From: a virus
IMG/VR virus record: IMGVR_UViG_3300019755_000002
Coordinates: 14,717-78,716 of that record
DNA length: 64,000 nucleotides
Strand: one strand, 5' to 3'
Part shown: positions 1 to 64,000 of the stretch, piece by piece
Layout of the letters: every line of letters begins with the position of its first letter
Numbering within the stretch: position 1 is the stretch's first letter
Made by a program: the position numbers and the translations under genes
Notes under the pieces: model-generated
The model's database searches: none
The model's input: the letters and a program-made list of their open reading frames with translations, nothing else
What the model was told of the DNA's origin: nothing

Positions 1-806
1 AACCTTTTGTAACAGCGGCAGAAGTGATTGATTGGTCAAAGCCTTGTCGATCAATCTTTGGTAGAAAAAAGCCCTTAGCTGAAAAGACGATGGCGCGTAT
101 CGCTAAGGGATTAGAAAAATTTGTGTTCAACAGCGTTAACCCTTTTGTGGTTCCTGAGGAATGCGTCGTCCCGTTTATAACCGAACATGCCAACGGTTCA
201 AGCCAGCGGAATATGCCTATAACAGAGCCGCTGAGAACTATTTGTGCACAAGTTAAGGGGGGGCATTTTGCTTTAGTTAATGCTTACATTGCTAAACACT
301 ATACGGGTGTTGACGGTTCAGATATTAAGACACCACTACACACAATAACAACGCAGGATCACAACGCGTTAGTAACAAGTCACATGATTAAGTTTAGGGA
401 CACAAACGTTGGGCATGAAACACGAGAGTCATTGCATACAATCTCGGCGGGTGATAATCATTTAGGAGAAGTACGAGCTTTCTTTATACAGTACTACGGT
501 GAAAGTGTTGGTCATGAGATAAATAGACCCTTAGGTACAATCACAACAAAAGATAGATTCGCATTAATAACCATTCGCGGTGAACAGTATCAAATTGTAG
601 ACATTGGTATGCGAATGCTTGAACCAGAAGAATTATTTGCCGCCCAAAGTTTCCCTGAGGATTATCAAATTGCTTATGACATGAATGGTAAAAAAATATC
701 TAAAGCGCGTCAGGTATCTCGTTGTGGTAATTCCGTCCCCCCTTTGGTTGCTAAAGAACTTATTTTAGCAAATCTTAGCGACCAACCTATGAAGGAGGCA
801 GCATAA
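1..806 (+). CDS. DNA cytosine-5 methyltransferase, C-terminal part (probably truncated by the window edge)
   Basis: Repeated 'PL.TIT..D' target-recognition repeats, 'DIGMRMLEPEELFAAQSFP' (motif IX) and 'GNSVPP' (motif X); motifs I-VIII absent, so the start is probably upstream of base 1. Confidence 0.85.
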   Translation, partial: PFVTAAEVIDWSKPCRSIFGRKKPLAEKTMARIAKGLEKFVFNSVNPFVVPEECVVPFITEHANGSSQRNMPITEPLRTICAQVKGGHFALVNAYIAKHYTGVDGSDIKTPLHTITTQDHNALVTSHMIKFRDTNVGHETRESLHTISAGDNHLGEVRAFFIQYYGESVGHEINRPLGTITTKDRFALITIRGEQYQIVDIGMRMLEPEELFAAQSFPEDYQIAYDMNGKKISKARQVSRCGNSVPPLVAKELILANLSDQPMKEAA

Positions 807-1057
807 TGATCACGACACTTGGAATATTTAAAACGTTCTTTTGGTACTTTAAATTTGTGGTACTGGTGGTTTTTGCTGTAGCGCTAGTGTCCCCCGTAAT
901 AGCCGCGTTATCAGGTGTAGTACTTTGTGCTGCGGGTTTTCAGTATAGCCAAGATGAAGTTGAGCAACGATTAGTCGGAGATTTCTGTCAGTGTGGCCTA
1001 CACTACGACCAACATGGTGGAGAGAATCACAATTTTATTTCAACCTATAGACGTTAA
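806..1057 (+). CDS. hypothetical membrane protein
   Basis: TAATG coupling to the methylase stop; hydrophobic N-terminal half. Confidence 0.5.
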   Translation: MITTLGIFKTFFWYFKFVVLVVFAVALVSPVIAALSGVVLCAAGFQYSQDEVEQRLVGDFCQCGLHYDQHGGENHNFISTYRR

Positions 1058-1108
1058 GTTTATTTCTTTCATAAGCTAGGCTACACTTACAATACAAGGT
1101 AATTATTT

Positions 1109-1333
1109 ATGAGTGTTATGAATAAACAAATTTACACGGCCCTAATTGAGGCTGGAGCAAGTCAGGACAATGCCGCTTCCGCAGCGGAGTCTGTTGCGGA
1201 TTATCAAAAGGATATTAGTGGCATTAACGAAAAACTGGCTTTAATTATTGGCGAACAAAAAGTTATAAAATGGGGTATAGGTCTTGTTATCGCTGTAAAT
1301 GTTCTCCCCGTTTTAAAGGATTTTTTTATCTGA
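1109..1333 (+). CDS. small coiled-coil membrane-anchored protein (DUF1640/CCDC90-like)
   Basis: 'YTALIEAGASQDNAASAAE' followed by a coiled coil and a C-terminal TM segment. Confidence 0.55.
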   Translation: MSVMNKQIYTALIEAGASQDNAASAAESVADYQKDISGINEKLALIIGEQKVIKWGIGLVIAVNVLPVLKDFFI

Positions 1334-1388
1334 ACTTGCTCTAGCTACACGCTAGGGCATTAATTAAACTAAAACTAGGATTGATGAT

Positions 1389-2156
1389 ATGACTATCAAA
1401 CACATGACCTTCATGGTCGCCCCCGTATTTAAAAACAACCTCGGCATTCACTTTACCAAAGCACCACTGCAAGGTGTTGATAATAACGCGTGGTATGAAC
1501 TTGGCCCCGAAGGTACGCCTTTACTTCCTAAAATTCAGTCGCTACTTATTGGTGCTAATCTTGCCGAGGAAATAGTAGACATTGAGCAAAGAAACTCAAC
1601 AGACTATATTGTTAGTTACAGACCGATGCCCGAAAATTTTCACTCCACCCTTACACCTAAAGGTTGGGAAATTGTTGAAAAGCCGCCTTTAACCGAGGAA
1701 CAACTACTTGAACCATTTATGGTTATGTCCGACGAAGATAAAAGTCTATTGCTTGAGAATACCGACCTCCTTAGCCTATTACTTCGAGACTACGACTCTG
1801 AAGGTTTTGCTAAATTACTGGTAAATCAAGGCTTAGAAAACGCTAAAAACGAATTCTTTGGCTATCCTGAAACCTTAGAAATGGCACTAAAACACACAAC
1901 CTTAAAGGCGGAGGAAATAGCCCCATTATTATGTGAGCATCTAAACATTGCCGAAATACTGTCTTCACCAGAGAAAGACCTTCAAGCGGAATTAGCTTCT
2001 TTAGGTTATGAATGGGTGAAAGAACAATTTGATATTTCAACAGAAGACTTGATCGAAGAGATTAAATCACGCTATCATAAGCATGACCTTGTTGCTAAAG
2101 ACTTTATTCTTAGCCTTGAACAAAAACAACGTACAGCGCTACTTATTAGTGCTTAA
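1389..2156 (+). CDS. hypothetical protein
   Basis: 255-aa ORF; ATG directly follows GGATTGATGAT (1378-1388). Confidence 0.75.
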   Translation: MTIKHMTFMVAPVFKNNLGIHFTKAPLQGVDNNAWYELGPEGTPLLPKIQSLLIGANLAEEIVDIEQRNSTDYIVSYRPMPENFHSTLTPKGWEIVEKPPLTEEQLLEPFMVMSDEDKSLLLENTDLLSLLLRDYDSEGFAKLLVNQGLENAKNEFFGYPETLEMALKHTTLKAEEIAPLLCEHLNIAEILSSPEKDLQAELASLGYEWVKEQFDISTEDLIEEIKSRYHKHDLVAKDFILSLEQKQRTALLISA

Positions 2157-2182
2157 TTAAACTAAAAACTGGATTGACGACT

Positions 2183-2302
2183 ATGAACCACTCCCCCCTA
2201 TTTTGGGCCTCTTGCCCTAAAAGTGTTAAAAGACCTAAAAGCGTTAAAAACGAAAACTCAGCACAAAAACGCACAGCACACCCTTTTCACCCACCCTAAC
2301 TA
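2183..2302 (+). CDS. possible short ORF (~38 aa)
   Basis: ATG follows GGATTGACGAC (2171-2181); below the ORF-track cutoff; end approximate. Confidence 0.3.
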
Positions 2303-2315
2303 ATGAGGTATTTTC

Positions 2316-2543
2316 ATGCTCAAAACCGTTAGATCCAATATAGCGTTAATTCAAAACATAGCTCAAAAAATGCTTACTTCAAAAGGAAAGTATGTCGTAG
2401 TAGACCGAAAGCGATACGACTATAAAGGCTTTTTATCACTTATTGGACAAACAAAAAATCAAGCCGATAAAAGTGGCTTAGAATTAAAAGGCTTAAATAT
2501 GTTATATGAAAAATATAAGACACAAATACTAGCCGAAGTATAA
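2316..2543 (+). CDS. hypothetical protein
   Basis: 75-aa ORF with GAGG RBS. Confidence 0.6.
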   Translation: MLKTVRSNIALIQNIAQKMLTSKGKYVVVDRKRYDYKGFLSLIGQTKNQADKSGLELKGLNMLYEKYKTQILAEV

Positions 2544-2593
2544 ACCTCTAAGGGCTGACTCAGCCCTTAGCAATTAAAAGATGGATTGACGAT

Positions 2594-3295
2594 ATGACTA
2601 AGAACAAAGAACAAGCAGCAATACCTTGTTTTGGGCTTCACAAAGCACCAAACAATTTGTATTACTTATTTCAAGACACCAACCCCTCGGGTTTTGATTT
2701 TTTAGGTACGGGCCTAAAGTCAGGTCTAAACAGCGCTATGATATCGGGGAAATGTCCTCATATTATGAACCCGTACCTTCGTCAAAGAAGTGTACCAAGA
2801 AGACACAACCAAGCCTTTGAACTAATTTCAGCCGACCCGTTAGTTAAAGTGATGTCTCCGTTCCCTTCTGAGTTTAAAGAAGGAAAGATATTTCAACTTC
2901 GAGCGGATAAATTACGCTACGCCTTAACATGGTTAAAAACCCTTGAACGTTTAAGTTCACCCAGTTACAGCCAAGTAATTAATTTAAGTAGTCAATCAAA
3001 AGGTTATATAAAACGAGCACTAGGGCATACAAACATTCAACCTATGGCACTAACAGGAGTCCATTTAAGTGATGTTTCAGTAATTAATGAAATCTTAGCA
3101 ACGGCGGAAAAAAGCCCGCGTACGTTATTGCTTGTTTCCGATTTTCATATTGATGATATTCCCGAAATAGACACTAAATTACCAGAACTAATCGACTTGA
3201 ATGACCTAGTAACACTGTCACTAGAGCATATCGGCGTTAGGTTAATAGACCAATTTATCAAAGGTGGGAGTTTACCATGGCAAAAGGCCGCATAA
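2594..3295 (+). CDS. hypothetical protein
   Basis: 233-aa ORF; ATG directly follows GGATTGACGAT (2583-2593). Confidence 0.75.
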   Translation: MTKNKEQAAIPCFGLHKAPNNLYYLFQDTNPSGFDFLGTGLKSGLNSAMISGKCPHIMNPYLRQRSVPRRHNQAFELISADPLVKVMSPFPSEFKEGKIFQLRADKLRYALTWLKTLERLSSPSYSQVINLSSQSKGYIKRALGHTNIQPMALTGVHLSDVSVINEILATAEKSPRTLLLVSDFHIDDIPEIDTKLPELIDLNDLVTLSLEHIGVRLIDQFIKGGSLPWQKAA

Positions 3296-3822
3296 CTGAA
3301 AGTGGCCTGCCAAGTGTTTGGCCGACAATACTTAGTAATCAAGAACGGGTTAAGCGTTTTTTGGATGTGTATCATAAAAACAGAGCACTGGGCATTACCC
3401 AGAATGATATTACGGCCCGAGACATGGGGCTAAATAGAAGCACAGTGTCAAAACAGATGGCCGACCCGTCGATTCTTTTTACGCTTAAATATTGTTATTT
3501 GTATGAATTAGATCCACTAGAAATATTCCCCGAATTAATCTGGTTAAGAGATCGTTGGTTGAAAGAGTTCCAAGACCATTTAGAGCTTTTAAAACAAGCA
3601 GCGCAGTTAAAAAACCCGAGCCTCATTATTGAGTTGGTAGAAGCGTGTGAATATGGTTTAAGTCTTTATCTTAGCCCAGAATTGATTGGTGAAATGAAAA
3701 AACTTCGGGGTGAAGCGATTAATACCTTGGCTTTGGCAAAAAAAGGACAAAGCAGACGTAAAAAGCATGAAACGAGGTTAGAGGCGAGGTTAAGACAAAA
3801 TGAAGAAAGTGCTAATACCTAA
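3277..3822 (+). CDS. putative HTH DNA-binding protein
   Basis: 'GITQNDITARDMGLNRSTVSK' resembles an XRE-type HTH; overlaps both neighbours as in an operon. Confidence 0.5.
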   Translation: MAKGRITESGLPSVWPTILSNQERVKRFLDVYHKNRALGITQNDITARDMGLNRSTVSKQMADPSILFTLKYCYLYELDPLEIFPELIWLRDRWLKEFQDHLELLKQAAQLKNPSLIIELVEACEYGLSLYLSPELIGEMKKLRGEAINTLALAKKGQSRRKKHETRLEARLRQNEESANT

Positions 3823-5269
3823 ACAACCTATAAACAATGGGCTTATTGACTTTGACCAAGTTCAGCTTGATCGTGAAGGACTAACACTTAGACCTTACCA
3901 AGGTGAACACTTAGGCTTCTTCTTAAATGAACATCGAGCTATTGACCGAAGTGAGGCGGGTACGGGTAAAACACCTAAAATGTGTCTTTGGTTATACACC
4001 TTAACCAAGTCAGGTGATAAAGCAGTTTGGGCTATGCCTAAGTCGTTGTTAGCAAAAAATTATGAAGAACTTTTGTTGTGGAGCAATTTAACACCAGAAC
4101 AAATTACGCTAGTGGATGGTACACCCGAACAGCGTAAGAAACAGATTGAGCGAAGGTCAACCAAAGTATTCATCATGGGATTTGATGCTTTTGCCAATAA
4201 TTGGTCTGCAATGAGACAGGTTCATCCTACGTTGGTTCATCTCTGTGTGGACGAATTACATAAAGGCTTTAGTACGCATGGTGAACGTAATTGGAAAGAC
4301 CCAAATAAATTCTTTGGCCCTAAAAGAACGGCGCTCATGTATGAGTTCCTTAAAAAAGGAGGGGGGTTCTTCCCCAATACGGGAACGATATTAAATGGGC
4401 GATTAAATTCCGCCTATCCAGCCATCACCATGATTGAGCCTAGATACTATGGCTCGCATAACGCTTTTCTTGATTGGCATTCTATTCGAGACGATTGGGG
4501 TAATCCAGTTATGTGGAAAAACCACGACAGACTTAAAGAAATTTTAGATAGGCACGGTCGTCGTATTACCTTTGAAGAGGCCTATGGTGAAGAGAACAAG
4601 CAAATCATCACCATTCCTTGTGTGCTGAGTGCTAGTCAACTTAAGCCCTACAAAGAACTTGAAAAAAGAGCGATAACCGAGTTAGAGAACGGTGACATGC
4701 TTGAAGCCGCTAATGAAGCGGGTGTGCTTCGTCGTTGCCTTGAAATTATGCAAGTTCCAGAAAAGTACGGTTTCAAGGAAGGTAGTGAGGGAAAATTAGC
4801 CCAACTAGTAAACATGCTTGAAGATGCCCGTGACGAAAAACAACCCTTACTTATTTTTGAAACCGTTAAAGCAGCACAATATAAATGGAAGGACGCGGCT
4901 GTAGAGCTTGGGTTAGTGGTCGAAGTAATGAACGGTGACGTTAGCGGTGAGCCTAGAATGTGGCTAGATAAAAACTTTAGAGACGGGAAAATCGACGTGC
5001 TTATTTGTTCGCCAGATGTTGCGGGTGTTGGTTTTAACTGGGGTCACGTTAATAGGATGATTTTTATGAGTTTGGATTGGCAAGACACCACTTTCATACA
5101 AAATTATCGTCGTGCTATTCGTGGTAAGCGCGAACTTTGCTTACTTATTTACGTGTTTATGTACCGTTCATCTATTGATGGGCGTATTGCAGGAAAGGTT
5201 AACGCCAAGTCTATAGACCGATTAAAGGTTGAAGAAGGTGTTTCAGTACAAATTAGAATAACAAATTAG
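3800..5269 (+). CDS. SF2 (SNF2/DEAD-like) helicase
   Basis: 'LRPYQ' Q-motif, Walker A 'GTGKT', 'DELH', 'TGT', 'GVGFN', 'QNYRRAIR'. Confidence 0.85.
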   Translation: MKKVLIPKQPINNGLIDFDQVQLDREGLTLRPYQGEHLGFFLNEHRAIDRSEAGTGKTPKMCLWLYTLTKSGDKAVWAMPKSLLAKNYEELLLWSNLTPEQITLVDGTPEQRKKQIERRSTKVFIMGFDAFANNWSAMRQVHPTLVHLCVDELHKGFSTHGERNWKDPNKFFGPKRTALMYEFLKKGGGFFPNTGTILNGRLNSAYPAITMIEPRYYGSHNAFLDWHSIRDDWGNPVMWKNHDRLKEILDRHGRRITFEEAYGEENKQIITIPCVLSASQLKPYKELEKRAITELENGDMLEAANEAGVLRRCLEIMQVPEKYGFKEGSEGKLAQLVNMLEDARDEKQPLLIFETVKAAQYKWKDAAVELGLVVEVMNGDVSGEPRMWLDKNFRDGKIDVLICSPDVAGVGFNWGHVNRMIFMSLDWQDTTFIQNYRRAIRGKRELCLLIYVFMYRSSIDGRIAGKVNAKSIDRLKVEEGVSVQIRITN

Positions 5270-6617
5270 GTTCTATTATGAAAAAGAGTATTTTAAATAA
5301 TCCTGAATATGACGAGCAAGTTATGCAACAAATAGCTAGCGAATCCGAAACGTTTAGGTATCTTCTTGAGGGGATGGTTAAAGACACCGACAGTGAACTC
5401 CCTACTAATGAAGCTTGGCTCGGGACGCTGTCCTTGGGTAAGAAAAAAGCGCATACACAAGTAAAGCTTGTTGTTACCCAAGAAACCAAAAATCTTATTG
5501 ATGAGAATTAAATTATGAGTGAATTTACATATACTTTTGGCGCTATATTAGGCCAGCAAAATGGTCGCCCCTTTTATCAAGCTACAGTGCCTTTTAGAAC
5601 GTTAGCTTCAATGCTGAAACTTGACGAGGATTTTGACGTCAATAAACGCTCTCAGCGCTTGGTTGATACTACCAGAGCCAAAAAAGTAGCTAAATATTTA
5701 CATAAGAATATAAATGGCTTTTTTGTAATTCCTCCGCTTGTCGGTTTTATTGAGGGGGATTTTGAATTTGAGTCTGTGCCGATTGATGGGTTTGGTAACG
5801 TTGGTCGAATGAAAGTTGATTTGGATGCTAGATTTATGTTGTTTGATGGCCAGCACAGAGCTTTTGGTATACGGGAGGCAATGGCGTTAGCCCCTGAACT
5901 TGGCCAGCAAAACGTGTCGATTATGTTCTTTGCGGGCATGAGCTTAAGTGAAAGACAACAAGCTTTCCACGACATTAATTTCACTCAAAAAACACCCGCC
6001 GCAGCACTTTGCATTGCTTACAATAGTCGTAGTGACTTTGACAAGATGGTTACAGACACATTCAGCAAATCCAGTATCAGAGGTATTATTGAATATGAAA
6101 AGAATACCGCTAGCGGCAAAAGCAATAAAATATATTCACTCAAAACATTAAAAGATTTTGCTACAAACTTTTGCGGTAAAGATATTCAAGAAAATACGCA
6201 ACAACTATTAGCTGAGTATATTAAGGGCTTATTTACAACAGTTAATATACCTGCTCATTTATCTAGAATTGAAGCTGATAGAAGGGAGTTATTAAGGCAC
6301 GGTTTTGTTTGCGCTAAGTATTACCGTGAAAACTATATATTACCTCATGCGGTAACACTGAAAGCATTAGGTTTGCTAGGTAGAGCTTTACTTAGCGAAC
6401 ACCCATACGATTGGCATCAAAAGCTAGAGGCTATTGGTAATATAAGCGTATTCGATAAACATGCTGAGCATTGGCTTGGCCGTTGCGTTAATGAACGTGA
6501 AAAAATGGTTAGTAACCAATTAGCCGTTCGTCTGACTTTTTACAAACTAAAAGAACTCTGCGGTTTAGCGCTAGCACCCGAAGAAAAAGTAGAAGAAGGT
6601 GTTTTCAGTACAAATTA
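5231..6617 (+). repeat. ~25-bp direct repeat pair (5231-5255 and 6592-6617) flanking the DndB module
   Basis: GAAGAAGGTGTTTCAGTACAAATTA versus GAAGAAGGTGTTTTCAGTACAAATTA. Confidence 0.85.
5278..5511 (+). CDS. hypothetical protein
   Basis: 77-aa ORF between the helicase and the DGQHR gene. Confidence 0.65.
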   Translation: MKKSILNNPEYDEQVMQQIASESETFRYLLEGMVKDTDSELPTNEAWLGTLSLGKKKAHTQVKLVVTQETKNLIDEN

Positions 6618-6618
6618 A
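5515..6618 (+). CDS. DndB-like DGQHR-domain protein
   Basis: 'RSQR', 'RAKKVAKY', 'FDGQHR', 'QQAFHDIN'. Confidence 0.85.
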   Translation: MSEFTYTFGAILGQQNGRPFYQATVPFRTLASMLKLDEDFDVNKRSQRLVDTTRAKKVAKYLHKNINGFFVIPPLVGFIEGDFEFESVPIDGFGNVGRMKVDLDARFMLFDGQHRAFGIREAMALAPELGQQNVSIMFFAGMSLSERQQAFHDINFTQKTPAAALCIAYNSRSDFDKMVTDTFSKSSIRGIIEYEKNTASGKSNKIYSLKTLKDFATNFCGKDIQENTQQLLAEYIKGLFTTVNIPAHLSRIEADRRELLRHGFVCAKYYRENYILPHAVTLKALGLLGRALLSEHPYDWHQKLEAIGNISVFDKHAEHWLGRCVNEREKMVSNQLAVRLTFYKLKELCGLALAPEEKVEEGVFSTN

Positions 6619-6667
6619 AATAACGAACTAAAAACCCACGACACCAATTACACAAAGGTAGGAATGA

Positions 6668-6829
6668 ATGATGTCTAAAAAAGATAAACCCCTATGCGCT
6701 GTTAACGGGTGCTTTAAGTTCGGGAAGTTGATGGGGATATGTAAGTATTCTTCTGTCGGTGAACCAACTCGATGCATGGCTCACGACAATAAGAAGTGTG
6801 AGCATAAAATTCCAGTTACACAAAGGTAG
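6668..6829 (+). CDS. small Cys-rich hypothetical protein (53 aa)
   Basis: Hand translation MMSKKDKPLCAVNGCFK...CEHKIPVTQR*; bounded by identical 16-bp repeats. Confidence 0.6.
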   Translation: MMSKKDKPLCAVNGCFKFGKLMGICKYSSVGEPTRCMAHDNKKCEHKIPVTQR

Positions 6830-6839
6830 GATTTTAAAG

Positions 6840-7202
6840 ATGTTAGATGCGAATGCGAGATACCTTCCTAAGGGGATTAAATTTTTTGTACGAGGTCATG
6901 TTAGTGAAGACAGTGAGCTTATTGGCTTAGGTGTTAAATCCCACCATTACTATCTGTGCAAAATGATGGATAACTCTAATGCGAATCCAAGATTTAGCAT
7001 AAAAGTTGACGGTAAAGTTCACGTAGTTAAATACAAATGCGATTACTCATTCCTAGTGTACCAAGGCACACCAAACGGCAGAGGCTTTATTCGTGATAAG
7101 GCTAAGAAAGCATGTGAACAGGTTGTTGGTGGTTTTAACAACACCTATTGGGAACGACATACTAAAACAAGAATAGAAACTTGGAGAAGAAAATGTTCTT
7201 AA
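6840..7202 (+). CDS. hypothetical protein
   Basis: Start moved to ATG 6840, after the TAGGA RBS. Confidence 0.6.
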   Translation: MLDANARYLPKGIKFFVRGHVSEDSELIGLGVKSHHYYLCKMMDNSNANPRFSIKVDGKVHVVKYKCDYSFLVYQGTPNGRGFIRDKAKKACEQVVGGFNNTYWERHTKTRIETWRRKCS

Positions 7203-7399
7203 TTGAAAACGAAAAAGGCTCTTTTATTGATGCAGAAAAAATCGACACAATTAACGTGAATGGCGGGAAAATTACTTTTTCAGTGGTTGGTGATAGTGAG
7301 AACTCGTATTCTGTTTCTAAAGCTTACGAGGAGGTATTCCTTAAACACCTTAAGACATTAAACAACAACAGAGCATGTAACGTTGTTACATCGAAGTAG
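7193..7399 (+). CDS. hypothetical protein
   Basis: GGAG RBS before ATG 7193; stop lies in a junction repeat. Confidence 0.6.
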   Translation: MFLIENEKGSFIDAEKIDTINVNGGKITFSVVGDSENSYSVSKAYEEVFLKHLKTLNNNRACNVVTSK

Positions 7400-7401
7400 G
7401 A

Positions 7402-7932
7402 ATGAGTATGACAACCCTAAAACAATTAGAACAAACACCCGTTTTAGATGCTTGCTGTGGGTCTCGCATGATGTGGTTTGATAAGTCGAATCCGTTAGCA
7501 ACTTTTTGTGATATTCGCCAAGAAACGATAACTGTCACAGATAGAACACATCGACCAGACGGTACTCGTACAATTGAAATCAAACCAGACTCAATAAACG
7601 ACTTTAGGGATATGCCTTTCTCGGAAAACAGCTTTAATCTTGTTGCGTTTGATCCCCCACACTTAGAGCGAGCGGGGAATAAAAGTTGGTTAGCTGCCAA
7701 ATATGGCAAGCTAAGTGATAACTGGCGTGAGGATTTGAGCCAAGGTTTCTCCGAGTGTTTTCGAGTATTAAAGCCAGGTGGAACTCTGGTTTTTAAATGG
7801 AACGAAACACAGATAAAAGTTAGTGAAATAATTAAACTATCACCATTCCCTCCTCTATTTGGTCAAGTATCTGGTCGTAAGGGCATGACTCATTGGTTGG
7901 TGTTTATGAAACCAGTTGTGGCCACAAACTAA
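7402..7932 (+). CDS. SAM-dependent (amino/N6A-type) methyltransferase
   Basis: 'VLDACCGSRMMWFDK', 'FDPPH', 'ECFRVLKPGG'. Confidence 0.85.
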   Translation: MSMTTLKQLEQTPVLDACCGSRMMWFDKSNPLATFCDIRQETITVTDRTHRPDGTRTIEIKPDSINDFRDMPFSENSFNLVAFDPPHLERAGNKSWLAAKYGKLSDNWREDLSQGFSECFRVLKPGGTLVFKWNETQIKVSEIIKLSPFPPLFGQVSGRKGMTHWLVFMKPVVATN

Positions 7933-7942
7933 GGAATAAAGA

Positions 7943-8194
7943 ATGCTAGAGGGTACATTACATGCGCGAGAAGACAACAATATGTCCTTATCTTGTTCTG
8001 GCTATATGGCTATTACAGAAGGAAAAATCACCGAAGTCTCTTTTAAAGGTATGGCGCGAACTGGCGGTCGTGACGCTTGGGTTACGGCTTTTGAGAACGC
8101 TAAGATTGGTGATGAAGTTAGACAGTCTATCATTGATTGGGTTATAAGCTTTAACGGACACAACAACGTGGTCGCAAAATTCACACCACAGTAG
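7943..8194 (+). CDS. hypothetical protein
   Basis: AAGGA RBS; stop lies in a junction repeat. Confidence 0.6.
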   Translation: MLEGTLHAREDNNMSLSCSGYMAITEGKITEVSFKGMARTGGRDAWVTAFENAKIGDEVRQSIIDWVISFNGHNNVVAKFTPQ

Positions 8195-8203
8195 GATTTG
8201 AAT

Positions 8204-8383
8204 ATGGTTACAGGAATAAGTTTGGATGATGGGTCTTACGTAGAGATCACACAGATTGCGTATGTAAAACCAGATGTTAGGAATTGGTGCAAAGTTGTTT
8301 TAAAAAATGGCTTTGAGTTTGAATGTCAGTCTTACGACAGAATAAAGGCGGCACTTGCTGCTTATAAATCTTCACCAAAGTAG
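8204..8383 (+). CDS. hypothetical protein
   Basis: TAGGA RBS supplied by one repeat; stop lies in the next repeat. Confidence 0.6.
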   Translation: MVTGISLDDGSYVEITQIAYVKPDVRNWCKVVLKNGFEFECQSYDRIKAALAAYKSSPK

Positions 8384-8423
8384 GATTTAAGTAACTTTTC
8401 AAAGTAGACGGAGAAAAACAAAA

Positions 8424-8693
8424 ATGATTAAAGCAGAATCTTTTGCCATTGCCATGATCTCAGGCTTGGTAAAACAACTAGAAGTTAATGAGTCAAGTTC
8501 AGAAGTAGATAAAATGAAGTTTGCTTGCGAGCGTATTCATTTTGAATACTTAAACTCACCACCAGAAATACGTTTAGAACTTTTAAACAACATGAATGTA
8601 GAGTTATTAGAAATACAGGCTTGGTGCACGGCGCAAGAAAAGGATATAAGTTTAGCAATAACAACACTTGAAAGCCAAGAGAAACAAGACTAA
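8424..8693 (+). CDS. hypothetical protein
   Basis: 89-aa ORF with GGAG RBS. Confidence 0.6.
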   Translation: MIKAESFAIAMISGLVKQLEVNESSSEVDKMKFACERIHFEYLNSPPEIRLELLNNMNVELLEIQAWCTAQEKDISLAITTLESQEKQD

Positions 8694-8850
8694 ACTAACC
8701 AAGGTCAGGATTACAAGTCCTGACCTTGGGTGATAATTTACCCCTAAGCGACAACGTTTAGGGGTGTATTAACACCCTCACAATTTGGATTGACGATACT
8801 AACCAGATTGAGAGTTAAATCTTAATCAATTAATCGAAAAGGTATACCCC

Positions 8851-9945
8851 ATGGAAAACAACATAGACAACTTAATTTTAAATGCTCAAAACAATGCTAA
8901 CCAAGAAACGACACAACAAAGTGGTTTCCAACACCAGCAAGTGCAGCAACAAGGTCAACAGCAGCAACAGCAAGTTCACCCTCAAACGAATGGCTCAGTT
9001 GTTATTGACCAAGCGCCACAAGGCCAGCAAGTTCAAGGCCAACAACAGCAACAAGCACCTAGCGGCTATGTAGGGCAACAACCACAAAATGGTTATCAAC
9101 AACCACAGCAAGGTATGCAACAACCACAAAATGGTTATCAACAACAACCACAACAAGGTACGCAACAACCACAAAATGGTTATCAACAACAACCACAGCA
9201 AGGTATGCAACAACCACAAAATGGTTATCAACAACAACCACAGCAAGGTATGCAACAACCACAAAATGGTTATCAACAACAACCACAGCAAGGTATGCAA
9301 CAATATCAGCAAGCACCTCAGCAACAGGCACAACACCAACTTCCAGCACATCTAGCGCAAATGACACAACCAATGGAAATGACCATGGATGCGTTAGATG
9401 GAATGGGGATGAGTGTAGACCATTGGCTTAAACCAGACTTTAATGGTATGACGGTCGGTGAAATACCATCCGTAATTCCTTACGTGGATGTTGAAATTGA
9501 AATGACCCAAAACCACGGTTTTGTCCTTGGCATGGGACTACGATTTGGTAAAGACCCCGTTCAGTATGATTTTACACATGACAACGTAGTTTCATCAAAA
9601 AATGGCATGCCCTGGTCAAGTGTATTGCAAAATGCCGTAATGATTGACGCTGGAGCCTTGCCGTATCGTGCAGCGCAATTATGCTTCGACATTTTAAGTG
9701 ATGTTACGGGTCACGATGGTACTTTAGTTGCTAAAGCGGGAGAAAGTTTAGGCTACACCACACCACAATCTAACTGGACGGAATGGTCAAACTTCTATAA
9801 AGCCTGTGTTAAACATGGTTTGATTGGCACAAAAGTTAAAGCACGTATTACTAACAAGTCGTTAGATAAAAACAAAAACAAGTGGGGTGTTGCGGTTATC
9901 ACCCTACTTGATGAAGTTACGACAACACAAGCTACAGCGGCTTAG
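8851..9945 (+). CDS. Gln-rich repeat protein, possibly ssDNA-binding
   Basis: Q/P/G-rich low-complexity N-half and globular C-half; sits immediately upstream of the exonuclease and polymerase (function inferred from synteny only). Confidence 0.5.
   Translation: MENNIDNLILNAQNNANQETTQQSGFQHQQVQQQGQQQQQQVHPQTNGSVVIDQAPQGQQVQGQQQQQAPSGYVGQQPQNGYQQPQQGMQQPQNGYQQQPQQGTQQPQNGYQQQPQQGMQQPQNGYQQQPQQGMQQPQNGYQQQPQQGMQQYQQAPQQQAQHQLPAHLAQMTQPMEMTMDALDGMGMSVDHWLKPDFNGMTVGEIPSVIPYVDVEIEMTQNHGFVLGMGLRFGKDPVQYDFTHDNVVSSKNGMPWSSVLQNAVMIDAGALPYRAAQLCFDILSDVTGHDGTLVAKAGESLGYTTPQSNWTEWSNFYKACVKHGLIGTKVKARITNKSLDKNKNKWGVAVITLLDEVTTTQATAA
9076..9303 (+). repeat. 5 tandem copies of a 42-45-bp unit encoding QQPQNGYQQ(Q)PQQGM
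   Basis: CAACAACCACAAAATGGTTATCAACAA(CAA)CCACAGCAAGGTATG repeated. Confidence 0.95.
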
Positions 9946-10045
9946 AAAACAGCGAAAAAAAAAACTAAAGTAAAAAAGAACTAAATTAGGTGGGTAAGTT
10001 TACCCACCTACTATTCAACTGAAAACAAAATTAGGATTGACGATC

Positions 10046-10840
10046 ATGCCTTTAAAACTTATTGATGGTAACAACCGCTTTCGTGCTCGATGGGAAAAGT
10101 TAGGCCCAAATGCACTATCCATTCTTTACAACGAATCAATCACCCACATGCCAAACCACACACTTATTTGGGTTTGGGATGGAGAAAATGGCGCTGGGCC
10201 AAGGCGCGAAATCTTCCCGATGTATAAAGGCGGAAGAAAGCCTGGCTCAGACCAATTTCATGAAACAATGGCTTTATTTCAAGACCTTCTTCAACATTCT
10301 AACTGTCTTCAATTAGCCGTACCTGGTGTTGAGGCCGACGATGTTATTGCTTGTCTTGCTCAAGGGTCAAGTGATGTCATAGAAATAGACTCAAATGATG
10401 CCGACTTCTTAGCGCTGGTTTCAGAGCGTATAACGGTTAACCGTGAACCTATTGCGGGTGTTATCCCCGACTATGTTCACCTTTACAAGACGCTCGTTGG
10501 TGACAAATCAGATAACGTCAAAGGACTGCCCTCTTTTGGCGCGGGAACGTGGGGTAAGCTTGAGGATTCAGAACGGATATTACTGATCAAACACTTTACG
10601 GGTGAAAGCCGACTAACGGGTGAAGACTGTTCAGAGCTTTTTGGTTGGGGTAAAGCCCTTTGCTCGAAATGGGAGGATAACTTAGCCGATTTAGATGTGG
10701 CATGGAAAATAACCGATTTTTTCCCTGTCGATAGCCGCCTGATTAGCGAACACTTAAAGGCTGGGGTATTAAATATGGACGCAGCTAACGCCCTACTAGC
10801 ACCGTTATTATTTACGATGGATCATGAAAAGGTCGCCTAA
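10046..10840 (+). CDS. 5'-3' exonuclease / flap endonuclease (PolI N-domain-like)
   Basis: 'LIDGNN', 'YKGGR', 'EADDVIA', 'GDKSDNVKG'. Confidence 0.9.
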   Translation: MPLKLIDGNNRFRARWEKLGPNALSILYNESITHMPNHTLIWVWDGENGAGPRREIFPMYKGGRKPGSDQFHETMALFQDLLQHSNCLQLAVPGVEADDVIACLAQGSSDVIEIDSNDADFLALVSERITVNREPIAGVIPDYVHLYKTLVGDKSDNVKGLPSFGAGTWGKLEDSERILLIKHFTGESRLTGEDCSELFGWGKALCSKWEDNLADLDVAWKITDFFPVDSRLISEHLKAGVLNMDAANALLAPLLFTMDHEKVA

Positions 10841-10841
10841 T

Positions 10842-13673
10842 ATGTTAGAACTTTTTAACGAACAAACGGGTATTACCGAAGTCCTAGTTGATGCCCGTAA
10901 CTTTAACAACATAATTCCACAATTAATCACGCAAATTCAACAATCGACATCACCTTATGTCGGGTTTGATATTGAAACAGAAGATAGTGGTCGTCATGCG
11001 GGACTTAACAAGTTCATGGCAATGAAGAAAGGCGACCAAAAGTATAAGAAAGCCAAAAAGCTCGTCTTTGATTTAAATAGAACAGTAATTACGGGGTTTT
11101 CTATTTACTTAGACAACGACAGCCGAGATTACTACTTTAACATGGCTCATGCCGACGTTGAGAACCGATTAGAATGGCAAACGGTGTTACCTTTACTTGG
11201 AACCATTAAAGCGACAAAAACGTGGGTGATACATAATGCCGCGTTTGAACTTGCTCAGTGCAATGGAACGTGGAAATTTGACCTAGGCCACAACTACATT
11301 TGTACCATGCAACTCTGTGTTAGTGCCTACAACTCAGACGAGTATGACATTCAGAAGTTTCACGAAGCGGGTCTTGGTGGTATTGCTAAGTTAATCCCCG
11401 AAATTACGAAAACTTTTGCGGGTTATGAGCCTAGACAACGTATGACAACACAACAAAACGAGTTGTTACAACGTTGTGTGCCAAAGCAATCAGCACCAGA
11501 GCATAGTTATAACGGCTGGGTAAGAGAGCTTAGCTATGGCTATGGTCTGAAAAAAGCCGTTAAATCTTGGTTTGGGTATGAACAGCAAGAATTTGAAACG
11601 GTTCTTCAAGGACGTGCTCACATGGGCTTGTTGACGGGTGAAGAAGTTTTACACTACGGCGCTGACGATGCCTACTGGTGTTTGAAGCTTATGCACCGTG
11701 TTATTGCTTTTATGCAAGAGACTAACCCGCAAGTTATCAACACGTTTTTTGAACAAGAAAACCCAATGCCACGCATATGGGCAGATAATTGGTTACGCGG
11801 AATACGTCTTAACTATGAGCAATTAGAGTATCGTAGAACCGAGGCAAGAAACAACTTTGCCAACATCCTACGTGACTTTATTAAAGCTTTACAGCAAATA
11901 GCTTTCGCGGATAAACCCGCAGAACGTTTAGTCCAAAAGCAAATGAAATGGTACATAGGTAAAGATGAAGACCAACCAAAGTACTTAGAATACCGTGAAC
12001 GCTATCAAGCTATTGCCTCAGTAGATGCCGATAGCCTAAGCGACTATGACGTTTGCCAGTTGGTTTCAGGTTCCGTTCCAGAAAACTGGGCAACGGAACG
12101 AGGTGAAAAGGTAAACAAGAACAAAGGCAACATTACCCATTACATGATGGCTCGAGTACTGTTCCATGATTTGTTAGATTTACCGCTTATCTACGTAAAA
12201 GGTGCTATTCAATCGGGAGGTGATGCCCGAGGTAAGCTTAAAGAAAAAATAGAGTTATTAAGTACTGAGCCTAAAGAGTGGCTAAAAGAATGGGGGCGAT
12301 ACAAATGTCATACCGAACTTAGTGACCAAGAGCGTCAAGCATTGGCTGAGAAGAAGGTAGCGGAATACCCACGACAAGCGGCGGAAACGATTTTAAATTG
12401 TTTAGGTAAGATGGCTACCGTTGAACAGGTAATGAAGCTTTACCTTAATTCTTATTTAATGTTAGTAGACCCTGAAACTAAGCGTATTTATCCCACAATT
12501 AGTTCTAGGTTAAATACCCGCCGTATGGGGTGTGAAAACCCTAACGGTATGCAACTAAGTAAACGCGGGGAAACAACTTATGTTAGGGGTTTCTTTTTAC
12601 CCGAACGTGATGATCACCTAATTGTTTCAGTGGATTGGTCTCAGGTAGAACTGGTCCTAATTGGTGAAGACTCTAAAGACCCAACCTTTGGTAAAGCTTA
12701 CGGTCAAATACCTTATGATGATTTACATTTAGATGCCGCAGCGTCAGCAGTACGAGTGTTTCATCCTGACTTTACCAACTTACATCTAAAAGAGTTACCT
12801 AAAATGGTAGAAGCGGATATCACTTCGTTCAGCATTGAGTTTCCACAGGTGTTAATGAATCCAGTAAAAAAAGAAACAATGACACCTAAAGCGGCACATA
12901 AATTTTGGCGCGGTACTGCAGGTAAGGTTTCAAACTTTGGTTATTGGTATTCAGGGTCGTTGATGACGGTGCAACCTGGTCTAGGTTGGACGGATAAGCA
13001 AATGTGGGACGCTACGGATAATTATCGTAAACAATTTCCCGTTGCTGAAGCATGGAGAATACGAACCCAAAACGAAGCCAAGATGTATGGGTGTGTTTAC
13101 ATTCTTGATGGTCATCGTAGAACACGTTACGAGTCAACCCAATACTGGTATAACGCTATGGTAGCCAAGTTTGCCAGCTATGGTAATGCGGCAGTTACGG
13201 CCTTTGGTCAAAGAGTTTGTTCCACCATTCAACGTAGAGCAGCAAATCAAGCCGTTAATGCCAAAATCCAAGGTGGTTGTGCCACATTAGCTAAGCGTTC
13301 AATTCTACGCTTAGTACGTTGTATCAAATCCGAAGGTTGGGATGCCGTGTTTTACATGCCCATACACGATGAATTAGTTTTCTCGGTTCGTTGGGATCAA
13401 GCCATAGCATTTAGCAAGCGCGTTAAAGAAATTATGTGTCATCATCCTGATTTGGTTCAATGGCTGAAACTTGATGGCACTGTTTCCGTGGGTAAAACGC
13501 TAGAGCCTTATGACAAGGACAAAGCACCCCTAGGTCAAATTGAACTTGACGAAGCACCACTATTACCCGAGTACTTGCCAAAAGATACCGAAGGCAAAGC
13601 CCTAGACGATAATCAGCGCATGAACGTGGTTAATTATCTTATGGGGTTAACACCTATGACGGACGCGGCCTAA
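10842..13673 (+). CDS. polA: DNA polymerase, family A, with 3'-5' exonuclease
   Basis: Exo 'DIET', 'HNAAFE', 'YGADD'; motif A 'DWSQVEL', motif B 'KVSNFGYWY', motif C 'IHDE'. Confidence 0.92.
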   Translation: MLELFNEQTGITEVLVDARNFNNIIPQLITQIQQSTSPYVGFDIETEDSGRHAGLNKFMAMKKGDQKYKKAKKLVFDLNRTVITGFSIYLDNDSRDYYFNMAHADVENRLEWQTVLPLLGTIKATKTWVIHNAAFELAQCNGTWKFDLGHNYICTMQLCVSAYNSDEYDIQKFHEAGLGGIAKLIPEITKTFAGYEPRQRMTTQQNELLQRCVPKQSAPEHSYNGWVRELSYGYGLKKAVKSWFGYEQQEFETVLQGRAHMGLLTGEEVLHYGADDAYWCLKLMHRVIAFMQETNPQVINTFFEQENPMPRIWADNWLRGIRLNYEQLEYRRTEARNNFANILRDFIKALQQIAFADKPAERLVQKQMKWYIGKDEDQPKYLEYRERYQAIASVDADSLSDYDVCQLVSGSVPENWATERGEKVNKNKGNITHYMMARVLFHDLLDLPLIYVKGAIQSGGDARGKLKEKIELLSTEPKEWLKEWGRYKCHTELSDQERQALAEKKVAEYPRQAAETILNCLGKMATVEQVMKLYLNSYLMLVDPETKRIYPTISSRLNTRRMGCENPNGMQLSKRGETTYVRGFFLPERDDHLIVSVDWSQVELVLIGEDSKDPTFGKAYGQIPYDDLHLDAAASAVRVFHPDFTNLHLKELPKMVEADITSFSIEFPQVLMNPVKKETMTPKAAHKFWRGTAGKVSNFGYWYSGSLMTVQPGLGWTDKQMWDATDNYRKQFPVAEAWRIRTQNEAKMYGCVYILDGHRRTRYESTQYWYNAMVAKFASYGNAAVTAFGQRVCSTIQRRAANQAVNAKIQGGCATLAKRSILRLVRCIKSEGWDAVFYMPIHDELVFSVRWDQAIAFSKRVKEIMCHHPDLVQWLKLDGTVSVGKTLEPYDKDKAPLGQIELDEAPLLPEYLPKDTEGKALDDNQRMNVVNYLMGLTPMTDAA

Positions 13674-14005
13674 TGGTATACACCCTACGACAGCCCTCAA
13701 AGAAAAACTTAAGAAGCAACGTCTACAAGGAGTTACGTCGAGTTTACCAAGTTCCTGCTTATACGGGTGCAAAAGTCCGCTACTTAGGAAGACCTGCCAC
13801 CATTATCGCTGCGGCTGCAGAAAACTATCTTATTTTAAGGTTGGAAGATAGACAGGACAAAACGGAAATAAGAGCGGGAGTTCGTCAAGTAGAATTTCTT
13901 GAACCAATGAACAAGAAAAAACGACCACGAACTAAGCTACAACAGAAATTAGAATCTCAACCTAATAAGGCTAAAAATGACGCCTTTGAAGATGGTTGGT
14001 GGTAG
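13673..14005 (+). CDS. hypothetical protein
   Basis: TAATG coupling to the polymerase stop. Confidence 0.65.
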   Translation: MVYTLRQPSKKNLRSNVYKELRRVYQVPAYTGAKVRYLGRPATIIAAAAENYLILRLEDRQDKTEIRAGVRQVEFLEPMNKKKRPRTKLQQKLESQPNKAKNDAFEDGWW

Positions 14006-14039
14006 ATAAACAATACGAACTTAAACAGAGAGAAACGAA

Positions 14040-14927
14040 ATGAAAAACATCCATGTATTTAAAGCAGAATTACCTTCTATATCAGAATTTGAAGAGGCGC
14101 TTATTGATAATGACACACTTATGTTTACCCGCTGCGGTGATCATGACTTTAGTCGCTTTGGTTTTTCACTAAAGTCAACACTAACTTGGCTTTCAAATGG
14201 CTACAAAATTGCTTACACGTACCAAGAGAAAAAAATTCCTAGTGCTACGGTAAGAGAATTGGTTGATGAAAAGGTTGCCGCGCTTGAAGAAGCGGAAGAA
14301 CGCCCTATTCTTCGACGAGAGCGTAACGAATTTAAAGAGAAAGTACTCCAAGACTTATGTACAAAAGCCCTAACGACCACGACCACGTTTGAGGCCTTTT
14401 ATCACACCGAGCATAAGCTACTTGTTGTTGATGTTGCTAGCGAAGCCTTAGCGAGTTCAGCATTGAAACTCATTTGTCATTGCTTGCGGTCAGTAAAAAC
14501 CGAAACCTTGCATGTTAGTCAAATATCTAACAGTTTAGCTATTAACCTTGCTAAAAGCATTCGTCAAAACGTGGCATTAGGCTTTGCGGGTTTCACGTTA
14601 GGAGATAAACTCCATTTAGAAAACGTTGATGGTGAACAAGTTAAATATAAAGGGGATTATGCCCTAGAGCATATCGAGGATTTAATTGCCGATGATTACG
14701 TGGTAAAACTAATCACCCTAGAAAAAGATAATATAACTTTTGATTTTACTTCGGAACTCAGAATAAAAAACATCCGCATAAATCCCGAGTTATTCGACGA
14801 AATTGATTCCAACGAGGTTGCTACGCGATTAATTCGTGAAGCAACAACGTTGGAATTAATGGTAAATATCTGCCTTGACCTTGTTAACTATTTTGACAAA
14901 GCAGCAGAAACAAACAAACGTAAATAA
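14040..14927 (+). CDS. rdgC: recombination-associated protein RdgC
   Basis: '[44 protein letters not shown]', 'LLVVDVAS'. Confidence 0.8.
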
Positions 14928-14949
14928 ACTAACTATAGGATTACACCTT

Positions 14950-15225
14950 ATGAACAAAGCACAATTAATAGAAAAAATCGCTTTAGAAGCCGAAATTAGT
15001 AAAGCCTCCGCTGAACGAGCTCTTAACGCCTTTATCAGTAATGTTAGTGATGAACTTTCCTCAGGGGGCGAAATTTCCCTTGTGGGTTTTGGTACTTTTA
15101 AAGTAGCTGACCGTGCGGCACGAACAGGCCGTAACCCACAAACGGGGGAAACGCTTCAAATTGCTGCTTCTAAAAACCCGACTTTCAAAGCGGGTAAAGT
15201 CTTGAAAGAGGCCGTAAACGCTTAA
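14950..15225 (+). CDS. hupB: DNA-binding protein HU
   Basis: '[11 protein letters not shown]...[21 protein letters not shown]...[12 protein letters not shown]'. Confidence 0.93.
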
Positions 15226-15281
15226 CAAAATTTAACCTAAAAGACTTAGAGTTAATACTCTAAGTCTAAGGTATTTACCAG

Positions 15282-15440
15282 ATGAATCTAGTCACAGAAG
15301 ATTTACTTTTTATTTCTTTGGTTTTTTTCCTACTTACTGTATTAATTCTTTTTTTACGCCTAGAGGCCAAGCACATCAAGCATAACTGGCTTAAGAAAGA
15401 AGAAAACAAAAATAAGAACCTTGGAAATCACCCTCAATAA
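15282..15440 (+). CDS. small membrane protein (52 aa)
   Basis: Hand translation: one TM helix followed by a basic tail; AAGG RBS. Confidence 0.45.
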   Translation: MNLVTEDLLFISLVFFLLTVLILFLRLEAKHIKHNWLKKEENKNKNLGNHPQ

Positions 15441-15494
15441 AGAGTAATATCAACACTTAAAAATTAAACGTTTATAAAAATTAGGATTGACGAT

Positions 15495-16079
15495 ATGTTA
15501 ACAATATCACCAACACTTTATACGAAACTTTATCAAGACATCGTAGATTTTCGTAATGCTTTTCAACTACCTGTAAACGCGCCTGAGAAATTTTCTCTTG
15601 CCGACGACGAACTACACAACAAATTATATTTAGAAGAAACTATTGAGCTTTCAGAAGCCGACACACAAGTTAGTCGTGTTGACGCTCTGGTTGATTCTGC
15701 ATACGTGCTTATGGGGCGTTTAGTCCATTTAGGGTATCGTAATTTAACCGTTGCTAGATCGTCAGAACCAGCTAGAGTCTTTGCATTAGAAACCATCTGG
15801 AATGTTTGTCAAACCGCCTTTAAAGAAGACACTTTTGTTAAGTGTTGGGACAACATTCATGCCTCAAACCTTTCAAAAGTTTGTAAAACGGAGCAAGAGC
15901 GTGATGATACTCTGCGTAAGTATAAGAAACTTAAAATACCCACCCTTGTTGAAGAAGTTAAGGGACTATATGTCGTAAAAGTAGCTAAAGACGCCACGAT
16001 TGACGACAAACATTATCCAAAAGGAAAGGTATTAAAGAATGCACATTACAAGGCAGCAGACCTTGTTCCACTAGTTTAA
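15495..16079 (+). CDS. MazG-like nucleotide pyrophosphohydrolase
   Basis: 'EETIEL...DALVDSAYVLMG', 'IHASNLSK'. Confidence 0.8.
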   Translation: MLTISPTLYTKLYQDIVDFRNAFQLPVNAPEKFSLADDELHNKLYLEETIELSEADTQVSRVDALVDSAYVLMGRLVHLGYRNLTVARSSEPARVFALETIWNVCQTAFKEDTFVKCWDNIHASNLSKVCKTEQERDDTLRKYKKLKIPTLVEEVKGLYVVKVAKDATIDDKHYPKGKVLKNAHYKAADLVPLV

Positions 16080-16111
16080 GAAACTAACTCAAAAATTTGG
16101 ATGGATTGACG

Positions 16112-19100
16112 GTGGCCGACATGATCCCACAAGTATCATTAAGTATAATTACTAAACCAAGCGGAATACTAACTAAAAAACTAAGTGTTCAACAAGGTCG
16201 AGTAATAAGTGACTCTAGTGAATGTAGAATTAGTTCCGCTGTAGCGAATAGAATAACGCTACCGTTTGACCAAGTTCCACAATTACTTAAAGAGTTGGGC
16301 AACAATCAATGTTGTGCGACGGGATGGGCGAACACCGACCACACCCAAGTTGAGTTAATGTCGCGAGACAAATTTGAGTCTAAGCATTACCAATTCCCCG
16401 TGCAAGAGTTACCGCACGGGGTTTATGCTACCAGAACACTAGACTCGTTTACTCAAAAAGGGCAAAGTCTAATCATGTTTGATTACGACGACGATGAGGC
16501 TTGTCCGTATAAAATTAACTGCCCCGAGCAATTTATAGAATTACTATCACAAGTAATCCCAGACTTTAACAAAACCACCTATATCCGAACATTTTCAACC
16601 TCGTCGGGTGTTTATGACCGCACAACAGGGGTTTGCCTAAAAGAAGCCGCAGGTTTTCATCTATGGATGGTTGTACCCGATGGTAGTGATATTCAACGAT
16701 TTGGTGAAGTGTTAGAAAAAAGACTCTGGTTAGCTGGTCTAGGCTATATCAAAGTTTCGACTAAGAATGCCAACCTAAATATCCGTACTGTAATTGATAC
16801 GGCGGTATTTAGTCCTGAAAGGCTGGTATTTGAAGCGGGGGCGGTTATTAGTGATGAAAGTATCGAACAACGGCTACCATCCCCTGAGTATAATGCCAAG
16901 CAATATAATTTACTTGATACCAAGAGACTACCTAACTTAAGTGATTTAGAGGAAAAGTCTTATCAAACGGCTATTTTAAATGCGAAACTAGCCGATCACG
17001 TTGTCAAAACAAAAAACGAAATTAAACAACGCATAGCCGACGATTTTGTTGTTAAAGCACAAATGGCGGGTAGAATAATTCCGCGTTCACAAGCAATGAG
17101 AATGGTAGAAAATTTAGAAAGGCATATTCTCCCACCATTTCATATTATTTATTTCGCCGACGGTTCACAAGCGACGGTAATGGATATTGTTGCTAACCCC
17201 ATGGCTTTCGATGGTCGTGAATGTTTAGACCCCATTCGAGAAGATAAGGGTCATGGACGCTCAAAAATCTTCGCTAATTTAGACCAAGCCGTACCTAAAC
17301 CACAAATACACTCTTTTGTTGAAGGTGGGCGTAACTTTGATTTAATGGCTTCTATGAAGTTATTACACGTAAAAACGGTTGACGAAGAATTTACCGCCTT
17401 GCGTGATTTAGTCACTACATACCAAAGTCAGGATAGTGAATACTTCAAAGCAATTGAACTTAAACCAGGTATTAATCTGATTAAAGGTGAAAAAGGCACG
17501 GGTAAAACCTTCACTATTGCAGAAACAATAAGAGCAACAGAATTAAGTGTTCTGGGGATTACCCCTCGAATCGGTTTAACTGAAACGGTTTCAGACGACT
17601 TTGGCTTATCTTGTTATAACGACGAAAAATTTAAAGAAAGCCACGTTCTAAGGTCACAAAAACGATTAGCTATATGTTATGACTCTATACATAAGATTGC
17701 AGGACAGTATTTTGATATCGTTGTCATAGATGAAATTATTCAAGTTATGCGACACGTTAAATCCAGTTCGGTTAAATTTAAATTTGTTTGTTTAAATGTT
17801 CTCAGGTCTTTAATCTTAAACGCTAGATACGTTGTTATGATGGATGCCGATATCAGCGCGGATTATCTTGGTTTACTTAGAGACCCAGATTTGGGCTGCT
17901 GTAAACAAAACGTAGACATAAATCTAATCCTTAATCATTACAAACCCGCTCAACGTCAGGGTAGAAAAATTTACAATTACATTGACCTTGAAGATAAAGC
18001 CGATGAAGAAGCTTGGGGAATAAATTTACTTGAGTACGTGAAAGATAAGGGTACCTTTATTGCCACAAATGCTAGAACACAGGCATACAATGTTGCCAAT
18101 GAAGTTCTCGAATCTTGGGGTTTAAATGTTACCCTAGAACAAGGACATTTTATTACTGAAGTTAATGGTCGTCGTGTTATAACCATAACCTCAGACAACT
18201 CGGGTTTGTCGGAAGTAGCGCAATTTGTAAGTAATATTAATAAAAATCTCAGGCCGACGGACGTTTTTATTTCTTCACCAAGCTTAGGTACAGGTGTCTC
18301 AGTTAATAAACGTGAAGGTAAGCCTGTATTTGAACGTGTTTATTGTCGCTTCACTAAACGAGCGGGTAACACCTCAGCCGATTGCTCTCAACATATTGCA
18401 CGAATCCGTGGTTGTACCGAGTTTCACAACATCATTATTGATACGTTGGAGTGGCAAGAAACTGACCCAGAATTAATCGTAGCGCAAGAAATTTATGGTC
18501 GAGTTAAAGCTGTGGATGGCTATGTTCGTAGTAATGATTTGAACTTTGACCCCTACATGAATAAATACGTTTTTGCGGATAATAATTGGGGACAGTGGTT
18601 TGGTTTAATGGTTAGTTTTGAAAACCTTGATCGTAATGAATTTGGCTTAAACTTCTTAACGCGATTAGAGCAAGAGGGGTATACCATTGAGACAGTTAAA
18701 TCGGAAATAGCCCCTGAAGCAAGGACTAAAAAGCATGAACAAACTAAGCGTGTAAAAACGAAACAGAAGGAGTTAGAAACACAACTAACAGTTGATTCCC
18801 CATTATTAACAGATGAAGAAAAAGCGGAGTTAGATGCAAAGTCTCAGTTAACAGTAGATGAAAAACGTCAAATGCTAAAACGTAGCACTGCCGATGCCTT
18901 TGGTGAATACAACCAAGACGGATTGGAAGGTTTACTACGCCTGAGTAAAGCAGCATTAAAGTATCGTCGTTCAGGTTTATATTTTGGTATGAATAGCGAA
19001 ACGTTGTTGTTAACCGATTTAAGTAATCGACTTGATCACGAAAAAATGCATATTGAAAAAACAGTACATTACCCCCGTTGGTCGCTAATGATATCCTTAG

Positions 19101-19594
19101 CAAGCATTTTAGGTATAACGTTAGATAATGATAAACTTCCCCATTCAAACGGTGCGGTTATCAATGATGGTGTAAAAGTGGCTTTTTACAATCGCCTTCG
19201 AGAAGAAAAAGAGGACGTAAAAACACTTTTAGGTATTAATGTTGGTTACCATAAAGAAATGCACGGCATTAGTACCGTGGTTGGTAACGCGGCTAAAGCC
19301 ATGGGACTAAAACTTATTCGTAAATCGCATAAAGGCCCAAATGGTGAAATAAAAGTCCGTGTAGTCTGTCAAGAATCCTTAGCTACTCTTCGCAGCGATA
19401 TACTACGAGCTAGAGCATACAGCCCATCACCATTACACACAACACTAGCAGAGCCACCACATTCGCTAGTTAACTATGTTGCTCAGTATAATGCTGGAAT
19501 GCCTGAAAGAGCACCTAGAGAACATCGATACTTATCTCAGCTTAATGACTATGAATTTGACTTACTTCACAAATTTATTAAACGAGTGGTATGA
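16112..19594 (+). CDS. primase-helicase / replication initiator (primase-like N-domain fused to an SF2 origin-binding-type helicase)
   Basis: 'FDYDD' and 'GFHLW' in the N-domain; 'GEKGTGKT', 'DEIIQ', 'MDAD', 'SPSLGTGVS', 'QHIARIR'; start uncertain (GTG 16112 or ATG 16121). Confidence 0.7.
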   Translation: MADMIPQVSLSIITKPSGILTKKLSVQQGRVISDSSECRISSAVANRITLPFDQVPQLLKELGNNQCCATGWANTDHTQVELMSRDKFESKHYQFPVQELPHGVYATRTLDSFTQKGQSLIMFDYDDDEACPYKINCPEQFIELLSQVIPDFNKTTYIRTFSTSSGVYDRTTGVCLKEAAGFHLWMVVPDGSDIQRFGEVLEKRLWLAGLGYIKVSTKNANLNIRTVIDTAVFSPERLVFEAGAVISDESIEQRLPSPEYNAKQYNLLDTKRLPNLSDLEEKSYQTAILNAKLADHVVKTKNEIKQRIADDFVVKAQMAGRIIPRSQAMRMVENLERHILPPFHIIYFADGSQATVMDIVANPMAFDGRECLDPIREDKGHGRSKIFANLDQAVPKPQIHSFVEGGRNFDLMASMKLLHVKTVDEEFTALRDLVTTYQSQDSEYFKAIELKPGINLIKGEKGTGKTFTIAETIRATELSVLGITPRIGLTETVSDDFGLSCYNDEKFKESHVLRSQKRLAICYDSIHKIAGQYFDIVVIDEIIQVMRHVKSSSVKFKFVCLNVLRSLILNARYVVMMDADISADYLGLLRDPDLGCCKQNVDINLILNHYKPAQRQGRKIYNYIDLEDKADEEAWGINLLEYVKDKGTFIATNARTQAYNVANEVLESWGLNVTLEQGHFITEVNGRRVITITSDNSGLSEVAQFVSNINKNLRPTDVFISSPSLGTGVSVNKREGKPVFERVYCRFTKRAGNTSADCSQHIARIRGCTEFHNIIIDTLEWQETDPELIVAQEIYGRVKAVDGYVRSNDLNFDPYMNKYVFADNNWGQWFGLMVSFENLDRNEFGLNFLTRLEQEGYTIETVKSEIAPEARTKKHEQTKRVKTKQKELETQLTVDSPLLTDEEKAELDAKSQLTVDEKRQMLKRSTADAFGEYNQDGLEGLLRLSKAALKYRRSGLYFGMNSETLLLTDLSNRLDHEKMHIEKTVHYPRWSLMISLASILGITLDNDKLPHSNGAVINDGVKVAFYNRLREEKEDVKTLLGINVGYHKEMHGISTVVGNAAKAMGLKLIRKSHKGPNGEIKVRVVCQESLATLRSDILRARAYSPSPLHTTLAEPPHSLVNYVAQYNAGMPERAPREHRYLSQLNDYEFDLLHKFIKRVV

Positions 19595-19664
19595 TAGTGG
19601 GCTAATAGCCCAAACGGACTAAAAACTGTTTGGGCTTCAACTCAAATACAGACAGATAGGATTG

Positions 19665-20153
19665 ATGATGCGTACTAAAATGACGCTCGGGGTTAGTCGT
19701 TCAAAAACAAACACGACGACAGAAACCAAGGCAATAAAACCAGAATTCTCCAAAGAAGATAAAGATGCTTATTACTGGCTAGGTCAGGTTATGGTTGAGT
19801 TGTATCGTCTCAAGTTTAGAATTAAATGGGATAAACCCCTTGCTAAGAACTTTTACAAAAAAGTACGTAAAGTTCTAAGCAAAGACTTTATTTCATCAAA
19901 GAATCTAAACGCCGCTATTAAACATCACGTTAAATCACCTAAATATTTATTGATGTTAAGACCCGGCGTCTTTAGACATGACCTAAAAGGGAAACCCACA
20001 GTGGCGGTCACTGAATTTGAGTCTAAGCATGCCTTAACAGAGTTATACGAGCATCATGGCGCTTTTATGCGCGACCGTAGAAAGCGGAGAAATAAACAAC
20101 CTATTACCTCCACAAGGAAAAATCATGTTACGAAACACAGGCAAACCCAGTGA
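19665..20153 (+). CDS. ProQ/FinO-domain RNA-binding protein
   Basis: 'KPLAKNF...SSKNLNAAIKHHVKSPKYL...GVFRHDLKGKP..AVTEFESKHA' matches the FinO-domain pattern KPL...YL...G..R.DL.G....V....HA. Confidence 0.75.
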   Translation: MMRTKMTLGVSRSKTNTTTETKAIKPEFSKEDKDAYYWLGQVMVELYRLKFRIKWDKPLAKNFYKKVRKVLSKDFISSKNLNAAIKHHVKSPKYLLMLRPGVFRHDLKGKPTVAVTEFESKHALTELYEHHGAFMRDRRKRRNKQPITSTRKNHVTKHRQTQ

Positions 20154-20556
20154 GGATGCTTATGAGTCTTGGGTAGAAGAATGTCACGGACACGTCTACC
20201 GATTTGAAGATGCTTATGATGCTAAGAAAAAAGGCAAGGCGGCATCACGAAAACCCGCCGATTACTTAATAACGTTAGGTGGTGTCAGTTGTTTAACCGA
20301 AGTAAAAAGCACGACAAAAAAATCACTTTCGTTCTCAGCCATTAGGCCAGAACAGTGGCGAAATGCTGTAAAAGTTACTAAAGCTGCGGGTATCTATACC
20401 TTCGTGATGCACTTTATTGACGAAAACAAATGGTTTGCTGTACCAGCCCAGCTATTGATTAATAGCACCAAACAGTCTATAAATATACTTGAAGTCGCAG
20501 AGTACGAATTTGACATAACAAAATTTGAACCAAAGCAACTTTCCTATCTGAAGTAA
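20125..20556 (+). CDS. PD-(D/E)xK Holliday junction resolvase-like nuclease
   Basis: 'PADY...EVKST...IRPEQW'. Confidence 0.7.
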   Translation: MLRNTGKPSEDAYESWVEECHGHVYRFEDAYDAKKKGKAASRKPADYLITLGGVSCLTEVKSTTKKSLSFSAIRPEQWRNAVKVTKAAGIYTFVMHFIDENKWFAVPAQLLINSTKQSINILEVAEYEFDITKFEPKQLSYLK

Positions 20557-20624
20557 TTGGTTGGCTCCAAAGGGAGCCGATTTTATTCAGGTAGATACAA
20601 TTTGGATTGACGATAGGATCACAC

Positions 20625-21704
20625 ATGAAAACATTCATAATGCCCGAGGGCAGCCGAGTTATAAACTTCCCTTTATCTTCTTTAGGGCCAAACTCCACCT
20701 TAGATAAATACCTTCAACATTGCTATATTCTTGGAGACCCACATTTAGGTCGTAAATTCAAAACGGGGGTTCCTATTCATCGTCTTGGTGATCGTGAACA
20801 AGCCGTCAAAGTTGATTTTCAAGAAAGTCTTATTGGCCTTAAACCAGGTAGAAAATTCCACGTTTGTATGGGGGACTTGTTTGATAAGTTTACCGTACCA
20901 AATGAATGGGTAGAATTCGCTTATCAAACATACCGTGAAGCAGCGTTAAAGTTCCCTGCAGTGACGTTCATTGTTATTCAAGGAAACCATGACGCATCAA
21001 AAGATAAATCTAAAGTAAGTTCTTTTGAAATATTCGCTGAGCTTTGTAAGCCAATAAGCAACATTAAAGTGCTAACGGAACACCCAATATTTATCCCACA
21101 CGATCAATTAAACTTTCTATTCGTTCCGTGGACTCCTTTTAAAACAACGTCTGAACTCTTAGCTTTAGAATTTCCACTATTAAACAAAGTTAAAAATTCA
21201 CCCTTTGTAGCTTTCGGCCATTGGGACACAAAAAGCCACGGTGAAGATATTTGTGAGAACATCATCCCTCACGACCATTTTACTCGTGATTGCTGTGACG
21301 GGGTGGTTACTGGTCATTATCATAAACCCGAAAGAACTATGTTAAAGAAAATTGAATTGTTTGTTACTGGGTCAATGCAGCCATACGCACATGGTGAAGA
21401 AGCCGACGACGTAGATAATCCTATGTACGTTACTGACACTAAAGCAAACGTCGAAGCAAAACTTATTGAAGACGAAACCTTTTATAAAAACAAAGTGCTT
21501 AGGGTATTGGTTGAACAAGACGACACACCGTTAGCGGGTATTGATTGCTATGCACTCACCCACAAAAAGACCGCGCCGTTAGGAGAAGAAAACGACGTGG
21601 ACGTGGAAATTGACGACTTTGATATTAAGGGGTTATTCAACAGCGTAATGACAGAAAAAGGCGTTTCCTCTGAACTAACGCAAGAACTATGGGCTAAATT
21701 ATGA
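20625..21704 (+). CDS. Mre11/SbcD-like metallophosphoesterase nuclease
   Basis: 'GDPHLG', 'GDLFD', 'GNHD', 'GHYH'. Confidence 0.88.
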   Translation: MKTFIMPEGSRVINFPLSSLGPNSTLDKYLQHCYILGDPHLGRKFKTGVPIHRLGDREQAVKVDFQESLIGLKPGRKFHVCMGDLFDKFTVPNEWVEFAYQTYREAALKFPAVTFIVIQGNHDASKDKSKVSSFEIFAELCKPISNIKVLTEHPIFIPHDQLNFLFVPWTPFKTTSELLALEFPLLNKVKNSPFVAFGHWDTKSHGEDICENIIPHDHFTRDCCDGVVTGHYHKPERTMLKKIELFVTGSMQPYAHGEEADDVDNPMYVTDTKANVEAKLIEDETFYKNKVLRVLVEQDDTPLAGIDCYALTHKKTAPLGEENDVDVEIDDFDIKGLFNSVMTEKGVSSELTQELWAKL

Positions 21705-23749
21705 TTTCAAAAATTAAATATAAAATTGACTTTAGTAATGGGAAATCTCGAAGTAACGATGCGGAGTTATTAAACGGCAGCACCATGATCACGGGTAAAA
21801 ATGGTCGCGGTAAAAGCCTAAATCTTGAAATGATTGCCTTCACATTATTTGGCACCGTAGCGCTACGTGGAAAAACGGGGGATTACTCAAGAATAAAATC
21901 GCAAATAGATGTTACCATTAAAAATACGCCCTATGTTATTAAGCGTACTAAGAGTGGTGCCGACGTGTTAAATGTCGATGGAGAGCCACTAGCAACGGGT
22001 CATAAAGCCGTTAACGAATGGATAATATCTACATTAGGTTATGGTTATGATGTCTTCCGTATCGCGCATTGGTGCGCTCAAGGAGACATTCAAGCGTTAG
22101 CTAATATGTTACCAACACAGCGTAAGCAAATGATTGATGATGTTGCGGGCTTAACGCAAATGGACGGCCTGATTAAGCTTGTAGGTGAAGAGGCTAAAAT
22201 TTATCGTGCGGGGATTACCGCTGCTGAAAGTGTCTTAATAAAACCCACCAAACCCACCAAACCCGAAGGTCAGAGCGAAGGGGATTTAAACATAGGCCTA
22301 GAACAACTTGAAGTTGAACGTTTAGACTATTTAAAGCTGGAGGCGGAAGTTAATAGCTTACCCCCTTTAGTCGAACCTGTTAGACCAACCGAACCTCAAC
22401 CGTTAACATTACCAGCGCAACCAGAGGAATTAACGGTCGAATTGTTAGAAATTGTACCCGTGACTATTCCAGAAAATTTAGCGGGGCAAGATATTTTTCA
22501 AGTGATTAGGGACTTAAATGAACGACGTCAACAGCTAGAATCCAACCAACGGGATTTATCCGCTATTAAGCAGCAGTTATTGACCGCACCACAGTATATT
22601 GTAGACATGATCCCAGACGTTGCCTTATTAACGCGAGAAGAACTGGAACGTCAGCATGAAGTTTATAAACAAGCGACGTTAAAGAAACAGCTTCTAGACC
22701 AAGGTGACGTTACGTGTCCCAACTGTAATGTCGCACACCCTTTAGCAAGTGACGCACTAAAGGAATACGAGAATGTTGACTTAAACATACTAAACTCAGC
22801 ACCTTTAAGTTTCCAAGACTTTGAACGTTGTCTTAAGTGGAAAGACTTGAATAGTCGCGTAGCAGAATTAGAAGCAACACTACAACCGTTACCAACAATC
22901 TTAATGTTATTAGAGCAATTTGAGCCTATTGCGGCACAATTAAACGCTAACGAAAATGCTGAGAAAACTAATGCGGAAAAAATTGCACAGCAAGCTAAAA
23001 GTAACGAACATAACTATCGCCAATGGCAGAACACTTGCCAAAGCCTTAAGCAAAGCCACGACAATAGTGTGGCGCAGTTTAACGCTAATTTAGAAAACTT
23101 TGCCAAAGCCTGTGAAGCGCATAAAGCCGAGGTAATTAGACAAGAGCAAATAGTTAGCACTTGGCACCAATGGGGAACGGATTTCAAACTAGAGAACCAA
23201 GCGTTAATCTCGGAGGTAAATAAAGCACTTCAAACTTGGGCGACGTATCACACCCTTGTTGATGTTTATAATAAACAGCTAACATCATACGAATTAGCTA
23301 AGAAAAGCATAGATAACGACAAAGCCCTACTTGAAGACCGAAACAAGGCTAAAGCGGCCTTGACGGAAATAAAAGCACGAGTAAAAACGTACATCGTGCC
23401 AAGCCTTAATAAAGTCGCTAGTTATCTACTTAGTGAAATGACAGGCGGTGAGCATAGCAACGTTGTTATTGATGAAAACTTTGAAGTGGACGTGGACGGC
23501 CAACCGCTTAGAACGCTGTCCGGATCGGGAAAAGACATCACAAATTTAGCCATTCGTATTGGTCTTGGAAGAATTCTCACGCATAAAGTTTTACCCGTAA
23601 TGATGTTGGATGAAATTGACGCCGCTATGGACGAAGAACGTGCTCAATATACTTGGGATTGCATACAAAAAATAACGCCCCGAATTGGTCAAGTCCTACA
23701 AGTTAGCCATAAAGATTTACCTGCTCAACATAGAATGGAGGTGGTTTAG
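21701..23749 (+). CDS. Rad50/SbcC-like ATPase
   Basis: 'GKNGRGKS', Q-loop 'AQG', central zinc hook 'CPNC', 'LSGSG', 'LDEID', 'VSH'. Confidence 0.9.
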   Translation: MISKIKYKIDFSNGKSRSNDAELLNGSTMITGKNGRGKSLNLEMIAFTLFGTVALRGKTGDYSRIKSQIDVTIKNTPYVIKRTKSGADVLNVDGEPLATGHKAVNEWIISTLGYGYDVFRIAHWCAQGDIQALANMLPTQRKQMIDDVAGLTQMDGLIKLVGEEAKIYRAGITAAESVLIKPTKPTKPEGQSEGDLNIGLEQLEVERLDYLKLEAEVNSLPPLVEPVRPTEPQPLTLPAQPEELTVELLEIVPVTIPENLAGQDIFQVIRDLNERRQQLESNQRDLSAIKQQLLTAPQYIVDMIPDVALLTREELERQHEVYKQATLKKQLLDQGDVTCPNCNVAHPLASDALKEYENVDLNILNSAPLSFQDFERCLKWKDLNSRVAELEATLQPLPTILMLLEQFEPIAAQLNANENAEKTNAEKIAQQAKSNEHNYRQWQNTCQSLKQSHDNSVAQFNANLENFAKACEAHKAEVIRQEQIVSTWHQWGTDFKLENQALISEVNKALQTWATYHTLVDVYNKQLTSYELAKKSIDNDKALLEDRNKAKAALTEIKARVKTYIVPSLNKVASYLLSEMTGGEHSNVVIDENFEVDVDGQPLRTLSGSGKDITNLAIRIGLGRILTHKVLPVMMLDEIDAAMDEERAQYTWDCIQKITPRIGQVLQVSHKDLPAQHRMEVV

Positions 23750-23750
23750 T

Positions 23751-23993
23751 ATGTTTATTAGTGAAGAATGGTTGACGTTGTTTCTCTTAATGTCAATTTT
23801 GGGGATGCTTTATTTCTTTATCTTAGCCTTTAAGCTCGGCAAGCGGTTAGTTTATTGGGTTTGCTATTGGTATACACATTTTACGTGCAACCATATTTAT
23901 GTACCAGGTAAACACAGTCATAAAGGTTCGGTTTTATTTTGCATAAACTGCTATCGAACTAAAGAAAACAGGAAAGAGGTAAATGGGAGGTAG
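23751..23993 (+). CDS. membrane protein with a small Cys/His cluster
   Basis: TM segment, then C.H...C..C. Confidence 0.55.
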
Positions 23994-24243
23994 ACAACAA
24001 ATGAAAACAGGTCTTGCAGCCATTCTTGCCATAGCCGCTAGCGGCGTCTCTGTTCAGCAAGAGATAGAAAACGCCACTCGAAAGTCGAGTAATCGTGTGT
24101 GGAAACCTATAGCCTCAAAAGCCAAGGGGTATTCGTTCAACGACGCTGGGGTGGCTAATAAGCTATCAAGGGTTGGACGTAACGAACCCTGTCCTTGTGG
24201 CTGCGGTAAGAAATTCAAATATTGTACTTTAATTAAGGAATAA
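23983..24243 (+). CDS. SEC-C motif protein
   Basis: '[18 protein letters not shown]'. Confidence 0.85.
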
Positions 24244-24245
24244 AA

Positions 24246-24404
24246 ATGTTAGAACTTTTGGAATACGTCACTAGCGGTTTTTGGGTTTTCATAGGCTCAA
24301 TAATTATTATACCGTTATTCTTACTTTGTACTGGCTGGGCTATCAATGCCTTACTGCTAGGTTTGTGGGGAAAGAAATGCTCAGACATAGATATTTCACT
24401 TTAA
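24246..24404 (+). CDS. small membrane protein (52 aa)
   Basis: Hand translation MLELLEYVTSGFWVFIG...; AAGGA RBS. Confidence 0.55.
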   Translation: MLELLEYVTSGFWVFIGSIIIIPLFLLCTGWAINALLLGLWGKKCSDIDISL

Positions 24405-24417
24405 GGGGTTGTTAGTG
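24397..24417 (-). mobile_element. half attC site (R''/L'' remnant)
   Basis: Minus strand CACTAAC-AACCC-CTTAAAG has the same spacing as the full sites. Confidence 0.45.
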
Positions 24418-24438
24418 TTTAAATTTAGGAGAACAATT

Positions 24439-24740
24439 ATGGATATGTATGGATTTATTGAAAAAATCAATCGTGAAGTTTTGCACCCTTTGGGTTTGGC
24501 CATGACTAGAAACCCAGAAACGGCAGCAGCGATGGTCTTCTTATTTCGGATGATGGTGAATGGGAGAACGCGCCTGAAATGAAGATAAAAACAGAAGATG
24601 CAATGGAATTAGGCTTTGCAAGAGACAACCGAAAAAGGCGCAGGCAAATGCGTAGGAATGCCCAGGCATTATTTGCGGCTGGTGGTTCTATAATGACTGT
24701 AGCTGCAAAGTGGAATTTAGAGCAAGCAAGAGCCGTATAA
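24439..24740 (+). pseudogene. frameshifted cassette gene
   Basis: MDMYGFIEKINREVLHPLGLAMTRNPET continues as (G)SSDGLLISDDGEWE... only after a 1-nt shift near 24522; that frame stops in the attC core. Confidence 0.6.
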
Positions 24741-24836
24741 CCTTTGCGTTAAGCGGTGAGTGAAAGTTAGTGTGTTTTTGGCTAACTGTAAGGAATCCGA
24801 TGAGCGCAGCGAATGAATTTGAACGCGTTGTTAGAA
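24735..24836 (-). mobile_element. integron attC recombination site 1 (102 bp)
   Basis: Minus strand TTCTAAC-AACGC-GTTCAAA...CTTAAC-GCAAAG-GTTATAC; 5/6-nt spacers, extra base in L'', internal hairpin. Confidence 0.85.
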
Positions 24837-24864
24837 TTGGCGTTAACTAAAAGGTATAATTAAA

Positions 24865-25182
24865 ATGGAACAAGCTTTAGCGGCAGTTTACGCAGAGGGT
24901 GAAAAGGCTTTTCATACTGGTAGTGTGAACCCCTACCCAAACACAGATCAGTACTGGGGTGAATGGACGGCAGGATGGACGGCTGAAAAATTAAAAGCAG
25001 AAAATAAAAACAAGGTAGAAACTATTGAAAATATAGGTCTATCAAAAAACAAACAAAAAGCAATTAAGCAATTTTCGGAAATGATAGCCAAAGATTGTGC
25101 TGAATTGATTGAAACGGTAATAGAAAAACGAGTGAGAATGTACGCTACTCATTTAGCTGAAATAATGCAAAAAGATGATTAG
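24865..25182 (+). CDS. cassette-borne hypothetical protein
   Basis: Lies between attC1 and attC2; N-terminus 'AY.EG..AF...NPY......W..GW' is loosely RMF-like. Confidence 0.7.
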   Translation: MEQALAAVYAEGEKAFHTGSVNPYPNTDQYWGEWTAGWTAEKLKAENKNKVETIENIGLSKNKQKAIKQFSEMIAKDCAELIETVIEKRVRMYATHLAEIMQKDD

Positions 25183-25185
25183 TCA

Positions 25186-25279
25186 TTCTAACCTTTGCGT
25201 TAAGCGGTGAGTGAAAGTTGGGAACCAACTGTAACGAGTCCGACGAATGAAATGAGTGAATTTAAACGCGTTGTTAGTG
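25186..25279 (-). mobile_element. integron attC recombination site 2 (94 bp)
   Basis: Near-identical to attC1; minus strand CACTAAC-AACGC-GTTTAAA...CTTAAC-GCAAAG-GTTAGAA. Confidence 0.85.
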
Positions 25280-25306
25280 ACGCATTACGGGAATACTGGA
25301 GATAAT

Positions 25307-25561
25307 ATGCCAATTACAAAAGAGCAGCTAAAGGAAACTAAAGTTCCTTACTTAATAGTAGCTGACTGTAGAGCAGGAAAGAGAAAAGGACTACCTAAAA
25401 AAGAACAACCTAGCACCGTTGTTGGTTATTCAGTGAATGACCCCCTAGGTGTTGGTGGTGGTATTTTTGACACAAACCCATGTGTTTATTTTAAAAGTGG
25501 TGGATGGGTATTACTAAGCGACTTTGTGAAGAACCACTCTATTGTGAGTAATGCGCACTAA
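25307..25561 (+). CDS. cassette-borne hypothetical protein
   Basis: GGAG RBS before ATG 25307; TAA stop lies in the attC3 core CACTAAC. Confidence 0.7.
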   Translation: MPITKEQLKETKVPYLIVADCRAGKRKGLPKKEQPSTVVGYSVNDPLGVGGGIFDTNPCVYFKSGGWVLLSDFVKNHSIVSNAH

Positions 25562-25613
25562 CCTTTAACTTAAGCGGCAAGCTGTTTTTGTCACGTTGAA
25601 TTATTTGTTATGT
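25556..25613 (-). mobile_element. integron attC recombination site 3 (58 bp)
   Basis: Minus strand ACATAAC-AAATA-ATTCAAC...CTTAAG-TTAAAG-GTTAGTG. Confidence 0.8.
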
Positions 25614-25640
25614 TACCACGAAATAACGGAGATAAATATA

Positions 25641-26327
25641 ATGAAAACGACATACTGTAGTGATCGCGTTGAGCCTGTTGTTAGCTTTGCTGCTACACCA
25701 TTAAATACTGAATCAATGAGGCAGCACAGAGAAAGATGGTTAAACAGGATTCAAGAAGCGGAGAGTAAATTTAACATAATAGAGAATTGCGTTCATGAAA
25801 TACTAAACGACATAGAAGAGGATAAAATAACAACCTTAAAATCTGTTTATGATCGATTACTAATAGCGGTAAAGAAATCAAACTTAACCCCGACACCAGA
25901 AGCTAGAGTCGCAATGATTATTTATAGCGATGAATATGAAAAACAGTGCGGGGGATCAATGGATTTTTTTGATTCGCTAGATGAAGATAGAAAGCACCGA
26001 TGTAAATTGGTGGTGGCAACATTAAATAACCTATCAGCAACGGATAAGAAGGTGTTACTAACCGCTTTAAGAAGCAAGGGTTTTACGAAGAATAAAGTAT
26101 ACGCCGATAGCTTAGAAAAAAAACGTGAGTTTAATTCAGCAATAAAGTTAACGAGTCTAGGTCTTATTAATGGTGAGGTTACTTATGAACATACTAATGG
26201 CTATGCTGTAACTGGGTTTGGTAGAACTTGGGTTGACGGTAAGTCATGGAATAGTTTTAAAGGTGAGTTAACGAAAAAGGGGATCGAGGTGGCAAAAGTC
26301 CTTCTCCCCCACATTAGACCCGTTTAA
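25641..26327 (+). CDS. hypothetical protein (probable cassette-derived fusion)
   Basis: GGAG RBS before ATG 25641; reads through a half attC at 25664-25686. Confidence 0.65.
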   Translation: MKTTYCSDRVEPVVSFAATPLNTESMRQHRERWLNRIQEAESKFNIIENCVHEILNDIEEDKITTLKSVYDRLLIAVKKSNLTPTPEARVAMIIYSDEYEKQCGGSMDFFDSLDEDRKHRCKLVVATLNNLSATDKKVLLTALRSKGFTKNKVYADSLEKKREFNSAIKLTSLGLINGEVTYEHTNGYAVTGFGRTWVDGKSWNSFKGELTKKGIEVAKVLLPHIRPV

Positions 26328-26383
26328 TTTATATCGTGAAAAGACAGAAACAAAATAACAAAATAACAAAATGATATTATTTC

Positions 26384-26412
26384 TTGACCTCAAGACGTCT
26401 TAAAGGTACTTT
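26384..26412 (+). promoter_or_regulatory. sigma70-like promoter with a palindrome in the spacer
   Basis: TTGACC-17-TACTTT; AAGACGTCTT at 26392-26401. Confidence 0.55.
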
Positions 26413-26480
26413 ATGCAGACAAGGAACGACAACAACGTCCTTGTCCTACAAATTAACTGATTGACGATATTGAGGTAACG

Positions 26481-26819
26481 ATGTCCGCGAATAACCACCA
26501 GCGTAGTCCTATACGCTTAGATTTAGTCCCTAATGACTTACTCACACCCGAAGACCTTTTTACCCTAACGGGTTACGAAGACCCAAAGTTTCAAGCCAAA
26601 GTCCTAAAAGAAAACAATATCTTTTACTTAAAAGTTAGACGAAACGAAATCCGTACTACCTGGTATCACATCAACAACCCCATACATTTACGCGTCCCCC
26701 ATTTGGCTCAGGCAGATGGTGGTGTCGGTTGGAATAAGAGTTTCCAACCTCGTGTGGATTCGGTTCCCAAACCAGATGCCACGGATATAGCAAGCACGTT
26801 AGAAGCGTATAATAATTAA
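26481..26819 (+). CDS. DUF4224-like / excisionase-like protein
   Basis: 'LLTPEDLFTLTGY..PKFQAKVLKENNIFY...TTWYHIN'. Confidence 0.7.
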   Translation: MSANNHQRSPIRLDLVPNDLLTPEDLFTLTGYEDPKFQAKVLKENNIFYLKVRRNEIRTTWYHINNPIHLRVPHLAQADGGVGWNKSFQPRVDSVPKPDATDIASTLEAYNN

Positions 26820-26834
26820 CTTTGGATTGACGAT

Positions 26835-27086
26835 ATGAACAACCAGAACACTCTTGGGGTAAACACCAACATGTCCCCACTTCAACAAAGCAAACATCAA
26901 AAATATTGGAGTACAAAACAAGTATGTGAACGATTTGGATATATATCGTCACGCACACTCTCTAGATGGGTCGAGTCCAGAGGATTCCCGCCGTCGGTTA
27001 CACCTGAAGGAGAGGCGAATTTATACTCCATTGAAGCCATCCTCTTGTGGGAAGAAAACTATTTCACCCAACCAGATATAGCCTAA
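26835..27086 (+). CDS. AlpA/excisionase-type HTH protein
   Basis: 'STKQVCERFGYISSRTLSRWVESRGFPP...YSIEAILLWE'. Confidence 0.75.
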   Translation: MNNQNTLGVNTNMSPLQQSKHQKYWSTKQVCERFGYISSRTLSRWVESRGFPPSVTPEGEANLYSIEAILLWEENYFTQPDIA

Positions 27087-27095
27087 GGAATAAGC

Positions 27096-27305
27096 ATGTT
27101 TCTATATCTTCTACAATTTGTGGGTCTATTCCTGTTTCTAGGGCTATCGGGGTCAATGATTATCCTCGGAATTTTAGCCCTAACAAATGCGGGATTTTCA
27201 GAGCCTAATCCGGTACAGAAAGTTTTTGGTTTACTAAGTGTCTGTACAGGTATCTTAGGTTTATACCTTATCTTTAGTTCCATAACATTAACCATTAACC
27301 ATTAA
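27096..27305 (+). CDS. small 2-TM membrane protein
   Basis: Two hydrophobic helices; AAGGA RBS. Confidence 0.55.
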   Translation: MFLYLLQFVGLFLFLGLSGSMIILGILALTNAGFSEPNPVQKVFGLLSVCTGILGLYLIFSSITLTINH

Positions 27306-27420
27306 CTAACGAGAAAATTATGTTAAAAACTCCGTTCAAAGAAACAAGAATAACATATGCCGTAAGACATGCCTTAGCACAACCTGAGTACTACCGACCA
27401 AAATCGGAGGATAAAGACTA

Positions 27421-27693
27421 ATGGCTGACACCGAATCGACACTCATTGAGAGAGGAAAAAATTACGGTCGCTTTCAAAGTGGTGCTACTACCATGCAAAA
27501 CTTAAAAAACGTGATACGTGATAACAAAGGCTATGAACACTTAACCGCACCTCAGCGTGAAGCTCTTGACATGATCTTACACAAAGTAGGTCGTATTGTT
27601 AACGGTAATGCGGAACACGTTGATAGTTGGCACGACATTAGTGGCTATGCTCAATTAATTGAAAATCAAATTAAGGGTATTGGTGAACAATAA
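27421..27693 (+). CDS. conserved phage protein (DUF6378-like)
   Basis: 'ERGKNYG', 'REALDMILHKVGRIVNG', 'DSWHDISGYA'. Confidence 0.75.
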   Translation: MADTESTLIERGKNYGRFQSGATTMQNLKNVIRDNKGYEHLTAPQREALDMILHKVGRIVNGNAEHVDSWHDISGYAQLIENQIKGIGEQ

Positions 27694-27717
27694 TCCGTGA
27701 AATAAAGGTGGTGATAT

Positions 27718-27960
27718 ATGTTAAAAGAAGTAAAACCCGTACCAACCGTTGGTGTAGATACCAAAACGGTACAAGCTTTAGAGTCATTATTAGCCTCGGC
27801 TAAAAAAGGTGACTTAAAGAGCGTTATTTATATCGATCAATACAAAGATGGTAAGTGTGGCCACGGCTGGGCTGGTAAACCTGACAACAACATGCTGGGA
27901 CAAATTGAGGACTGTAAATTCAACATTATATCCCAACGATATTTTACGGTTCAAGAATAA
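27718..27960 (+). CDS. hypothetical protein
   Basis: 80-aa ORF with GGTGGT RBS. Confidence 0.6.
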   Translation: MLKEVKPVPTVGVDTKTVQALESLLASAKKGDLKSVIYIDQYKDGKCGHGWAGKPDNNMLGQIEDCKFNIISQRYFTVQE

Positions 27961-28013
27961 CCTAACCAAGACCTACGTATGTAGGTCTTTTAACTTTAGA
28001 TAGGAATAAAAAT

Positions 28014-28340
28014 ATGTCAAACAGAAAAAGTACGATGGTCGAATTGGTTGATGAACTCAAGAAGTTACCTAAATCCCCCGACATTAACTTCATGATCCAA
28101 GAAGCTTTAGCAGGAGAATACCACGATTATAAGAATGAGAAGTATGTCTGTGGGAAGATGGAAAGCTCTCAACGATTAAGGACATTGGGTTATCCTGACT
28201 TAGCTCAGCGTATTGAGAATGGTGAGTTTGACGAAACGTGCGACGATGATGATAAAGAACGTCTTGCTAAGGAATTAACGGAAAACATGCCGCCAGAACA
28301 AGCACAATCATTAATTAACGCCTTAGGCCTTAACGAATAA
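28014..28340 (+). CDS. hypothetical protein
   Basis: 108-aa ORF with AGGA RBS. Confidence 0.65.
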   Translation: MSNRKSTMVELVDELKKLPKSPDINFMIQEALAGEYHDYKNEKYVCGKMESSQRLRTLGYPDLAQRIENGEFDETCDDDDKERLAKELTENMPPEQAQSLINALGLNE

Positions 28341-28353
28341 TAGGATTGACGAT

Positions 28354-28950
28354 ATGAGCCATCAACAGATAAATCAAAGCTCAGGTAATGTTGAATACTA
28401 CACCTCTGAAGAACTACTTGTCTTAGTACGAGAAGTGTTGGGAACAATAGACCTCGACCCAGCAAGCTGCTCGTTAGCGAATGAAGTGGTAAAGGCAAAA
28501 AATATTTTTACCAAAGAGAACGACGGCCTAAGTCACTCTTGGTTTGGTAAAGTGTTTATGAACCACCCCTTCCATAAGGGAGAAAAACCGTGTAAGAAAA
28601 ACTGCAAAAAGAAAATTTGCCAACCGAGCAACGACCCTAAAAAACCTACGCGTGGTCATTGTATCGATTATGAAATCCCTGGCAATGCCATCTGGACGAA
28701 TAAACTTGCCGATGAATACTATAAGGGCAATATTGAAGAGGCTATTTGTATAACGTTCTCATCAATGTCTGAAGATTGGATGTGGCCGCTACTTCAAGAA
28801 GTGCAATGCTTCCCGCGCGGTAGAGTACATTATCGAAAGCCTGACGGTACAGTTGACCGACAAGCAACGAAAGGTAGTGTGTTAACTTACTTCGGTAAGA
28901 ATCCTGAGAAGTTCGAGGCCGTTTTCAGTGCTATAGGCAAAGTAAAATAA
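28354..28950 (+). CDS. phage DNA N6-adenine methyltransferase-like protein
   Basis: 'EYYT', 'IDLDPAS', 'DGL..SW.GKVFMNHPF' (NPPF variant). Confidence 0.8.
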   Translation: MSHQQINQSSGNVEYYTSEELLVLVREVLGTIDLDPASCSLANEVVKAKNIFTKENDGLSHSWFGKVFMNHPFHKGEKPCKKNCKKKICQPSNDPKKPTRGHCIDYEIPGNAIWTNKLADEYYKGNIEEAICITFSSMSEDWMWPLLQEVQCFPRGRVHYRKPDGTVDRQATKGSVLTYFGKNPEKFEAVFSAIGKVK

Positions 28951-28951
28951 G

Positions 28952-30259
28952 CTACCAAACTACACCACCATCCTTATCCACTGTTCTAGTGTCAGTAGAA
29001 GAATTGTCTAATTTACGCTCAGGCAGTGGTGAATTTAACAGTTCTTCTATACGTTCACCCCACTTATTATACGCTCGTGCTTGATCTGGAAGATAGGAGT
29101 TTAAATCATAAACATCTTCAACACCTGGGGTAGAGTGCCCCAACATTATCTCGGCAACGTGTGGTAACGTTATCTTTTCGCCCTTAATCTCTTTAGTCCA
29201 GTTGGTTCTAGCGGTTCTACGCAAGTCATGTATCGTCCAGTGAACCATCTTAACATTGAAGTTTTTAAGAATGTACGCATTGATGTTCTTGGGTATGTTT
29301 AAGTGTGACTGACCTTTAGCTTTATCACTAAACTTATCTGGCTTAGTAATGTTCGTAAAAACAAATTCCTTAGACCCACTTAGGGACAGGGCTTGCACGA
29401 TCAAAGGTTTAGAAAACTTAGTAATAGGACGGACAATGGGTAAATCCATAAATTCCCCTGTCTTATGTTCTTCAGGTAATAACGTCCACAGACCAGTATT
29501 AAAATCAAATTGCTTTGGATGTGAATTCGTCAACTCCCCTATTCGACAACCATAGTATAAACATAACAATACCTGTATCTTTGTCTTTGCTGCAGAACGT
29601 CCCAACGTAAGCGCCTTGAGAATATAAATTAACTCATCATCGGACAAAACTCTTTTTCTTTTCTTACGAACAATTTTCAAATCACGTCTAGCACTAAGAT
29701 GTGCTAACGGGTTTTCGTTAACGACACGTTTACTTATACCTCGAAAGTACACTTGTTTTAAAAAGGACAACATCACCCCCGTCATGTACGGTCTAAGCGG
29801 CATGTGTTTTTCAAAAAAATCCATCCAACGAGCGGTGCTTATTTGTGAAGCTGGATAGCCCCCCATTTCAGAAAGTACGTGCTGTTTCGTGGCCTTAACA
29901 TTTCGTGAAGCTTTTTTCTTAACGCCTTCCTGTTCGTACCAATCGAGAAATAAATCACTAAAGGTTGAATATCTACCCTCCCCAAATAAATTTTTTTCTT
30001 GGGTTATTTTTGGATGAACACCCTCAGCGATACCCTCTTTAATTTTGGCGTTTAACTTTCGGGCTTTACTAAGAGAAAGGTCGGGGTAAGTCCCTAAGTC
30101 TAGTCTAGAAGGTTTGCCCCCTTTTGGGTATCTATACCTTAGTTGAAAAACTATTTTCCCTTTTGCCGAGACTCGAACACTTAAGCCATTGCCGTCGCTC
30201 TTTTCATATGTGCGTCCTTTTTTATCAGGTGATTTTAACCAAGTGTCAGTTAAGGCCAC
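28952..30259 (-). CDS. int: tyrosine integrase with N-terminal arm-binding domain
   Basis: 'SDGNGLSVRVS..GK..F.LRYR....LGTYPDLSL..AR'; catalytic 'GCRIGE', 'HDLRRT', 'LGH', 'VY'. Confidence 0.93.
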   Translation of the reverse strand: MALTDTWLKSPDKKGRTYEKSDGNGLSVRVSAKGKIVFQLRYRYPKGGKPSRLDLGTYPDLSLSKARKLNAKIKEGIAEGVHPKITQEKNLFGEGRYSTFSDLFLDWYEQEGVKKKASRNVKATKQHVLSEMGGYPASQISTARWMDFFEKHMPLRPYMTGVMLSFLKQVYFRGISKRVVNENPLAHLSARRDLKIVRKKRKRVLSDDELIYILKALTLGRSAAKTKIQVLLCLYYGCRIGELTNSHPKQFDFNTGLWTLLPEEHKTGEFMDLPIVRPITKFSKPLIVQALSLSGSKEFVFTNITKPDKFSDKAKGQSHLNIPKNINAYILKNFNVKMVHWTIHDLRRTARTNWTKEIKGEKITLPHVAEIMLGHSTPGVEDVYDLNSYLPDQARAYNKWGERIEELLNSPLPERKLDNSSTDTRTVDKDGGVVW

Positions 30260-30277
30260 GTATAGCTCCTAGAGAGA

Positions 30278-30600
30278 AATTGTGTACATATTTTCTCAAT
30301 ATTTCAGTTTAATAGTACCAAGATAAAAATATGTACATGGATATGTACACATATTTGTTGGCTGCAAGTGACCTAGTATGTCTTAATTTGACAGCCTTGA
30401 AAAGCACCTTTAGCCTAAGCCGCATAGATACTAGATTAAAGTTTTGTCCTGATGTGTCTTGATGTGTCGAAACAATACCATAGTCTCCACATGCTTTGTT
30501 TGAGAAAACATATTGCGAACACTTAAGGTATTGAATTAAAAACAAATAATAAAAAGCAATATTTGGAACTTTAAAAATATGTACCTGATTCTGTACACTT
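30278..30600. mobile_element. attP: arm-type repeats around a core homologous to the 3' end of host rlmD/rumA
   Basis: Repeats AAAAATATGTACATGGATATGTACAC (~30325-30350) and AAAAATATGTACCTGATTCTGTACAC (~30573-30598); minus strand 30511-30470 translates as MFSQTKHVETMVLF. Confidence 0.8.
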
Positions 30601-30702
30601 TTCTAAAAGTGTCCCCTGAATCTTGCGTTTAGGTTTAAAACACTTTTCTAATATTACGCTATTTTAAATAGAGAAAAAAGAAAGCTCTTTTTTCTCTACA
30701 TG

Positions 30703-30990
30703 TTATTTTGCTTGATTTCGGATATAAGCTGCCGCAGACGACATTTTAGAGGCGCAAAGGTGATAGCGATTATTGTTCCTAATTGTGACACCCAGCATAT
30801 CCCTAAAATCGTTACTGTTATAAGTTAATAATGGTAAACACTCCGTAGTTATACTACTCGGTGGCTGCACTTGTAACTTTGGAAGACTCAGTTCGGTTGG
30901 GGCTACGGTTATTGATGGAGTCGTTGAGCAACCTAATAGCGTCGTCACTAACAATAGCACACTCAGGTTCAACTTTAATTTTATCAACAT
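30703..30990 (-). CDS. o-spanin (Rz1-like lipoprotein)
   Basis: Lipobox 'LLGC', Pro-rich, overlaps the i-spanin in another frame. Confidence 0.8.
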   Translation of the reverse strand: MLIKLKLNLSVLLLVTTLLGCSTTPSITVAPTELSLPKLQVQPPSSITTECLPLLTYNSNDFRDMLGVTIRNNNRYHLCASKMSSAAAYIRNQAK

Positions 30991-31294
30991 ACTTAATTAT
31001 CTCCTTAGTTATAATTTTAGTTTGAACATCTTGGTTACGCCGAGCTAATTCGTCGGCGTGTATCTGAGCTTGTTTATTTAACGCGTCTTGCATTTCTTTG
31101 TGAGCTATTTTAATTTGCTTAGCTGTGGCCTCCTCAACAGCCTTAGCGCTAGCACTACTCATTTCAGCAATGGCCCTGTTGTAGCCATTACTATCCAAAT
31201 AAGTACCAATGGCAACTAAAGCGGATAAAGCACTAAGAATCGTAAACACCCATTTATAGCCATCAACAAAATCAACTATTTTTGTTACCCACAT
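30854..31294 (-). CDS. i-spanin (Rz-like)
   Basis: N-terminal TM plus coiled coil, 'C.VSDDAIRLLN'. Confidence 0.8.
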   Translation of the reverse strand: MWVTKIVDFVDGYKWVFTILSALSALVAIGTYLDSNGYNRAIAEMSSASAKAVEEATAKQIKIAHKEMQDALNKQAQIHADELARRNQDVQTKIITKEIIKYVDKIKVEPECAIVSDDAIRLLNDSINNRSPNRTESSKVTSAATE

Positions 31295-31297
31295 ATA

Positions 31298-31882
31298 TCA
31301 CTCCAACAGCAAATAAACGTACCATTTATTGATTGTATTCTTAACGTACCCAATAGTTTCTTGGCTGTGATTCCCTGTAATATCGGGTAGACATCTGATT
31401 ATTGGTGCGTAGGGAATAGGCATGCCACAGGCTTTCTGTGAGTTGTGAATATTCCCCGCTCCAGCGTTATAGCTAGCAAGCGCCAACATATACCTGTCAG
31501 CAGAACTTCGTGGACTAGACCAAAATAGAGCCATTTGATTCATATACCTCGCCGCCGCCAGTATGGAGGTTTCAGGCAACCAAAAGTTAACTAACTCAGG
31601 GTATTTACGTTGCATTTCTCTTGCGGTATTGGGCATAAATTGACATAACCCATAAGCACCAACAGGAGACACAGCCCTAGGGTTGAGTCTGCTCTCTTGG
31701 TAGCATTGGGCTTTTAATAACCGCCAATCCGTCCCAACAGGTAAAAAGATAGCCGCATCTTTAAAATGCTTGTCATACTCTTTACTTATTAAGCTAGCCG
31801 ATTGCACAGCCGACGATAATAGCGATAGCAATAAAACGCCCCGAATGATACAGCCCGTTATATAACGCCTTAGATTTAACAT
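31298..31882 (-). CDS. endolysin, SLT lytic transglycosylase with an N-terminal signal-like sequence
   Basis: 'QESRLNPRAVSPVGAYGLCQFMP.TA', 'ALASYNAG', 'ETIGYV'. Confidence 0.9.
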   Translation of the reverse strand: MLNLRRYITGCIIRGVLLLSLLSSAVQSASLISKEYDKHFKDAAIFLPVGTDWRLLKAQCYQESRLNPRAVSPVGAYGLCQFMPNTAREMQRKYPELVNFWLPETSILAAARYMNQMALFWSSPRSSADRYMLALASYNAGAGNIHNSQKACGMPIPYAPIIRCLPDITGNHSQETIGYVKNTINKWYVYLLLE

Positions 31883-32030
31883 CTATATTCTCCTGCCACG
31901 CGGTAAAATGCGTGTCCTTAAAAAAACAATCAAACCAGAACAGCGCCACACGGCACATAATAATACCAAGCAGCGCTAGGGCTAATTTAAATAAACCCGT
32001 GATTAAGACACTTTCTAAACCTAACATCAA
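31794..32030 (-). CDS. holin (2 TM)
   Basis: Two hydrophobic helices, directly upstream of the endolysin. Confidence 0.65.
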   Translation of the reverse strand: MMLGLESVLITGLFKLALALLGIIMCRVALFWFDCFFKDTHFTAWQENIDVKSKALYNGLYHSGRFIAIAIIVGCAIG

Positions 32031-32041
32031 CCTCTCCTTAA

Positions 32042-32455
32042 CTATGTTTGTATTGTAAATAACTTAGCGTTACTCATTGGCCTACGTGGGTGTAAGATCG
32101 TTTCCCCTTCGGGCATAGCTAGACTAAAAACCTTTATTGAAACAGGTACGGCTTGGTTTAGTTTAGTTTTAGTTGACTCCCCCAAGTGCAGTTGTACTCT
32201 TCCACCATCGAAGTACTTTATTTCTTCTGGGCTACTACCAATTTCAACATTATCCATGTAGAGCTTCATACTCGTCGCTTTTATACCACTGACAAAATCG
32301 ATAGGTGTTTCTTGCCACGACTGTAAGCTATGGTTGTATCTTCGTTCCTTAAACACCCATTCTATAATGTCTGAGCTACCTTTAAAGACTGTTTCAACCG
32401 TCAAGTTACACCTCCTTATCTTGCACAATAGGTACAGGAACATTCGCGGCACCAA
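32042..32455 (-). CDS. hypothetical protein (start probably near 32404)
   Basis: ORF track; position in the tail-fibre region; GGAGG precedes TTG near 32404. Confidence 0.5.
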   Translation of the reverse strand: MVPRMFLYLLCKIRRCNLTVETVFKGSSDIIEWVFKERRYNHSLQSWQETPIDFVSGIKATSMKLYMDNVEIGSSPEEIKYFDGGRVQLHLGESTKTKLNQAVPVSIKVFSLAMPEGETILHPRRPMSNAKLFTIQT

Positions 32456-33026
32456 TACTTACGGTATCTTCAACGGCTGCTGAAACCGCTTTATCCGTAG
32501 ATTCATCAACAGCAAGGAGAACTTTTGTACCATTGGTGTAGACCACGGACAGATCATCATATAACTCAAACACACTGCTATCGTCTGGAGATATTTGGAA
32601 GGCATTAGCCTCAAAGGTCAATGTGTCTGACGTATTAGAGATAACTTTAGCGCTTTGTCCTATCCCTGTGCCTGACGCAATATGCACTACTTTACGAATG
32701 TATGTGTCTACAACCCAACCAGCACCAGCTTCAGTAATTGTGCTAGGCGTTCCAGCGGAGGCATTACCCGTATGCCATTTATCACTTTTACCTGTTTTTG
32801 TTAAATCATTTTTACCTGAAATAACTAAGTTAGATAAACCATCAACATCTTGGATAGACATGTCCCCCGCTGTTATCATGTCGTTTGCGATTGCTAAAGA
32901 CCCCGTAATAGTAGAAAAATCGTTAGTACTTCCAAGGTCTTTTACTAAATAAACTTTAGTAATGTTGGCTTTTAAGGTGTTAAGGGCTGCTAAACCCGCG
33001 TCTTCATAGATATAAGGTGTGTTCAT
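32406..33026 (-). CDS. putative virion structural protein
   Basis: Beta-rich; 'V.I.SGTG.GQ...I.SNT' module. Confidence 0.55.
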   Translation of the reverse strand: MNTPYIYEDAGLAALNTLKANITKVYLVKDLGSTNDFSTITGSLAIANDMITAGDMSIQDVDGLSNLVISGKNDLTKTGKSDKWHTGNASAGTPSTITEAGAGWVVDTYIRKVVHIASGTGIGQSAKVISNTSDTLTFEANAFQISPDDSSVFELYDDLSVVYTNGTKVLLAVDESTDKAVSAAVEDTVSIGAANVPVPIVQDKEV

Positions 33027-33030
33027 GTCT

Positions 33031-34437
33031 TTATTCTCTCGTTAAAATATATTGAGGTGTGGTTGAAATCATTCTGTACTGAGATGTAGTTGAATAAAGC
33101 ACGACATTTTCCCAATCTATATATCCAATCGTCGGTAAAGCACCAACATATAATTGTGTCGCTGAAATAAGAAATACTTGTTCAACAGGCGTTGTTGAAA
33201 CGTTAAAATCTTGGTTAATGTTTGACTGCAATATCTGTGTCACATAACCCAGGTTGTGGACGGTAAAAATCTGCTCAATACCTACCACAATATTCCTAAT
33301 ATCAAAGGAATAGGAGATAGGTTCGCAGGTTAACACAGAATCAATCTTGATATTTGCTCTGCTAATGTGTGAGAACTGCTCAATAGGATTTACAGTATAA
33401 ACAGCCTCGGAATTTAACGGTACGGTCTCAATAAACGTTACTTGCTCAATTGCTGTCGTTGTGAACTGTTGTTCAAAGTTAACTGAAAGGGTGTTAATAG
33501 CAATATGTTGTTCAATAAGCTGTGTAGCGTAGTTTTGCTCTTGGTTTATTCTAGCGGTTGAAGCGTATATTGTTTGTTCAATATCCTCAGTGCTATAAAC
33601 TTGGTCAAGTAAGACTTGGTTTTTATCTATTTCAATTGTTTGCTCTATTAATGCAGAACGTAATAGTTGCTTTGTTTCAACAATTGATGGTGAAATATTC
33701 TGATACCATCTAGGTTTGGCAATAACGAATGTTTGTTCCACACCTGAGTCAATTAGTTTAAATAATTGATACGGATTTGCTTCAATCGAGTCTAAGTTTT
33801 CATTCGATGGAATATTATCGTAAACATATACAATAGTTAATGTGGAAGACCAATCACCTAGCTGAACGTAATTTCTAATACTAGCGTCTGAGGAGTAACA
33901 ACTACTATTAACCGGAGCCTCGATGCCGTTGTGGTAGCCGCGCAACGGGAGTCTATCACCTGCTTGTCTAACACTAAATGCTACTGACGTGAATGTGTCG
34001 CTGATGATAGGCATATTACTCATTGAGTAAGAGTTGTAGTTCGATTTAGCTACGGGGTATGTACTTGACCACCTACCATCTGACTTTATCTGAAAATCTG
34101 AGGTCGATTCCGAAGAATTAACCAAAAATCTCAGGTCTTCACCCGATTCGCCGTTAGTTCTCGTATTGAATGAACCAATCATCTGAAAAGTGTTATAGTT
34201 GATATTTGTTAGGTCTATGCCTACATCTGCTAACAAGAACTGAGCGACACCTTTCCAATTGTTCCCGTTACTGTCACTGTTAACCGTAGGAGTACTACCC
34301 GAGACTGTACCTGAAACGACTTCAACAACGTTAGTACCGTCACATATAAACGCGGCAATTACCCCCATCTCAGCTACAAGAGGATTTTCCCAATCGATTT
34401 CGGGTACGATTTCACTCGCTAAAACAATCTCAGGCAT
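33031..34437 (-). CDS. putative tail / receptor-binding protein (lectin-like N-domain plus ~20-aa repeats)
   Basis: N-domain ends 'NPYQLF'; repeated 'IEQ' periodicity in the C-half. Confidence 0.5.
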   Translation of the reverse strand: MPEIVLASEIVPEIDWENPLVAEMGVIAAFICDGTNVVEVVSGTVSGSTPTVNSDSNGNNWKGVAQFLLADVGIDLTNINYNTFQMIGSFNTRTNGESGEDLRFLVNSSESTSDFQIKSDGRWSSTYPVAKSNYNSYSMSNMPIISDTFTSVAFSVRQAGDRLPLRGYHNGIEAPVNSSCYSSDASIRNYVQLGDWSSTLTIVYVYDNIPSNENLDSIEANPYQLFKLIDSGVEQTFVIAKPRWYQNISPSIVETKQLLRSALIEQTIEIDKNQVLLDQVYSTEDIEQTIYASTARINQEQNYATQLIEQHIAINTLSVNFEQQFTTTAIEQVTFIETVPLNSEAVYTVNPIEQFSHISRANIKIDSVLTCEPISYSFDIRNIVVGIEQIFTVHNLGYVTQILQSNINQDFNVSTTPVEQVFLISATQLYVGALPTIGYIDWENVVLYSTTSQYRMISTTPQYILTRE

Positions 34438-34443
34438 AATGAA

Positions 34444-35157
34444 CTAACCGCGATTCGTGCTAGCAATAGCTGTGAAATTACAAACTGCGCTGGGCTTTAC
34501 ATAGAGTTTGTTATAAACACGCATTTTCCTAGAACTTAACTCAATTAACAATCTGTTATTAACAGATGAAACAGCATAAGTTATAGCTCTATCACCATTA
34601 ACTGGCCTGTAATTTAAAAAGTCTTCTGGATCTAGCTTATCTGAACAAACAGACAGAAAGACACTAAAAGCGCAGTCAACATCCGTAGTTATTTCAACAT
34701 CAACGCCTTGGTTCGACGCTGTTTGAATGTACGCTAAAGTCTGTGGGTAGGTACATTCTTGTTTTTCAATAGCTAACAAGGCTTTAGCTGAATCAAACTG
34801 CTCTTGAGTAGCATCCGAAAAAGGGAATGTTGTTGTGTTAGCTTTTGACAAAAGAATAGGCTTTAGCTGGGACAAAGCCGTACTTATATCCGTATCTGCG
34901 GCAATCATACCGTCTAATACAGATATTTGAGCATCACCCGTATCATTACCGATAATAAAATTATAATTCTGCGAATCTAAGAACGCGGCAAGAATATTTT
35001 GATGTGGGTGTGTGTTGTCCGTAGCTATTTCTTTAAAGCGAATATAAACACCTGACAAGGCTAATATGTTATTCATTGTGTCACGATTTATTATTTTACC
35101 CACCGTTTCAGTGTATGCTTGCGCTTCTGCTAACGTATTAAAATCTGATAGTTTCAT
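34444..35157 (-). CDS. hypothetical protein (tail-fibre region)
   Basis: 237-aa ORF in the operon. Confidence 0.6.
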   Translation of the reverse strand: MKLSDFNTLAEAQAYTETVGKIINRDTMNNILALSGVYIRFKEIATDNTHPHQNILAAFLDSQNYNFIIGNDTGDAQISVLDGMIAADTDISTALSQLKPILLSKANTTTFPFSDATQEQFDSAKALLAIEKQECTYPQTLAYIQTASNQGVDVEITTDVDCAFSVFLSVCSDKLDPEDFLNYRPVNGDRAITYAVSSVNNRLLIELSSRKMRVYNKLYVKPSAVCNFTAIASTNRG

Positions 35158-35432
35158 AATGTCTTTTTAACCTCTTTTTTTATTCCATTCTTAAATCGTG
35201 CAAACGCTACGTTTTTAACACCAAGCATTCTTAAAAAGTTTTTAAAATCGTCGTAATCTTGCTTTGTGAACTTAACCTCTTTTTTATTAAGCATAAGTTC
35301 TATGTTGGGTACACCGTCAACGAACGTGATCACGGCACACGCTACGAAATCATCACCATGAACCTTTGTTTTACGTGCGAAAACTTGCTTAAGCTCAAAA
35401 GTCCAATTCCCGATGGTGACGATGATTTTCAT
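35154..35432 (-). CDS. hypothetical protein
   Basis: ATGA overlap with its neighbour. Confidence 0.6.
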   Translation of the reverse strand: MKIIVTIGNWTFELKQVFARKTKVHGDDFVACAVITFVDGVPNIELMLNKKEVKFTKQDYDDFKNFLRMLGVKNVAFARFKNGIKKEVKKTL

Positions 35433-35437
35433 CTTCG

Positions 35438-35839
35438 TTACTCACCCCACACCGTAGAATATTTTTCATCGTTCTCTATGGCTACTCGGCAATGAGAATT
35501 CTGTTTCAGGATTTTTTCAAAACACCAATCGATTACTAATTCCATCTTCAAAGCGATACCATTGCCACGCTTAGCATGATAGCCTACTCGACCACTGACA
35601 TGAGTATCCATGTTGCCGCCAAGAACCGTGTTTGTAGTTTGATCTTGAGCAATGAACATCTGGTAAGCCCAACCTTTAAAATTCAAAGTTACACCTAACA
35701 CCGTAGCGACAGGCTTAATTTTAGATATTAAATAAATAGGCAAAACTACAGGTGACATGACAACAAACAATGTTGACCAGCACACAACTACAATAACCAA
35801 AAACACTAAAGCTACTAACCACTGAGCTATATTTTTCAT
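35438..35839 (-). CDS. conserved phage membrane protein
   Basis: TM N-terminus; 'DQ..N..LGG..D..VSGRVG...ID..F....HC..AIE'. Confidence 0.65.
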   Translation of the reverse strand: MKNIAQWLVALVFLVIVVVCWSTLFVVMSPVVLPIYLISKIKPVATVLGVTLNFKGWAYQMFIAQDQTTNTVLGGNMDTHVSGRVGYHAKRGNGIALKMELVIDWCFEKILKQNSHCRVAIENDEKYSTVWGE

Positions 35840-35847
35840 AAATACTC

Positions 35848-36424
35848 CTACACCAAAAAATCTATATCATCAAATTCGACATGAAACGCTGCTGTTCCAC
35901 CACTTAACCTATCTAGCGCTCGGTTAGTTCGTGCTGCGGTAACTTTATAATTACCACTAATAACAGGTTCACCACCACATGTGAGTACACCATTGACTAT
36001 TGCCCCTGTTAGGTATAATTCCGTGGTGGTTGGTTCATCATCTGCGTATTTAGTAAGCGGTATTTTTACTAATGAGATGTTGATATTTAAATCAGACAAC
36101 GTTAATTCAACTAACGGCGTAAAACCTACTTGAGCATAGTATTTATTGTCTGTGTTAATAACTGGATTAGTTGTCTTATCTGATACAGTTATGCTTGTTA
36201 TTGTTTTAACTGGGGCATTACTTGGTGCAACATAGGCCGTTGTTGTTAGTATTCTCGTTGGGGTTAACTTCGTAGGCGGAACTAAATACCCCTCTTGAAA
36301 TAAGTACCCTATTGGATAATTACCTTCTATCGCTATATGATCATCATAGTTGGCCAGTATAAACGCTTCATCTGCTTCTATAACATTTATAACTTTGTTG
36401 TTTTTTATGAGTGTGTATTGCATA
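35848..36424 (-). CDS. tail fibre-associated protein
   Basis: True start near 36424 (MQYTLIKNNKVINVIEAD) after AGGAG; follows the Gly-rich fibre gene. Confidence 0.6.
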
Positions 36425-36433
36425 TAATATCTC

Positions 36434-37471
36434 CTAAGCTTGTTGTTTAACAAAATTAATAAGTACGTAAGGGGAAAAACTACCACCTTGTTGTCTTCCA
36501 ACATAATCAATACCAACATTAGCGGCATAATGAGGGTTAGGGCTAGAGGCACCAGCACCCAACAAAGATGGTCTACTATCAATTGATGCAAGGTAACCTT
36601 CGGTTTTATCTTCACCATCATTAGATGCACAAGCACCTCCACCAGCACCATGATAGTAGGCGGCACTACCTGTTTGGGTATATCCTGCTCCATCCCCTTG
36701 TATTTTACCGTTTGAAGTTACAGCCCTAGTTGGTACATTTGCAACAGATCCATTCATACCATCAGTACCTGCTATACAAGTAATACCATCATCTACTTCT
36801 TGACCATTCCACAGAACTTTGCCACCGATGCCGCCAACCGCAGGATATGAACCGTGGTCTGCACCTTGACCACCAGCTTCCACAGTAAGTGCACCTAGAA
36901 CTAAAGAGTAACCCTTCGTTAAAATTAGTTCCTGTCCAGGGGTAACGGCTATTTCAAAATCTATAACAGCACCACCTCCACCTCCACCTCCACCAGATTG
37001 TTTGCTGTTAGAAGTACCAGCATAACTAGTACCACTACGACCACCAGCAGCTTGGTATGTAACCTTAATCAAGTAACAATAATCAGGAATGGTTATCGTT
37101 TGACTTGATCCGTATTGCTGAATGTTATCTTCATGCACAGCACGTATACGGCTAGGCATAGTGATAAACCGTAATAGCTGCAAATTGTCTGCACTCAGTA
37201 ACGATGAGTTGTCTACATATACTTGTATATGAGTATCTAAACCATCAAAAGTAGATATACCCATATCATAACCAGCATGTTTAGCGTTCAACAACTCTCT
37301 TAATGTTGCATAACTAACGTTACTGTCATCAAAGCCTTCTGCTTGTGCAGCGGTTATCTCTCCTACTGTTGGAGAAGGTAAAGCTATTACTCGATCAATT
37401 TCTGTTTTAGCACTAGCTGCTAAAGGGGCTAGTTGTCCTGCTGTCAATGTCATTAGATTATGAATCCCCAA
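36434..37471 (-). CDS. glycine-rich tail fibre protein
   Basis: 'SGGGGGGGGA', 'VTPGQ'. Confidence 0.7.
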   Translation of the reverse strand: MGIHNLMTLTAGQLAPLAASAKTEIDRVIALPSPTVGEITAAQAEGFDDSNVSYATLRELLNAKHAGYDMGISTFDGLDTHIQVYVDNSSLLSADNLQLLRFITMPSRIRAVHEDNIQQYGSSQTITIPDYCYLIKVTYQAAGGRSGTSYAGTSNSKQSGGGGGGGGAVIDFEIAVTPGQELILTKGYSLVLGALTVEAGGQGADHGSYPAVGGIGGKVLWNGQEVDDGITCIAGTDGMNGSVANVPTRAVTSNGKIQGDGAGYTQTGSAAYYHGAGGGACASNDGEDKTEGYLASIDSRPSLLGAGASSPNPHYAANVGIDYVGRQQGGSFSPYVLINFVKQQA

Positions 37472-38673
37472 AGTTTACAGTTTAAGTTTGTTCTCATTTT
37501 ATTTAACTCCACGTTCATGAGTGATACATGTGCATCATACTCTGTCTGAGCTACCTTGCTGTTTGCCATACCAGTAGCAGCATCAATAGCAGATTGAAGC
37601 CCAGCAATATCTGCGATGTTTAATACCACAACACCTTGTTTACCATTTACACTTACTACGCTTTCACTATTATCAACCTTGAACCACTTCTCTAAAGTCC
37701 AATTAGTACCATCGTGTGTAGAGTTTTGGCTATCCCATATGATGTTGTCGTTTGGCTCATAATCAACACCATCAATAACACCTGAAACTGTAATCTTGTA
37801 CATTGGGTTACCTTGAGGAACACCGTCTACAATCGATGGAGGGGGTGGCGCTATATTGGCACCAGCATTCCACTGACCTACAAAATATAATGATGCGGTA
37901 ACACTAGACACGGCTGCTTGCGCTGTAGCGGCTGCGGCTTGTGTTTTAGCTAGGTAGTGTTTAAGACTATAAATCCCAGAACTTATTTCGGTATCTACGG
38001 CGGTATCGGATAATGCATAAGCAAGGGCATACACATCCTCAGTCTGAGACTTGAGCATAGTGACATCATTTTTTAGCGTAATGGTGTCGTTCTTAGCTCC
38101 TTCGGCTAGCACTTTGGCTGATAAGGAATCGGTGGCATGATGCAACGAAGATTTATCTGTTGTATTCGTTACGTTCTGGTCATAAGGATTTACAGCATAC
38201 TCTTTAGCTTTTGTTGCATCTAAATTAGCTGAACTAGCACTGGTACTAGCTGATAACTTGTCATCATCAATGTCTTGCTGAAAAGAGGCAACCGTCGTCG
38301 TCAATGTGTCAACATCGTTTTCTAATTGATTGAAGGTATTCACTGCTCCTGTAGCATTCGACGTTATTTGGTCTACAGTCTCAACGACCTCACCCCATTG
38401 CTCGCTAATAGCAACTACTTTTTCCACTGCATCAACTAACCCTTCAATAGTATAGGTGATAACAAAATCTACCCCTGAGACAGTTGCATGTTTCCAATTG
38501 TTACGAAGCTGGATTTCACCAACACTACCACTCATACCCTCAACAGTCATAAACCCATTTAACTCAATGTGACTACCGCTACTAACAAAAGTAGCATCCA
38601 CTCCACCATCTAAGGTCATCGTTTTAGACCCATTCACAAAAGAGGCTGTACCTGTTAAAAAGCCATTTGCCAT
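37453..38673 (-). CDS. tail fibre protein
   Basis: N-terminal 'GTASFVNGSK', Ala-rich shaft, 'VVSVNGKQGVVVL'. Confidence 0.75.
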   Translation of the reverse strand: MANGFLTGTASFVNGSKTMTLDGGVDATFVSSGSHIELNGFMTVEGMSGSVGEIQLRNNWKHATVSGVDFVITYTIEGLVDAVEKVVAISEQWGEVVETVDQITSNATGAVNTFNQLENDVDTLTTTVASFQQDIDDDKLSASTSASSANLDATKAKEYAVNPYDQNVTNTTDKSSLHHATDSLSAKVLAEGAKNDTITLKNDVTMLKSQTEDVYALAYALSDTAVDTEISSGIYSLKHYLAKTQAAAATAQAAVSSVTASLYFVGQWNAGANIAPPPPSIVDGVPQGNPMYKITVSGVIDGVDYEPNDNIIWDSQNSTHDGTNWTLEKWFKVDNSESVVSVNGKQGVVVLNIADIAGLQSAIDAATGMANSKVAQTEYDAHVSLMNVELNKMRTNLNCKLWGFII

Positions 38674-38687
38674 AATTAATTCCTACT

Positions 38688-41600
38688 CTAAAATCTATAT
38701 GTACAAGCTATTTGTTTAACTTGTTCAGGGTAATCAAAAATAACGTCTTCGTGGCTTTCTGCCACTGTGTAGTTATAAACCAAATCATCATCTTGCTGCT
38801 GGGCTTTACCCGCCATAGCGCTAGAGCAAAGATTGTCGCCATCGAGGATATTCCCACCTAGACCACAAACATTAATTAAGCCTTCACCAACGGAATTTAT
38901 CGTTACAAGTTCGTCGTCCATGTCGAATTCTTCGGACAACTGTTCCCAAGTCATTCCTAGAGGTAGCTGGTCATAACTATTAAGATATGTGGCTAGAGTT
39001 AAAGCCTCAGAGTAAACGCCATAAACGTTCTTTTCTTTAAACGTTTCAGTTTTTTTAACTTCGGATATTGAGTTGCTTATATCTGACTTAACCACCACTC
39101 TAGCCCTACTAACTAAATCTCCTACTTCGATAATATGGGGGGTTTTCACTATACATATGTGTCGCCCCGTAAAAGGAGATACACCACCAGGACTAAAAAT
39201 ACCCCGCCAGTTATTAGCGGCATTACGGTTAGAAATATAAAGCCCCCAATCACTATAACCTCGAGCATCGAAATCGGCAGGAACGTAACTTGCTGGGGGT
39301 TGACTGATGATCCCCCCCTTTTCAGGTATGTAGCATCGGGAATAGCCCGAACTATCAGAAAATATGAAGGCCGTAGACCCTTGGTTATTTTCAGTTACAC
39401 TAAAAGAGCCACCATTCCCCCCGCGCATTTTAATAGACGTAGTCTCAATGTCGCACTTACCTGTTGCGGGATTAAAGTCTAATTTTGCATTTCCAGAAGA
39501 ACATAACAGTCTACCCGTAAAGGTCGCATCTACAGCCAAAACGATGTCCGCTGCTAATTTACTGGTTGTAACCGAGTTTGCGGCTAAGTGTACGGCTTCA
39601 ATAGCTAGAGCCTTAATCTTCCCCGCTGTAATAGCGTAGGCTGCAATCTTATCCGCTGTGATTGCACCAGCGGCTATTTTACTCGCTAACACCGAGTTTG
39701 CAGCGAGTTTATCCGCAACTACCGCCCCTGCAGCTATTTTATCCGCAATCACAGCGTTGGCTGAAATTTTGTCCGCAGTCACAGCATTTGCCGTTATATG
39801 GTTGGCATAGATTTGATTGGCCGCAATCTTATCGGCTAAAACGGAGTTAGCCATCAACTTAGGTGTCGAAATAGAATTATTCGAGATGTTCGTTGTCGTT
39901 ATGGGGAACAAACCATTTAAATTACCAAGCTCTTGCCAAAGTGTTCCTAATTGTTGACTACGAGTAACACCCTCATCTACGATTGCTTGCTTATTTATCA
40001 AACCTTCTTGGGTAATTAATGCCTGACCAGCAGCTAATCTTATATCATTTACCATGGCGTCCCACGCCCTTGGTATCGTGTCTAACTCAGCTTGTATTTC
40101 TTCAATCAACTCCCCCTCGCCAGATAAAGGACTTTCATTAATATAAACCAGTACCCCACCTTGTTCAGGGAAGAAAGCTGTTGTTCCAAATGGGCCTATA
40201 GACCTCGCCCACAATAAATACTGGCTGTCAGCGTCTAGATTAAAATAATCCACTAGGGTTGGTGCTGTGCGAATTAATTCGGCATCAACAATGTTAGGAA
40301 GTGGTTCACCCTCAATAACCTTGGCTATCCACCACTCGACCAGCACATCTTCTATCACCAGTTCATCAAATAATGGTGATGCTGAAAGTGATTGGCGAAC
40401 AACGTTTGTTTCAATATCCACAATCAAAGGAACACCGTCGGCCGTTATGTTCTCTACACGTAGAACCGAGTATTCCCCTTGTTGGTCTATTAATTGAAAC
40501 TCTAAACGTAGGTCATTACTAGCAGCACCTAATTTCTTAAGATGCTCTAATAAGGTATAAGTTATCTCACCGTCCGAGCTTGTCCCCTCTAATAACAAGG
40601 TTTCAGTTTTATTATCTATCAGAGAAAAACGCACACCCGAAATAAGACCTGAGCTTAATAAAGGCATCTTGCTTCTGGGCGCATCAACATCAAAAAGATA
40701 TTCTGCCTCAATAAGACACGTTAAATCGCCTTGATTAAAACTAAAACTTAAGGAAGTAAAAAGCTGGTCTTCAGAGTATTCCCCTAAAACGAAAGATAAT
40801 TCATTAATCGTCCATTTAAAAAGGTCGGAATAAAACTTCTTATCGTTATAAACCATAACCACGGTAAAGCCGTAGTCTCCAACCGTTACGTTAGGTACTT
40901 CAATAAGCGTAGCATTGGTCGTTAACCTTAAACCTGTATCAACACCATCTTTGAAAACTTGTAGCTCATAGTAAGCCCCAAGATAGACTTTTGAGGGCGA
41001 ATCCCATGTTAACCATAAATTAAGTTGCCTCTGATCTTTCACATTAACGTATTCTTGCTTAAGCACCGTAATGTTCTGGGGTGATTCCCCTGTTTTGGGG
41101 TTGTCAAAATTAAAGCTTGGTTTATTGGTTAACAGTAAGTTATCCGCTGCATCGTGTTTGTTTCTATTTACTTCAACAGCCGTTAGACTCACAGCTTTAC
41201 TTTCGGGGTCAACTTCCGAAATGGAAACAATTCTAAATGGTTTAGATATCCCTGGAGCACTATTTTCACGTTGAATAGAAAACGCGGGATATTGTGGTAA
41301 GTCCAGTGTTGGGGCTACACTTAGCGTTAGCTCCTTAAAAAAACCTACCCTATCAACAGTAAAAGAGATTGTTTCAATAGCGTCAGATTGCGTTTGCACC
41401 AAGAAATAAAACGTGCCTGACTCTTCTAAATAAATAGGGTCTCTAAACGTGACCTTTTTATTTTCTAACGCTAAAATACGCCCTGATATACCCCAATCTT
41501 GATCAGGGTCAACAATGTTTATAATGTCGAAAAGTTCAAAACGAATCCCAGCATTAGGCAACATGAAAGTTACAGACATGGTTTCTGTTTGAGACGAGAT

Positions 41601-43478
41601 TAGTCGAAAATACATCTTCCGCCATGCTTCTTGAGCATAGATACAACCAACACTCTCGTATTCCAAAACATTCGCACCATGTTTATCTTGTGCATTTTGG
41701 TCAACTAATGGTCCTAAGTATTGACGTTCCCAATCCAATTCAGAATCTATATATGAAGAAACTATTTCATTCGGTCGCTCAGTTAAATCCGTATGGCTGT
41801 AAGTAAAGACCACGTTAGGACTCGTTTCGATACACTGCTCAGGGGTAATGGTGGCTACTGCGGCTGTGTTCCTGTCAGCAACAATAACTAACTGACCATG
41901 TTCATCATCATAGGCCTGAGCATTGGCCGAGCCTAAAATGTAGTTGATAAGATCTAACCCATTTTGCTTTTCAGTGATCACACCATTAAAAGTAAAACGC
42001 GCATGTTCCCCACCATCACCGTCTGACAACATTTCATCCGCATGTTTCGCTAACGTGTAGACGCGATATCTGTCTATCGTAACTCGTGGGTTTATACGGT
42101 AATAACCTATTCTAGTATTTGTTACTAGTTCATAGGCGATCCAAAAAGGGTTATCCGTCCATCTTTTTTCAGTTTTAAATTCCCCATCCCAAACAATGCT
42201 CTCATCATATGTTTTGGTCTCTGGGTTATAGTTGGTTGGTACTGAACAAAGTAAACCTTTCCATACCCCAGAAATATTTGGTAGGTTTTGAATTTCACTA
42301 TTAAGTAGAGCGGCCACATGCAACATTGCCGTCCCTGCATGATATTCTGCCTCAGCTTCCGAACCAGCAATACCCACGTTTTCTGTTTCATAACTTAACC
42401 AAGAGATTCGTTGAATAAATTCTTCATCGTTCTCAACGCCAACTAACGTAACCGAAAGTTCAACGCCTTTTTCACTATTTGGTACCGTAAAAGTGTAGCC
42501 TCGAACAAAGCCACCAACAGTTGTTTTTCCCTCGACAGTTATTTTGTCCGTTAATAGTGTTGGATTAGAAACTAAGTCATCTTCTTCAATAACGAGACGC
42601 CCCCACCCATCGACCACAATCCATTTAACCAACAAATCCATGCCTAATTCTTCTCTGGAATGCCTTTCAGCCACTTTTTCGGCATAAAACTGGGCAAACT
42701 CTGCCTGAGTTTTACTTATCGTAGCCCCCCATTCATCGCGTTCAAGTTCAAGTTGAAACCACACCTGAGAATAGAAATATTTTTCGTATTTATTCGTCTC
42801 GATATTTAAAATCCAAGCACCGACAAGCGTACCTTGCTGACCTGCTTCGTAATAGAGTCCGAGATAATAGATATTAACGCGCCGAGGAATGGCTCCATTC
42901 TCTGGAGACATACCACCAGAAGATTCATCGGAAATAACCCGCTGCTTTATCGCCGTCCAATCTTCACCAATATAACGCCACTTTATTGCTAATTCCGCAC
43001 TTGACGATTTATACCCCTCATCAGTTGCGCGATATAATTGCTGTACAGCTAAGCGAATTTCAACTCGGTTATATTGTCCTGCAATAGCTGCGGGTATCGT
43101 CCTAGTAAGTGTAACGTCGTCTACCAGTGTAGCATTAACAACGTGAGGAGAAGTGTTTCCGCCAAGTAGGTAAGCAATAGGACTTTGACCGTAAAGATTG
43201 TCTTCTAAATCCGTCAACACTTTTCCAGATTCAGACCGTAGAATAAACTCGGCTTCAGGAAATTGAAGTTCACCATTAACGTCTCGTATCGCAGTGTCAT
43301 CCACAAAAAGATTCGCTAATTTTTCTTCTTCCGTGTCACCGTCTAGGCCATAGATTGGGCCTTCACAAATACCAAGAAGCATTTCAAAGCCGTCAGTAGA
43401 CCATAACGAATCTCTATCGTTACCAGCGTCATTTCCGCCACCACTGCCCGAGGCAAATGTGGTCTTCATCTTCGTCAT
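38688..43478 (-). CDS. central tail fibre / tip protein J (host specificity)
   Basis: 'GICEGPIYGL', 'VPTNYNP', 'WDG.FK...WTDNP.W', FnIII-like segment, 'ADKIAAN' repeats, C-terminal chaperone-like domain. Confidence 0.88.
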   Translation of the reverse strand: MTKMKTTFASGSGGGNDAGNDRDSLWSTDGFEMLLGICEGPIYGLDGDTEEEKLANLFVDDTAIRDVNGELQFPEAEFILRSESGKVLTDLEDNLYGQSPIAYLLGGNTSPHVVNATLVDDVTLTRTIPAAIAGQYNRVEIRLAVQQLYRATDEGYKSSSAELAIKWRYIGEDWTAIKQRVISDESSGGMSPENGAIPRRVNIYYLGLYYEAGQQGTLVGAWILNIETNKYEKYFYSQVWFQLELERDEWGATISKTQAEFAQFYAEKVAERHSREELGMDLLVKWIVVDGWGRLVIEEDDLVSNPTLLTDKITVEGKTTVGGFVRGYTFTVPNSEKGVELSVTLVGVENDEEFIQRISWLSYETENVGIAGSEAEAEYHAGTAMLHVAALLNSEIQNLPNISGVWKGLLCSVPTNYNPETKTYDESIVWDGEFKTEKRWTDNPFWIAYELVTNTRIGYYRINPRVTIDRYRVYTLAKHADEMLSDGDGGEHARFTFNGVITEKQNGLDLINYILGSANAQAYDDEHGQLVIVADRNTAAVATITPEQCIETSPNVVFTYSHTDLTERPNEIVSSYIDSELDWERQYLGPLVDQNAQDKHGANVLEYESVGCIYAQEAWRKMYFRLISSQTETMSVTFMLPNAGIRFELFDIINIVDPDQDWGISGRILALENKKVTFRDPIYLEESGTFYFLVQTQSDAIETISFTVDRVGFFKELTLSVAPTLDLPQYPAFSIQRENSAPGISKPFRIVSISEVDPESKAVSLTAVEVNRNKHDAADNLLLTNKPSFNFDNPKTGESPQNITVLKQEYVNVKDQRQLNLWLTWDSPSKVYLGAYYELQVFKDGVDTGLRLTTNATLIEVPNVTVGDYGFTVVMVYNDKKFYSDLFKWTINELSFVLGEYSEDQLFTSLSFSFNQGDLTCLIEAEYLFDVDAPRSKMPLLSSGLISGVRFSLIDNKTETLLLEGTSSDGEITYTLLEHLKKLGAASNDLRLEFQLIDQQGEYSVLRVENITADGVPLIVDIETNVVRQSLSASPLFDELVIEDVLVEWWIAKVIEGEPLPNIVDAELIRTAPTLVDYFNLDADSQYLLWARSIGPFGTTAFFPEQGGVLVYINESPLSGEGELIEEIQAELDTIPRAWDAMVNDIRLAAGQALITQEGLINKQAIVDEGVTRSQQLGTLWQELGNLNGLFPITTTNISNNSISTPKLMANSVLADKIAANQIYANHITANAVTADKISANAVIADKIAAGAVVADKLAANSVLASKIAAGAITADKIAAYAITAGKIKALAIEAVHLAANSVTTSKLAADIVLAVDATFTGRLLCSSGNAKLDFNPATGKCDIETTSIKMRGGNGGSFSVTENNQGSTAFIFSDSSGYSRCYIPEKGGIISQPPASYVPADFDARGYSDWGLYISNRNAANNWRGIFSPGGVSPFTGRHICIVKTPHIIEVGDLVSRARVVVKSDISNSISEVKKTETFKEKNVYGVYSEALTLATYLNSYDQLPLGMTWEQLSEEFDMDDELVTINSVGEGLINVCGLGGNILDGDNLCSSAMAGKAQQQDDDLVYNYTVAESHEDVIFDYPEQVKQIACTYRF

Positions 43479-43518
43479 ATCGTCAATCATTCCAAATTTT
43501 AGTTACTTAGTTGTTTAA

Positions 43519-44151
43519 TTATTCATTGTTTAACGTAACGCTTAAATTTTCCCACGAGTCTTTAAATAATTGTGGTGTAAGCAATAAGTCCGACAAATGT
43601 AACTCTTTTGTTTCTCTACTCACGGCATTAAGACTAAATATATGCCCCCCGTGTTTATGTCTTCCGAGGATAATCGGTATTGGTGTACCTGATTTTACGG
43701 TGTTTTGGTAACTCGTTACAGAATAATTTTTATTATCCTCGTCGGTTTCTTTTTTTATTGGATTTAGTAGTTCAACAACTCCACCAAGAATTAAACCTAC
43801 CCCCGCTGGTTGAAGATATGGTGCTGTAACAGGGGCAACGTAAGCCACGACCAAAAGCACAATACCGATCACAATTCTAACATTGGGGTTATTCCCTGAA
43901 CCACATACGTCTTTAGGATAAATTACGCTCTCACTGGTGATGTTCAAAGTATTGACTTCTATAGGTTCATCTAAGCTTGAACTTTGAGTGCACTCTTTTA
44001 CCCGACACAAAAAACGCTTTTGTGTGTTGTTTGGATTAAGCTCAGGTATTAATTGCAGGGAATTCAATGCTTCGCGTATCGTTCTAGCCGCCACTTTAAT
44101 CGGTTTGGTGTACAGCTTGGAAATATCACCGTGTAATTGTATTGTGATCAT
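43519..44151 (-). CDS. tail assembly protein I-like
   Basis: 'IQLHG', TM-like segment, 'NTVKSGTPIPIILG'. Confidence 0.8.
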   Translation of the reverse strand: MITIQLHGDISKLYTKPIKVAARTIREALNSLQLIPELNPNNTQKRFLCRVKECTQSSSLDEPIEVNTLNITSESVIYPKDVCGSGNNPNVRIVIGIVLLVVAYVAPVTAPYLQPAGVGLILGGVVELLNPIKKETDEDNKNYSVTSYQNTVKSGTPIPIILGRHKHGGHIFSLNAVSRETKELHLSDLLLTPQLFKDSWENLSVTLNNE

Positions 44152-44152
44152 A

Positions 44153-44509
44153 CTAAAAGTCTCGTCTGCTAAGATTCATAACTTTACCGTCAATTGCTTG
44201 ATAACAAGCCACCCCCTTAACGCTAATAATGTAATGGGATAAATGGGGTAGCCTTTTAAAACATTCGTAGTCGTTCAATGATAAGTTGTAGCTTCTTAGA
44301 GTATGACTATGCCAGGTACTAACAATCTCACCTTCAACGTTATCCACGTCTTCGCTTAACATTCTAAAATTATCTCTCGGCTGGGTATGTCTGTTGGGTA
44401 GCTCGACAACCTCACCAGACTCAAGAATAACGCCGCAACGTTCTTCATTCCAAGTAGTTATAATAGCTAACCAATCAACCTTAAGACCCTCCTTATTAAG
44501 CATTTCCAA
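44153..44509 (-). CDS. JAB/MPN-domain tail protein (gpK N-half)
   Basis: 'ERCGVI', 'WHSH', 'LSLND'. Confidence 0.8.
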   Translation of the reverse strand: MEMLNKEGLKVDWLAIITTWNEERCGVILESGEVVELPNRHTQPRDNFRMLSEDVDNVEGEIVSTWHSHTLRSYNLSLNDYECFKRLPHLSHYIISVKGVACYQAIDGKVMNLSRRDF

Positions 44510-44987
44510 AACCTCCTAGTTTCTTTTTAGCCTCGTAAGGTAACTGGGATAAAATTACGGGGTTAACACTAGATAAGGTTCGTTCCATTTCCGTATGCCT
44601 TAAGACTTTTTTAACGCGCATTCTCCACTTTGGAGAATACTCTTCAATAAAACTACGTTGACCTTCCAAATGATGAAGGATTTTTCCTTGACCAACGTAG
44701 GTTGCAACGTGATTTGGGTGTTGCGGTCTACCCAAGCTAAGCAATAAAACATCACCTAGTCTAACATTTCTAGGATTATCACCAACATCAACAAAACCCT
44801 GATTTTGAAATTCAGAAACAAAAAAGTTTAAATCTGGGTGAAGATACCAAAGATGTGGGCGAGCAAGGTCTATTAGCGTAACATCCAAATACGACTGAAA
44901 TAATTGCTGTACTAGGGTGTAACAATCTTGCCACCCCTCAACATACTCTTTACCTTGTAATGACAAAGCGGCATCAAAAAGAATCAT
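44496..44987 (-). CDS. NlpC/P60 tail protein (gpK C-half)
   Basis: 'DCYTLV', 'NHVATYVG.GKILHH'. Confidence 0.85.
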   Translation of the reverse strand: MILFDAALSLQGKEYVEGWQDCYTLVQQLFQSYLDVTLIDLARPHLWYLHPDLNFFVSEFQNQGFVDVGDNPRNVRLGDVLLLSLGRPQHPNHVATYVGQGKILHHLEGQRSFIEEYSPKWRMRVKKVLRHTEMERTLSSVNPVILSQLPYEAKKKLGGFGNA

Positions 44988-45469
44988 AAGCGCACCTGAT
45001 TAAATTCAGGCTGTGTGAAACGTCTAGGCGGCAACATAAAATTATTACCATCCGACAGGTAGTTTAATTGGCAACTAATCATTTGACGATTAACTTCAAC
45101 AATACGACTAACGTAAAATTGATTCGTTAAGCTTTCATTACTGTCAAGATTCTCTGGATGGACTAAATACTGGGTTACTCTCGCATTATCCAAGTAACCT
45201 TTTTGGATGTAATAACTGTAAACACCTTCTGGGTTCGGCAATATTAATCGTGGACGTGTTTTTTCACCCCCGCTTTTATCACCTAAACCACTTAGATTAA
45301 AAGCGACTTTACTCCAAGTAAGACCATTCCATTCTAGGGTTTGTGACAAGCAAAAGTGCTGAACAACGGGGCCGTCGTCAGTTTCAATGTATATTTTTAG
45401 AAGTTCATAGGGCGCAGAGCTATTCAAGGAATGCTTCTCTTGCTCCATTCCCGAAGGCAAAACTTTCAT
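44984..45469 (-). CDS. minor tail protein L-like
   Basis: Synteny M-L-K-I-J; 'RPRL..PN', 'LPPRRF'. Confidence 0.7.
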   Translation of the reverse strand: MKVLPSGMEQEKHSLNSSAPYELLKIYIETDDGPVVQHFCLSQTLEWNGLTWSKVAFNLSGLGDKSGGEKTRPRLILPNPEGVYSYYIQKGYLDNARVTQYLVHPENLDSNESLTNQFYVSRIVEVNRQMISCQLNYLSDGNNFMLPPRRFTQPEFNQVRL

Positions 45470-45512
45470 ATCGTCAATCCAGATTGTCGTTGTTCTTAAA
45501 TTTGACTATAGC

Positions 45513-45551
45513 AAAAAAAATAAAACCTCGGAACATAAAAATGCTCCGAGG
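45513..45551 (-). terminator. intrinsic terminator
   Basis: CCTCGGAGCAT-TTTT-ATGTTCCGAGG followed by TTTTATTTTTTTT. Confidence 0.85.
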
Positions 45552-45590
45552 CCAACTATTGGATTGACGATATGTGCCTTACGACGCATA
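45513..45590 (-). ncRNA. predicted small RNA antisense to the shared RBS motif of phage genes
   Basis: 5' GUAA-tetraloop hairpin, seed CAUAUCGUCAAUCCAA (45574-45559), intrinsic terminator, candidate promoter upstream. Confidence 0.7.
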
Positions 45591-45594
45591 CCAC

Positions 45595-45624
45595 AAGATA
45601 ACATTACCCGTAAACAAGCGACAA
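45595..45624 (-). promoter_or_regulatory. candidate sigma70 promoter of the sRNA
   Basis: TTGTCG-18 nt-TATCTT with an extended TG. Confidence 0.5.
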
Positions 45625-45645
45625 GTCCAGACATTTTAAGATAAT

Positions 45646-46032
45646 TTATCTCGGCTGTTCTTTAAATTCCAAAGTAAACCCTTGACTAACACCATTACCC
45701 TCCTTCAATAACTTTGGTGCTTCAAATGGTGCTGAAAACATCACCACAAGCACACCATGTAAGTAGTGTTCGTACTCAAAAGCTTTGTGTGTTTCATGTT
45801 CTTGGTAAAACCTCTCCAACGCCAAAAGATTTATCTCTGGATTTATTATCTCACTCACCAAGCCATCCTCATCAAGGAAGTATTTCATGGCGTTAAAACT
45901 CAACTTAAAAGTTCTCGCTGGGGGCGAATTGGGCTTAATCGTATGAGTCCAACCACCACCAAGGTCAACTTGGCTGTTTCTCTTTGGGTATGAATGTTGA
46001 ACTTCATGGTACGGGAAATTAAACACCTCCAC
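45646..46032 (-). CDS. minor tail protein M-like / distal tail protein
   Basis: Follows the tape measure gene; 'LERFYQEHETHKAFEY', 'FKEQP'. Confidence 0.7.
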   Translation of the reverse strand: MEVFNFPYHEVQHSYPKRNSQVDLGGGWTHTIKPNSPPARTFKLSFNAMKYFLDEDGLVSEIINPEINLLALERFYQEHETHKAFEYEHYLHGVLVVMFSAPFEAPKLLKEGNGVSQGFTLEFKEQPR

Positions 46033-49000
46033 TATAATTCTCCTTTAGCTATACGTTTAATTAATCGTTTTGTTTTACCATTTTTAAGCGCGTCTTCTTG
46101 TATAATGGTGACTACATCATTTGGCCCTAAGTTTTGCACTTTTTCTTGCTCAGTCACAACCCAGATATTTACATCCCCAGAAGACCCCTTATCCGTGGGT
46201 ATTGCTTGAGGTTCTAACGTTGCTGAGTTGTTGCCCAAACTACTAACCGTCGATGCATCAAGATTGTTTAAGGCCCGTACTCGGTCAATACCTAAAGCCT
46301 TAACCGCTGCTTGCCTGAGGACAAATTCCCCTTTAGCGGCTTTAATCAATGTTGAATCTCGACTCTCAATCCCTGAAGTAATTGCACCACCCGTAGAATA
46401 ACCACCACCATAAATCAAACCACCATTCCACGCTGTTTGAACGTTAGAACCTAAGCCAATCGTTGTAACACCATCACCCATACCACCCGTACTACCACCA
46501 AAGGCACTAGCAGCCAAGCCAAGCACTTGTTCCATCACGGAATTGGCCGTCATTTGTGCCGCTAAATTTAACATGCTGTCAATAATACTTAAGGTAAACC
46601 CTTTAAAGGCATCCGAGGCACTTGCTGAACCATCCACCCAAGATTTAAAGGCGTTAGCCCCAGCATCCCCCATCCCCACTATTACACTTTGAAGACCTAG
46701 TGAGGCCTCTGTTAACAAATCAAATCCCTCATAAGCTTTGTTGCTTTCCCTAAAAATAATACTGAAGAAACGAGAGACATCATCTTCCTCGGGATTAAAC
46801 GAAAAATCTTCGGTTTGACCTTGATCAGAGGAAAACGTACCTCCCCTAAGTTCTGAGGTGCGACGTCGTTTTTCCGCAGTCTTAAAGGTATACCCTTCAT
46901 TTTGCAACACGCGATTATTAAGCCTTAAGGCATCCGTTTGATCACCCGTTGCTTTGATATTTTCTTCCAATTGACCATTAAGCTTAGCAATGGTTTTGTT
47001 GTTGTTCTCAATCTCTGTTCTCAACTTTTGACTGTTTATCTTGGCAGTATCAGAAACTTTCCCCGCATTAAGTGGGTCATTAATTGTTGCTTGAAGACCC
47101 GCTATTTCACCTGTATTTGCTAAGTTCTGAGCCTTAAGTACCTCTACTAGCCTAGCAATACCGTTGGCGAATTCTTTTGACGATTGTTCATAAAGGTTAA
47201 TGGCTGATAAATTTCTTGCTGCGCTGGTGTCTTCACCTACTTGGCTATCACCACCAAAACGCGCTTGACGTTCAGCACTACTCTTCGTTTGTTTAGCCCC
47301 TGTTTGGTCTTCTATTAACGTGGTCTCAGCTTTTAATCTTTGCTGCTTATTACCTAAAGCATAGTCTTTATAATAGTCATTAATACCCTGAGCACGTTCC
47401 CAAGCATAACGTCGTTCTTTCAACTCTGATTTTCTTCGTTCACGTTCTTCTTTACGCTGCTGAGCTTCAAAATTTTTCTGTAACTCTTTACTGCGACGTT
47501 GAAAATCAGCTTCACTTTTAGCTTTAAATTTAAGGGCTTTTAATTCAGCATTATATTGAGCGCGACGCTCAGCTTCTAGTGTTAACCTCTCTTGCTCTCT
47601 AATACGAGAAAAAACCCTGTCCCCTTGCTCTTGGATATAGGCGTCACGGCTAATCTTAGCCAGTTTCTCTTGGTCATCTAATTTGTCAGACGTTGCTTGG
47701 TCAGAAGAATCAAACTTATTACGCTTTGTTTTTATTGCCGCAATCTGGTCTTCTATCGCAATGAGCTTAAGCTCTAGAGCATCAATTTCGGGCTTATTTT
47801 TAGCTTGAGTTAGCAATAGATTATTAAGCTTTTTATCTTCCGATAAGGTTCTAAGTTCACCCTCAGTTTGAGCAAAATAGGCCGATTGTGCTGGTTTTTG
47901 TTGTTGTTGAACAAAACCCAAAATTTCAGAATAAACACCCTGACTAGATGAAACAATGTCTGTGGCGTTCAGCACTTTATTTAATTGCACCCCTGTAGAC
48001 TTACCTTCACCAAAGAACGTCTCTAAAGCGGCTTTAGCTTCGGATTTTACTTCTTCCTGAATACTATTGATTTGCTCGGTAAAACGCTTTTGTAATTTTT
48101 CAGCCAAATCATGTCTAAGTAAGGGGTCGTCTTTTCCTTTGGTGCGTATTCTCTTTTGGTCTTGACCTAATTGAACTTGTAAATCTCTTACTTGCCCTTG
48201 GTATTTGTTTTGTAGATCAGCAACAATTTTATTTAATGCTTGAGGCTCACCAGAAGTCACCTTGTCGTACTTTTTAGCCGACTCAGTTATCTCCGAAGCC
48301 TTATCTTTTATAGTTTCCGTATAATTAAGTAAGTTTTGAATTCCAACCTTAAAATCAACTAAGTCATCGTCTCTGTTTCCCGTCTTAGCCGTAAACTTTA
48401 ACCCTTGCTTTAGTTTCTCATCAGGTAAATTACCAATGCCCGTAAGTATATTTCTGTAAGCTATTATACGACCTAAATTTTCTTTAGCCTTAGCGTAGCC
48501 ATTATTATCAATATCTAATTTTGATAAATTGTCTAATGTCTCCGATAACCTTAAGTTTTTAAGTTCAGGTGAAATCTCTTCAAGACTGAACCTCGTGCCA
48601 TATTCAAACTGAGTATCGCCATAAAAGACCTCTCGTTTTGAGATGTTTTCTCTATTATATCGATACTGATCTACTTTACTTTGTTGACGGGTTTCGCGTT
48701 TAATCTCGGGTGATAAACTGTCAATCTGTGTTAATAACTGCTCTTTAAGTAGTACACCACTTTTAGTTAACCCATCAGAATTAAAATTAGCCACATTTGT
48801 TCTAAATTCTTTTAACTTGGCACTAACCTCCTCAAAAGAAGTTGCATTAGAATCGAGAAAAAATCCCATGTCCTTAAGTTCAACATTTAAGGTGTTAATG
48901 AACTTAGTTAACGCTTTAGATCCTGTTTCACCATCAGCGAACTGTGCCTGTTTTAAATAGAGGCTATCCATAGAACTAGACAGTGTTTTTAACCAATGAT

Positions 49001-51749
49001 CGTAACGCTTTAAGTCTGCCTCGTTTTCGTTAACATTAGCCGTTGCTTTATCCAGGGGGTCTTCATAACGTCTGTTGGCTGTAGCATTTGAATACGCATA
49101 GGTTCCTAATGTTACCGCTGTCGCTAAACCAGCAACAACAGGACCACCTAAAATAGCAGGAAGCGCTCTTGCAGCAATACCTGTACCAGCCGAGGCCGCA
49201 ATACCTGCAGTACTCGCCCCGCCCGCTCCAGCAATTAATTTTCCAACGGGGTTCTTTGCCAAAAAAGCAAGCAGCTTTAAAACACCCGCACTTATCTTTA
49301 TTCCTTGAAGGGCAATAAAGCCACCAAGCATTAGCTGAAGCACATCTTTCGATTCTTTTAATAAACTAAGAAAGTCACCGCCTTTTTCTAAGGCCTTGGT
49401 TAAAAACTCGAGATATGGCTCCAAGGCTTCATAAAACACTGACCGAGCAATAGAGCCAAATCTAGCCCACTGGTTGGCAAGTGACGTCATTTGCACCGTG
49501 TTTGCTTTACTGGCGGATCCACTGCTTTGCATTGCCTCTGTTAATTCCTCAGCAACATCTAAGTTATTAGAAAAAGCACCATAAGCCGAGGCCGCTCTAA
49601 CTTGCATCGTTTGCATTGCATCCGTAACGGTGAACCCAGCGTTAGCCAATGTTGTCATAACATTGACTAAGCCATGAGTTCTAATGTCAAGCTGCTCCAT
49701 ATCTACATTTAGTTCAGACATTTTCTTTCTAAAACCTTCACTCGGCTTTTGAAGGGCAATAAGAATTTGTCTTAAACCTGTACCTAGCGTAGAACCCGAT
49801 CTAATACCTGAGTTTGCCATAGCTCCTAACGCGGCTACCGTTTCATCAAAAGACACATTACTCTGTGCGGCAATGTTACCCGCGTATTGAATACCTAGGC
49901 TTAGTTTTTCTAAGTTCAATTTCGAGCGATTAACTGCCGTGGTTAGCTTATCAACTACTTCAGGCATTCGACTCGATTCAATATTGAACACACCTAATGT
50001 TGATGTTGCTAAGTCTACGGCCGACTTTAAATCTGTGCCTATTGCCGTAGCAAATAACGTGATACCTTCAATGGTGTCAACTATCTGATCTTTAGATAAA
50101 CCCGCTTGACCGAGGACAATACCAGCCTCAGTTACCTCAACCGCCGTAAACTTGGTTTGCTCTGAAACACGAACCAAGTTATCTTCAAGATCCAACATTT
50201 CATTGTTGGTCAAGGCTAAAATAGATTGTAGTTGTTTCATAGAACTATCAAGGTCAACCGCGAAACTACCTACAGCATGAGCAGCACCAATACCTGCGCC
50301 CATAACGGCATAGTTTCTTAGTAATAAGGCTTGATTTCTAAACTTACCGCCGCCTGAATCCACATCATTGGCTATCTGAGACTTAATAGCATTATCTTTT
50401 GCCCGTTGCTGCAACTTAGGTATATCAATTCCCTTGTCTTGGCTCTTTTCTTTAGCTTTAGAACGGTTAAGGCTTTCTTGTTGCTTAACTATGGCTTTTA
50501 GTTTATCTAGGCGTTTGTCGGCTAAATCAAAGGCTTTTCTCTCAAGTTCAATTGTTTCCTTACTTTCTTTATTGCTTTGAGCTTGAGTGTATCTAAGCTT
50601 TTGAGCATCTCTAAGGCGTTGAACCTTATCACGGACGTAGCGTTGGTCGGATAACTCCGCAGAATCTAAGTTACTATAGGCACCTCTTTTACCAAAGTAT
50701 TGCTTATCGTTATAGCGTTTACGCGCAAACTCTTGACGTTGCACTTCGTCCAGTTCGCCTTGCTTCTGTCTTACTGTCTGCTCTTTAAGAGGCTTTTTGG
50801 CATCAATCTCTTTTTGAATAGTGGATGATAGCTCTCGCATTGCCTCAGCTAACGGGTCTCTAGCATTCTTATCCGCTAAAACCGTAGAATAGCGATTTGC
50901 TCCACGTTGATAGGACTTCAAGCCTGCAAGACTTAAGGCTGGATCTAATTGTTCCTCACCTAACGCAAGATTCGTTAATCTCTGTAACCGCTGGTGTTTC
51001 TTAGGGTTCTTGCGTTGATCTAGAACCGAAGTTAGCTCTTTTTCTAGTTGTGAATATTCTTGAGCCGCTTGATAATTTGATAGTGTTGCCGCCTCATTAC
51101 TTAAACTCGCACTACGTTTTTTTAATTGTGCGACCTCGGCATTGGATAACTTATCAACGTTAGCCCCTGAGCGAGACGCGACTTTTAAATCTGCAACTTT
51201 TTTACTCTGTGCGTTTTTAGCATTTTGCTTTTGACGTTGCTGAGCTTTTTTTAACACTCGGTCATTTTCAGCTTCAATTTTTCGTTGCTGAGCGCGTAAT
51301 TTATCCTCAAATTTCTTCAACGCGTCAAGTTGCGCTTGTTGAATATCAACAGTTGAATTCGTTAAACTTTTAAACGTGCTATCAATGGCCGATAAAACTT
51401 GTGTTTTATGCCTAGCATTGGGATTATTTCCCAATAAGCTTTTTGCTTCTTTGTCTAACGTTCTTTGTGCCGCGGCTTTCTCAGTATTAACTTGACCAAG
51501 TAAATTAGATAAATGCTTGTTATAGGCGTGATATTCGTCTGTTAAACGAGAAAAAGATTCCGGTGAAGAACCACCCTTATTTTTCCCCGAGAAGGACGTT
51601 CTTAAATCACGCTCTAACTTACCTAAATTCTCTTGAACGGAAATAATTTCCTGATCCAGACTTTTTATTCTTCGAGCCGTAGCTTCAATACTCTCGCGGG
51701 TATCGTTAGAGAACTTAATCCCTAGTTGAACGTCATCACCTTGCGACAT
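46032..51749 (-). CDS. tape measure protein (TP901-type)
   Basis: 1905 aa; 'FTAVEVTEA...LGQAG', 'LGAMANSGIRSGS.LGTGLR', C-terminal 'KGEFVL'. Confidence 0.93.
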   Translation of the reverse strand: MSQGDDVQLGIKFSNDTRESIEATARRIKSLDQEIISVQENLGKLERDLRTSFSGKNKGGSSPESFSRLTDEYHAYNKHLSNLLGQVNTEKAAAQRTLDKEAKSLLGNNPNARHKTQVLSAIDSTFKSLTNSTVDIQQAQLDALKKFEDKLRAQQRKIEAENDRVLKKAQQRQKQNAKNAQSKKVADLKVASRSGANVDKLSNAEVAQLKKRSASLSNEAATLSNYQAAQEYSQLEKELTSVLDQRKNPKKHQRLQRLTNLALGEEQLDPALSLAGLKSYQRGANRYSTVLADKNARDPLAEAMRELSSTIQKEIDAKKPLKEQTVRQKQGELDEVQRQEFARKRYNDKQYFGKRGAYSNLDSAELSDQRYVRDKVQRLRDAQKLRYTQAQSNKESKETIELERKAFDLADKRLDKLKAIVKQQESLNRSKAKEKSQDKGIDIPKLQQRAKDNAIKSQIANDVDSGGGKFRNQALLLRNYAVMGAGIGAAHAVGSFAVDLDSSMKQLQSILALTNNEMLDLEDNLVRVSEQTKFTAVEVTEAGIVLGQAGLSKDQIVDTIEGITLFATAIGTDLKSAVDLATSTLGVFNIESSRMPEVVDKLTTAVNRSKLNLEKLSLGIQYAGNIAAQSNVSFDETVAALGAMANSGIRSGSTLGTGLRQILIALQKPSEGFRKKMSELNVDMEQLDIRTHGLVNVMTTLANAGFTVTDAMQTMQVRAASAYGAFSNNLDVAEELTEAMQSSGSASKANTVQMTSLANQWARFGSIARSVFYEALEPYLEFLTKALEKGGDFLSLLKESKDVLQLMLGGFIALQGIKISAGVLKLLAFLAKNPVGKLIAGAGGASTAGIAASAGTGIAARALPAILGGPVVAGLATAVTLGTYAYSNATANRRYEDPLDKATANVNENEADLKRYDHWLKTLSSSMDSLYLKQAQFADGETGSKALTKFINTLNVELKDMGFFLDSNATSFEEVSAKLKEFRTNVANFNSDGLTKSGVLLKEQLLTQIDSLSPEIKRETRQQSKVDQYRYNRENISKREVFYGDTQFEYGTRFSLEEISPELKNLRLSETLDNLSKLDIDNNGYAKAKENLGRIIAYRNILTGIGNLPDEKLKQGLKFTAKTGNRDDDLVDFKVGIQNLLNYTETIKDKASEITESAKKYDKVTSGEPQALNKIVADLQNKYQGQVRDLQVQLGQDQKRIRTKGKDDPLLRHDLAEKLQKRFTEQINSIQEEVKSEAKAALETFFGEGKSTGVQLNKVLNATDIVSSSQGVYSEILGFVQQQQKPAQSAYFAQTEGELRTLSEDKKLNNLLLTQAKNKPEIDALELKLIAIEDQIAAIKTKRNKFDSSDQATSDKLDDQEKLAKISRDAYIQEQGDRVFSRIREQERLTLEAERRAQYNAELKALKFKAKSEADFQRRSKELQKNFEAQQRKEERERRKSELKERRYAWERAQGINDYYKDYALGNKQQRLKAETTLIEDQTGAKQTKSSAERQARFGGDSQVGEDTSAARNLSAINLYEQSSKEFANGIARLVEVLKAQNLANTGEIAGLQATINDPLNAGKVSDTAKINSQKLRTEIENNNKTIAKLNGQLEENIKATGDQTDALRLNNRVLQNEGYTFKTAEKRRRTSELRGGTFSSDQGQTEDFSFNPEEDDVSRFFSIIFRESNKAYEGFDLLTEASLGLQSVIVGMGDAGANAFKSWVDGSASASDAFKGFTLSIIDSMLNLAAQMTANSVMEQVLGLAASAFGGSTGGMGDGVTTIGLGSNVQTAWNGGLIYGGGYSTGGAITSGIESRDSTLIKAAKGEFVLRQAAVKALGIDRVRALNNLDASTVSSLGNNSATLEPQAIPTDKGSSGDVNIWVVTEQEKVQNLGPNDVVTIIQEDALKNGKTKRLIKRIAKGEL

Positions 51750-51767
51750 AGCGCCAATCCTCTATTT

Positions 51768-52133
51768 TTAACCGAAAATTTCAGCACAAGCTAATTGTGC
51801 CTCTTGCCAAGTTTTCGTTGGTTTAACTTCTGGGGCTTCTTCTTCACCCCCACCTAAAGCACGACTAATCGCAATACTTAGGTTTTCAAAATGTTGCGAC
51901 AGTTCGGCCATATTATGACTAACTGAAATTCGTAATTTAAAGCGTATGTCCGCAAAGGTATAACACCAGAAAGTTTTATGTAATTGACTTGGAAATATGT
52001 CAAAAGCCCAACAAACTTGTTCTTCAAATTCAAGGTCTTCATACCAACCTTTAAAAACGGTTAATGTTGACTTAGCGCCTGATTTACTTTCCGCTGTGTT
52101 TTCAGTTGATTTTTCAGGCGCATGATAAAAAAA
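51768..52133 (-). CDS. -1 frameshift extension of the tail assembly chaperone (gpGT-like)
   Basis: The -1 frame is open from the T7 slippery run (52133-52127) to TAA at 51770-51768. Confidence 0.75.
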   Translation of the reverse strand, partial: FFYHAPEKSTENTAESKSGAKSTLTVFKGWYEDLEFEEQVCWAFDIFPSQLHKTFWCYTFADIRFKLRISVSHNMAELSQHFENLSIAISRALGGGEEEAPEVKPTKTWQEAQLACAEIFG

Positions 52134-52426
52134 TCCTCTATATGCTCCTTAACCCAAGCAAAAATAGGCTCCACTTCGCTAATAGCCAGAGTATGAAGTG
52201 GAAATTTTTCAACTATTTCACCTTCTTCTCCACGTTGTGCTAGACACATTTCAAGGACAAAGTTTCGCAGATCAGGTTCACTGTTCAATTCTATCAGTTG
52301 ATCAACCGTATTGAATGGGATGATTAATGTGTTGAGAAGGGCAAAGCTCATAAATAGTTCTTTTTGTTTGCCATTTACCATAAGCCGTAACCTATCTGTA
52401 GGTTTTTTAGCTGCATCTTGAGCCAT
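52061..52426 (-). CDS. tail assembly chaperone (gpG-like)
   Basis: Between the tail tube and tape measure genes; 'EDFF' slippery site; start follows the motif at 52428-52438. Confidence 0.75.
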   Translation of the reverse strand: MAQDAAKKPTDRLRLMVNGKQKELFMSFALLNTLIIPFNTVDQLIELNSEPDLRNFVLEMCLAQRGEEGEIVEKFPLHTLAISEVEPIFAWVKEHIEDFFIMRLKNQLKTQRKVNQALSQH

Positions 52427-52480
52427 TATCGTCAATCCAAATTTAGTATTAGCCCTATCATAGGCTAAATATAAAAAACA

Positions 52481-52508
52481 AAAAAGCCCCGAGATATAGG
52501 GGCTTTTA
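52481..52508. terminator. intrinsic terminator, probably bidirectional
   Basis: AAAAGCCCC-GAGATATA-GGGGCTTTT flanked by A/T tracts. Confidence 0.75.
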
Positions 52509-52551
52509 TCTATAAAATCTAACGCTTAAAACTTTAAAATAAAAGCCACAC

Positions 52552-53367
52552 TTAAGTACGTTTAGACGCCGTAGCATCTTTAAGTAATTTGCCGGCCATA
52601 CCCTTATAATCCGCATAGAAGGGTTCACCAGGTAGTACTTTTAAATTCTTCCACTCAAAAGCCATGTTGCCATAATTTTCCGAAGAGAATGCCGCAGCAA
52701 AACCAGAAGACACCTTAATACGTGGGTTCAGTAGTGTTATCCACGTACCGTCTGCTAGCTGACCCGTCACTTTAGCTGCTAACTCGGTCTGTTCTTCTGT
52801 CGTACCTAGCTCTAAAACACTAACACGCTGAATAACCGACCCCGCAGGGATAATAACCGCACCAATATCTACCTGAACAGTAAGAGCACCCGTGGACGCA
52901 ACGCCTGACGTATCTGTCGCTTTAGCAAGAATAATATTATCATCATCTGGAAATCGAATTGAAATCATATCTCCATCAGCTAACGGTTGAGGTGTACTAC
53001 CTTCTGTCACTACAAGATCATGTGTCTTGTCACTGTTATTCGTACCAATCGCGTTAACAATGAAAGGGTCACCCGTTACTTCACTAATATCAAATCCAGA
53101 CAAACCGAGGGCATAGGCCATGTTCTTGGCGGTATATTCATACATTTCCATCGAAGCACGCGTCTCAGAACCCGTAGTCATAGTAAAGACAAGATCGTTA
53201 GTAACACCTGCTGTTAAATCCGTAGAACTTCGGTCGTTATTCACGTTAAAATTCTTTACTAATCCAATCGAATGCTCCGAGGGGTTTAGTTCCATTAGCT
53301 TTTCTCGTTCACCAATCATTACCGTGGCACTAGAGAGCATAAAATTTTTACTTTTAGCTTCACTCAT
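52552..53367 (-). CDS. major tail (tube) protein
   Basis: Synteny, size and beta-rich sequence. Confidence 0.7.
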   Translation of the reverse strand: MSEAKSKNFMLSSATVMIGEREKLMELNPSEHSIGLVKNFNVNNDRSSTDLTAGVTNDLVFTMTTGSETRASMEMYEYTAKNMAYALGLSGFDISEVTGDPFIVNAIGTNNSDKTHDLVVTEGSTPQPLADGDMISIRFPDDDNIILAKATDTSGVASTGALTVQVDIGAVIIPAGSVIQRVSVLELGTTEEQTELAAKVTGQLADGTWITLLNPRIKVSSGFAAAFSSENYGNMAFEWKNLKVLPGEPFYADYKGMAGKLLKDATASKRT

Positions 53368-53471
53368 ATCATCAATCCTTATTCAAATTTTAGGGTTTAC
53401 CTATTAAGTATTCTAGACATCAGTGATGCCGAGATTTAAAGTATAAATTTACATCTATTCAAAAGCAAAGA

Positions 53472-53918
53472 CTATATTTCAGGCTGGACTCCAACCTGAA
53501 ATAATATCGCTTGAAACGTTTTAGTTTGGGCGTTTATTTTTGGTGGTACTCGTCGTGGACCTACAAACACCATTTCACCAGCTTCTACTTCCTTTACCAC
53601 GTCATAAAGCTTAATAGCGTTCTCAGCTTGCATTTTATCAACAAGAAAGCTTAAAGCCTCAATCAATAGCATATTGTTGGTGTCACTTTGTGTAGCAATA
53701 ACAACTTGTCCCGACGCAATGGCTACGGGGTTATTCGCATCCGAGTACGAGAAATCTTCCAAACCAATAAGGTGCCCAGAAGGTAAGTCATTTTCGTCAC
53801 TCTCAGCATCCAGATTAATGGGGGTGAATGTCTTCCCCGTCTCTAAATGAAGTGCTTCGGCCATATCCGAGATAAAACGTAGTAATGACGCCTGAGTATG
53901 TTTAAGTAGTCTTTCCAT
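53472..53918 (-). CDS. putative tail terminator
   Basis: Synteny only. Confidence 0.5.
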   Translation of the reverse strand: MERLLKHTQASLLRFISDMAEALHLETGKTFTPINLDAESDENDLPSGHLIGLEDFSYSDANNPVAIASGQVVIATQSDTNNMLLIEALSFLVDKMQAENAIKLYDVVKEVEAGEMVFVGPRRVPPKINAQTKTFQAILFQVGVQPEI

Positions 53919-54882
53919 TGTTTATCCTTGAAATTACATCATCTAATTCAAATTCAATCGACTCCAATACCTCACCGAACACAGGGTCAATTAACAATCT
54001 TCCGTCCTTCGCCATAGCCTTTAAATTTTGTTCCAGACTATTAACCTTTCTTCTACCTTGCGGGTTTGATAATTTTAAAAAGCTTGTATGTTCAATTAAA
54101 AAATTTAAGAAGCCTTGCTCACTTTGCTCTAAATTTCTAAAGAATTCCCCTTTAATATTAAAGGTTACATGCCCTTTTGCTATGGCTTGAGCTAAAGAAA
54201 TAACACGCCCATCGGGTCGTTGTATCTTGTTTTTATTTTCCGTTCTATAAAACCCTTTGGCTAAACTAGAATGTTTGTGTGTTCTCCCCATTCTAAGAAA
54301 TTCTTTTGAAACAATATCTTGCCAACGAGCATTAATTAACGTCCCGCGTTTACCAATTTTTTTAGCTCTACCACCTACTACTTTACCCAAGGAAGCGTTA
54401 CTTGCTCCTTGCACCTGATTTGAGGTTCCTAAGCCACCTAATCCGTCAAATAAAACGTTACCCGCCGTAACATCTTTTAAGCTGTCAATTTTACCATATA
54501 AGGATTGAGAAAATGGGTAGCGCTCTTTTCCCTTTCGGTGACCTCGGGTATAACGCTTACCATGCTGCTTTGACAACCCATAACGACCTTTAAAATACTC
54601 TGCGCCATTAGCCCCAAAAAATTGTACTTTATCTTCAAAATAAGATTGCTTCAGTTTTGGAACCCGATATGACCCCACCCAAGGATTAGTCGTTTTCATT
54701 TCACTATTAGTATCACTCATTGTTATCGCTAATAACGAAAAAAACGTGTCTAGCTCTCTAACAATTATTTGTTGTAATTGTGAGCTAATACTCTTAGCAA
54801 CAGTTTCTTGGGTGAATTCTAATAATTGACTAACTTTCCCCATAACCGACGAAAGTAAACTCCCTTTAACTCCAGAAGACAC
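53902..54882 (-). CDS. putative neck / tail completion protein
   Basis: Basic protein in the head-tail joining region. Confidence 0.45.
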   Translation of the reverse strand: MSSGVKGSLLSSVMGKVSQLLEFTQETVAKSISSQLQQIIVRELDTFFSLLAITMSDTNSEMKTTNPWVGSYRVPKLKQSYFEDKVQFFGANGAEYFKGRYGLSKQHGKRYTRGHRKGKERYPFSQSLYGKIDSLKDVTAGNVLFDGLGGLGTSNQVQGASNASLGKVVGGRAKKIGKRGTLINARWQDIVSKEFLRMGRTHKHSSLAKGFYRTENKNKIQRPDGRVISLAQAIAKGHVTFNIKGEFFRNLEQSEQGFLNFLIEHTSFLKLSNPQGRRKVNSLEQNLKAMAKDGRLLIDPVFGEVLESIEFELDDVISRINNGKTT

Positions 54883-55367
54883 TAGTAAACCTCGGCACGA
54901 TAAACACCACCCAACAGGGTTACGGCTCTAACTCTACGGTTATTAATCTTATCCGCTGTAGTTACACTCTTTCCGAGATAAAAGATGCTTTTTTCAAACG
55001 ACAAGTTATCATCTTCACCGTGACTAATAACATCTTGAACACAAGGTAAAACCATTTCTTGATATCGGGTTCTATTTGAGGGTAGACCCGTAATCATGTT
55101 CTTAACCGTTAAGGTGGTAGAATGCTTAACACGACAATTAATAGATAAACCTAGAAATACTCGATGCCCCTTAGCATAATGATGGTGTGCTAAAAGATAC
55201 TCAGGCTCGCCCATAAAGGTTAATATTTCCGAGGGTTTTACCTTATATTCTAGTGGTATGTGTATTAGACTTCTTACAGGGGTAAGGGTTCTAAAATTAT
55301 CTTCTGGTTTGGTGACTAAGACTTTAACAAAGCGATTTCCAATAAGATATTCTTGGTACTTAATCAT
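54882..55367 (-). CDS. putative head closure protein
   Basis: Synteny only. Confidence 0.45.
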   Translation of the reverse strand: MIKYQEYLIGNRFVKVLVTKPEDNFRTLTPVRSLIHIPLEYKVKPSEILTFMGEPEYLLAHHHYAKGHRVFLGLSINCRVKHSTTLTVKNMITGLPSNRTRYQEMVLPCVQDVISHGEDDNLSFEKSIFYLGKSVTTADKINNRRVRAVTLLGGVYRAEVY

Positions 55368-56059
55368 TACTCACCCACAATAATATCCGTGGTTGTAACC
55401 ACTTCAAGGAACGGGTCAACGTCATATTCAAACCCAAACCGTACCGCTCGTAGCTTGTCATATTCAGCTTGTAAGTTTTGGCGTAATCTAGGAAAGTTTA
55501 ACTTAGCTCTAACGGCACTGTGATCATCAACTTTATGTGTTTGTAGTGCTTTCATTTCTATCGTCGGCATTTGATCTAAAGCGGCTTTATATAAAATTAG
55601 CCTATTATCTTCTAAGTGGTACTTCAGTTCTTCAAATAAAGGCTGTTCAACCTCGGTCATCACACCATGATAGGCGTGGTAGAGATTAATACTTGCTAAC
55701 GAAATCTCTTGCTCGGTAACTCCAAGAAGCTCAATAACATCCTGAGGGGTATAAATTAAAGGTAAAAAAGGTACTACTTCAATAAGAACTCTAGTGGTTA
55801 TAGCTAAACCCTCTGATTGAAATAAAACGTGTAGATACTTATTTGAAAAGGCCTCATCACTAGCTACCGTTAAATGTTCGGGAGCAATGACAAAATCCCA
55901 AACATCGAAAGCATAAGATAGGGAAGTAACTTCAGTTCCAAGTGAATCTCTAAGCGTAAGTTCTACTAACCCAGAATCAGGGGTATATAAAACGTCACCA
56001 ACCCGTAGTGGTACGGATAACTTAAAATTCTCACCCTGAACTAATGTTACTTTATTCAT
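55367..56059 (-). CDS. putative head-tail adaptor
   Basis: Synteny; 'YTPQDVIELLGV'. Confidence 0.5.
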   Translation of the reverse strand: MNKVTLVQGENFKLSVPLRVGDVLYTPDSGLVELTLRDSLGTEVTSLSYAFDVWDFVIAPEHLTVASDEAFSNKYLHVLFQSEGLAITTRVLIEVVPFLPLIYTPQDVIELLGVTEQEISLASINLYHAYHGVMTEVEQPLFEELKYHLEDNRLILYKAALDQMPTIEMKALQTHKVDDHSAVRAKLNFPRLRQNLQAEYDKLRAVRFGFEYDVDPFLEVVTTTDIIVGE

Positions 56060-56068
56060 ATTTAAAAC

Positions 56069-56578
56069 CTATTTGGCTTTGGCCTTGGCGGCTGCTTTTG
56101 CTTCGGCTTTTGCTTCGGCTTCGGCTTTTGCTTCGGAAGCTGCTTTTGCTTCGGCTGCTGCTTTTGCTTCGGCTGCTGCTTTTGCTTCGGCTTTTGCTTC
56201 GGCTTCGGCTTTTGCTTCGGCAGCTGCTTTTGCTTCGGCAGCTGCTTCGGCTTCGGCTTTTGCTTCGGCTTCGGCTTTTGCTTCTGAAGAACCAAATGTT
56301 TCCACAAAAATTTCAATCGCTAACTGAGTGCGCTTAACATCATCACCTTCACTAGCGCTTAAAACCTTTTCACTAAAAAAAATCTTTGTGAAATCGTCAT
56401 CCGTTACTTCGGGCTTTAACTCTACTGCTGTCGCTAGAGTAATTTTACTTGAAGCAATCGCCGAGGTAATAAATGAGCAAGCCGAAACAACCGTCGGTAT
56501 AAAGGGTTTCACCGTCTCACCTGTTGGTGTCATCAACATCACGGGTTTTTTTGCTGGCTTAACTAGTAATTTTTTCAT
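56069..56578 (-). CDS. protein with an EAKA/EAAA repeat tail
   Basis: Start ATG 56578; C-terminal (EAKAEA)n. Confidence 0.7.
   Translation of the reverse strand: MKKLLVKPAKKPVMLMTPTGETVKPFIPTVVSACSFITSAIASSKITLATAVELKPEVTDDDFTKIFFSEKVLSASEGDDVKRTQLAIEIFVETFGSSEAKAEAEAKAEAEAAAEAKAAAEAKAEAEAKAEAKAAAEAKAAAEAKAASEAKAEAEAKAEAKAAAKAKAK
56073..56285. repeat. low-complexity tandem repeat (GCTTCGGCTTTT-type units)
   Basis: Seen directly in the sequence. Confidence 0.9.
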
Positions 56579-56646
56579 AACTGTCTTCCAAATCAAACTA
56601 AAAAGTCCGTAACCCCACAAATAGAGCTACGGCAATAGGCACCTGT

Positions 56647-57864
56647 TTATTGTGTACAATCAATCAAGGTACGCGTGTCACCGAAGATCAAACGATAACC
56701 TTGGTTAATTGTTTTAACGTAGGTTACCGATTGATTGCGAATGGCTTTCTCTGACTCTTTAATTTGGGAGTTAGCTTCCGTCAATTCTTCTAAAGTATCA
56801 CCACGGCTATAGGCCATTAAGAAACCAGCCGTCATTGAACTGGATAACTCAAAGTTAACACCCTTAAGCAAATCTAATCCCAAGCGTACTTGTGGTGCAC
56901 CATGTTTTTGTAAATGTTCCGCAACCGAAACACCACTCGTTGTTGGTTCAAACATTAAGAATAACTCAAGATACATATCTAAGTTACCAACTAACGTGTC
57001 GATAGGAATACCTTTGCTTGCACGCGCAACTAATAACTTCATTAATGCAACATAGTTATTTTTAAGGGTCTTAGACGACGTAAAGTCCGCACCATAAGCG
57101 CCTAATGTGACTACATCCGCAGCACCAAAAACAGCATCACCATTAACTAGTAATTTTGTGGCCGCAGCAACTTTATCTAATTCCGTTTGACGCTCTACAC
57201 GAAAGGCGTAGGGCGTTAAAACATCGAGCGTAACACGACGGCTAAACTCATACGAGGTGCGAATTGCTGAACCGAACTTGAAGAATTTAACTGAGTGCTC
57301 AGAATCGGTTAAGGTTGTTACTGGGATGTTTGACATCTCAGCTACAGGACCACTATGTCGTTCATCGTCTTTGTCATCAAAGATTGCACGGGTAATTAAT
57401 TGTGGACCAGAAATAGTACGTGTTTGAGCAACTAAACCTTTAGTGGATTCAAACTGATCCATTTTGTTTTGCCACTGAAGCATATCATCAACCACTTCAG
57501 GGAATAACGCACGAGAACCTGGATTATACTGAAAGGTATCTGAGGCCGCTTGTAAAAGCACACCTTGTTTAAAATCATTTTTAAACGGTAAGTTAAGCTC
57601 CGCCAATGTCGCTTCATAGCCCGACATGAACTGACCTTCACCAAGGTAGAATGGATGATTTTTTGCGCTTTCCCCGCACCCACCACCTGAAGCCTGAACA
57701 TCTACGGCCAACGTTAAATAATCACGAAGACCTAAACCATACTCTGAGGCTTCGTTACATAAACGTGACCCTGCGGCTGCAGAAACAGCCGCATCTTTAT
57801 CTTTCATACCCAGTAGAACAATGTCTAGTGGGCGTTTTTTTATCTCGGTTAAATTTTTAGCCAT
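56647..57864 (-). CDS. major capsid protein
   Basis: Size and synteny; 'KFFKFGSAIRTSYEF.RR..LD'. Confidence 0.8.
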   Translation of the reverse strand: MAKNLTEIKKRPLDIVLLGMKDKDAAVSAAAGSRLCNEASEYGLGLRDYLTLAVDVQASGGGCGESAKNHPFYLGEGQFMSGYEATLAELNLPFKNDFKQGVLLQAASDTFQYNPGSRALFPEVVDDMLQWQNKMDQFESTKGLVAQTRTISGPQLITRAIFDDKDDERHSGPVAEMSNIPVTTLTDSEHSVKFFKFGSAIRTSYEFSRRVTLDVLTPYAFRVERQTELDKVAAATKLLVNGDAVFGAADVVTLGAYGADFTSSKTLKNNYVALMKLLVARASKGIPIDTLVGNLDMYLELFLMFEPTTSGVSVAEHLQKHGAPQVRLGLDLLKGVNFELSSSMTAGFLMAYSRGDTLEELTEANSQIKESEKAIRNQSVTYVKTINQGYRLIFGDTRTLIDCTQ

Positions 57865-57926
57865 GATATCATCAATCCAATTTATTAATTTTTAAGTTCA
57901 AAAACAGTGGTTAGTAACCACGTTTG

Positions 57927-58316
57927 TTACATAAAGGTAACGTGAACCAGTTTACCTGTAGTATCAATACCTTCAACTAAGGCTCGCCCAATCGTAGCAC
58001 TTGCTTTTACTTTGCCTGTACCGTCACCAACAACCCACTGACCAATAACTGGATCTGTACCCGAATATTCAAAGGTTGTGTACATTAATGGTGCTACCGC
58101 TCCCGCTTTATAGCCTTCTTGAGTGCGGTCTTCATAACTTTCTAAAGCACCCAAAATTTGAGCACCATCAGCCGCTAAACCAATAGTAAAGTTGGCCGTA
58201 GCATCTAAAGACACGGGCTTAGCAATGTCACTGTGGCTTGTAATTGAAGCATTTAAAAAGTATGTGGCATTCGCATCTTCAATACGTATGCCCTTGTGAC
58301 GAATAACTGAATACAT
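57927..58316 (-). CDS. head decoration / capsid cement protein
   Basis: Lies between the protease and MCP; 'G..VVGDGTGKVKA'. Confidence 0.65.
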   Translation of the reverse strand: MYSVIRHKGIRIEDANATYFLNASITSHSDIAKPVSLDATANFTIGLAADGAQILGALESYEDRTQEGYKAGAVAPLMYTTFEYSGTDPVIGQWVVGDGTGKVKASATIGRALVEGIDTTGKLVHVTFM

Positions 58317-58318
58317 AA

Positions 58319-59485
58319 TTATCTCCCTGTAACAAAGTGAGCATTACGGCTAGAAGCGGAAGCTAAGACTTGGTCTTGCTCATGTTCTTGCGTTTGCTGT
58401 GAACGTGGAATAGCGGCTAATTTAACACCCGCTTTTTCTATTGTAGATATCATGTCTGTAAGAGAGATATCTTCTTTTTGGTCAATGCCCGCCGCAGTAC
58501 AAGCAAGCGTATATTGACCTTTAATAACTTTTGTTGCTGAAGTAACGGCCTCATTAGCCGCGGCCAATTCAACTTCAAGTTTTTCAACTTTTTCAGAATT
58601 CACATTGCTTTTAAGCTCGGCATTTTCTGTAGTCAGTTTTTCATTTAGAGTTACCTGCTCGGCTAGTTTACTATCAGACAATTCTAACTTAGCTGTTAAA
58701 GCTTCGTTCTTGCCCTCTAGTTTACCGTTGGTCGCAGACAACTCCATCAGTGCTTTTTCAGACATAGTAATAGTTTCCTTATTGTCTAAGTTTTCAGTTG
58801 GGGGTTGCTGGGTTGCACAAGCAAAAAGACATACCGCATCTGGATTCGACCCCGAGGCCGCTAGACGTTGATATTCCTCTTTACCTAGGCGTTGCTTGGC
58901 CGAGCCAAGAATTTTTGCTTTACTTGAGGCACCGCGATTGACTAAAGACAATTCACGCCACTTATCAAGTTTAGTTAAACGTAGATGGCACCCGTCTTCA
59001 CCTATAACGTGGCCTTCTTCGCATTCTCTCCACCAGAAAGCCTCTGGGTTAGCTACATAATCAAAACCACATTCTGAGCAATAGGCGTGTTCTGGTGTTG
59101 CACCAATAGAAACTTCATCAATGATAGCGAGGTCTATTTTAGTGGCATGGGGTGAATCCGATTCAAGATAGAATAGGACGTTTAAGTCAAAGTGACCTTC
59201 TGAGGCGTCATAAACTTCTGCGGCAAAAACATTACCCACGGGTAGGAAGTGGTCTTCGTGCATAACTTGCAAAGTGACAGTTTTTTCTGGTAGCCAAGCG
59301 GCCATTTCACGCAGAAAAGATTCTGTCATTTGAGCACCATGATAGGCACTATGCTTTTGGTCTATTGGTCGAGTACTTGCCCCAGTGGCTTCATAAACCG
59401 AAATTTTATCGTAGTCGATGTCATCATCAACCACTAAGCGTATCTTTTCCTTGATTCGCTCAGTAATAGCTATGCGTTTTGCCAT
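58319..59485 (-). CDS. prohead protease with a C-terminal scaffold
   Basis: 'MHE', 'EVSIG', 'CSECG', 'ELSLV..GA', coiled-coil C-terminus. Confidence 0.8.
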   Translation of the reverse strand: MAKRIAITERIKEKIRLVVDDDIDYDKISVYEATGASTRPIDQKHSAYHGAQMTESFLREMAAWLPEKTVTLQVMHEDHFLPVGNVFAAEVYDASEGHFDLNVLFYLESDSPHATKIDLAIIDEVSIGATPEHAYCSECGFDYVANPEAFWWRECEEGHVIGEDGCHLRLTKLDKWRELSLVNRGASSKAKILGSAKQRLGKEEYQRLAASGSNPDAVCLFACATQQPPTENLDNKETITMSEKALMELSATNGKLEGKNEALTAKLELSDSKLAEQVTLNEKLTTENAELKSNVNSEKVEKLEVELAAANEAVTSATKVIKGQYTLACTAAGIDQKEDISLTDMISTIEKAGVKLAAIPRSQQTQEHEQDQVLASASSRNAHFVTGR

Positions 59486-59547
59486 ATTCGTCAATCCTAA
59501 TTTTAATATTTAAATGTTATGAGAAAACAACCCCAAAAGCCAGATTT

Positions 59548-60996
59548 TTATTTCGTCGTGTTTGATTTTACTTGTTTATCCTTAGCTGAGGACACGCTAC
59601 GACCTACAGGGTCATCATTTGGTGAAACACTTTCAGCATCTACAGCTAGTGCCGTGTTGTTCATAAACTGCGTTCCAGATAACTCTGGTGAGGTATCAGG
59701 TCTTAATCTACCATACATGGCAATGTGGTACTCGTCATCCGAAATAATTCCCTCACTTAAATCTTGTCTTAATCTGCTGGCTTTTAAATTTTTCTGGGCT
59801 TCCATTTCTAACTCAGAACGCAAATCAACCTCAGGGTAAACAAACTCAACCCTACTTTGTGACCCCTGAAACCTTATTGCTTGAGTCAACATATTACTAA
59901 TAATCTCACCAATAGGTTTGTTAATACTCCCAGCCATTTTGCCAAAGAGTTGAGCTTCAACTGTTCCCGTGTTCACACCACTTTCACCACGACCTAAAAC
60001 CGTTGCCATAGTCTTGAGCCCAGCTTGATTTTGAGCATTAAGCGTATCAATCACTTGCTTAATATCGACACCCATTGCGGGATTTTTATCGTTAAGAATA
60101 CCCATTTTTACCGAATCATAATGAACTAGTGGTTGGTCTGCTCTCATCGATTGTAGTTGCCCAACCACTTCATTTCGCCTTGCGCGCAGGTATTTTCTAA
60201 ATTCATTTGGGTCGGTTTTAACTGCAACAGGAGCATTTTTAGCAATAACTTCCTCAAGCACTTCCGCCGTCATTCTTGGATATCCCGTTATTTGCATAAT
60301 CCGATACAAATCATTAATAACTTGTTGACGTGCCGCCATAGTATTAATACCCGCTAAAAAGGGACTATGCCCATAGGCTTCCATAGGCGATTTTCTATAC
60401 CACTGAATAAACAACGTTGGTATATCCATCTTTTTATCTTCACCGTTTTGCGTTTGCCATGGCGTAATTACCCCCGACTCCTTTTCTTGAAACGTGAACG
60501 AGGCAATATCAGGAACCACAATTCTATCTAAAAGCAAGGCGTCATTATAAATAGCTTCACCAGCGATACCACCTCGAGCTAAAAGCATATAGCGCATATC
60601 CTCAGCAATAGCACGTAGGGTTCTTTTTTGGCTAAATCCTGTTGAGTAGTCGCTTCTCTGTGTTAGCATCTCAATAATCTGATTGACAAGTTTACCTCCT
60701 TCACGGTCAACATTCCCGTCTATATCTTTTACTAAAATAATCGGGGTAACATCCGCCGTGGTTAGATATGAACTCAAAGCCGCCGAGGCATCAGGGTCAG
60801 ATTTAATTAACGTTAAAATAATTTCTCTACTGTTTTGTTCTTGTCTAGTACTTAAAATATCTGTTAAATGTTCTTTGAAGTTTGGTAAGGGTAGAACCTC
60901 TGTCTTATTTGAAACGTCAAAGGTGCCTGTATGCGCCTGTGCTTTTTTCTTACCAACTTTTGGTAGAACAATTGCTAATTTTTGTAGAATACTCAT
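59548..60996 (-). CDS. portal protein
   Basis: 482 aa, between the terminase and the protease. Confidence 0.75.
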   Translation of the reverse strand: MSILQKLAIVLPKVGKKKAQAHTGTFDVSNKTEVLPLPNFKEHLTDILSTRQEQNSREIILTLIKSDPDASAALSSYLTTADVTPIILVKDIDGNVDREGGKLVNQIIEMLTQRSDYSTGFSQKRTLRAIAEDMRYMLLARGGIAGEAIYNDALLLDRIVVPDIASFTFQEKESGVITPWQTQNGEDKKMDIPTLFIQWYRKSPMEAYGHSPFLAGINTMAARQQVINDLYRIMQITGYPRMTAEVLEEVIAKNAPVAVKTDPNEFRKYLRARRNEVVGQLQSMRADQPLVHYDSVKMGILNDKNPAMGVDIKQVIDTLNAQNQAGLKTMATVLGRGESGVNTGTVEAQLFGKMAGSINKPIGEIISNMLTQAIRFQGSQSRVEFVYPEVDLRSELEMEAQKNLKASRLRQDLSEGIISDDEYHIAMYGRLRPDTSPELSGTQFMNNTALAVDAESVSPNDDPVGRSVSSAKDKQVKSNTTK

Positions 60997-61011
60997 TTGT
61001 AGTCCTTAAAT

Positions 61012-62790
61012 TTACCAAGTGGTAATTATTTTATCTTTCGGATTTCGGTAACCACCAAAACCAATTAAATCTTGGCAATCATTCATATTACTAAAGTCCT
61101 CACCAAATAGACCTACTTCAAAAGGTTGGTCTTCTACTTTTTGATGCCCCGCTTTTGCCTCACAAACCCCGCGTTGCAACATCCCTGAAACTAAAAAAGC
61201 TTTAGCATGAAAGTAATGATCTGTGCCGTTTAGCTTAATCCACTTTGATTGCCCTTCTTCAGGGCTTTCTCTAACCATATCCATCATATGCGTGATAACT
61301 ATCGCTTTCTCCTGACCATATCCGCGCAATGACCACGAACAATTTCTAATACCATTAGCAACATAGTCAAGCATCATTGTTCGGTTTACCTTCGCAGCAA
61401 CCACAAGACCTAAACTATCTTTATCCTCCACAATTTCTTTACCCGAAGAATATTCTATGGGCATGATCACGCCCTTAGATAAATCTCGAACAGCATTCGC
61501 CGTTGGTGTATATGGGTATCGGTCGATACCGCCTGAAACGATATTACATTTATCTAAGAAATGTTTTACCGTTGACATTAAGGCTTCACTTCCGCAAGTT
61601 CCGTAATAAAAAATATCCTGTTCTTCAACAGTTGGTCCCGTCCCCATCACAATATTACAGGTTTGACCGACATCAATACCTATATGAACAGGTGTTCCTA
61701 CAGGTGGAAACGTTATCGTCTCCCCCTTCATAACATTCTCAATCTGGGGTTTACTTAAACGCTTATTACCTGCCGTAGCCGTTTCACCTAAAACCGTGTT
61801 TTGCCAACCCGCTAAATTATCTCGTCGCTTATACTTGAACAGCTCAGTGAGAATATATTTAGGTGACAAGGTATGAGTGGAGAATGGTCTGACTTGGTAA
61901 CCTCTAGCATGGGTTCTGTTCGGGTAGGTTGCTACCCATTCACGGTTGGCTGTATCTGCTAAGTTTAAGTGTCTATGGCATTTACGGCATTTTACGGCTG
62001 TATTTTCAAGGTCAATTAAACCTTCATCCACCATATTTTCTTCTAGTTCATTCAAGTTTTCAACAAGGTCTAAACAACCCCCAGGTATATGAACATTTTG
62101 TTTTGTAAATAATGGTATCTGCCAATGATTACACGCCCGACACTTTATCACGTACTCGTTTTGGTCACTGGCTGCATAGTCCTTATGAATACCAAAGCCA
62201 TCCCATTTAGGCGTTGAGAAACTCTGTTTAATACGTATGTCTGACCCTTGAAGACGTGAACCAAATAACGCCAACATATCTGGAGGCGTTAAGTCAACTT
62301 CATCGTGAAAGATAAAGTCCGCGTTGATACTCGTTGCATCACCCTCAGTTGACCCAGTAACATACATAAAATTAGACCCAATAGGGATTAAATCCATTGA
62401 GTACTTGGTTACATCACGAAAAGCTTTATCAAACTCTATGATAGGAATAAGACGACCTTTTGAAATACGCTTAAACATCTTTTCGTTGGGCATAGTGTAA
62501 ATGAGGGACTTGTTTTCATAGCGCCTCATTATCGTCAACGCCTTTCGTATCTGTATTTCCGTGAGCCCAACCTGAGAAGGTTTGATACACGACAGATTTT
62601 CGTGCATGTCATTAGCAATTTGCTCTTGAAAAGGGTAACGAGTAAAACAGAAATCTTTTTTATTTAAGGATGTGTTTTTACACATCCACTGGCCGTTGGT
62701 CATATCCTCACTATCTTTATTAAAACGTGAGGAAATATCCTTATAGAAACTTTGAAGGTGGATATTTTTTTCCAAAGAAGAGGTCGTCAC
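61012..62790 (-). CDS. terL: terminase large subunit (GpA-like)
   Basis: 'YPFQ', 'KPSQVGLTE', 'DEVD', 'FSTP', CxxC pairs, 'GIDVG', 'DHYFHA'. Confidence 0.9.
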   Translation of the reverse strand: MTTSSLEKNIHLQSFYKDISSRFNKDSEDMTNGQWMCKNTSLNKKDFCFTRYPFQEQIANDMHENLSCIKPSQVGLTEIQIRKALTIMRRYENKSLIYTMPNEKMFKRISKGRLIPIIEFDKAFRDVTKYSMDLIPIGSNFMYVTGSTEGDATSINADFIFHDEVDLTPPDMLALFGSRLQGSDIRIKQSFSTPKWDGFGIHKDYAASDQNEYVIKCRACNHWQIPLFTKQNVHIPGGCLDLVENLNELEENMVDEGLIDLENTAVKCRKCHRHLNLADTANREWVATYPNRTHARGYQVRPFSTHTLSPKYILTELFKYKRRDNLAGWQNTVLGETATAGNKRLSKPQIENVMKGETITFPPVGTPVHIGIDVGQTCNIVMGTGPTVEEQDIFYYGTCGSEALMSTVKHFLDKCNIVSGGIDRYPYTPTANAVRDLSKGVIMPIEYSSGKEIVEDKDSLGLVVAAKVNRTMMLDYVANGIRNCSWSLRGYGQEKAIVITHMMDMVRESPEEGQSKWIKLNGTDHYFHAKAFLVSGMLQRGVCEAKAGHQKVEDQPFEVGLFGEDFSNMNDCQDLIGFGGYRNPKDKIITTW

Positions 62791-63119
62791 TTCGTTCTCT
62801 CTTCAAGCTTAACAGCAAGTTTCTGTACGGACTTATTGGTTTCAGAAATAGCCGTTAAAATTTTCTCGTCAAAAATTCTGCGGTCTTCCCGTCTCTCATT
62901 CAGCACCTTTTCTAAACTACTAAACTTAGAATCAAAATTAATCCTAAGACCATCTATGGCATCTTTCATTTCCGCTTTTGAAGCAAAATCCGAGGTCATA
63001 TCAAATTGTCGATTATCAAGTTTCCACAACCAAGTACTTAACCCACCAACAGAAAGTGTTGCTAGAGCCACAACTACAGGAATTAAGTTTCCCAACCATT
63101 GTTGATTAGTTGCTGTCAT
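62787..63119 (-). CDS. membrane-anchored coiled-coil protein (holin-like)
   Basis: One TM plus a coiled coil, next to the M15 peptidase. Confidence 0.5.
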   Translation of the reverse strand: MTATNQQWLGNLIPVVVALATLSVGGLSTWLWKLDNRQFDMTSDFASKAEMKDAIDGLRINFDSKFSSLEKVLNERREDRRIFDEKILTAISETNKSVQKLAVKLEERTK

Positions 63120-63643
63120 TTTAAGAGTCTCCCGTTCTTACGAAAGACTTCACGAAAAGCACCCGTATCTTTATTCCAAAAGACTAGAGAATTGTCGTAG
63201 ATGCAAACAAAGGGTAAACCACAAAGATTAGGACACGCGGCATGAAGCCAAGTAACGCCTTTGCCTTCTTCAATGAATGTTATGTAAGGGAATTGTTCTG
63301 GGTGTTCTTCTATGTAATCTCGGACTTCCTGAGCCTTAGCCCTAAGAAATAGGCCATCAATAGCTCGTCCCCAAGAATGGTCACTTGTTTTAGAAAAGTG
63401 ATTATCACCAGCAAGACGTAAACCACTAAACTCACGATTTCCACCCCATGACCAGTTGTTAATTGTCATGGGGCCAAATTGGTATCTTAGCTGATCTGCC
63501 GTAATTAATATTCGGGTATCAATATAACGTAAAACACGGTTACCATATCTTTCAAAGGCTGAACGACTAGCAAATTCCTGAGCCTTAAAGTGCTCGGGTT
63601 TATATGTGCAAGCCGATAGCTGTGAAGCGTCTAAGTCAGTCAC
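63116..63643 (-). CDS. peptidase M15-type cell-wall hydrolase
   Basis: 'SGLR', 'SDHSWGRAID', 'WLH'. Confidence 0.75.
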   Translation of the reverse strand: MTDLDASQLSACTYKPEHFKAQEFASRSAFERYGNRVLRYIDTRILITADQLRYQFGPMTINNWSWGGNREFSGLRLAGDNHFSKTSDHSWGRAIDGLFLRAKAQEVRDYIEEHPEQFPYITFIEEGKGVTWLHAACPNLCGLPFVCIYDNSLVFWNKDTGAFREVFRKNGRLLK

Positions 63644-63741
63644 GTATCGTCAATCCTATAAATTTTTAAGTTGATAGCCGAAGCTATGCTCACTAGTATA
63701 AACTTATTTGTGTGAAAAATTAAACAACTTGGATTGACGTT

Positions 63742-64000
63742 ATGCAAAATAAATACCCCAGATTTACCCCTAGAGCAGAAGAACTCATAATAGAACTGAG
63801 TTCATCCCTTATGAAAGACCCTGAATTACTAACTCGGCAGGACTGTCCTTATGAACCCAAATTGCGACACGCTTTAAATCAGATAATGGTGGTGGGTGCG
63901 GCTCGAAATCTAGACCCTAGCGAAGTGCTAAAACAAAAGTTACCGCCGAAAGAGGTTAACCCACAAGAATTAACTGAAAGCGACCTAAACGCGGACGTGG
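63742..64000 (+). CDS. hypothetical protein, 3'-truncated, divergent from the late operon
   Basis: Frame open to the window end; ATG follows GGATTGACGTT (63731-63741). Confidence 0.7.
   Translation, partial: MQNKYPRFTPRAEELIIELSSSLMKDPELLTRQDCPYEPKLRHALNQIMVVGAARNLDPSEVLKQKLPPKEVNPQELTESDLNADV

Follow-up and report, generated by a model that had tools for sequence, protein, structure and literature searches.

In Legionella pneumophila, the FinO-domain chaperone RocC and the trans-acting sRNA RocR repress the competence regulon via a box shared by the 5'-UTRs of their targets (PMC9977716). FinO-family proteins bind the terminator hairpins of antisense or trans sRNAs, and in FinO/FinP-traJ of F-like plasmids and in FopA/Inc-repZ it is the terminator stem-loop of the antisense RNA that the protein binds (PMC9977716). 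In phages P1 and P7, the c4 antisense RNA is an immunity RNA acting on the ant operon, and minor differences between seed and target are what makes relatives heteroimmune (PMC12197685). The start-associated sequence (SAS) of cluster K mycobacteriophages is a short conserved motif with a Shine-Dalgarno-like core; many start codons have it immediately upstream, in sense orientation and often close to inverted repeats (PMC12699233).

We propose, with a probability of about 0.6, that the recurrent motif GGATTGAYGAT of the phage analysed here is a shared initiation region targeted by one phage-encoded, trans-acting small RNA, which, assisted by a FinO/ProQ-domain protein, represses translation; the motif would owe its uniformity to serving as the target box of that single RNA. 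The likeness to RocC/RocR lies in a FinO/ProQ-domain protein encoded beside one dedicated sRNA (a candidate here), in the predicted single-stranded seed and terminator hairpin of that sRNA, and in several mRNAs that carry the complementary box on or close to their ribosome-binding sites, where translational repression would be expected. The present system differs in being phage-encoded, aimed at the phage's own genes and predicted from sequence alone, in having ~25 targets as opposed to four, in a box that contains the Shine-Dalgarno and start codon themselves, and in a seed and boxes that have diversified together among related phages. With FinO/FinP-traJ and FopA/Inc-repZ it shares the coding, on a mobile element, of both a FinO-family protein and an antisense RNA that covers a key gene's ribosome-binding site, but the RNAs of those two systems are cis-encoded with one target, whereas the candidate described here is trans-encoded with many. 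Like c4, it is a phage small RNA predicted to pair with short boxes around the ribosome-binding site of the phage's own mRNA; c4, however, acts on a single operon, while the targets here include early, middle and late genes alike, and the c4 review mentions no FinO-type chaperone (PMC12197685), whereas here a FinO/ProQ gene co-occurs. The cluster K SAS had been suggested as a loose analogue in an earlier note on this DNA, and for position the analogy stands, the motif being start-adjoining and sense-oriented with a Shine-Dalgarno core and hairpins upstream of many copies. It does not stand for sequence: identity with the SAS consensus GGGATAGGAGCCC, allowing ≤2 mismatches, was rejected, the consensus here being GGATTGAYGAT and the resemblance positional only, and the host differs as well, the present phages being Pseudoalteromonas-type marine siphophages. 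Moreover, the SAS lies mostly outside structural genes, whereas the motif is also found on late genes, and a single antisense copy is not a consistent feature of cluster K (one near-copy each in Anaya, ZoeJ and Kratio, none in Pixie and Unicorn).

The window, i.e. the whole 64,000-nt stretch of DNA that was analysed, contains 15 exact copies of GGATTGAYGAT against 0.09 expected from shuffled sequence, and none of 100 shuffles reached 15; the whole 78,716-bp phage genome has 21 copies, and none of a backwards control pattern. Adding start-adjacent variants with 1-2 mismatches (2171, 16103, 26458, 43479, 51750, 59487, 63731 and a weak one at 37457) to the exact copies gives ~22 sites in the window (Table 1), and at 11-14 bases the motif stands at the starts of about a quarter of the phage's genes. 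Most copies adjoin a start codon, with a spacing of -2 to +3 nt at most sites, and all but one are in sense orientation, plus-strand copies lying within the plus-strand gene arm (1-28950) and minus-strand copies within the minus-strand arm. These figures, including the comparison with shuffled sequence that the earlier note had called for, bear out its claim of ~21 start-associated copies; the sole exception in orientation, a copy at 45561(+) that is antisense to the late operon, had not been singled out there. The note was also correct about three distant copies (8787, 54 nt before ATG 8851; 20604, followed by AGGA and ATG 20625; and 26459, here 26458, 12 nt before ATG 26481), and the first arrangement, of hairpin, motif and distant ATG, is kept in Pseudoalteromonas phage KB12-38. 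The C>T variants at 1378, 19659, 53368 and 57868 and the A>G variants at 16103 and 51750 are present as it described, the change at 16103 additionally making a GTG start codon, and its replacement of upstream TTG/ATG starts in the mechanical ORF list by ATG 10046, 43478, 52426 and 59485 is plausible by sequence.

Table 1. Motif sites and associated features in the window; RNA features are predictions.
Feature	Position	Strand	Context
Motif GGATTGATGAT	1378..1388	+	then ATG 1389, 255-aa protein
ATTAAACTAAA box	2156-2166	+	near variant 2171
Motif variant GGATTGACGAC	2171..2181	+	then tATG 2183, small ORF
Motif	2583..2593	+	then ATG 2594 (233 aa); hairpin upstream
Motif without adjoining start	8787..8797	+	54 nt upstream of ATG 8851; after hairpin
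Motif	10034..10044	+	then cATG 10046, 5'-3' exonuclease-like
Motif	15484..15494	+	then ATG 15495, nucleotide pyrophosphohydrolase-like
Variant GGATTGACGGT	16103..16113	+	last two bases open GTG start 16112, primase-helicase
Motif GGATTGATGAT	19659..19669	+	overlaps ATG 19668 of FinO/ProQ-domain gene
FinO/ProQ-domain protein, 161 aa	19668..20153	+	Pfam PF04352; candidate chaperone of small RNA
Motif, then separate AGGA Shine-Dalgarno	20604..20614	+	ATG 20625, SbcD-like
Variant TGATTGACGAT	26458..26468	+	12 nt before ATG 26481, excisionase-like
Motif	26824..26834	+	then ATG 26835, 83-aa HTH protein
Motif	28343..28353	+	then ATG 28354, DNA methyltransferase
Variant GGATTGACGTT	63731..63741	+	then ATG 63742, rightward arm's first gene
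Motif	63646..63656	-	then acGTG 63643, endolysin-like, late arm's first gene
Variant GGATTGACGAA	59487..59497	-	then tATG 59485 (388 aa)
Motif GGATTGATGAT	57868..57878	-	then atcATG 57864, major capsid protein
Motif GGATTGATGAT	53368..53378	-	then ATG 53367 (271 aa)
Motif	52428..52438	-	then aATG 52426
Variant GGATTGGCGCT	51750..51760	-	then ATG 51749, tape measure protein
Promoter-like TGGACT-N17-TAATGT, weak (7/12 matches)	45601..45629	-	aligns with KB12-38 TTGACT-N17-TACTAT
Candidate small RNA, ~82 nt	45513..45594	-	5' stem-loop, anti-motif linker, terminator stem-loop, U tail
Seed CAUAUCGUCAAUCC	45561..45574	-	exact complement of GGAUUGACGAUAUG (Shine-Dalgarno + box + AUG)
Intrinsic terminator hairpin, 13 pairs	45524..45553	-	U-rich tail to 45513
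Motif	45470..45480	-	then ATG 45469, tail/baseplate protein; just downstream of small RNA's terminator
Variant TGATTGACGAT	43479..43489	-	then ATG 43478, 1596-aa tail protein
Weak variant GGATTCATAAT, membership doubtful	37457..37467	-	then ctaATG 37453

The position of the motif marks it as a translation-initiation region. Its GGA lies at -11 to -9, while the AGGA/GGAG of non-motif genes in the same genome lies at -12 to -8, i.e. motif genes have a purine-rich GGA/GGAG 5-10 nt upstream of the start as the other genes do. Judged by this placement, GGA is the Shine-Dalgarno of the motif genes and TTGAYG(AT) a conserved spacer box 0-3 nt from the start codon; where the motif would stand, the capsid gene of high-GC relatives carries a plain TAAGGAGA. 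One could alternatively regard the motif as a promoter or transcription-start element, with TTGACG as -35, an upstream AAAATT/ACAATT as -10 and very short leaders: TTGACG/TTGACA is a -35 consensus and, like genuine -35 elements, is most variable at its final two positions; GGA is often preceded, at 2 nt, by a -10-like hexamer; and a few copies (8787, 20604) are followed by a complete, separate Shine-Dalgarno or by a long leader. We nevertheless rejected the box as a sigma70 -35 element, since no conserved -10 hexamer lies 16-18 bp downstream of TTGACG, where coding begins and differs at every site. At many copies in relatives GGAAA is immediately preceded by a hairpin, with no -10-like hexamer, the register of the box follows the start codon and not the upstream hexamer, and the larger ORFs yielded neither a phage RNA polymerase nor a sigma factor; we regard a promoter role as barely credible.

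An initiation region need not have a dedicated reader, and the motif might be only an efficient ribosome-binding cassette (hairpin, A/U-rich tract, GGA, box, AUG) that is read by host ribosomes and has been spread or homogenised by recombination, much like the mobile regulatory cassettes of T4-type phages. The antisense copy would then be a by-product without trans function, such as a relic cassette beside a terminator, and its complementarity trivial. This explanation, which we consider unlikely, accords with GGA at the Shine-Dalgarno position, with the variation of 0-3 nt in box-start spacing, which is typical of translation signals, and with the hairpins upstream of many copies, each phage having its own repeated hairpin. 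Against it, the box has no convincing complementarity to the textbook 16S 3' end.

The antisense copy itself points in another direction. The earlier note had postulated an antisense AUCGUCAAUCC RNA, and such a sequence appears to be encoded at 45513-45594 (-), with a predicted terminator and homologous units of ~80 nt in 11 other genomes. Each genome has exactly one antisense motif copy, on the late-sense strand 6-10 nt upstream of an intrinsic terminator. It is not a protein start, because on the opposite strand no start codon follows it in the relatives G003, G004, G008, G002, G007 and G027, and only ORFs of 9, 10 and 3 codons follow in this genome, KB12-38 and G005, the plus-strand copy at 45561 thus preceding merely a 9-codon ORF. 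The candidate RNA has a fold z-score of -6.6, and a shared plan of 5' stem, linker and terminator recurs in all seven RNAs folded (this genome and six others), with compensatory changes at 6/9 consensus terminator pairs across 11 genomes. In the predicted folds the anti-motif is largely unpaired, including the 3' half of the seed, although another part of the seed is predicted to pair inside the 5' stem. A covariance model built from 11 genomes found a twelfth RNA, in G026, whose seed CAUCGUCGAUUU fits the ATCGACG motif of that genome, and the RNA is thus found in 12/12 motif-bearing genomes; Rfam covariance models gave no match in the window at gathering score, and only chance-level miRNA matches in 45450-45700. 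The 5' end (45594) was placed from promoter-like hexamers. In 8/12 loci a sigma70-type promoter (≥9/12) precedes the seed by 24-36 nt, against 2.5% of random 70-nt windows; the promoter-like element of this genome falls short of the scan threshold. A cassette spread through recombination leaves unexplained why 12 diverged genomes share exactly one inverted copy in the same position, accompanied on the opposite strand by promoter, 5' stem and terminator but lacking an ORF or even a start codon.

In this genome, KB12-38, G001, G006 and G008 the downstream gene carries the motif 50-110 nt from the seed. The unit could hence be a cis-acting leader or attenuator for that tail gene only, the anti-motif pairing with the next gene's motif 80-110 nt downstream and gating its translation, and the genome-wide motif existing for an unrelated reason. 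A strong predicted terminator separates the two partners, however, and neither the ~25 other identical boxes nor the tracking of the genome-wide consensus by the seeds finds a reason in such an arrangement, to which we assign very little probability. The tracking includes an 18-nt match in G001, between seed GUUUGUUAAUCC and targets GGATTAACAAAC.

Pairing of the seed with its proposed trans targets extends over 11-14 bp, with predicted duplex energies of about -19 to -28 kcal/mol, and 24 sites in the genome pair with the seed region at ≤ -21 kcal/mol, compared with 0-7 for shuffled seeds. Complementarity and co-variation of seed and motif are, as such, expected of any opposite-strand motif copy. 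Varying motif positions shift between genomes in step with the opposite seed base, and the coexisting alleles are all G:U-compatible: the KB12-38 seed has U opposite a position where targets have A or G, and those of G002 and G007 have G where targets have C or U, as had been predicted beforehand. For the two lineage-specific cases in which the seed changed first, the chance of an accidental fit is ~0.6 each. Counting wobble-compatible against incompatible substitutions across related phages, another check that the earlier note had proposed, we found 120/1462 wobble-keeping versus 32/1417 pair-breaking transitions in 8 non-redundant genomes of the clade (odds ratio 3.9, p = 3e-13), while transversions were equal (51 vs 43). 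The asymmetry claimed in that note therefore holds across the clade but not within this genome alone, where 6/110 versus 6/176 is not significant, and some of the C>T and A>G excess could stem from mutation that differs between the strands. Wobble-specific tolerance is, again, something that a ribosome-binding cassette does not explain. Taken with the conserved anti-motif RNA unit and the co-occurring FinO/ProQ gene, the wobble bias supports the note's argument for RNA-RNA recognition.

The reader might instead be a phage protein, which would either bind the motif in RNA and regulate translation, as T4 RegA does, or bind it as a DNA operator; the motif is short, oriented and conserved, and the phage encodes HTH proteins (26835-27086) as well as the RNA-binding FinO-domain protein. 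That variable positions follow the opposite seed base in each genome, with only G:U-compatible alleles coexisting, speaks against a protein reader, as does the lack of evident dyad symmetry, and FinO domains recognise terminator structures and not single-stranded boxes (PMC9977716). We hold this to be improbable.

With the small RNA favoured as the reader, the FinO/ProQ gene, whose own start site bears the motif, becomes a candidate partner. Its product matches PF04352 with 41.7 bits (cutoff 27, E = 1.3e-10), and the gene is present in 8/8 near-complete motif-bearing genomes versus 0/17 motif-less relatives, a co-occurrence for which a recombining cassette offers no explanation. The motif-bearing set comprises 12 low-GC marine siphophages, including KB12-38; TTGACGATG occurs in 26-30 copies each in G003-G006 and G008, in 7-12 in G002, G007 and the fragment G027, and in 0-5 in 17 high-GC relatives. 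This clade-level association of motif, RNA and FinO may go back to one gain or loss event. The phage combines, on predicted structures, three features of a FinO/ProQ-sRNA regulon, namely the domain protein, a terminator-ended small RNA and a partly unpaired complementary seed; in such a regulon the protein would bind and stabilise the RNA, and the targets would be repressed.

In the mechanism that we envisage, the small RNA would be transcribed from the minus strand, from about 45594 to 45513, between two tail genes, and its partly unpaired linker would pair in vivo with Shine-Dalgarno, box and AUG. Ribosomes would thereby be kept from binding, and translation of the first cistron of ~25 phage transcription/translation units would be repressed. 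The FinO/ProQ protein would probably bind the terminator and 3' tail of the RNA, stabilise it and aid pairing, a role modelled on that of FinO for FinP and of RocC for RocR. As the RNA is exactly complementary to the common start sequence, one RNA could shut off translation of much of the lytic programme, and in an integrase-bearing phage its likely role would be that of a post-transcriptional threshold or immunity layer, silencing leaky or incoming lytic transcripts and being titrated out at high lytic transcription. The regulatory logic is not obvious, since late structural genes, including neighbours in the RNA's own operon, would also be repressed, and RNA-based immunity is not required, since the phage has a weak CI-like repressor candidate.

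More broadly, and with somewhat less than even confidence, we suggest that a clade of temperate marine siphophages keeps the entire lytic programme under a single RNA lock: one master sRNA, assisted by the FinO/ProQ protein and carried in the tail operon as a moron-like unit, would act on the uniform Shine-Dalgarno-to-AUG boxes of ~25-35 genes, with seeds and boxes co-evolving via G:U intermediates into distinct specificities. If so, the lock could constitute a threshold filter or an RNA-level immunity, and the seed/box specificities would decide which related phages silence one another. Four such specificities were seen, i.e. GGATTGACGATATG, GGAAATTGACGATG, ATCGACG and the GGATTAACAAAC of G001.

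A motif, GGATTGAYGAT, had been proposed in the earlier note to mark gene starts throughout this phage in about 21 sense-oriented copies, and our counts bear this out: the window holds 15 exact copies against 0.09 expected, and about 22 once start-adjacent variants with one or two mismatches are counted. The whole genome carries 21 copies of GGATTGAYGAT and none of the reversed control pattern. At every copy the orientation is that of the local genes, the sole exception being 45561 (+), and in most cases 0–3 nt separate the end of the motif from an ATG or GTG, or the two overlap by 2 nt; the departures from start adjacency named earlier, three in number, are real in the sequence. Genes of the phage that lack the motif have an ordinary AGGA or GGAG at −12 to −8, and the capsid gene of high-GC relatives has a plain TAAGGAGA; because these occupy the same place as the GGA of the motif, we read GGA as the Shine–Dalgarno sequence. 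The unusual part of the motif is its conserved spacer, TTGAYG(AT), hereafter the box.

Comparison with related phages places the constraint on this box. Pseudoalteromonas phage KB12-38, the closest named relative (68% capsid identity), has the form GGATTGAYRAT, and the invariant element among the relatives is a TTGACG box that adjoins the ATG, or is separated from it by 2 nt in the present phage and KB12-38, and is preceded by GGA, GGAA, GGAAA or GGAGA. Among the related marine siphophage records searched, TTGACGATG occurs 26–30 times each in G003–G006 and G008 and 7–12 times in G002, G007 and the fragment G027, while G001 and G026 carry variant boxes in its place; 17 high-GC relatives have 0–5 copies and no repeated start-adjacent heptamer. 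An exact 14-mer scan of IMG/VR returned scattered single matches only.

Promoter and ribosomal readings of the box were considered. As a −35 element it was rejected: the sequence 16–18 bp downstream is coding, unconserved and devoid of a −10, and the register of the box follows the start codon and not upstream elements. A −10-like AAAATT frequently lies 2 nt 5′ of GGA in the present phage, which would make the mRNAs near-leaderless; this is unlikely, as the element is missing at many of the relatives' sites, where GGAAA directly follows a hairpin. Pairing of the box with the 3′ tail of 16S rRNA is poor against the textbook sequence, adding 3–4 pairs at best, and the match to 16S positions 1195–1200 (CGUCAA, textbook sequence) is a 6-mer expected by chance.

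The one copy that runs against its neighbours lies in the tail operon, where the opposite, late-sense strand reads as a compact candidate transcription unit: a promoter-like TGGACT-N17-TAATGT, about 27 nt, the motif complement or seed CATATCGTCAATCC, 7 nt, a 13-pair hairpin and a U-rich tail. The unit is kept at the corresponding place in the late arm of KB12-38, G001–G008 and G027. A covariance model built from these and the present phage (11 sequences) found a twelfth unit, in G026, and none in the 17 motif-less genomes; no Rfam family matches the unit. At 8 of the 12 loci a sigma70-type promoter scoring at least 9/12 (e.g. TTGACA-17-TAGTAT or TTGACG-16-TAATAT) lies 24–36 nt upstream of the seed, a score reached by 2.5% of random 70-nt windows; that of the present genome is among the weak ones (7/12). 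Of the 9 consensus pairs of the terminator, 6 carry compensatory changes, and seven predicted transcripts fold alike into a 5′ stem-loop, an anti-motif linker and a terminator stem-loop with U tail (z-scores −2.9 to −6.6), with the caveat to seed accessibility that part of the seed is predicted to be paired within the 5′ stem. Predicted base pairing joins the seed of the G001 RNA to its own 5′ arm, GAUUAGCAAGC, which is similar to the target motif; as an internal mimic, this arm could control how accessible the seed is.

On the plus strand this antisense copy is followed by a 9-codon ORF (MCLTTHTTR). The corresponding place holds 10 codons in KB12-38 (MITRTHIAPK) and 3 in G005, and in G002, G003, G004, G007, G008 and G027 the strand reads GGAA(A)TTGACGATAAT without any start codon. 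This rules the copy out as the start of a protein; with 3 codons, or none to start from, at that place in other relatives, the 9-codon ORF is probably not a gene.

Any inverted copy of the motif is complementary to it as a matter of course, and we therefore sought less trivial signals. Target variation proved to be confined to positions where the seed base can wobble. At box position 5 all seeds have G and the targets have C or U in every genome; at position 6 the KB12-38 seed has U and its targets have A or G, and where the seed has C the target is A at only 3 of 171 sites. The targets of G002 and G007 include both ATCGACG and ATTGACG, and their seed carries G at that position (CGUCGAU), as predicted before the locus was inspected; in genomes whose seed has A there, C is found at 0 of 157 target sites. 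G001 uses a different motif, GGATTAACAAAC, and its seed, GUUUGUUAAUCC, has two C-to-U changes matched by G-to-A in the targets, with residual A/G polymorphism among them.

The earlier claim that substitutions favour wobble was also examined quantitatively in 8 non-redundant genomes, with Hamming distance as the sole criterion for choosing sites. Transitions that keep wobble pairing affect 120 of 1462 positions opposite a seed G or U, and pair-breaking ones 32 of 1417 opposite A or C (odds ratio 3.9, p = 3e-13, orthologous sites being not fully independent). The bias is present separately in the box and in the Shine–Dalgarno part. The claim is supported across the related genomes; in the present genome alone the bias is not significant (6/110 vs 6/176). 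Strand-biased mutation could account for part of the surplus of C>T and A>G changes. Transversion rates in the same 8 genomes are equal (51 vs 43, p = 0.53). Predicted duplexes of the seed region reach −21 kcal/mol or lower at 24 genome sites, against 0–7 for shuffled seeds.

The phage also encodes a candidate chaperone for such an RNA, a FinO/ProQ-domain protein (PF04352, 41.7 bits against a cutoff of 27) whose own start site bears the motif. Homologues are found in 8 of 8 near-complete motif-bearing genomes and 0 of 17 motif-less relatives, and motif, RNA and FinO may have become associated through a single evolutionary event. FinO-family proteins, members of which are known on plasmids and phages, bind the intrinsic-terminator hairpins and 3′ tails of antisense and trans-acting small RNAs and promote pairing; in RocC/RocR, four mRNAs are repressed via a common box (PMC9977716).

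In our proposal the motif has two functions, as a standardised ribosome-binding region and as the box that a master small RNA of the phage targets; this RNA would pair across the Shine–Dalgarno sequence and AUG and thereby block initiation, the FinO-domain protein being a probable helper of pairing. From sequence comparison we put at roughly 0.6 the probability that there is such an RNA and that it controls translation by way of the motif. The motif is absent from the integrase gene and from a weak candidate for a CI-like repressor that lies beyond the window, and a promoter-plus-terminator unit sits inside the late operon; together these suggest that the RNA is expressed from the prophage, where it might act as a threshold filter or a layer of immunity. 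A point against the proposal, and one in need of explanation, is that an RNA encoded in the late operon would repress late genes.

Phage small RNAs such as P4 CI, P22 sar and lambda OOP each act on one phage operon. To our knowledge, other phage small RNAs act on host genes, and FinO-family systems have one to few targets. The c4 immunity RNA of P1/P7 acts on one phage operon (PMC12197685) and, with RocC/RocR and FinO/FinP, offers the closest working likeness to the candidate system; unlike these, the latter has about 25 targets in the phage's own genome, and its box is the Shine–Dalgarno-to-AUG region itself. The start-associated sequence (SAS) of cluster K mycobacteriophages (PMC12699233), put forward earlier as a loose analogue, is one in position only: a conserved antisense copy is not consistent among the five phages checked, with one near-copy in Anaya, one each, located elsewhere, in ZoeJ and Kratio, and none in Pixie or Unicorn. 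Anaya has 16 sense copies, and its antisense near-copy reads GGCCTCCTATCCC on the plus strand.

If the proposal is true, the ribosome-binding sites of a quarter of the phage's genes have been standardised so that one RNA can address them all, a new regulatory design in which a single guide RNA gives translational control over the viral programme. The relatives provide a natural series of co-evolved seed and target variants suited to compensatory-mutation tests, KB12-38 and its host would allow testing in culture, and the scheme offers a concrete hypothesis for further start-associated phage motifs that lack an explanation.

The 78,716-bp record, of which the window is bases 14717–78716, has 123-bp direct terminal repeats and two opposed gene arms, the rightward one being devoted to replication, recombination and DNA modification. 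The wider set of relatives was gathered by capsid alignment search, a single-protein search for the locus having given no matches. Relatives more distant than KB12-38 infect Xylophilus, Caulobacter, Achromobacter and Acinetobacter. A search of the larger ORFs (PHROGs, Pfam; small ORFs partly scanned) gave neither an RNA polymerase nor a sigma factor of the phage, tRNA and Rfam searches of the window gave no matches, and a scan of genome contigs yielded no Pseudoalteromonas prophage.

Coordinates of the features discussed, in the window unless another record or the genome is named
Feature	Position	Strand	Remarks
Rightward gene arm	1 to ~28950	+	DNA polymerase A, primase-helicase, SbcCD, DndB, methyltransferases
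Leftward gene arm	63656 to 28952	−	endolysin-like, terminase, portal, capsid, tail, tape measure, tail tip proteins, integrase
Candidate small RNA	45513–45594	−	about 82 nt
Seed (anti-motif)	45561–45574	−	motif complement
Region with promoter-like element, seed, hairpin and U-rich tail	45634–45500	−	late-sense
9-codon ORF	45572–45601	+	follows plus-strand motif copy
FinO/ProQ-domain gene	19668–20153	+	PF04352
Small RNA of G001	L236:12303–12387	−	5′ arm resembles target motif
Repeated hairpin	9992–10005; genome 4227–4241, 13941–13954; KB12-38 throughout
(TT)AATTAAACTAAAAYT box	1363–1373, 2156–2166; six copies at genome 1796–13968, left of window	+
Motif copy lacking a start codon	genome 6779–6789		7937 bases left of window start
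Anaya antisense SAS near-copy	L257:1071–1083, record 59870–59882		in 385-nt non-coding gap after terminator
DndB-family gene	5515–6618
PAPS-reductase-like genes	KB12-38, region 50675–55293		annotated in addition

Further elements accompany the motif. Immediately 5′ of many motif copies stands a repeated hairpin that is specific to each phage of the clade, its 5′ arm G-rich and its 3′ arm C-rich, for example GGGTAAGTTTACCC in the present phage, GGGGTAACGTTACCCC (about 9–10 times) in KB12-38 and GGGGCATGTGCCCC in G005; the majority lack a U tract, and they may be RNA stabilisers, processing sites or weak terminators. A second conserved box, (TT)AATTAAACTAAAAYT, also carried by KB12-38, lies 4–8 nt 5′ of the start motif, only at genes in the leftmost part of the genome, the early region, and may serve as a promoter or regulator site of the early class. 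Judged by eye, the ATTAAACTAAA box 5′ of early motif copies has no obvious complementarity to the small RNA and is probably a separate early-class signal. One full motif copy left of the window is followed by no start codon, lies 90 nt upstream of the gene-starting copy at genome position 6869 and resembles the small RNA's complement over an extended stretch (aactattGGATTGACGAT); in the early leader it could act as a high-affinity site, a sponge or an attenuator.

A DndB-family gene and its neighbours in the present phage, the PAPS-reductase-like genes annotated in KB12-38, and the several DNA methyltransferases encoded by both phages suggest a DNA-modification module.

Follow-up and report, generated by a model that had tools for sequence, protein, structure and literature searches.

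The stretch of viral DNA analyzed here (the window, 64,000 nucleotides) probably carries a short cluster of attC sites without an integrase (CALIN), located in the accessory-gene region of a temperate Alteromonadaceae phage; the cassettes of this cluster are reversed, and we propose the host integron integrase (IntI) as their recombinase. Integrons are bacterial gene-capture devices whose recombination system is switched on by the SOS response. The window represents most of a complete 78.7-kb genome of a temperate marine phage, the closest cultured relative of which is Pseudoalteromonas phage KB12-38. A CALIN comprises at least two attC sites close together with no intI nearby, and the window contains two intact attC-type hairpin sites, 451 bp apart, together with a degenerate third site and an orphan arm. 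The combination of intI, an adjacent attI and Pc that makes up a complete integron was not found. The features of the region are as follows, with the last two given as context.

24405 to 24417, + strand: orphan right-arm remnant GGGGTTGTTAGTG, directly after the stop of the ORF at 24246 to 24404
24439 to 24740, + strand: unit 5′ of site 1, with ORFs 24439 to 24582 and 24579 to 24740
24735 to 24836, + strand: attC-type site 1, long form, bottom strand on +; R box GTATAAC 24735 to 24741 (predicted crossover between 24740 and 24741), 5′ spacer CTTTGC 24742 to 24747, L arm GTT-AAG-CGG 24748 to 24756, inner hairpin AGTTAG 24765 to 24770 / CTAACT 24782 to 24787, CCG 24797 to 24799, 3′ arm with TTT 24818 to 24820, bulged G 24821 and AAC 24822 to 24824, 3′ spacer GCGTT 24825 to 24829, R box GTTAGAA 24830 to 24836
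24741 to 25191, + strand: cassette 1, 451 bp, site 1 followed by ORF 24865 to 25182 (105 aa, helical, no family)
25185 to 25279, + strand: attC-type site 2, long form, bottom strand on +; R box ATTCTAAC 25185 to 25192 (containing TTCTAAC; predicted crossover between 25191 and 25192), 5′ spacer 25193 to 25198, GTT-AAG-CGG 25199 to 25207, inner hairpin AGTTGG 25216 to 25221 / CCAACT 25225 to 25230, CCG 25240 to 25242, 18-nt bulge 25243 to 25260, TTT 25261 to 25263, bulged A 25264, AAC 25265 to 25267, 3′ spacer GCGTT 25268 to 25272, R box GTTAGTG 25273 to 25279
25192 to 25561, + strand: cassette 2, 370 bp, site 2 followed by ORF 25307 to 25561 (84 aa, no family)
25556 to 25686, + strand: attC-type site 3, degenerate; left arm 25556 to 25577, TAAC 25559 to 25562, predicted crossover between 25561 and 25562
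25641 to 26327, + strand: ORF of 228 aa that starts in the site 3 loop and reads across the far right arm, no family found
28952 to 30259, − strand: phage integrase with Arm-DNA-bind_3 and Phage_integrase domains (P4 type), not an integron integrase
30470 to 30513, no strand: probable attP core

Each site is an imperfect hairpin composed of an R box (nnnTAAC / GTTAKnn), an unpaired 6/5-nt spacer, an L box from which a single base is bulged out, and a loop that varies. In attC sites generally, the R boxes are inverted (RYYYAAC ... GTTRRRY) around a conserved AAC / GTT core, and the L box is conserved in its structure and not in its sequence, its extrahelical base marking the bottom strand. Repeats had been predicted in this region, and their arms were found there. 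On the + strand, the left arm TAACCTTTGCGTTAAGCGG is present exactly at 24738 and 25189 and with three mismatches at 25559 (0.03 occurrences expected); copies of the right arm AACGCGTTGTTAG lie at 24822 and 25265. Of the three sites that the original prediction had called complete, sites 1 and 2 proved to be intact, whereas site 3 is degenerate. Its near right-arm candidate ends in GTTAT (25607 to 25611) and yields a short-form reading (25556 to 25613), and its far candidate, CCTGTTGTTAGC (25674 to 25685), yields a 126-nt "split" form known from other phages, with the ribosome-binding site and ATG (25641) of the next gene inside the loop. The L-box pairing of site 3 was weak in both readings; some split forms of the family also pair poorly. 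The two half sites that had been proposed are plausible, since four of the six + strand copies of GTTGTTAG in the 64 kb fall within 24408 to 25684; the one at 24405 to 24417 is an orphan right arm for which no left arm was found. The spacers of sites 1 and 2 measure 6 nt (CTTTGC) on the 5′ side and 5 nt (GCGTT) on the 3′ side. This asymmetry, together with the extra base in the 3′ arm of the + strand (G 24821, A 25264), places the canonical top strand on the minus strand, as had been predicted. The same bottom-strand layout is found in attC(aadA7), the reference substrate of IntI1, which reads TAAC, 6 nt, ATT-AAG-CCG ... CGG-CTT-G-AAT, 5 nt, GTTA (spacers GCTTGA / GAATT), compared to TAAC, 6 nt, GTT-AAG-CGG ... 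CCG..TTT-G/A-AAC, 5 nt, GTTA in the phage; the former measures 60 nt and the latter 89 to 97 nt.

The R and L boxes were paired in the minimum-energy fold of the site 2 + strand. Folds of single DNA copies of the sites were no more stable than those of shuffles (z ~ −1). An arms-only energy scan of every TAAC..GTTA pair did not single out the sites either, and fold stability alone is not diagnostic of them. Rfam searches returned nothing relevant, both for the whole window at gathering thresholds and for 24200 to 25900 at E values up to 10. A reading of the site as a small-peptide gene was rejected, as site 1 and locus L012 have an interrupted frame and the GTTGTTA motif is read in differing frames across genes. 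A scan for promoters and terminators gave counts at chance level. Weak −10-like boxes follow each site, with promoter-like matches not above chance.

The sites can nevertheless be regarded as more than chance because of comparative evidence, which comprises homology to known attC sites as well as covariation and strand bias. Besides the window, 7 IMG/VR contigs contain the 19-nt left arm in identical form, and 9 more contigs joined the family through a gapped pattern. A rule based only on sequence identified 47 elements in 18 sources (the window and 17 loci); the family recurs in at least 17 other phage contigs. TAAC and GTTA were invariant across the 47 elements, and family members ranged from 43 to 130 nt in length with unchanged arms. 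L-box arms paired far better with their own partners than with those of other elements (the observed mean was reached by 0 of 10,000 permutations), and 10 distinct, perfectly paired L-box types occurred. The second helix (AAG/CTT, AAA/TTT, ATG/CAT) and the third helix (CGG/CCG, CAG/CTG, AGG/CCT, CCG/CGG, GGG/CCC) also covaried. The bulged base was always located in the 3′ arm of the gene strand, after 3 bp. Paired columns of the gene strand contained 38 G·T versus 8 A·C combinations, and this was the better-folding strand in 27 of 34 elements (P = 4e-5). A signature defined a priori from the bottom strand of attC(aadA7) (Table S3 of PMC9892861), consisting of TAAC, N5-6, 3 bp, 3 bp ... 3 bp, N1, 3 bp, N5, GTTA, matched sites 1 and 2 on the + strand. 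In a genuine chromosomal integron, this signature gave 86 matches on the bottom strand and 0 on the other; phage loci contained about 46 matching places, nearly all on the gene strand, and shuffles about 1 match per window.

These comparisons extend to sites with demonstrated activity and support the attC architecture of the prediction, with the window's sites as likely relatives of proven attC sites. Two of the three attC sites of Pseudoalteromonas phage PH101, attC1 and attC2, are IntI1 substrates (Qi et al. 2023, PMC9892861), which the integrase recombined into attI1 at the expected G/TT junction. A covariance model (R1) built solely from nine sites of other phage contigs (short forms only) matched attC1, attC2, and the third PH101 site at E values of 0.001 to 0.005, on the strand that Qi et al. 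cloned as the bottom strand and that is also the coding strand. R1 further matched site 3 (25556 to 25613) at an E value of 0.003; on sites 1 and 2 it recognized the left arms only, as a short-form model cannot span the long forms. In five candidate host genomes, it detected no phage-type site. A second model (R2), derived from 20 attC sites of one chromosomal integron and narrow in scope (effective sequence number, 1.56), did not match sites 1 or 2, where an 18-nt bulge is present, and scored site 3 at an E value of 3.3; nhmmer with the R2 alignment gave nothing significant. Of 201 Alteromonadaceae genomes, 7 contain attC sites with the core motif of site 2, and IntI was found in each of the five of these that were tested. 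In one of them, G142, the matches lie inside a 44-kb array adjoining intI, on the bottom strand of the array.

PH101 resembles the phage of the window in being a marine phage with an attC array and no IntI. Its sites share the loop motif GCGG..AGCGnAG..AGTCCG with the window's family, and there too the bottom strand is the coding strand. The phage of the window is, however, temperate and unrelated, with a genome of 78.7 kb versus 132 kb, and its sites differ by their CTTTGC/GCGTT spacers; two of them are also long forms, in which a central hairpin resembles the one in chromosomal attC sites. The exact site type of the window was absent from both PH101 and KB12-38, and the accessory region of the latter contained no TAACCTTT arm and no such sites in the corresponding region. 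Megablast and blastn searches of cultured phages revealed no relatives of the array region or of the site. For Alteromonadaceae, two sedentary chromosomal integrons were compared, that of G142 (C1:1024668-1062022, with intI at 1068458) and that of a Paraglaciecola MAG (L065). Their attC sites follow the same register (TAAC, spacer, GTT-AAG-CGG, hairpin GTTGG..CCAACTGT, CCG, TTT, bulged base, AAC, spacer, GTTA) and show the G·T wobble at the same pair of the bottom strand, but have 5/5 spacers (GCCnn / nnCTT), lack the 18-nt bulge, and are accompanied by genes on the top strand (18 of 20 in G142).

The bulge-bearing (recombinogenic bottom) strand is the coding strand in the phage; thus, a cassette consists of the site first and the gene after it, which is the opposite of bacterial integrons. 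In class 1 integrons, the gene lies ahead of the site on the top strand, and integrase, attI, and the Pc promoter are adjacent. This reversed polarity, predicted for the window, also held for its relatives: the longest ORF was located on the site (bottom) strand in 28 of 28 phage intervals versus 2 of 20 in the G142 integron. The canonical layout of an ORF on the top strand followed by attC accounted for 18 of the 20 G142 cassettes and was not found in the phage arrays. We found no description of systematic reversed polarity in phage CALINs in the literature. The PH101 cassettes were called typical in direction, with no remark on reversed polarity, and exchange of cassettes between phages was not analyzed in that work (PMC9892861).

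Both cassettes have complementary ends, in agreement with the prediction. In cassette 1, 8 nt of GTTAGAAT (24830) pair with ATTCTAAC (25185), i.e., ATTCTAA(C), and in cassette 2, GTTAGTGACGCATTAC (25273) pairs with GTAATGCGCACTAAC (25548 to 25562), with one extra base and 15 of 16 nt complementary. Two stop codons fall within cores, as had also been noted: TAA 24738 to 24740 of ORF 24579 to 24740 (53 aa) lies inside the TAAC core of site 1, and TAA 25559 to 25561 of ORF 25307 to 25561 is the TAA of the site 3 core. A third stop, TAG 25180 to 25182 of ORF 24865 to 25182, is located 6 nt ahead of the site 2 core. Across the family, cassette ends were complementary for 3 to 8 nt past GTTA/TAAC in 15 of 28 cassettes, compared to 0.4 expected. 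The proposed shuffling was recovered as one cassette common to two phages (L004:9343-9918 and L008:7462-8039, 92.6% identity). The shared block begins at the TAAC of one site, ends in TAACCTTTA of the next, has 9-bp complementary ends, and is surrounded by unrelated flanks. In about 10 further locus pairs, homology begins 0 to 4 nt from TAAC. Sites with 90 to 92% identity to site 2 occur in three other contigs with different neighbors.

The complete 78.7-kb genome contained no match to IntI (TIGR02249), as the prediction had stated for the phage. Its sole tyrosine recombinase is the P4-type integrase with an arm-binding domain, encoded 3.3 kb from the array. IntI was likewise absent from the array-bearing phage genomes; five of them contained no serine recombinase and no Y1 HUH transposase, and three that are rated 99 to 100% complete encoded zero tyrosine recombinases. 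The host was placed with the probable attP core: among 401 genomes searched, one Alteromonadaceae genome contained a 44/44-nt identical sequence, and 73 others showed 83 to 98% identity. IntI was present in 68 of 101 genomes of the likely host family and in four of the five genomes with the best attB match. From these frequencies and from the activity of IntI1 on PH101 sites (PMC9892861), we infer that host IntI, the enzyme suggested by the prediction, acts on the array. It would bind the folded bottom strand, during the prophage state or during replication in a cell that carries an integron integrase, and would cut between A and C of TAAC at the 5′ end of the site. Whole cassettes could then leave as circles or be swapped with other attC sites. 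The outcome would be a marine-phage pool of back-to-front cassettes that may be expressed by read-through from the phage early operon.

Other readings of the array were considered. The hairpins may derive from attC sites but act today chiefly as punctuation, at the RNA or regulatory level, that separates early genes (processing, weak terminators, translation control), with shuffling by homologous recombination at the 19-nt arm. We regard this as unlikely, even if every site lies on the mRNA strand and the G·T bias is as compatible with a folded transcript as with a fold of single-stranded DNA. The identity of spacer and left arm across unrelated phages, the stops in TAAC, the ribosome-binding site and ATG in the loops of split forms, and the weak −10-like boxes (with promoter-like matches at chance level) would also suit it. 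However, the same bottom-strand wobble occurs in the bacterial integron, whose bottom strand does not give rise to mRNA, and no Rfam family matched. Homologous recombination predicts neither breakpoints stacked at TAAC nor the complementary, nonconserved bases flanking GTTA/TAAC in 15 of 28 cassettes. A comparable arrangement is known from T4-type phages, in which PeSL (Promoter-early stem-loop) repeats lie between genes, delimit small and variable early genes, and flank shuffled ORFs. PeSLs contain a promoter, and homologous recombination has been proposed as their mode of action; they are not known to have the R box/spacer/L box/bulge design or complementary cassette ends.

Recombination by another enzyme appears quite improbable, whether this would be a phage protein that escaped recognition or a tyrosine recombinase of the host (Xer-type or other). 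The nearby P4-type integrase and the failure to find the phage-type site family in the candidate hosts' own arrays (five genomes) would be in line with it, yet three array-bearing phages rated 99 to 100% complete have no tyrosine recombinase, and serine and HUH enzymes are absent from all five genomes searched for them. Moreover, the layout equals that of an IntI substrate down to the single base (R box, 6/5 spacer, bulge after 3 bp), and the sister sites of PH101 are recombined by IntI1 at the G/TT junction (PMC9892861). There is an equally small chance that the array is an inert relic, i.e., a piece of a cassette array that was acquired once and is decaying without present exchange. The presence of only two intact sites next to a degenerate one and an orphan arm, and the lack of such sites in the same region of KB12-38, point in that direction. 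Sites 1 and 2, on the other hand, retain all structural features and the cassettes retain complementary ends, site 2 is 90 to 92% identical to sites in three contigs with different neighbors, and the gene polarity is phage-type rather than bacterial-type, which argues against a raw piece of a host array. Under the preferred reading of a CALIN served by host IntI, the array of the window's phage is presumably still active.

A broader proposal is more tentative, with the odds slightly against it. Marine phages may maintain a separate pool of back-to-front cassettes whose attC family differs from that of their hosts' chromosomal arrays, and may trade these cassettes among unrelated phages via host IntI. 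The reversal would allow early transcription of every cassette, whereas after capture at a bacterial attI such a cassette would point away from Pc and be silent; in some cassettes, the loop and 3′ arm of the site might have become the ribosome-binding site, start codon, and first codons. Phage CALINs as such have been published, and one paper described a few phages with attC clusters usable by IntI1. New here are the recognition of the sites as a large family across many marine phage contigs, the movement of whole cassettes between phages with cuts at the IntI crossover point, and the orientation of the cassettes opposite to that of bacterial ones. If host IntI is the enzyme, phages would diversify accessory genes, possibly including counter-defense genes, with a bacterial recombination system, and integron cassettes could travel between bacteria and phages.

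The cassette genes gave few clues to function. Homologues of the 105-aa and 84-aa proteins are few and unnamed, and PADLOC gave no match to the cassette proteins. Relatives of the 84-aa protein occurred in four viral loci, with no such sites beside the gene; for the 105-aa protein, no relative was found in viral contigs, and its predicted fold of one short and one long helix was uninformative. In the unit 5′ of site 1, the 47-aa product of ORF 24439 to 24582 matched phrog_3954 and, weakly, DUF7415.

The virus record comprises 78,716 bases with direct terminal repeats, of which the window takes bases 14717-78716, and is rated complete. Its primase/helicase (1165 aa) shares 65% identity with the counterpart in Pseudoalteromonas phage KB12-38, a temperate phage of 78 kb. 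The array is located in an accessory region, flanked on one side by an SbcC-like gene and on the other by a methyltransferase-like gene and the integrase:

21701-23749, SbcC-like gene
24735-24836, +, site 1 (long form)
24741-25191, cassette 1 (105-aa ORF)
25185-25279, +, site 2 (long form)
25192-25561, cassette 2 (84-aa ORF)
25556-25613 or to 25686, +, site 3 (degenerate)
28354-30259, methyltransferase-like gene plus integrase
28952-30259, -, P4-type integrase

A protein of 86 aa with a C-terminal SEC-C zinc motif (23983-24243, +) weakly matched PDC-S12, a candidate defence protein of PADLOC, at the C-terminus of the latter (E 4e-7). In KB12-38 an excisionase immediately precedes the integrase, whereas the window phage encodes an excisionase-like DUF4224 protein (26481-26819, +) at a distance of 2 kb from its integrase and in the opposite orientation.

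The layout and signature of attC(aadA7), covariance-model matches to the attC sites of Pseudoalteromonas phage PH101, and a core shared with Alteromonadaceae argue that the phage sites are attC sites, as originally predicted. The attC(aadA7) bottom strand reads TAAC, 6 nt, ATT-AAG-CCG ... CGG-CTT-G-AAT, 5 nt, GTTA (Qi et al. 2023, Table S3, PMC9892861); sites 1 and 2 read TAAC, 6 nt, GTT-AAG-CGG ... CCG..TTT-G/A-AAC, 5 nt, GTTA on the + strand. A search signature derived from aadA7 alone matched both sites. It gave 86 matches on the bottom strand of a genuine chromosomal integron and 0 on the other strand, about 46 matches in phage loci, almost all on the gene strand, and about 1 match per window in shuffles. 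R1, a covariance model whose nine input sites all came from other phage contigs, matched the three attC sites of PH101 (E 0.001-0.005) on the same strand as the bottom-strand clones of Qi et al., as well as site 3 of the window (E 0.003). IntI1 recombined PH101 attC1 and attC2 into attI1 at frequencies not significantly different from that of aadA7 (PMC9892861). The long-form core (AAGCGG, N6, AAAGTTRG ... CYAACTGT) is common to sites 1 and 2 and to attC sites of Alteromonadaceae, where it occurred in 7 of 201 genomes; IntI was present in all five tested of these seven. In one Alteromonadaceae genome, G142, the core-matching sites belong to a 44-kb array adjoining intI, and the matching strand is the bottom strand. 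R2, a narrow model built from 20 G142 attC sites, did not retrieve sites 1 and 2, which contain an 18-nt bulge, and nhmmer with the same alignment gave no significant match.

Within the window, the left arm TAACCTTTGCGTTAAGCGG occurs exactly at 24738 and 25189 and with three changes at 25559, always on the + strand (0.03 expected), and copies of the right arm AACGCGTTGTTAG lie at 24822 and 25265. The proposed complementarity of cassette ends was confirmed, cassette 1 showing it over 8 nt and cassette 2 over 15 of 16 nt, and the TAA of TAAC is indeed a stop codon in two cases. Of six copies of GTTGTTAG on the + strand of the 64 kb, four fall within 24408-25684, which makes it probable that the two half sites are remnants. 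Single folds of the sites were not more stable than shuffles; the case was therefore built on comparison and not on energy. A third match of the aadA7-derived bottom-strand signature lies directly upstream of the array (24180-24251, +), within the SEC-C-motif ORF 23983-24243 and extending over the start of ORF 24246-24404. The conserved spacers of the family are missing from this match, which may be due to chance, about one being expected per window. A weak sigma-70-like match follows each site (24837-24866, 25277-25306 and 25613-25642, +), with a -10 box that overlaps the A+T-rich sequence ahead of the ATG; the overall count of promoter-like sites in the array region was at chance level.

The exact 19-mer of the left arm is shared by 7 further IMG/VR contigs, and 9 more family contigs were identified with a gapped pattern. 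Collection by conserved sequence only (TAACCYTN ... GTTGTYAK) yielded 47 elements in the window and 17 loci, all 47 on the gene strand. The five L-box positions between the conserved parts covary across these elements (e.g., GCGTT/AACGC, GCAAT/ATTGC, GCCAT/ATGGC, GCATT/AATGC, GCTAT/ATAGC, ATAAA/TTTAT and GGCAT/ATGCC); pairing with the own partner exceeded 10000 of 10000 permutations, and covariation was also seen in two inner helices. Read on the gene strand, paired columns contained 38 G.T against 8 A.C, and of 34 elements, 27 folded better on this strand. Selection for folding thus acts on the gene strand. Genes differ in the frame in which they read the GTTGTTA arm, and thus its conservation is at the level of nucleic acid and not of protein. 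The sites of a "split" sub-family are uniformly about 126 nt long, the loop containing the ribosome-binding site and ATG of the following gene and the 3' arm (L and R boxes) being translated as approximately codons 8-15 of that gene:

Window 25559-25686
L007 3558-3433, -
L009 2875-3001
L010 70-194 and 458-581
L016 5189-5060, -
L021 10407-10533

Seventeen phage CALINs (attC clusters without integrase) have been published from 10,705 phage genomes, with no remark on reversed polarity (PMC9892861), and literature searches gave no other report of attC arrays in phage genomes. In 28 of 28 intervals of the phage arrays, the bottom strand carries the longest ORF; in 18 of 20 intervals of the G142 integron, the longest ORF is opposite the bottom strand, the canonical layout. 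In PH101, every annotated gene has the orientation of the cloned bottom strands. The polarity is thus reversed, as originally proposed, and this holds for the whole family.

Cassettes were compared between phage loci. L004:9343-9918 and L008:7462-8039 are 92.6% identical with unrelated flanks. The shared block, with two ORFs, runs from the TAAC of one site into TAACCTTTA of the following site and has complementary ends (GTTAGGCGG and CCGCCTAAC). In about 10 further locus pairs, homology starts 0-4 nt from TAAC. Complementarity of 3-8 nt beyond GTTA and TAAC was found in 15 of 28 cassettes (0.4 expected). Such ends and breakpoints are what excision of circles at AA|C would predict, and they also show that each site moves together with its downstream gene. 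The hairpins lie on the mRNA strand, and an RNA role is possible, but it leaves the complementary cassette ends and the breakpoints unexplained. The array of the window phage may itself be decaying: site 3 is degenerate, an orphan arm is present, and KB12-38 has no array.

As predicted, the phage encodes no IntI, its sole tyrosine recombinase being the P4-type integrase. Three related array-bearing phage genomes rated 99-100% complete contained no tyrosine recombinase, and neither a serine recombinase nor a Y1 transposase was found in the five array-bearing phage genomes searched, including the window phage. The probable attP core (30470-30513) has matches in 74 of 401 Alteromonadaceae genomes searched, identical at 44 of 44 nt in one (G171) and at 83-98% in 73 others, which places the putative host in this family. 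IntI occurs in four of the five genomes with the best attP-core matches and in 68 of 101 genomes sampled from Alteromonadaceae. A recombinase other than IntI is possible; given the lack of a suitable enzyme in array-bearing phages and the presence of IntI in likely hosts, host IntI would be the simplest candidate. Phage-type sites were not found in five candidate host genomes, and in a collection of species-representative genomes only 8 contigs contained the exact 19-mer, of which 3 had family-like elements; the phage cassette pool thus looks distinct from host arrays.

The cassette array of the G142 integron (L080-L082) contains at least 17 copies of a 24-nt A+T-rich element (17% G+C) on the minus strand, opposite the attC bottom strand, which surfaced as identical weak R1 matches, for example:

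L082 711-734, -
L082 1393-1416, -
L082 1735-1758, -

L083, another phage, has a gene for a relative of the 84-aa cassette protein, and in it TAATGCAC is repeated at gene junctions directly after stop codons (approximately 2470-2500 and 2750-2960); this repeat differs from that of the phage sites and is reminiscent of the ends of cassette 2, GTAATGCGCAC / GTGACGCATTAC.

Follow-up and report, generated by a model that had tools for sequence, protein, structure and literature searches.

A conserved cassette with the one inverted copy of a phage start tag, and its candidate small RNA for shared control of translation

Genes and features around the gap

The window, as the analysed stretch of 64,000 nucleotides is called here, covers bases 14717-78716 of a complete IMG/VR virus record of 78,716 bp with direct terminal repeats and a GC content of about 40%. 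Up to about 29 kb the window holds non-structural genes on the plus strand, and beyond this point structural genes on the minus strand. The latter run in the order of a 1905-aa tape measure, a 128-aa gene, a gap of 176 bp, a 161-aa minor tail protein, K-like and I-like genes, and a 1600-aa J-like fibre. The first-pass annotation of this DNA named the two genes beside the gap tail genes M and L. Both letters are assigned by position only: the L-like protein matches a minor tail protein family, and the M-like gene belongs to phrog_34212 (function unknown). The features of the locus are as follows, in the direction of transcription.

45646..46032, minus strand: 128-aa gene after the tape measure, "M" by position, phrog_34212
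45470-45645: 176-bp gap between the M-like and L-like genes
45595..45629, minus strand: promoter-like region with two overlapping registers, read from the sequence
45513..45594, minus strand: candidate small RNA of about 77-82 nt, with its predicted start at 45589-45594 and its 3' end where the terminator T-run ends
45569..45592, minus strand: 5' hairpin SL1 with a GNRA loop, GUAA, from the fold
45559..45574, minus strand: inverted tag CAUAUCGUCAAUCCAA, the exact reverse complement of the start tag plus AUG
45554..45568, minus strand: single-stranded linker GUCAAUCCAAUAGUU between the two hairpins, the predicted seed, with the anti-Shine-Dalgarno UCC
45511..45553, minus strand: intrinsic terminator with a 13-bp stem (45553-45524), 6 GC pairs and a U-run
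45467..45482, minus strand: start tag plus AUG of the L-like gene, a possible cis partner of the inverted tag
44984..45469, minus strand: 161-aa protein with a minor tail protein family match, "L" by position

The start tag is a private sequence motif, or start-associated sequence (SAS), that precedes many genes of this virus. Its 11-mer core GGATTGACGAT stands 0-3 nt upstream of the ATG at about 21 starts in the window and at about 25-28 in the whole 78.7-kb virus, and the longer 16-mer TTGGATTGACGATATG has 16 matches in the window at three or fewer mismatches, compared with 0.54 expected. The first-pass count of about 21 tagged genes is thereby borne out. The tag consists of GGA, a fixed 8-nt spacer and AUG; since the GGA lies 8 nt before the AUG in both versions of the tag described below, it doubles as the ribosome binding site (RBS). 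Early and structural genes carry it alike, as the following examples illustrate.

15482..15497, plus strand: motif at the start of a 194-aa MazG/PRA-PH-like gene
26822..26837, plus strand: exact 16-mer at the start of a Xis-like HTH protein (83 aa)
28341..28356, plus strand: motif at the start of a 198-aa ORF (28354-28950)
43476..43491, minus strand: motif at the start of the J-like gene for the central tail fibre (1600 aa)

The integrase (28952-30259, minus strand, assigned by Pfam) starts from a canonical AGGAG-GTG and lacks the tag, as annotated. Good copies of the tag are all co-oriented with their gene. The sole exception is the copy at 45559-45574 on the plus strand, within the 176-bp gap, in agreement with the earlier claim that this is the only copy antisense to local transcription.

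Three further copies in the window lie off start codons. Those at 20602-20617 and 26458-26468 are followed 10-12 nt downstream by a second Shine-Dalgarno-like sequence and an ATG, and the copy at 8785-8800 has no start codon nearby. At some of the plus-strand genes, the tag is closely preceded by a second conserved element, AATTAAACTAAAAYT (window 1353-1377 and 2153-2170; G000:1795-1810, 12106-12121 and 13957-13972 of this virus), of which the related phage KB12-38 has about 12 copies. Pairing of the tag with the 3' end of 16S rRNA was also considered; by eye, and against an E. coli-type 3' end, no convincing extension past the GGA was seen.

Read along the minus strand, the gap contains the elements that the first-pass annotation had listed, namely a promoter, a GUAA-loop hairpin, the inverted tag and a strong intrinsic terminator. 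The hairpin folds as described with one C/A mismatch, the stretch CAUAUCGUCAAUCCAA is the exact complement of the Shine-Dalgarno region plus AUG, and the terminator matches its description, T-run included. The promoter fared less well. In its first register, TTGTCG (45624-45619)-18-TATCTT (45600-45595), the hexamers and the extended TG are present, but the score of 8/12 falls below the scan threshold of 9/12. The second register, TGGACT (45629-45624)-17-TAATGT (45606-45601), is the positional homologue of the KB12-38 site. Because the window promoter is this weak, the candidate RNA is perhaps just the 3' end of a late mRNA.

The candidate RNA folds with a z score of -5.8. The 3' arm of SL1 covers the anti-AUG part (CAUAUC) of the inverted tag, and this occlusion of part of the anti-tag is a point against the pairing model presented below. 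The linker is unpaired in the centroid structure and partly paired, although mostly unpaired, in the minimum-energy fold. As in small RNAs of the FinO/ProQ class, a Rho-independent terminator hairpin with a 3' pyrimidine tail is present in all three phages that carry the cassette, and the seed is complementary to the RBS, exactly so over 14-16 nt, and accessible in the folds. No Rfam family reached its gathering score for the candidate RNA in the window, and a search of 45440-45700 at E <= 10 returned hairpin noise alone; the covariance models of the C4 antisense RNA of P1/P7 and of the other curated Rfam phage sRNAs did not match. On the minus strand an ORF of 42 aa (45506-45634) spans the RNA together with its terminator; it is not a gene, since it is conserved in neither KB12-38 nor the second relative with a cassette, G001.

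Conservation of the cassette and co-variation of tag and anti-tag

Two relatives carry both the tag and the cassette. The cultured Pseudoalteromonas phage KB12-38 (MF098558) shares the gene order, with 55% protein identity in both flanking genes, and G001 (IMGVR_UViG_3300025712_000005) is a complete genome of 83 kb with 50% identity, of which two further records are identical copies. Overall, the protein identities of the two to the window range from 50 to 56%. In KB12-38 the gap measures 167 bp and reads, on the gene-sense strand, TTGACT-17-TACTAT, a hairpin, CAUAUUGUCAAUCC and a terminator. The 203-bp gap of G001 has TTGACG-16-TAATAT and CAUCGUCAAUUUCC, with a hairpin between them whose sequence is unrelated, followed by another terminator, rich in GC. 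The promoter-like site lies at the homologous position in both and scores 9/12 in each, the window site being the weakest of the three.

When the window is compared with KB12-38, hairpin, inverted tag and terminator down to the U-run form a block whose conservation far exceeds that of the coding DNA on either side. The SL1 helix is kept in KB12-38 despite 8 substitutions (e.g., G-C to G-U and G-U to A-U), and the upper terminator stem shows compensatory changes. Each of the three folded RNAs has the anti-AUG end of its anti-tag within or right beside the 5' hairpin, and the anti-Shine-Dalgarno part (UCAAUCC or UCAAUUUCC) sits in the linker before the terminator; the equivalent linkers of KB12-38 and G001 are single-stranded.

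The occurrence of the cassette elsewhere was surveyed through several searches. The M-like and L-like genes overlap or abut in JWF, Seuss, EAb13 and G003 and lie 44 bp apart in Lumi, so that the cassette gap is absent from all five relatives in which both genes could be placed. Like a moron, the cassette is thus an insert between genes that are adjacent in relatives and is furnished with a promoter-like site and a terminator, but it contains no protein-coding gene, and its ORFs are not conserved. Eight further relatives were examined for an over-represented start motif and none was found; they are Lumi, Seuss, JWF, EAb13 and G003-G006, and the genomes of some reach only 69-90% completeness. 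The scan for relatives with the L-like protein found none. Alignment scans with the M-like protein matched JWF- and Seuss-type phages, or G001 and its copies, and nothing else, and the scan with the ProQ alignment matched G001 only. DNA patterns of the tag, the cassette or the extended tag gave single chance matches or nothing, and a search with the large terminase subunit (TerL) yielded four more distant genomes without tag and without ProQ. Two more relatives are known from proteins, P0001 (92% identity, 77.6-kb contig) and P0002 (54% identity, 50-kb contig). Tag and cassette are known from only three independent lineages, and these form one clade.

In each of these phages the inverted copy can be set against the phage's own consensus (window, GGATTGACGATATG; KB12-38, GGATTGACAATATG; G001, GGAAATTGACGATG). 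The two are identical over 14 nt in the window and in G001, where the tag is a different one, (A)GGAAATTGACG-ATG, at about 35-45 starts and the single inverted copy equals that version. In KB12-38 the tag reads GGATTGAC and then mostly A; since its consensus was seeded with the inverted copy itself, independent support comes there from column 9 of copies anchored on GGATTGA, which by hand count holds about 23 A, 6-7 G and 3 T, as compared with G in 31/32 copies of the window. The inverted copies have A at this column in KB12-38 and G in the window, and the KB12-38 anti-tag hence follows the shift of the tag at its variable column. Co-variation of seed and RBS motif in related phages, which the first-pass annotation had proposed to look for, was in this way observed. 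Phages that keep the motif and lack an antisense copy, named there as contrary evidence, were not encountered; both tagged relatives carry the copy and the eight others have no tag.

Calculated duplex energies follow the same division. At dG <= -15 kcal/mol the G001 anti-tag pairs with 25 of its own start regions, 3 in the window and 2 in KB12-38, while the anti-tags of the window and KB12-38 reach 18-26 starts each in these two phages and 3 in G001. The predicted pairing would accordingly be lineage-specific, amounting to a switch of specificity. Tag variants at real starts include 32 wobble-compatible transitions versus 16 incompatible ones (13 versus 2 in KB12-38), a bias that is suggestive of RNA pairing at most, as it is confounded by the G positions that also form the Shine-Dalgarno core.

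Outside its own locus, the RNA finds its longest complement in an 18-nt site that lacks a start codon, in the leader of the early operon (G000:6751-6880, L186:6751-6880, outside the window). The leader is divergent from an ORF of 160 aa whose match to a repressor family is weak. Two tag copies, one partial and one full, occur in this leader, neither with a start codon; the full one, AACTATTGGATTGACGAT, is the longest complement, and a GC hairpin and the first gene, itself tagged, come next. The arrangement recurs in KB12-38 at 41498-41570, and an AACTATT extension, which pairs with the linker, is found only at the early-leader sites of the window virus and KB12-38.

A phage ProQ/FinO protein and comparison with known systems

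The non-structural part of the window also encodes a protein that might act on such an RNA.

19662..20153, plus strand: ProQ/FinO-domain protein (PF04352), candidate chaperone

The domain scores 41.6 bits in the window, 49.9 in KB12-38 and 48.5 in G001, against a cut-off of 27. Exactly those three phages that have tag and cassette encode it, and it was not found in any of the eight relatives without the tag (Lumi, Seuss, JWF, EAb13 and G003-G006, some 69-90% complete). Because the three lineages form one clade, this co-occurrence could reflect a single gain. A profile of the three phage proteins matches the solved structures of ProQ, RocC, FinO and NMB1681. Residues Y88, R98, S71 and S72 are invariant among them, and the Y and R align with the ProQ motif Y..L/R.DL. 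In RocC, the 3'-nucleotide pocket is formed by Tyr87 and Arg97 with a Ser N-cap, and FinO/ProQ-family proteins bind terminator hairpins and promote antisense pairing (PMC9674577). Phage-encoded members of the family are known, and a review assigns them no function. The gene lies in the replication module, with the tag GGATTGATGAT 10 nt upstream of its likely ATG at 19683. At the G001 ProQ/FinO start (L149:1568-1589), a tag-like GGAAATTGACGAGG is found just inside the coding sequence (ATGACGGAAATTGACGAGG), and the chaperone mRNA may itself be a target.

Among known RNA regulators, RocR/RocC of Legionella pneumophila shows several likenesses. RocR is a trans-acting sRNA whose terminator hairpin is bound by a FinO-domain protein and which represses several mRNAs through a shared box at the RBS; the candidate RNA is predicted to act likewise, a FinO-domain gene co-occurs with it, and the Tyr/Arg pocket is conserved. 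Unlike RocR, which has few targets, the candidate is phage-encoded with 25-40 predicted targets, its box is the RBS itself and spans early and structural genes, and the two RNAs share no sequence homology. FinP/FinO/traJ of F-like plasmids and Inc/FopA/repZ of pCol1B9 likewise employ a stem-loop antisense RNA of about 80 nt over an RBS, aided by a FinO-domain protein from a mobile element, as predicted here. FinP and Inc are, however, cis-encoded with a single target, whereas the candidate lies far from its many targets. In phages, the C4 RNA of P1/P7 and the CI RNA of P4 pair with short repeats that include an RBS and thereby keep lytic functions off. The placement of the longest match in an early-operon leader beside a repressor-like gene recalls these systems, but C4 and CI have two or three targets in one operon, in contrast to the genome-wide set of RBSs and the absence of an Rfam match in the present case.

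The tag itself has an analogue in the SAS of Cluster K mycobacteriophages, a private asymmetric motif that precedes the start codons of 11-19 genes in one orientation (Pope et al. 2011, PMC3203893). The tag is likewise asymmetric, close to many starts, uniform in orientation and extended past the Shine-Dalgarno core. The sequences (GGATTGACGAT here and GGGATAGGAGCCC in Cluster K) and the hosts are unrelated, and the likeness is one of analogy and not of homology. The Cluster K motif is moreover limited to non-structural genes (PMC3203893), whereas the tag is also found on structural genes. A subset of the Cluster K genes has an extended upstream element (PMC3203893), the "extended SAS" that the AATTAAACTAAAAYT element brings to mind. 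For Cluster K1 phages one reverse copy only, located away from gene starts, was reported (PMC3203893), and 16 forward copies and 1 reverse copy were confirmed in the genome of Mycobacterium phage Anaya. Between gp96 and gp97 of Anaya, 385 bp are non-coding; the reverse copy (59870-59882; L188:1071-1083) is placed there and oriented such that the sense transcript would carry the anti-SAS; a simple scan revealed no clear promoter or terminator. TM4 and Pixie were described with the motif and without a reverse copy (PMC3203893), from which it follows that start tags need no antisense partner. The function of the Cluster K motif was still called unknown in papers of 2024-25.

Interpretation and alternative readings

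The best explanation of the locus, held with somewhat more confidence than doubt, is a trans-acting anti-RBS sRNA that represses the tagged genes. On the minus strand, co-directional with the tail genes, the gap would encode an RNA of about 80 nt that does not code for protein. Transcription could start at a sigma-70-like promoter of its own, the terminator could set the RNA free from late transcripts, or both routes could contribute. Behind a hairpin at its 5' end would follow an unpaired linker and then the Rho-independent terminator, and the linker together with the 3' arm of the hairpin would complement the private extended RBS tag of about 25 genes. Pairing with the tags would then hide Shine-Dalgarno sequence and start codon from ribosomes, and the tagged genes would be repressed together, with the FinO/ProQ-domain protein of the phage as a likely helper. 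As tag and mirror change together in relatives, one RNA probably controls the translation of all tagged genes. The sRNA interpretation of the first-pass annotation thus gains from the conserved cassette, the tracking of the tag by the anti-motif, the lineage-specific predicted pairing and the co-occurrence of ProQ/FinO, and loses from a cis fold onto the L-gene RBS that is also predicted in two of the three phages. Its further statement that the RNA silences the lytic programme goes beyond the data: both early and structural genes are tagged, the latter making lytic silencing an awkward description, and the ProQ/FinO gene belongs to the replication module. The role may be silencing in lysogeny or superinfection immunity, or alternatively timing or dosage within the lytic cycle.

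The cis fold leads to a different account, in which the cassette is only an internal terminator with an anti-RBS in the late tail mRNA that folds onto the L-like RBS on read-through. Such a device, considered unlikely, would lower the expression of the tail-tip genes L to J relative to the upstream genes. It would fit the position of the cassette directly 5' of a tagged gene in all three phages, the minimum-energy read-through folds of the window and G001, in which the anti-tag pairs with the L-gene tag, and the space between terminator and L gene, which leaves no room for a conserved promoter (a candidate there in the window, TGCTATAGT, was discarded as it is not conserved in KB12-38). The minimum-energy fold of KB12-38, however, lacks the cis helix, and neither the promoter-like site directly upstream nor the co-occurrence of FinO is needed by a cis device. 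In KB12-38 and G001, the anti-tags match the genome-wide consensus and not the L-gene variants (GGATTGACTATG and GGAAACTGACGATG); that the L-gene tag is off consensus and the anti-tag on it in two of the three speaks against a role in cis alone. Since, in addition, the longest match is in the early leader and exceeds that of the L gene, action in trans is favoured on these predictions, and an effect in cis on the L gene is likely to be a side or added function.

A protein could also be the partner of the tag, either a translational repressor or activator similar to RegA of T4 or a DNA-binding repressor with sites like the L5 stoperators, the inverted copy then being an operator or decoy. The asymmetry of the tag, its orientation with transcription and its extension past the Shine-Dalgarno core would suit such a protein, and an inverted copy under the same constraint would likewise follow the consensus; for the Cluster K motif, Pope et al. 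left the choice between an RNA and a protein partner open (PMC3203893). Against this, the phasing of 0-3 nt to the start codon and the fixed 8-nt distance from GGA to AUG point to the RNA level, whereas stoperator-type sites (L5, Cluster A) act as DNA and would need no such phase. An inverted DNA copy, furthermore, puts the complement of the tag and not the tag itself into the sense transcript, and the promoter-hairpin-terminator frame, the compensatory stem changes and the FinO gene would be left without explanation. A protein site is consequently regarded as improbable. Even less credible, to the point of being nearly dismissed, is that the inverted copy serves as the RBS of a tiny plus-strand ORF or is a functionless relic of recombination. 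An ATG does follow it on the plus strand in all three phages, but the resulting ORFs of 9, 10 and 3 codons (window, KB12-38 and G001) were rejected as genes, their peptide is not conserved, and neither a conserved plus-strand promoter nor a terminator was found in the three phages. A relic, for its part, is at odds with conservation above that of the flanking coding DNA and with the tracking of the consensus.

Other coding and promoter candidates at the cassette were likewise set aside. A sense-strand leader peptide could start from the same ATG in the window and KB12-38, but it has no Shine-Dalgarno sequence and a frame shift separates the two; the predicted RNA of G001, by reading, contains no ATG, GTG or TTG, which also rules against a leader peptide. 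No conserved peptide was found in the cassette on either strand in the three phages. For a plus-strand promoter with the TTGAC of the tag as its -35 element, the -10 candidates lack the key T in all three.

Returning to the trans-acting RNA, a broader and rather doubtful extension is that cassette and FinO protein constitute an RNA-based, genome-wide translation switch whose specificity is set by the private tag, which would also explain the start-associated sequences of unrelated phages, including the single reverse copy in Cluster K1. Were specificity set in this way, lineages with GGATTGACGAT and those with GGAAATTGACG would be mutually non-immune. The known antisense RBS blockers of phages and plasmids each control one or a few messages; here, one private RBS, within the reach of a single RNA, seems to have been taken up by a third of the genes of a phage. 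A literature search found no published description of one RNA that mirrors the private start tag of a phage. If the proposal is true, phage-encoded FinO proteins would gain a function, the purpose of the SAS, a question of fifteen years' standing, would have a testable answer, and a compact viral means of switching many genes through translation alone would be described. KB12-38, which appears in the literature in comparative papers only, and its Pseudoalteromonas host are recorded as isolates, and ordinary bench tests may therefore be possible, provided that both are obtainable.

Finally, the relatives contain private palindromes of their own. G004 (L175-L177) and G005 (L178-L181), which are more distant relatives by TerL, have 9-14 copies of the palindrome AAGGTTGACGTCAACCTT, often within longer inverted repeats; the idea that these represent a fused tag and anti-tag was rejected, as the copies are not start-associated. 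About 11 copies of the palindrome GGGGCACATGCCCC occur in G001, often immediately 5' of tags (L150-L154, e.g., G001:35436-35470), and about 9 copies of GGGGTAACGTTACCCC in KB12-38 (L125, L126). The palindromes of these last two phages may be terminators or operators.
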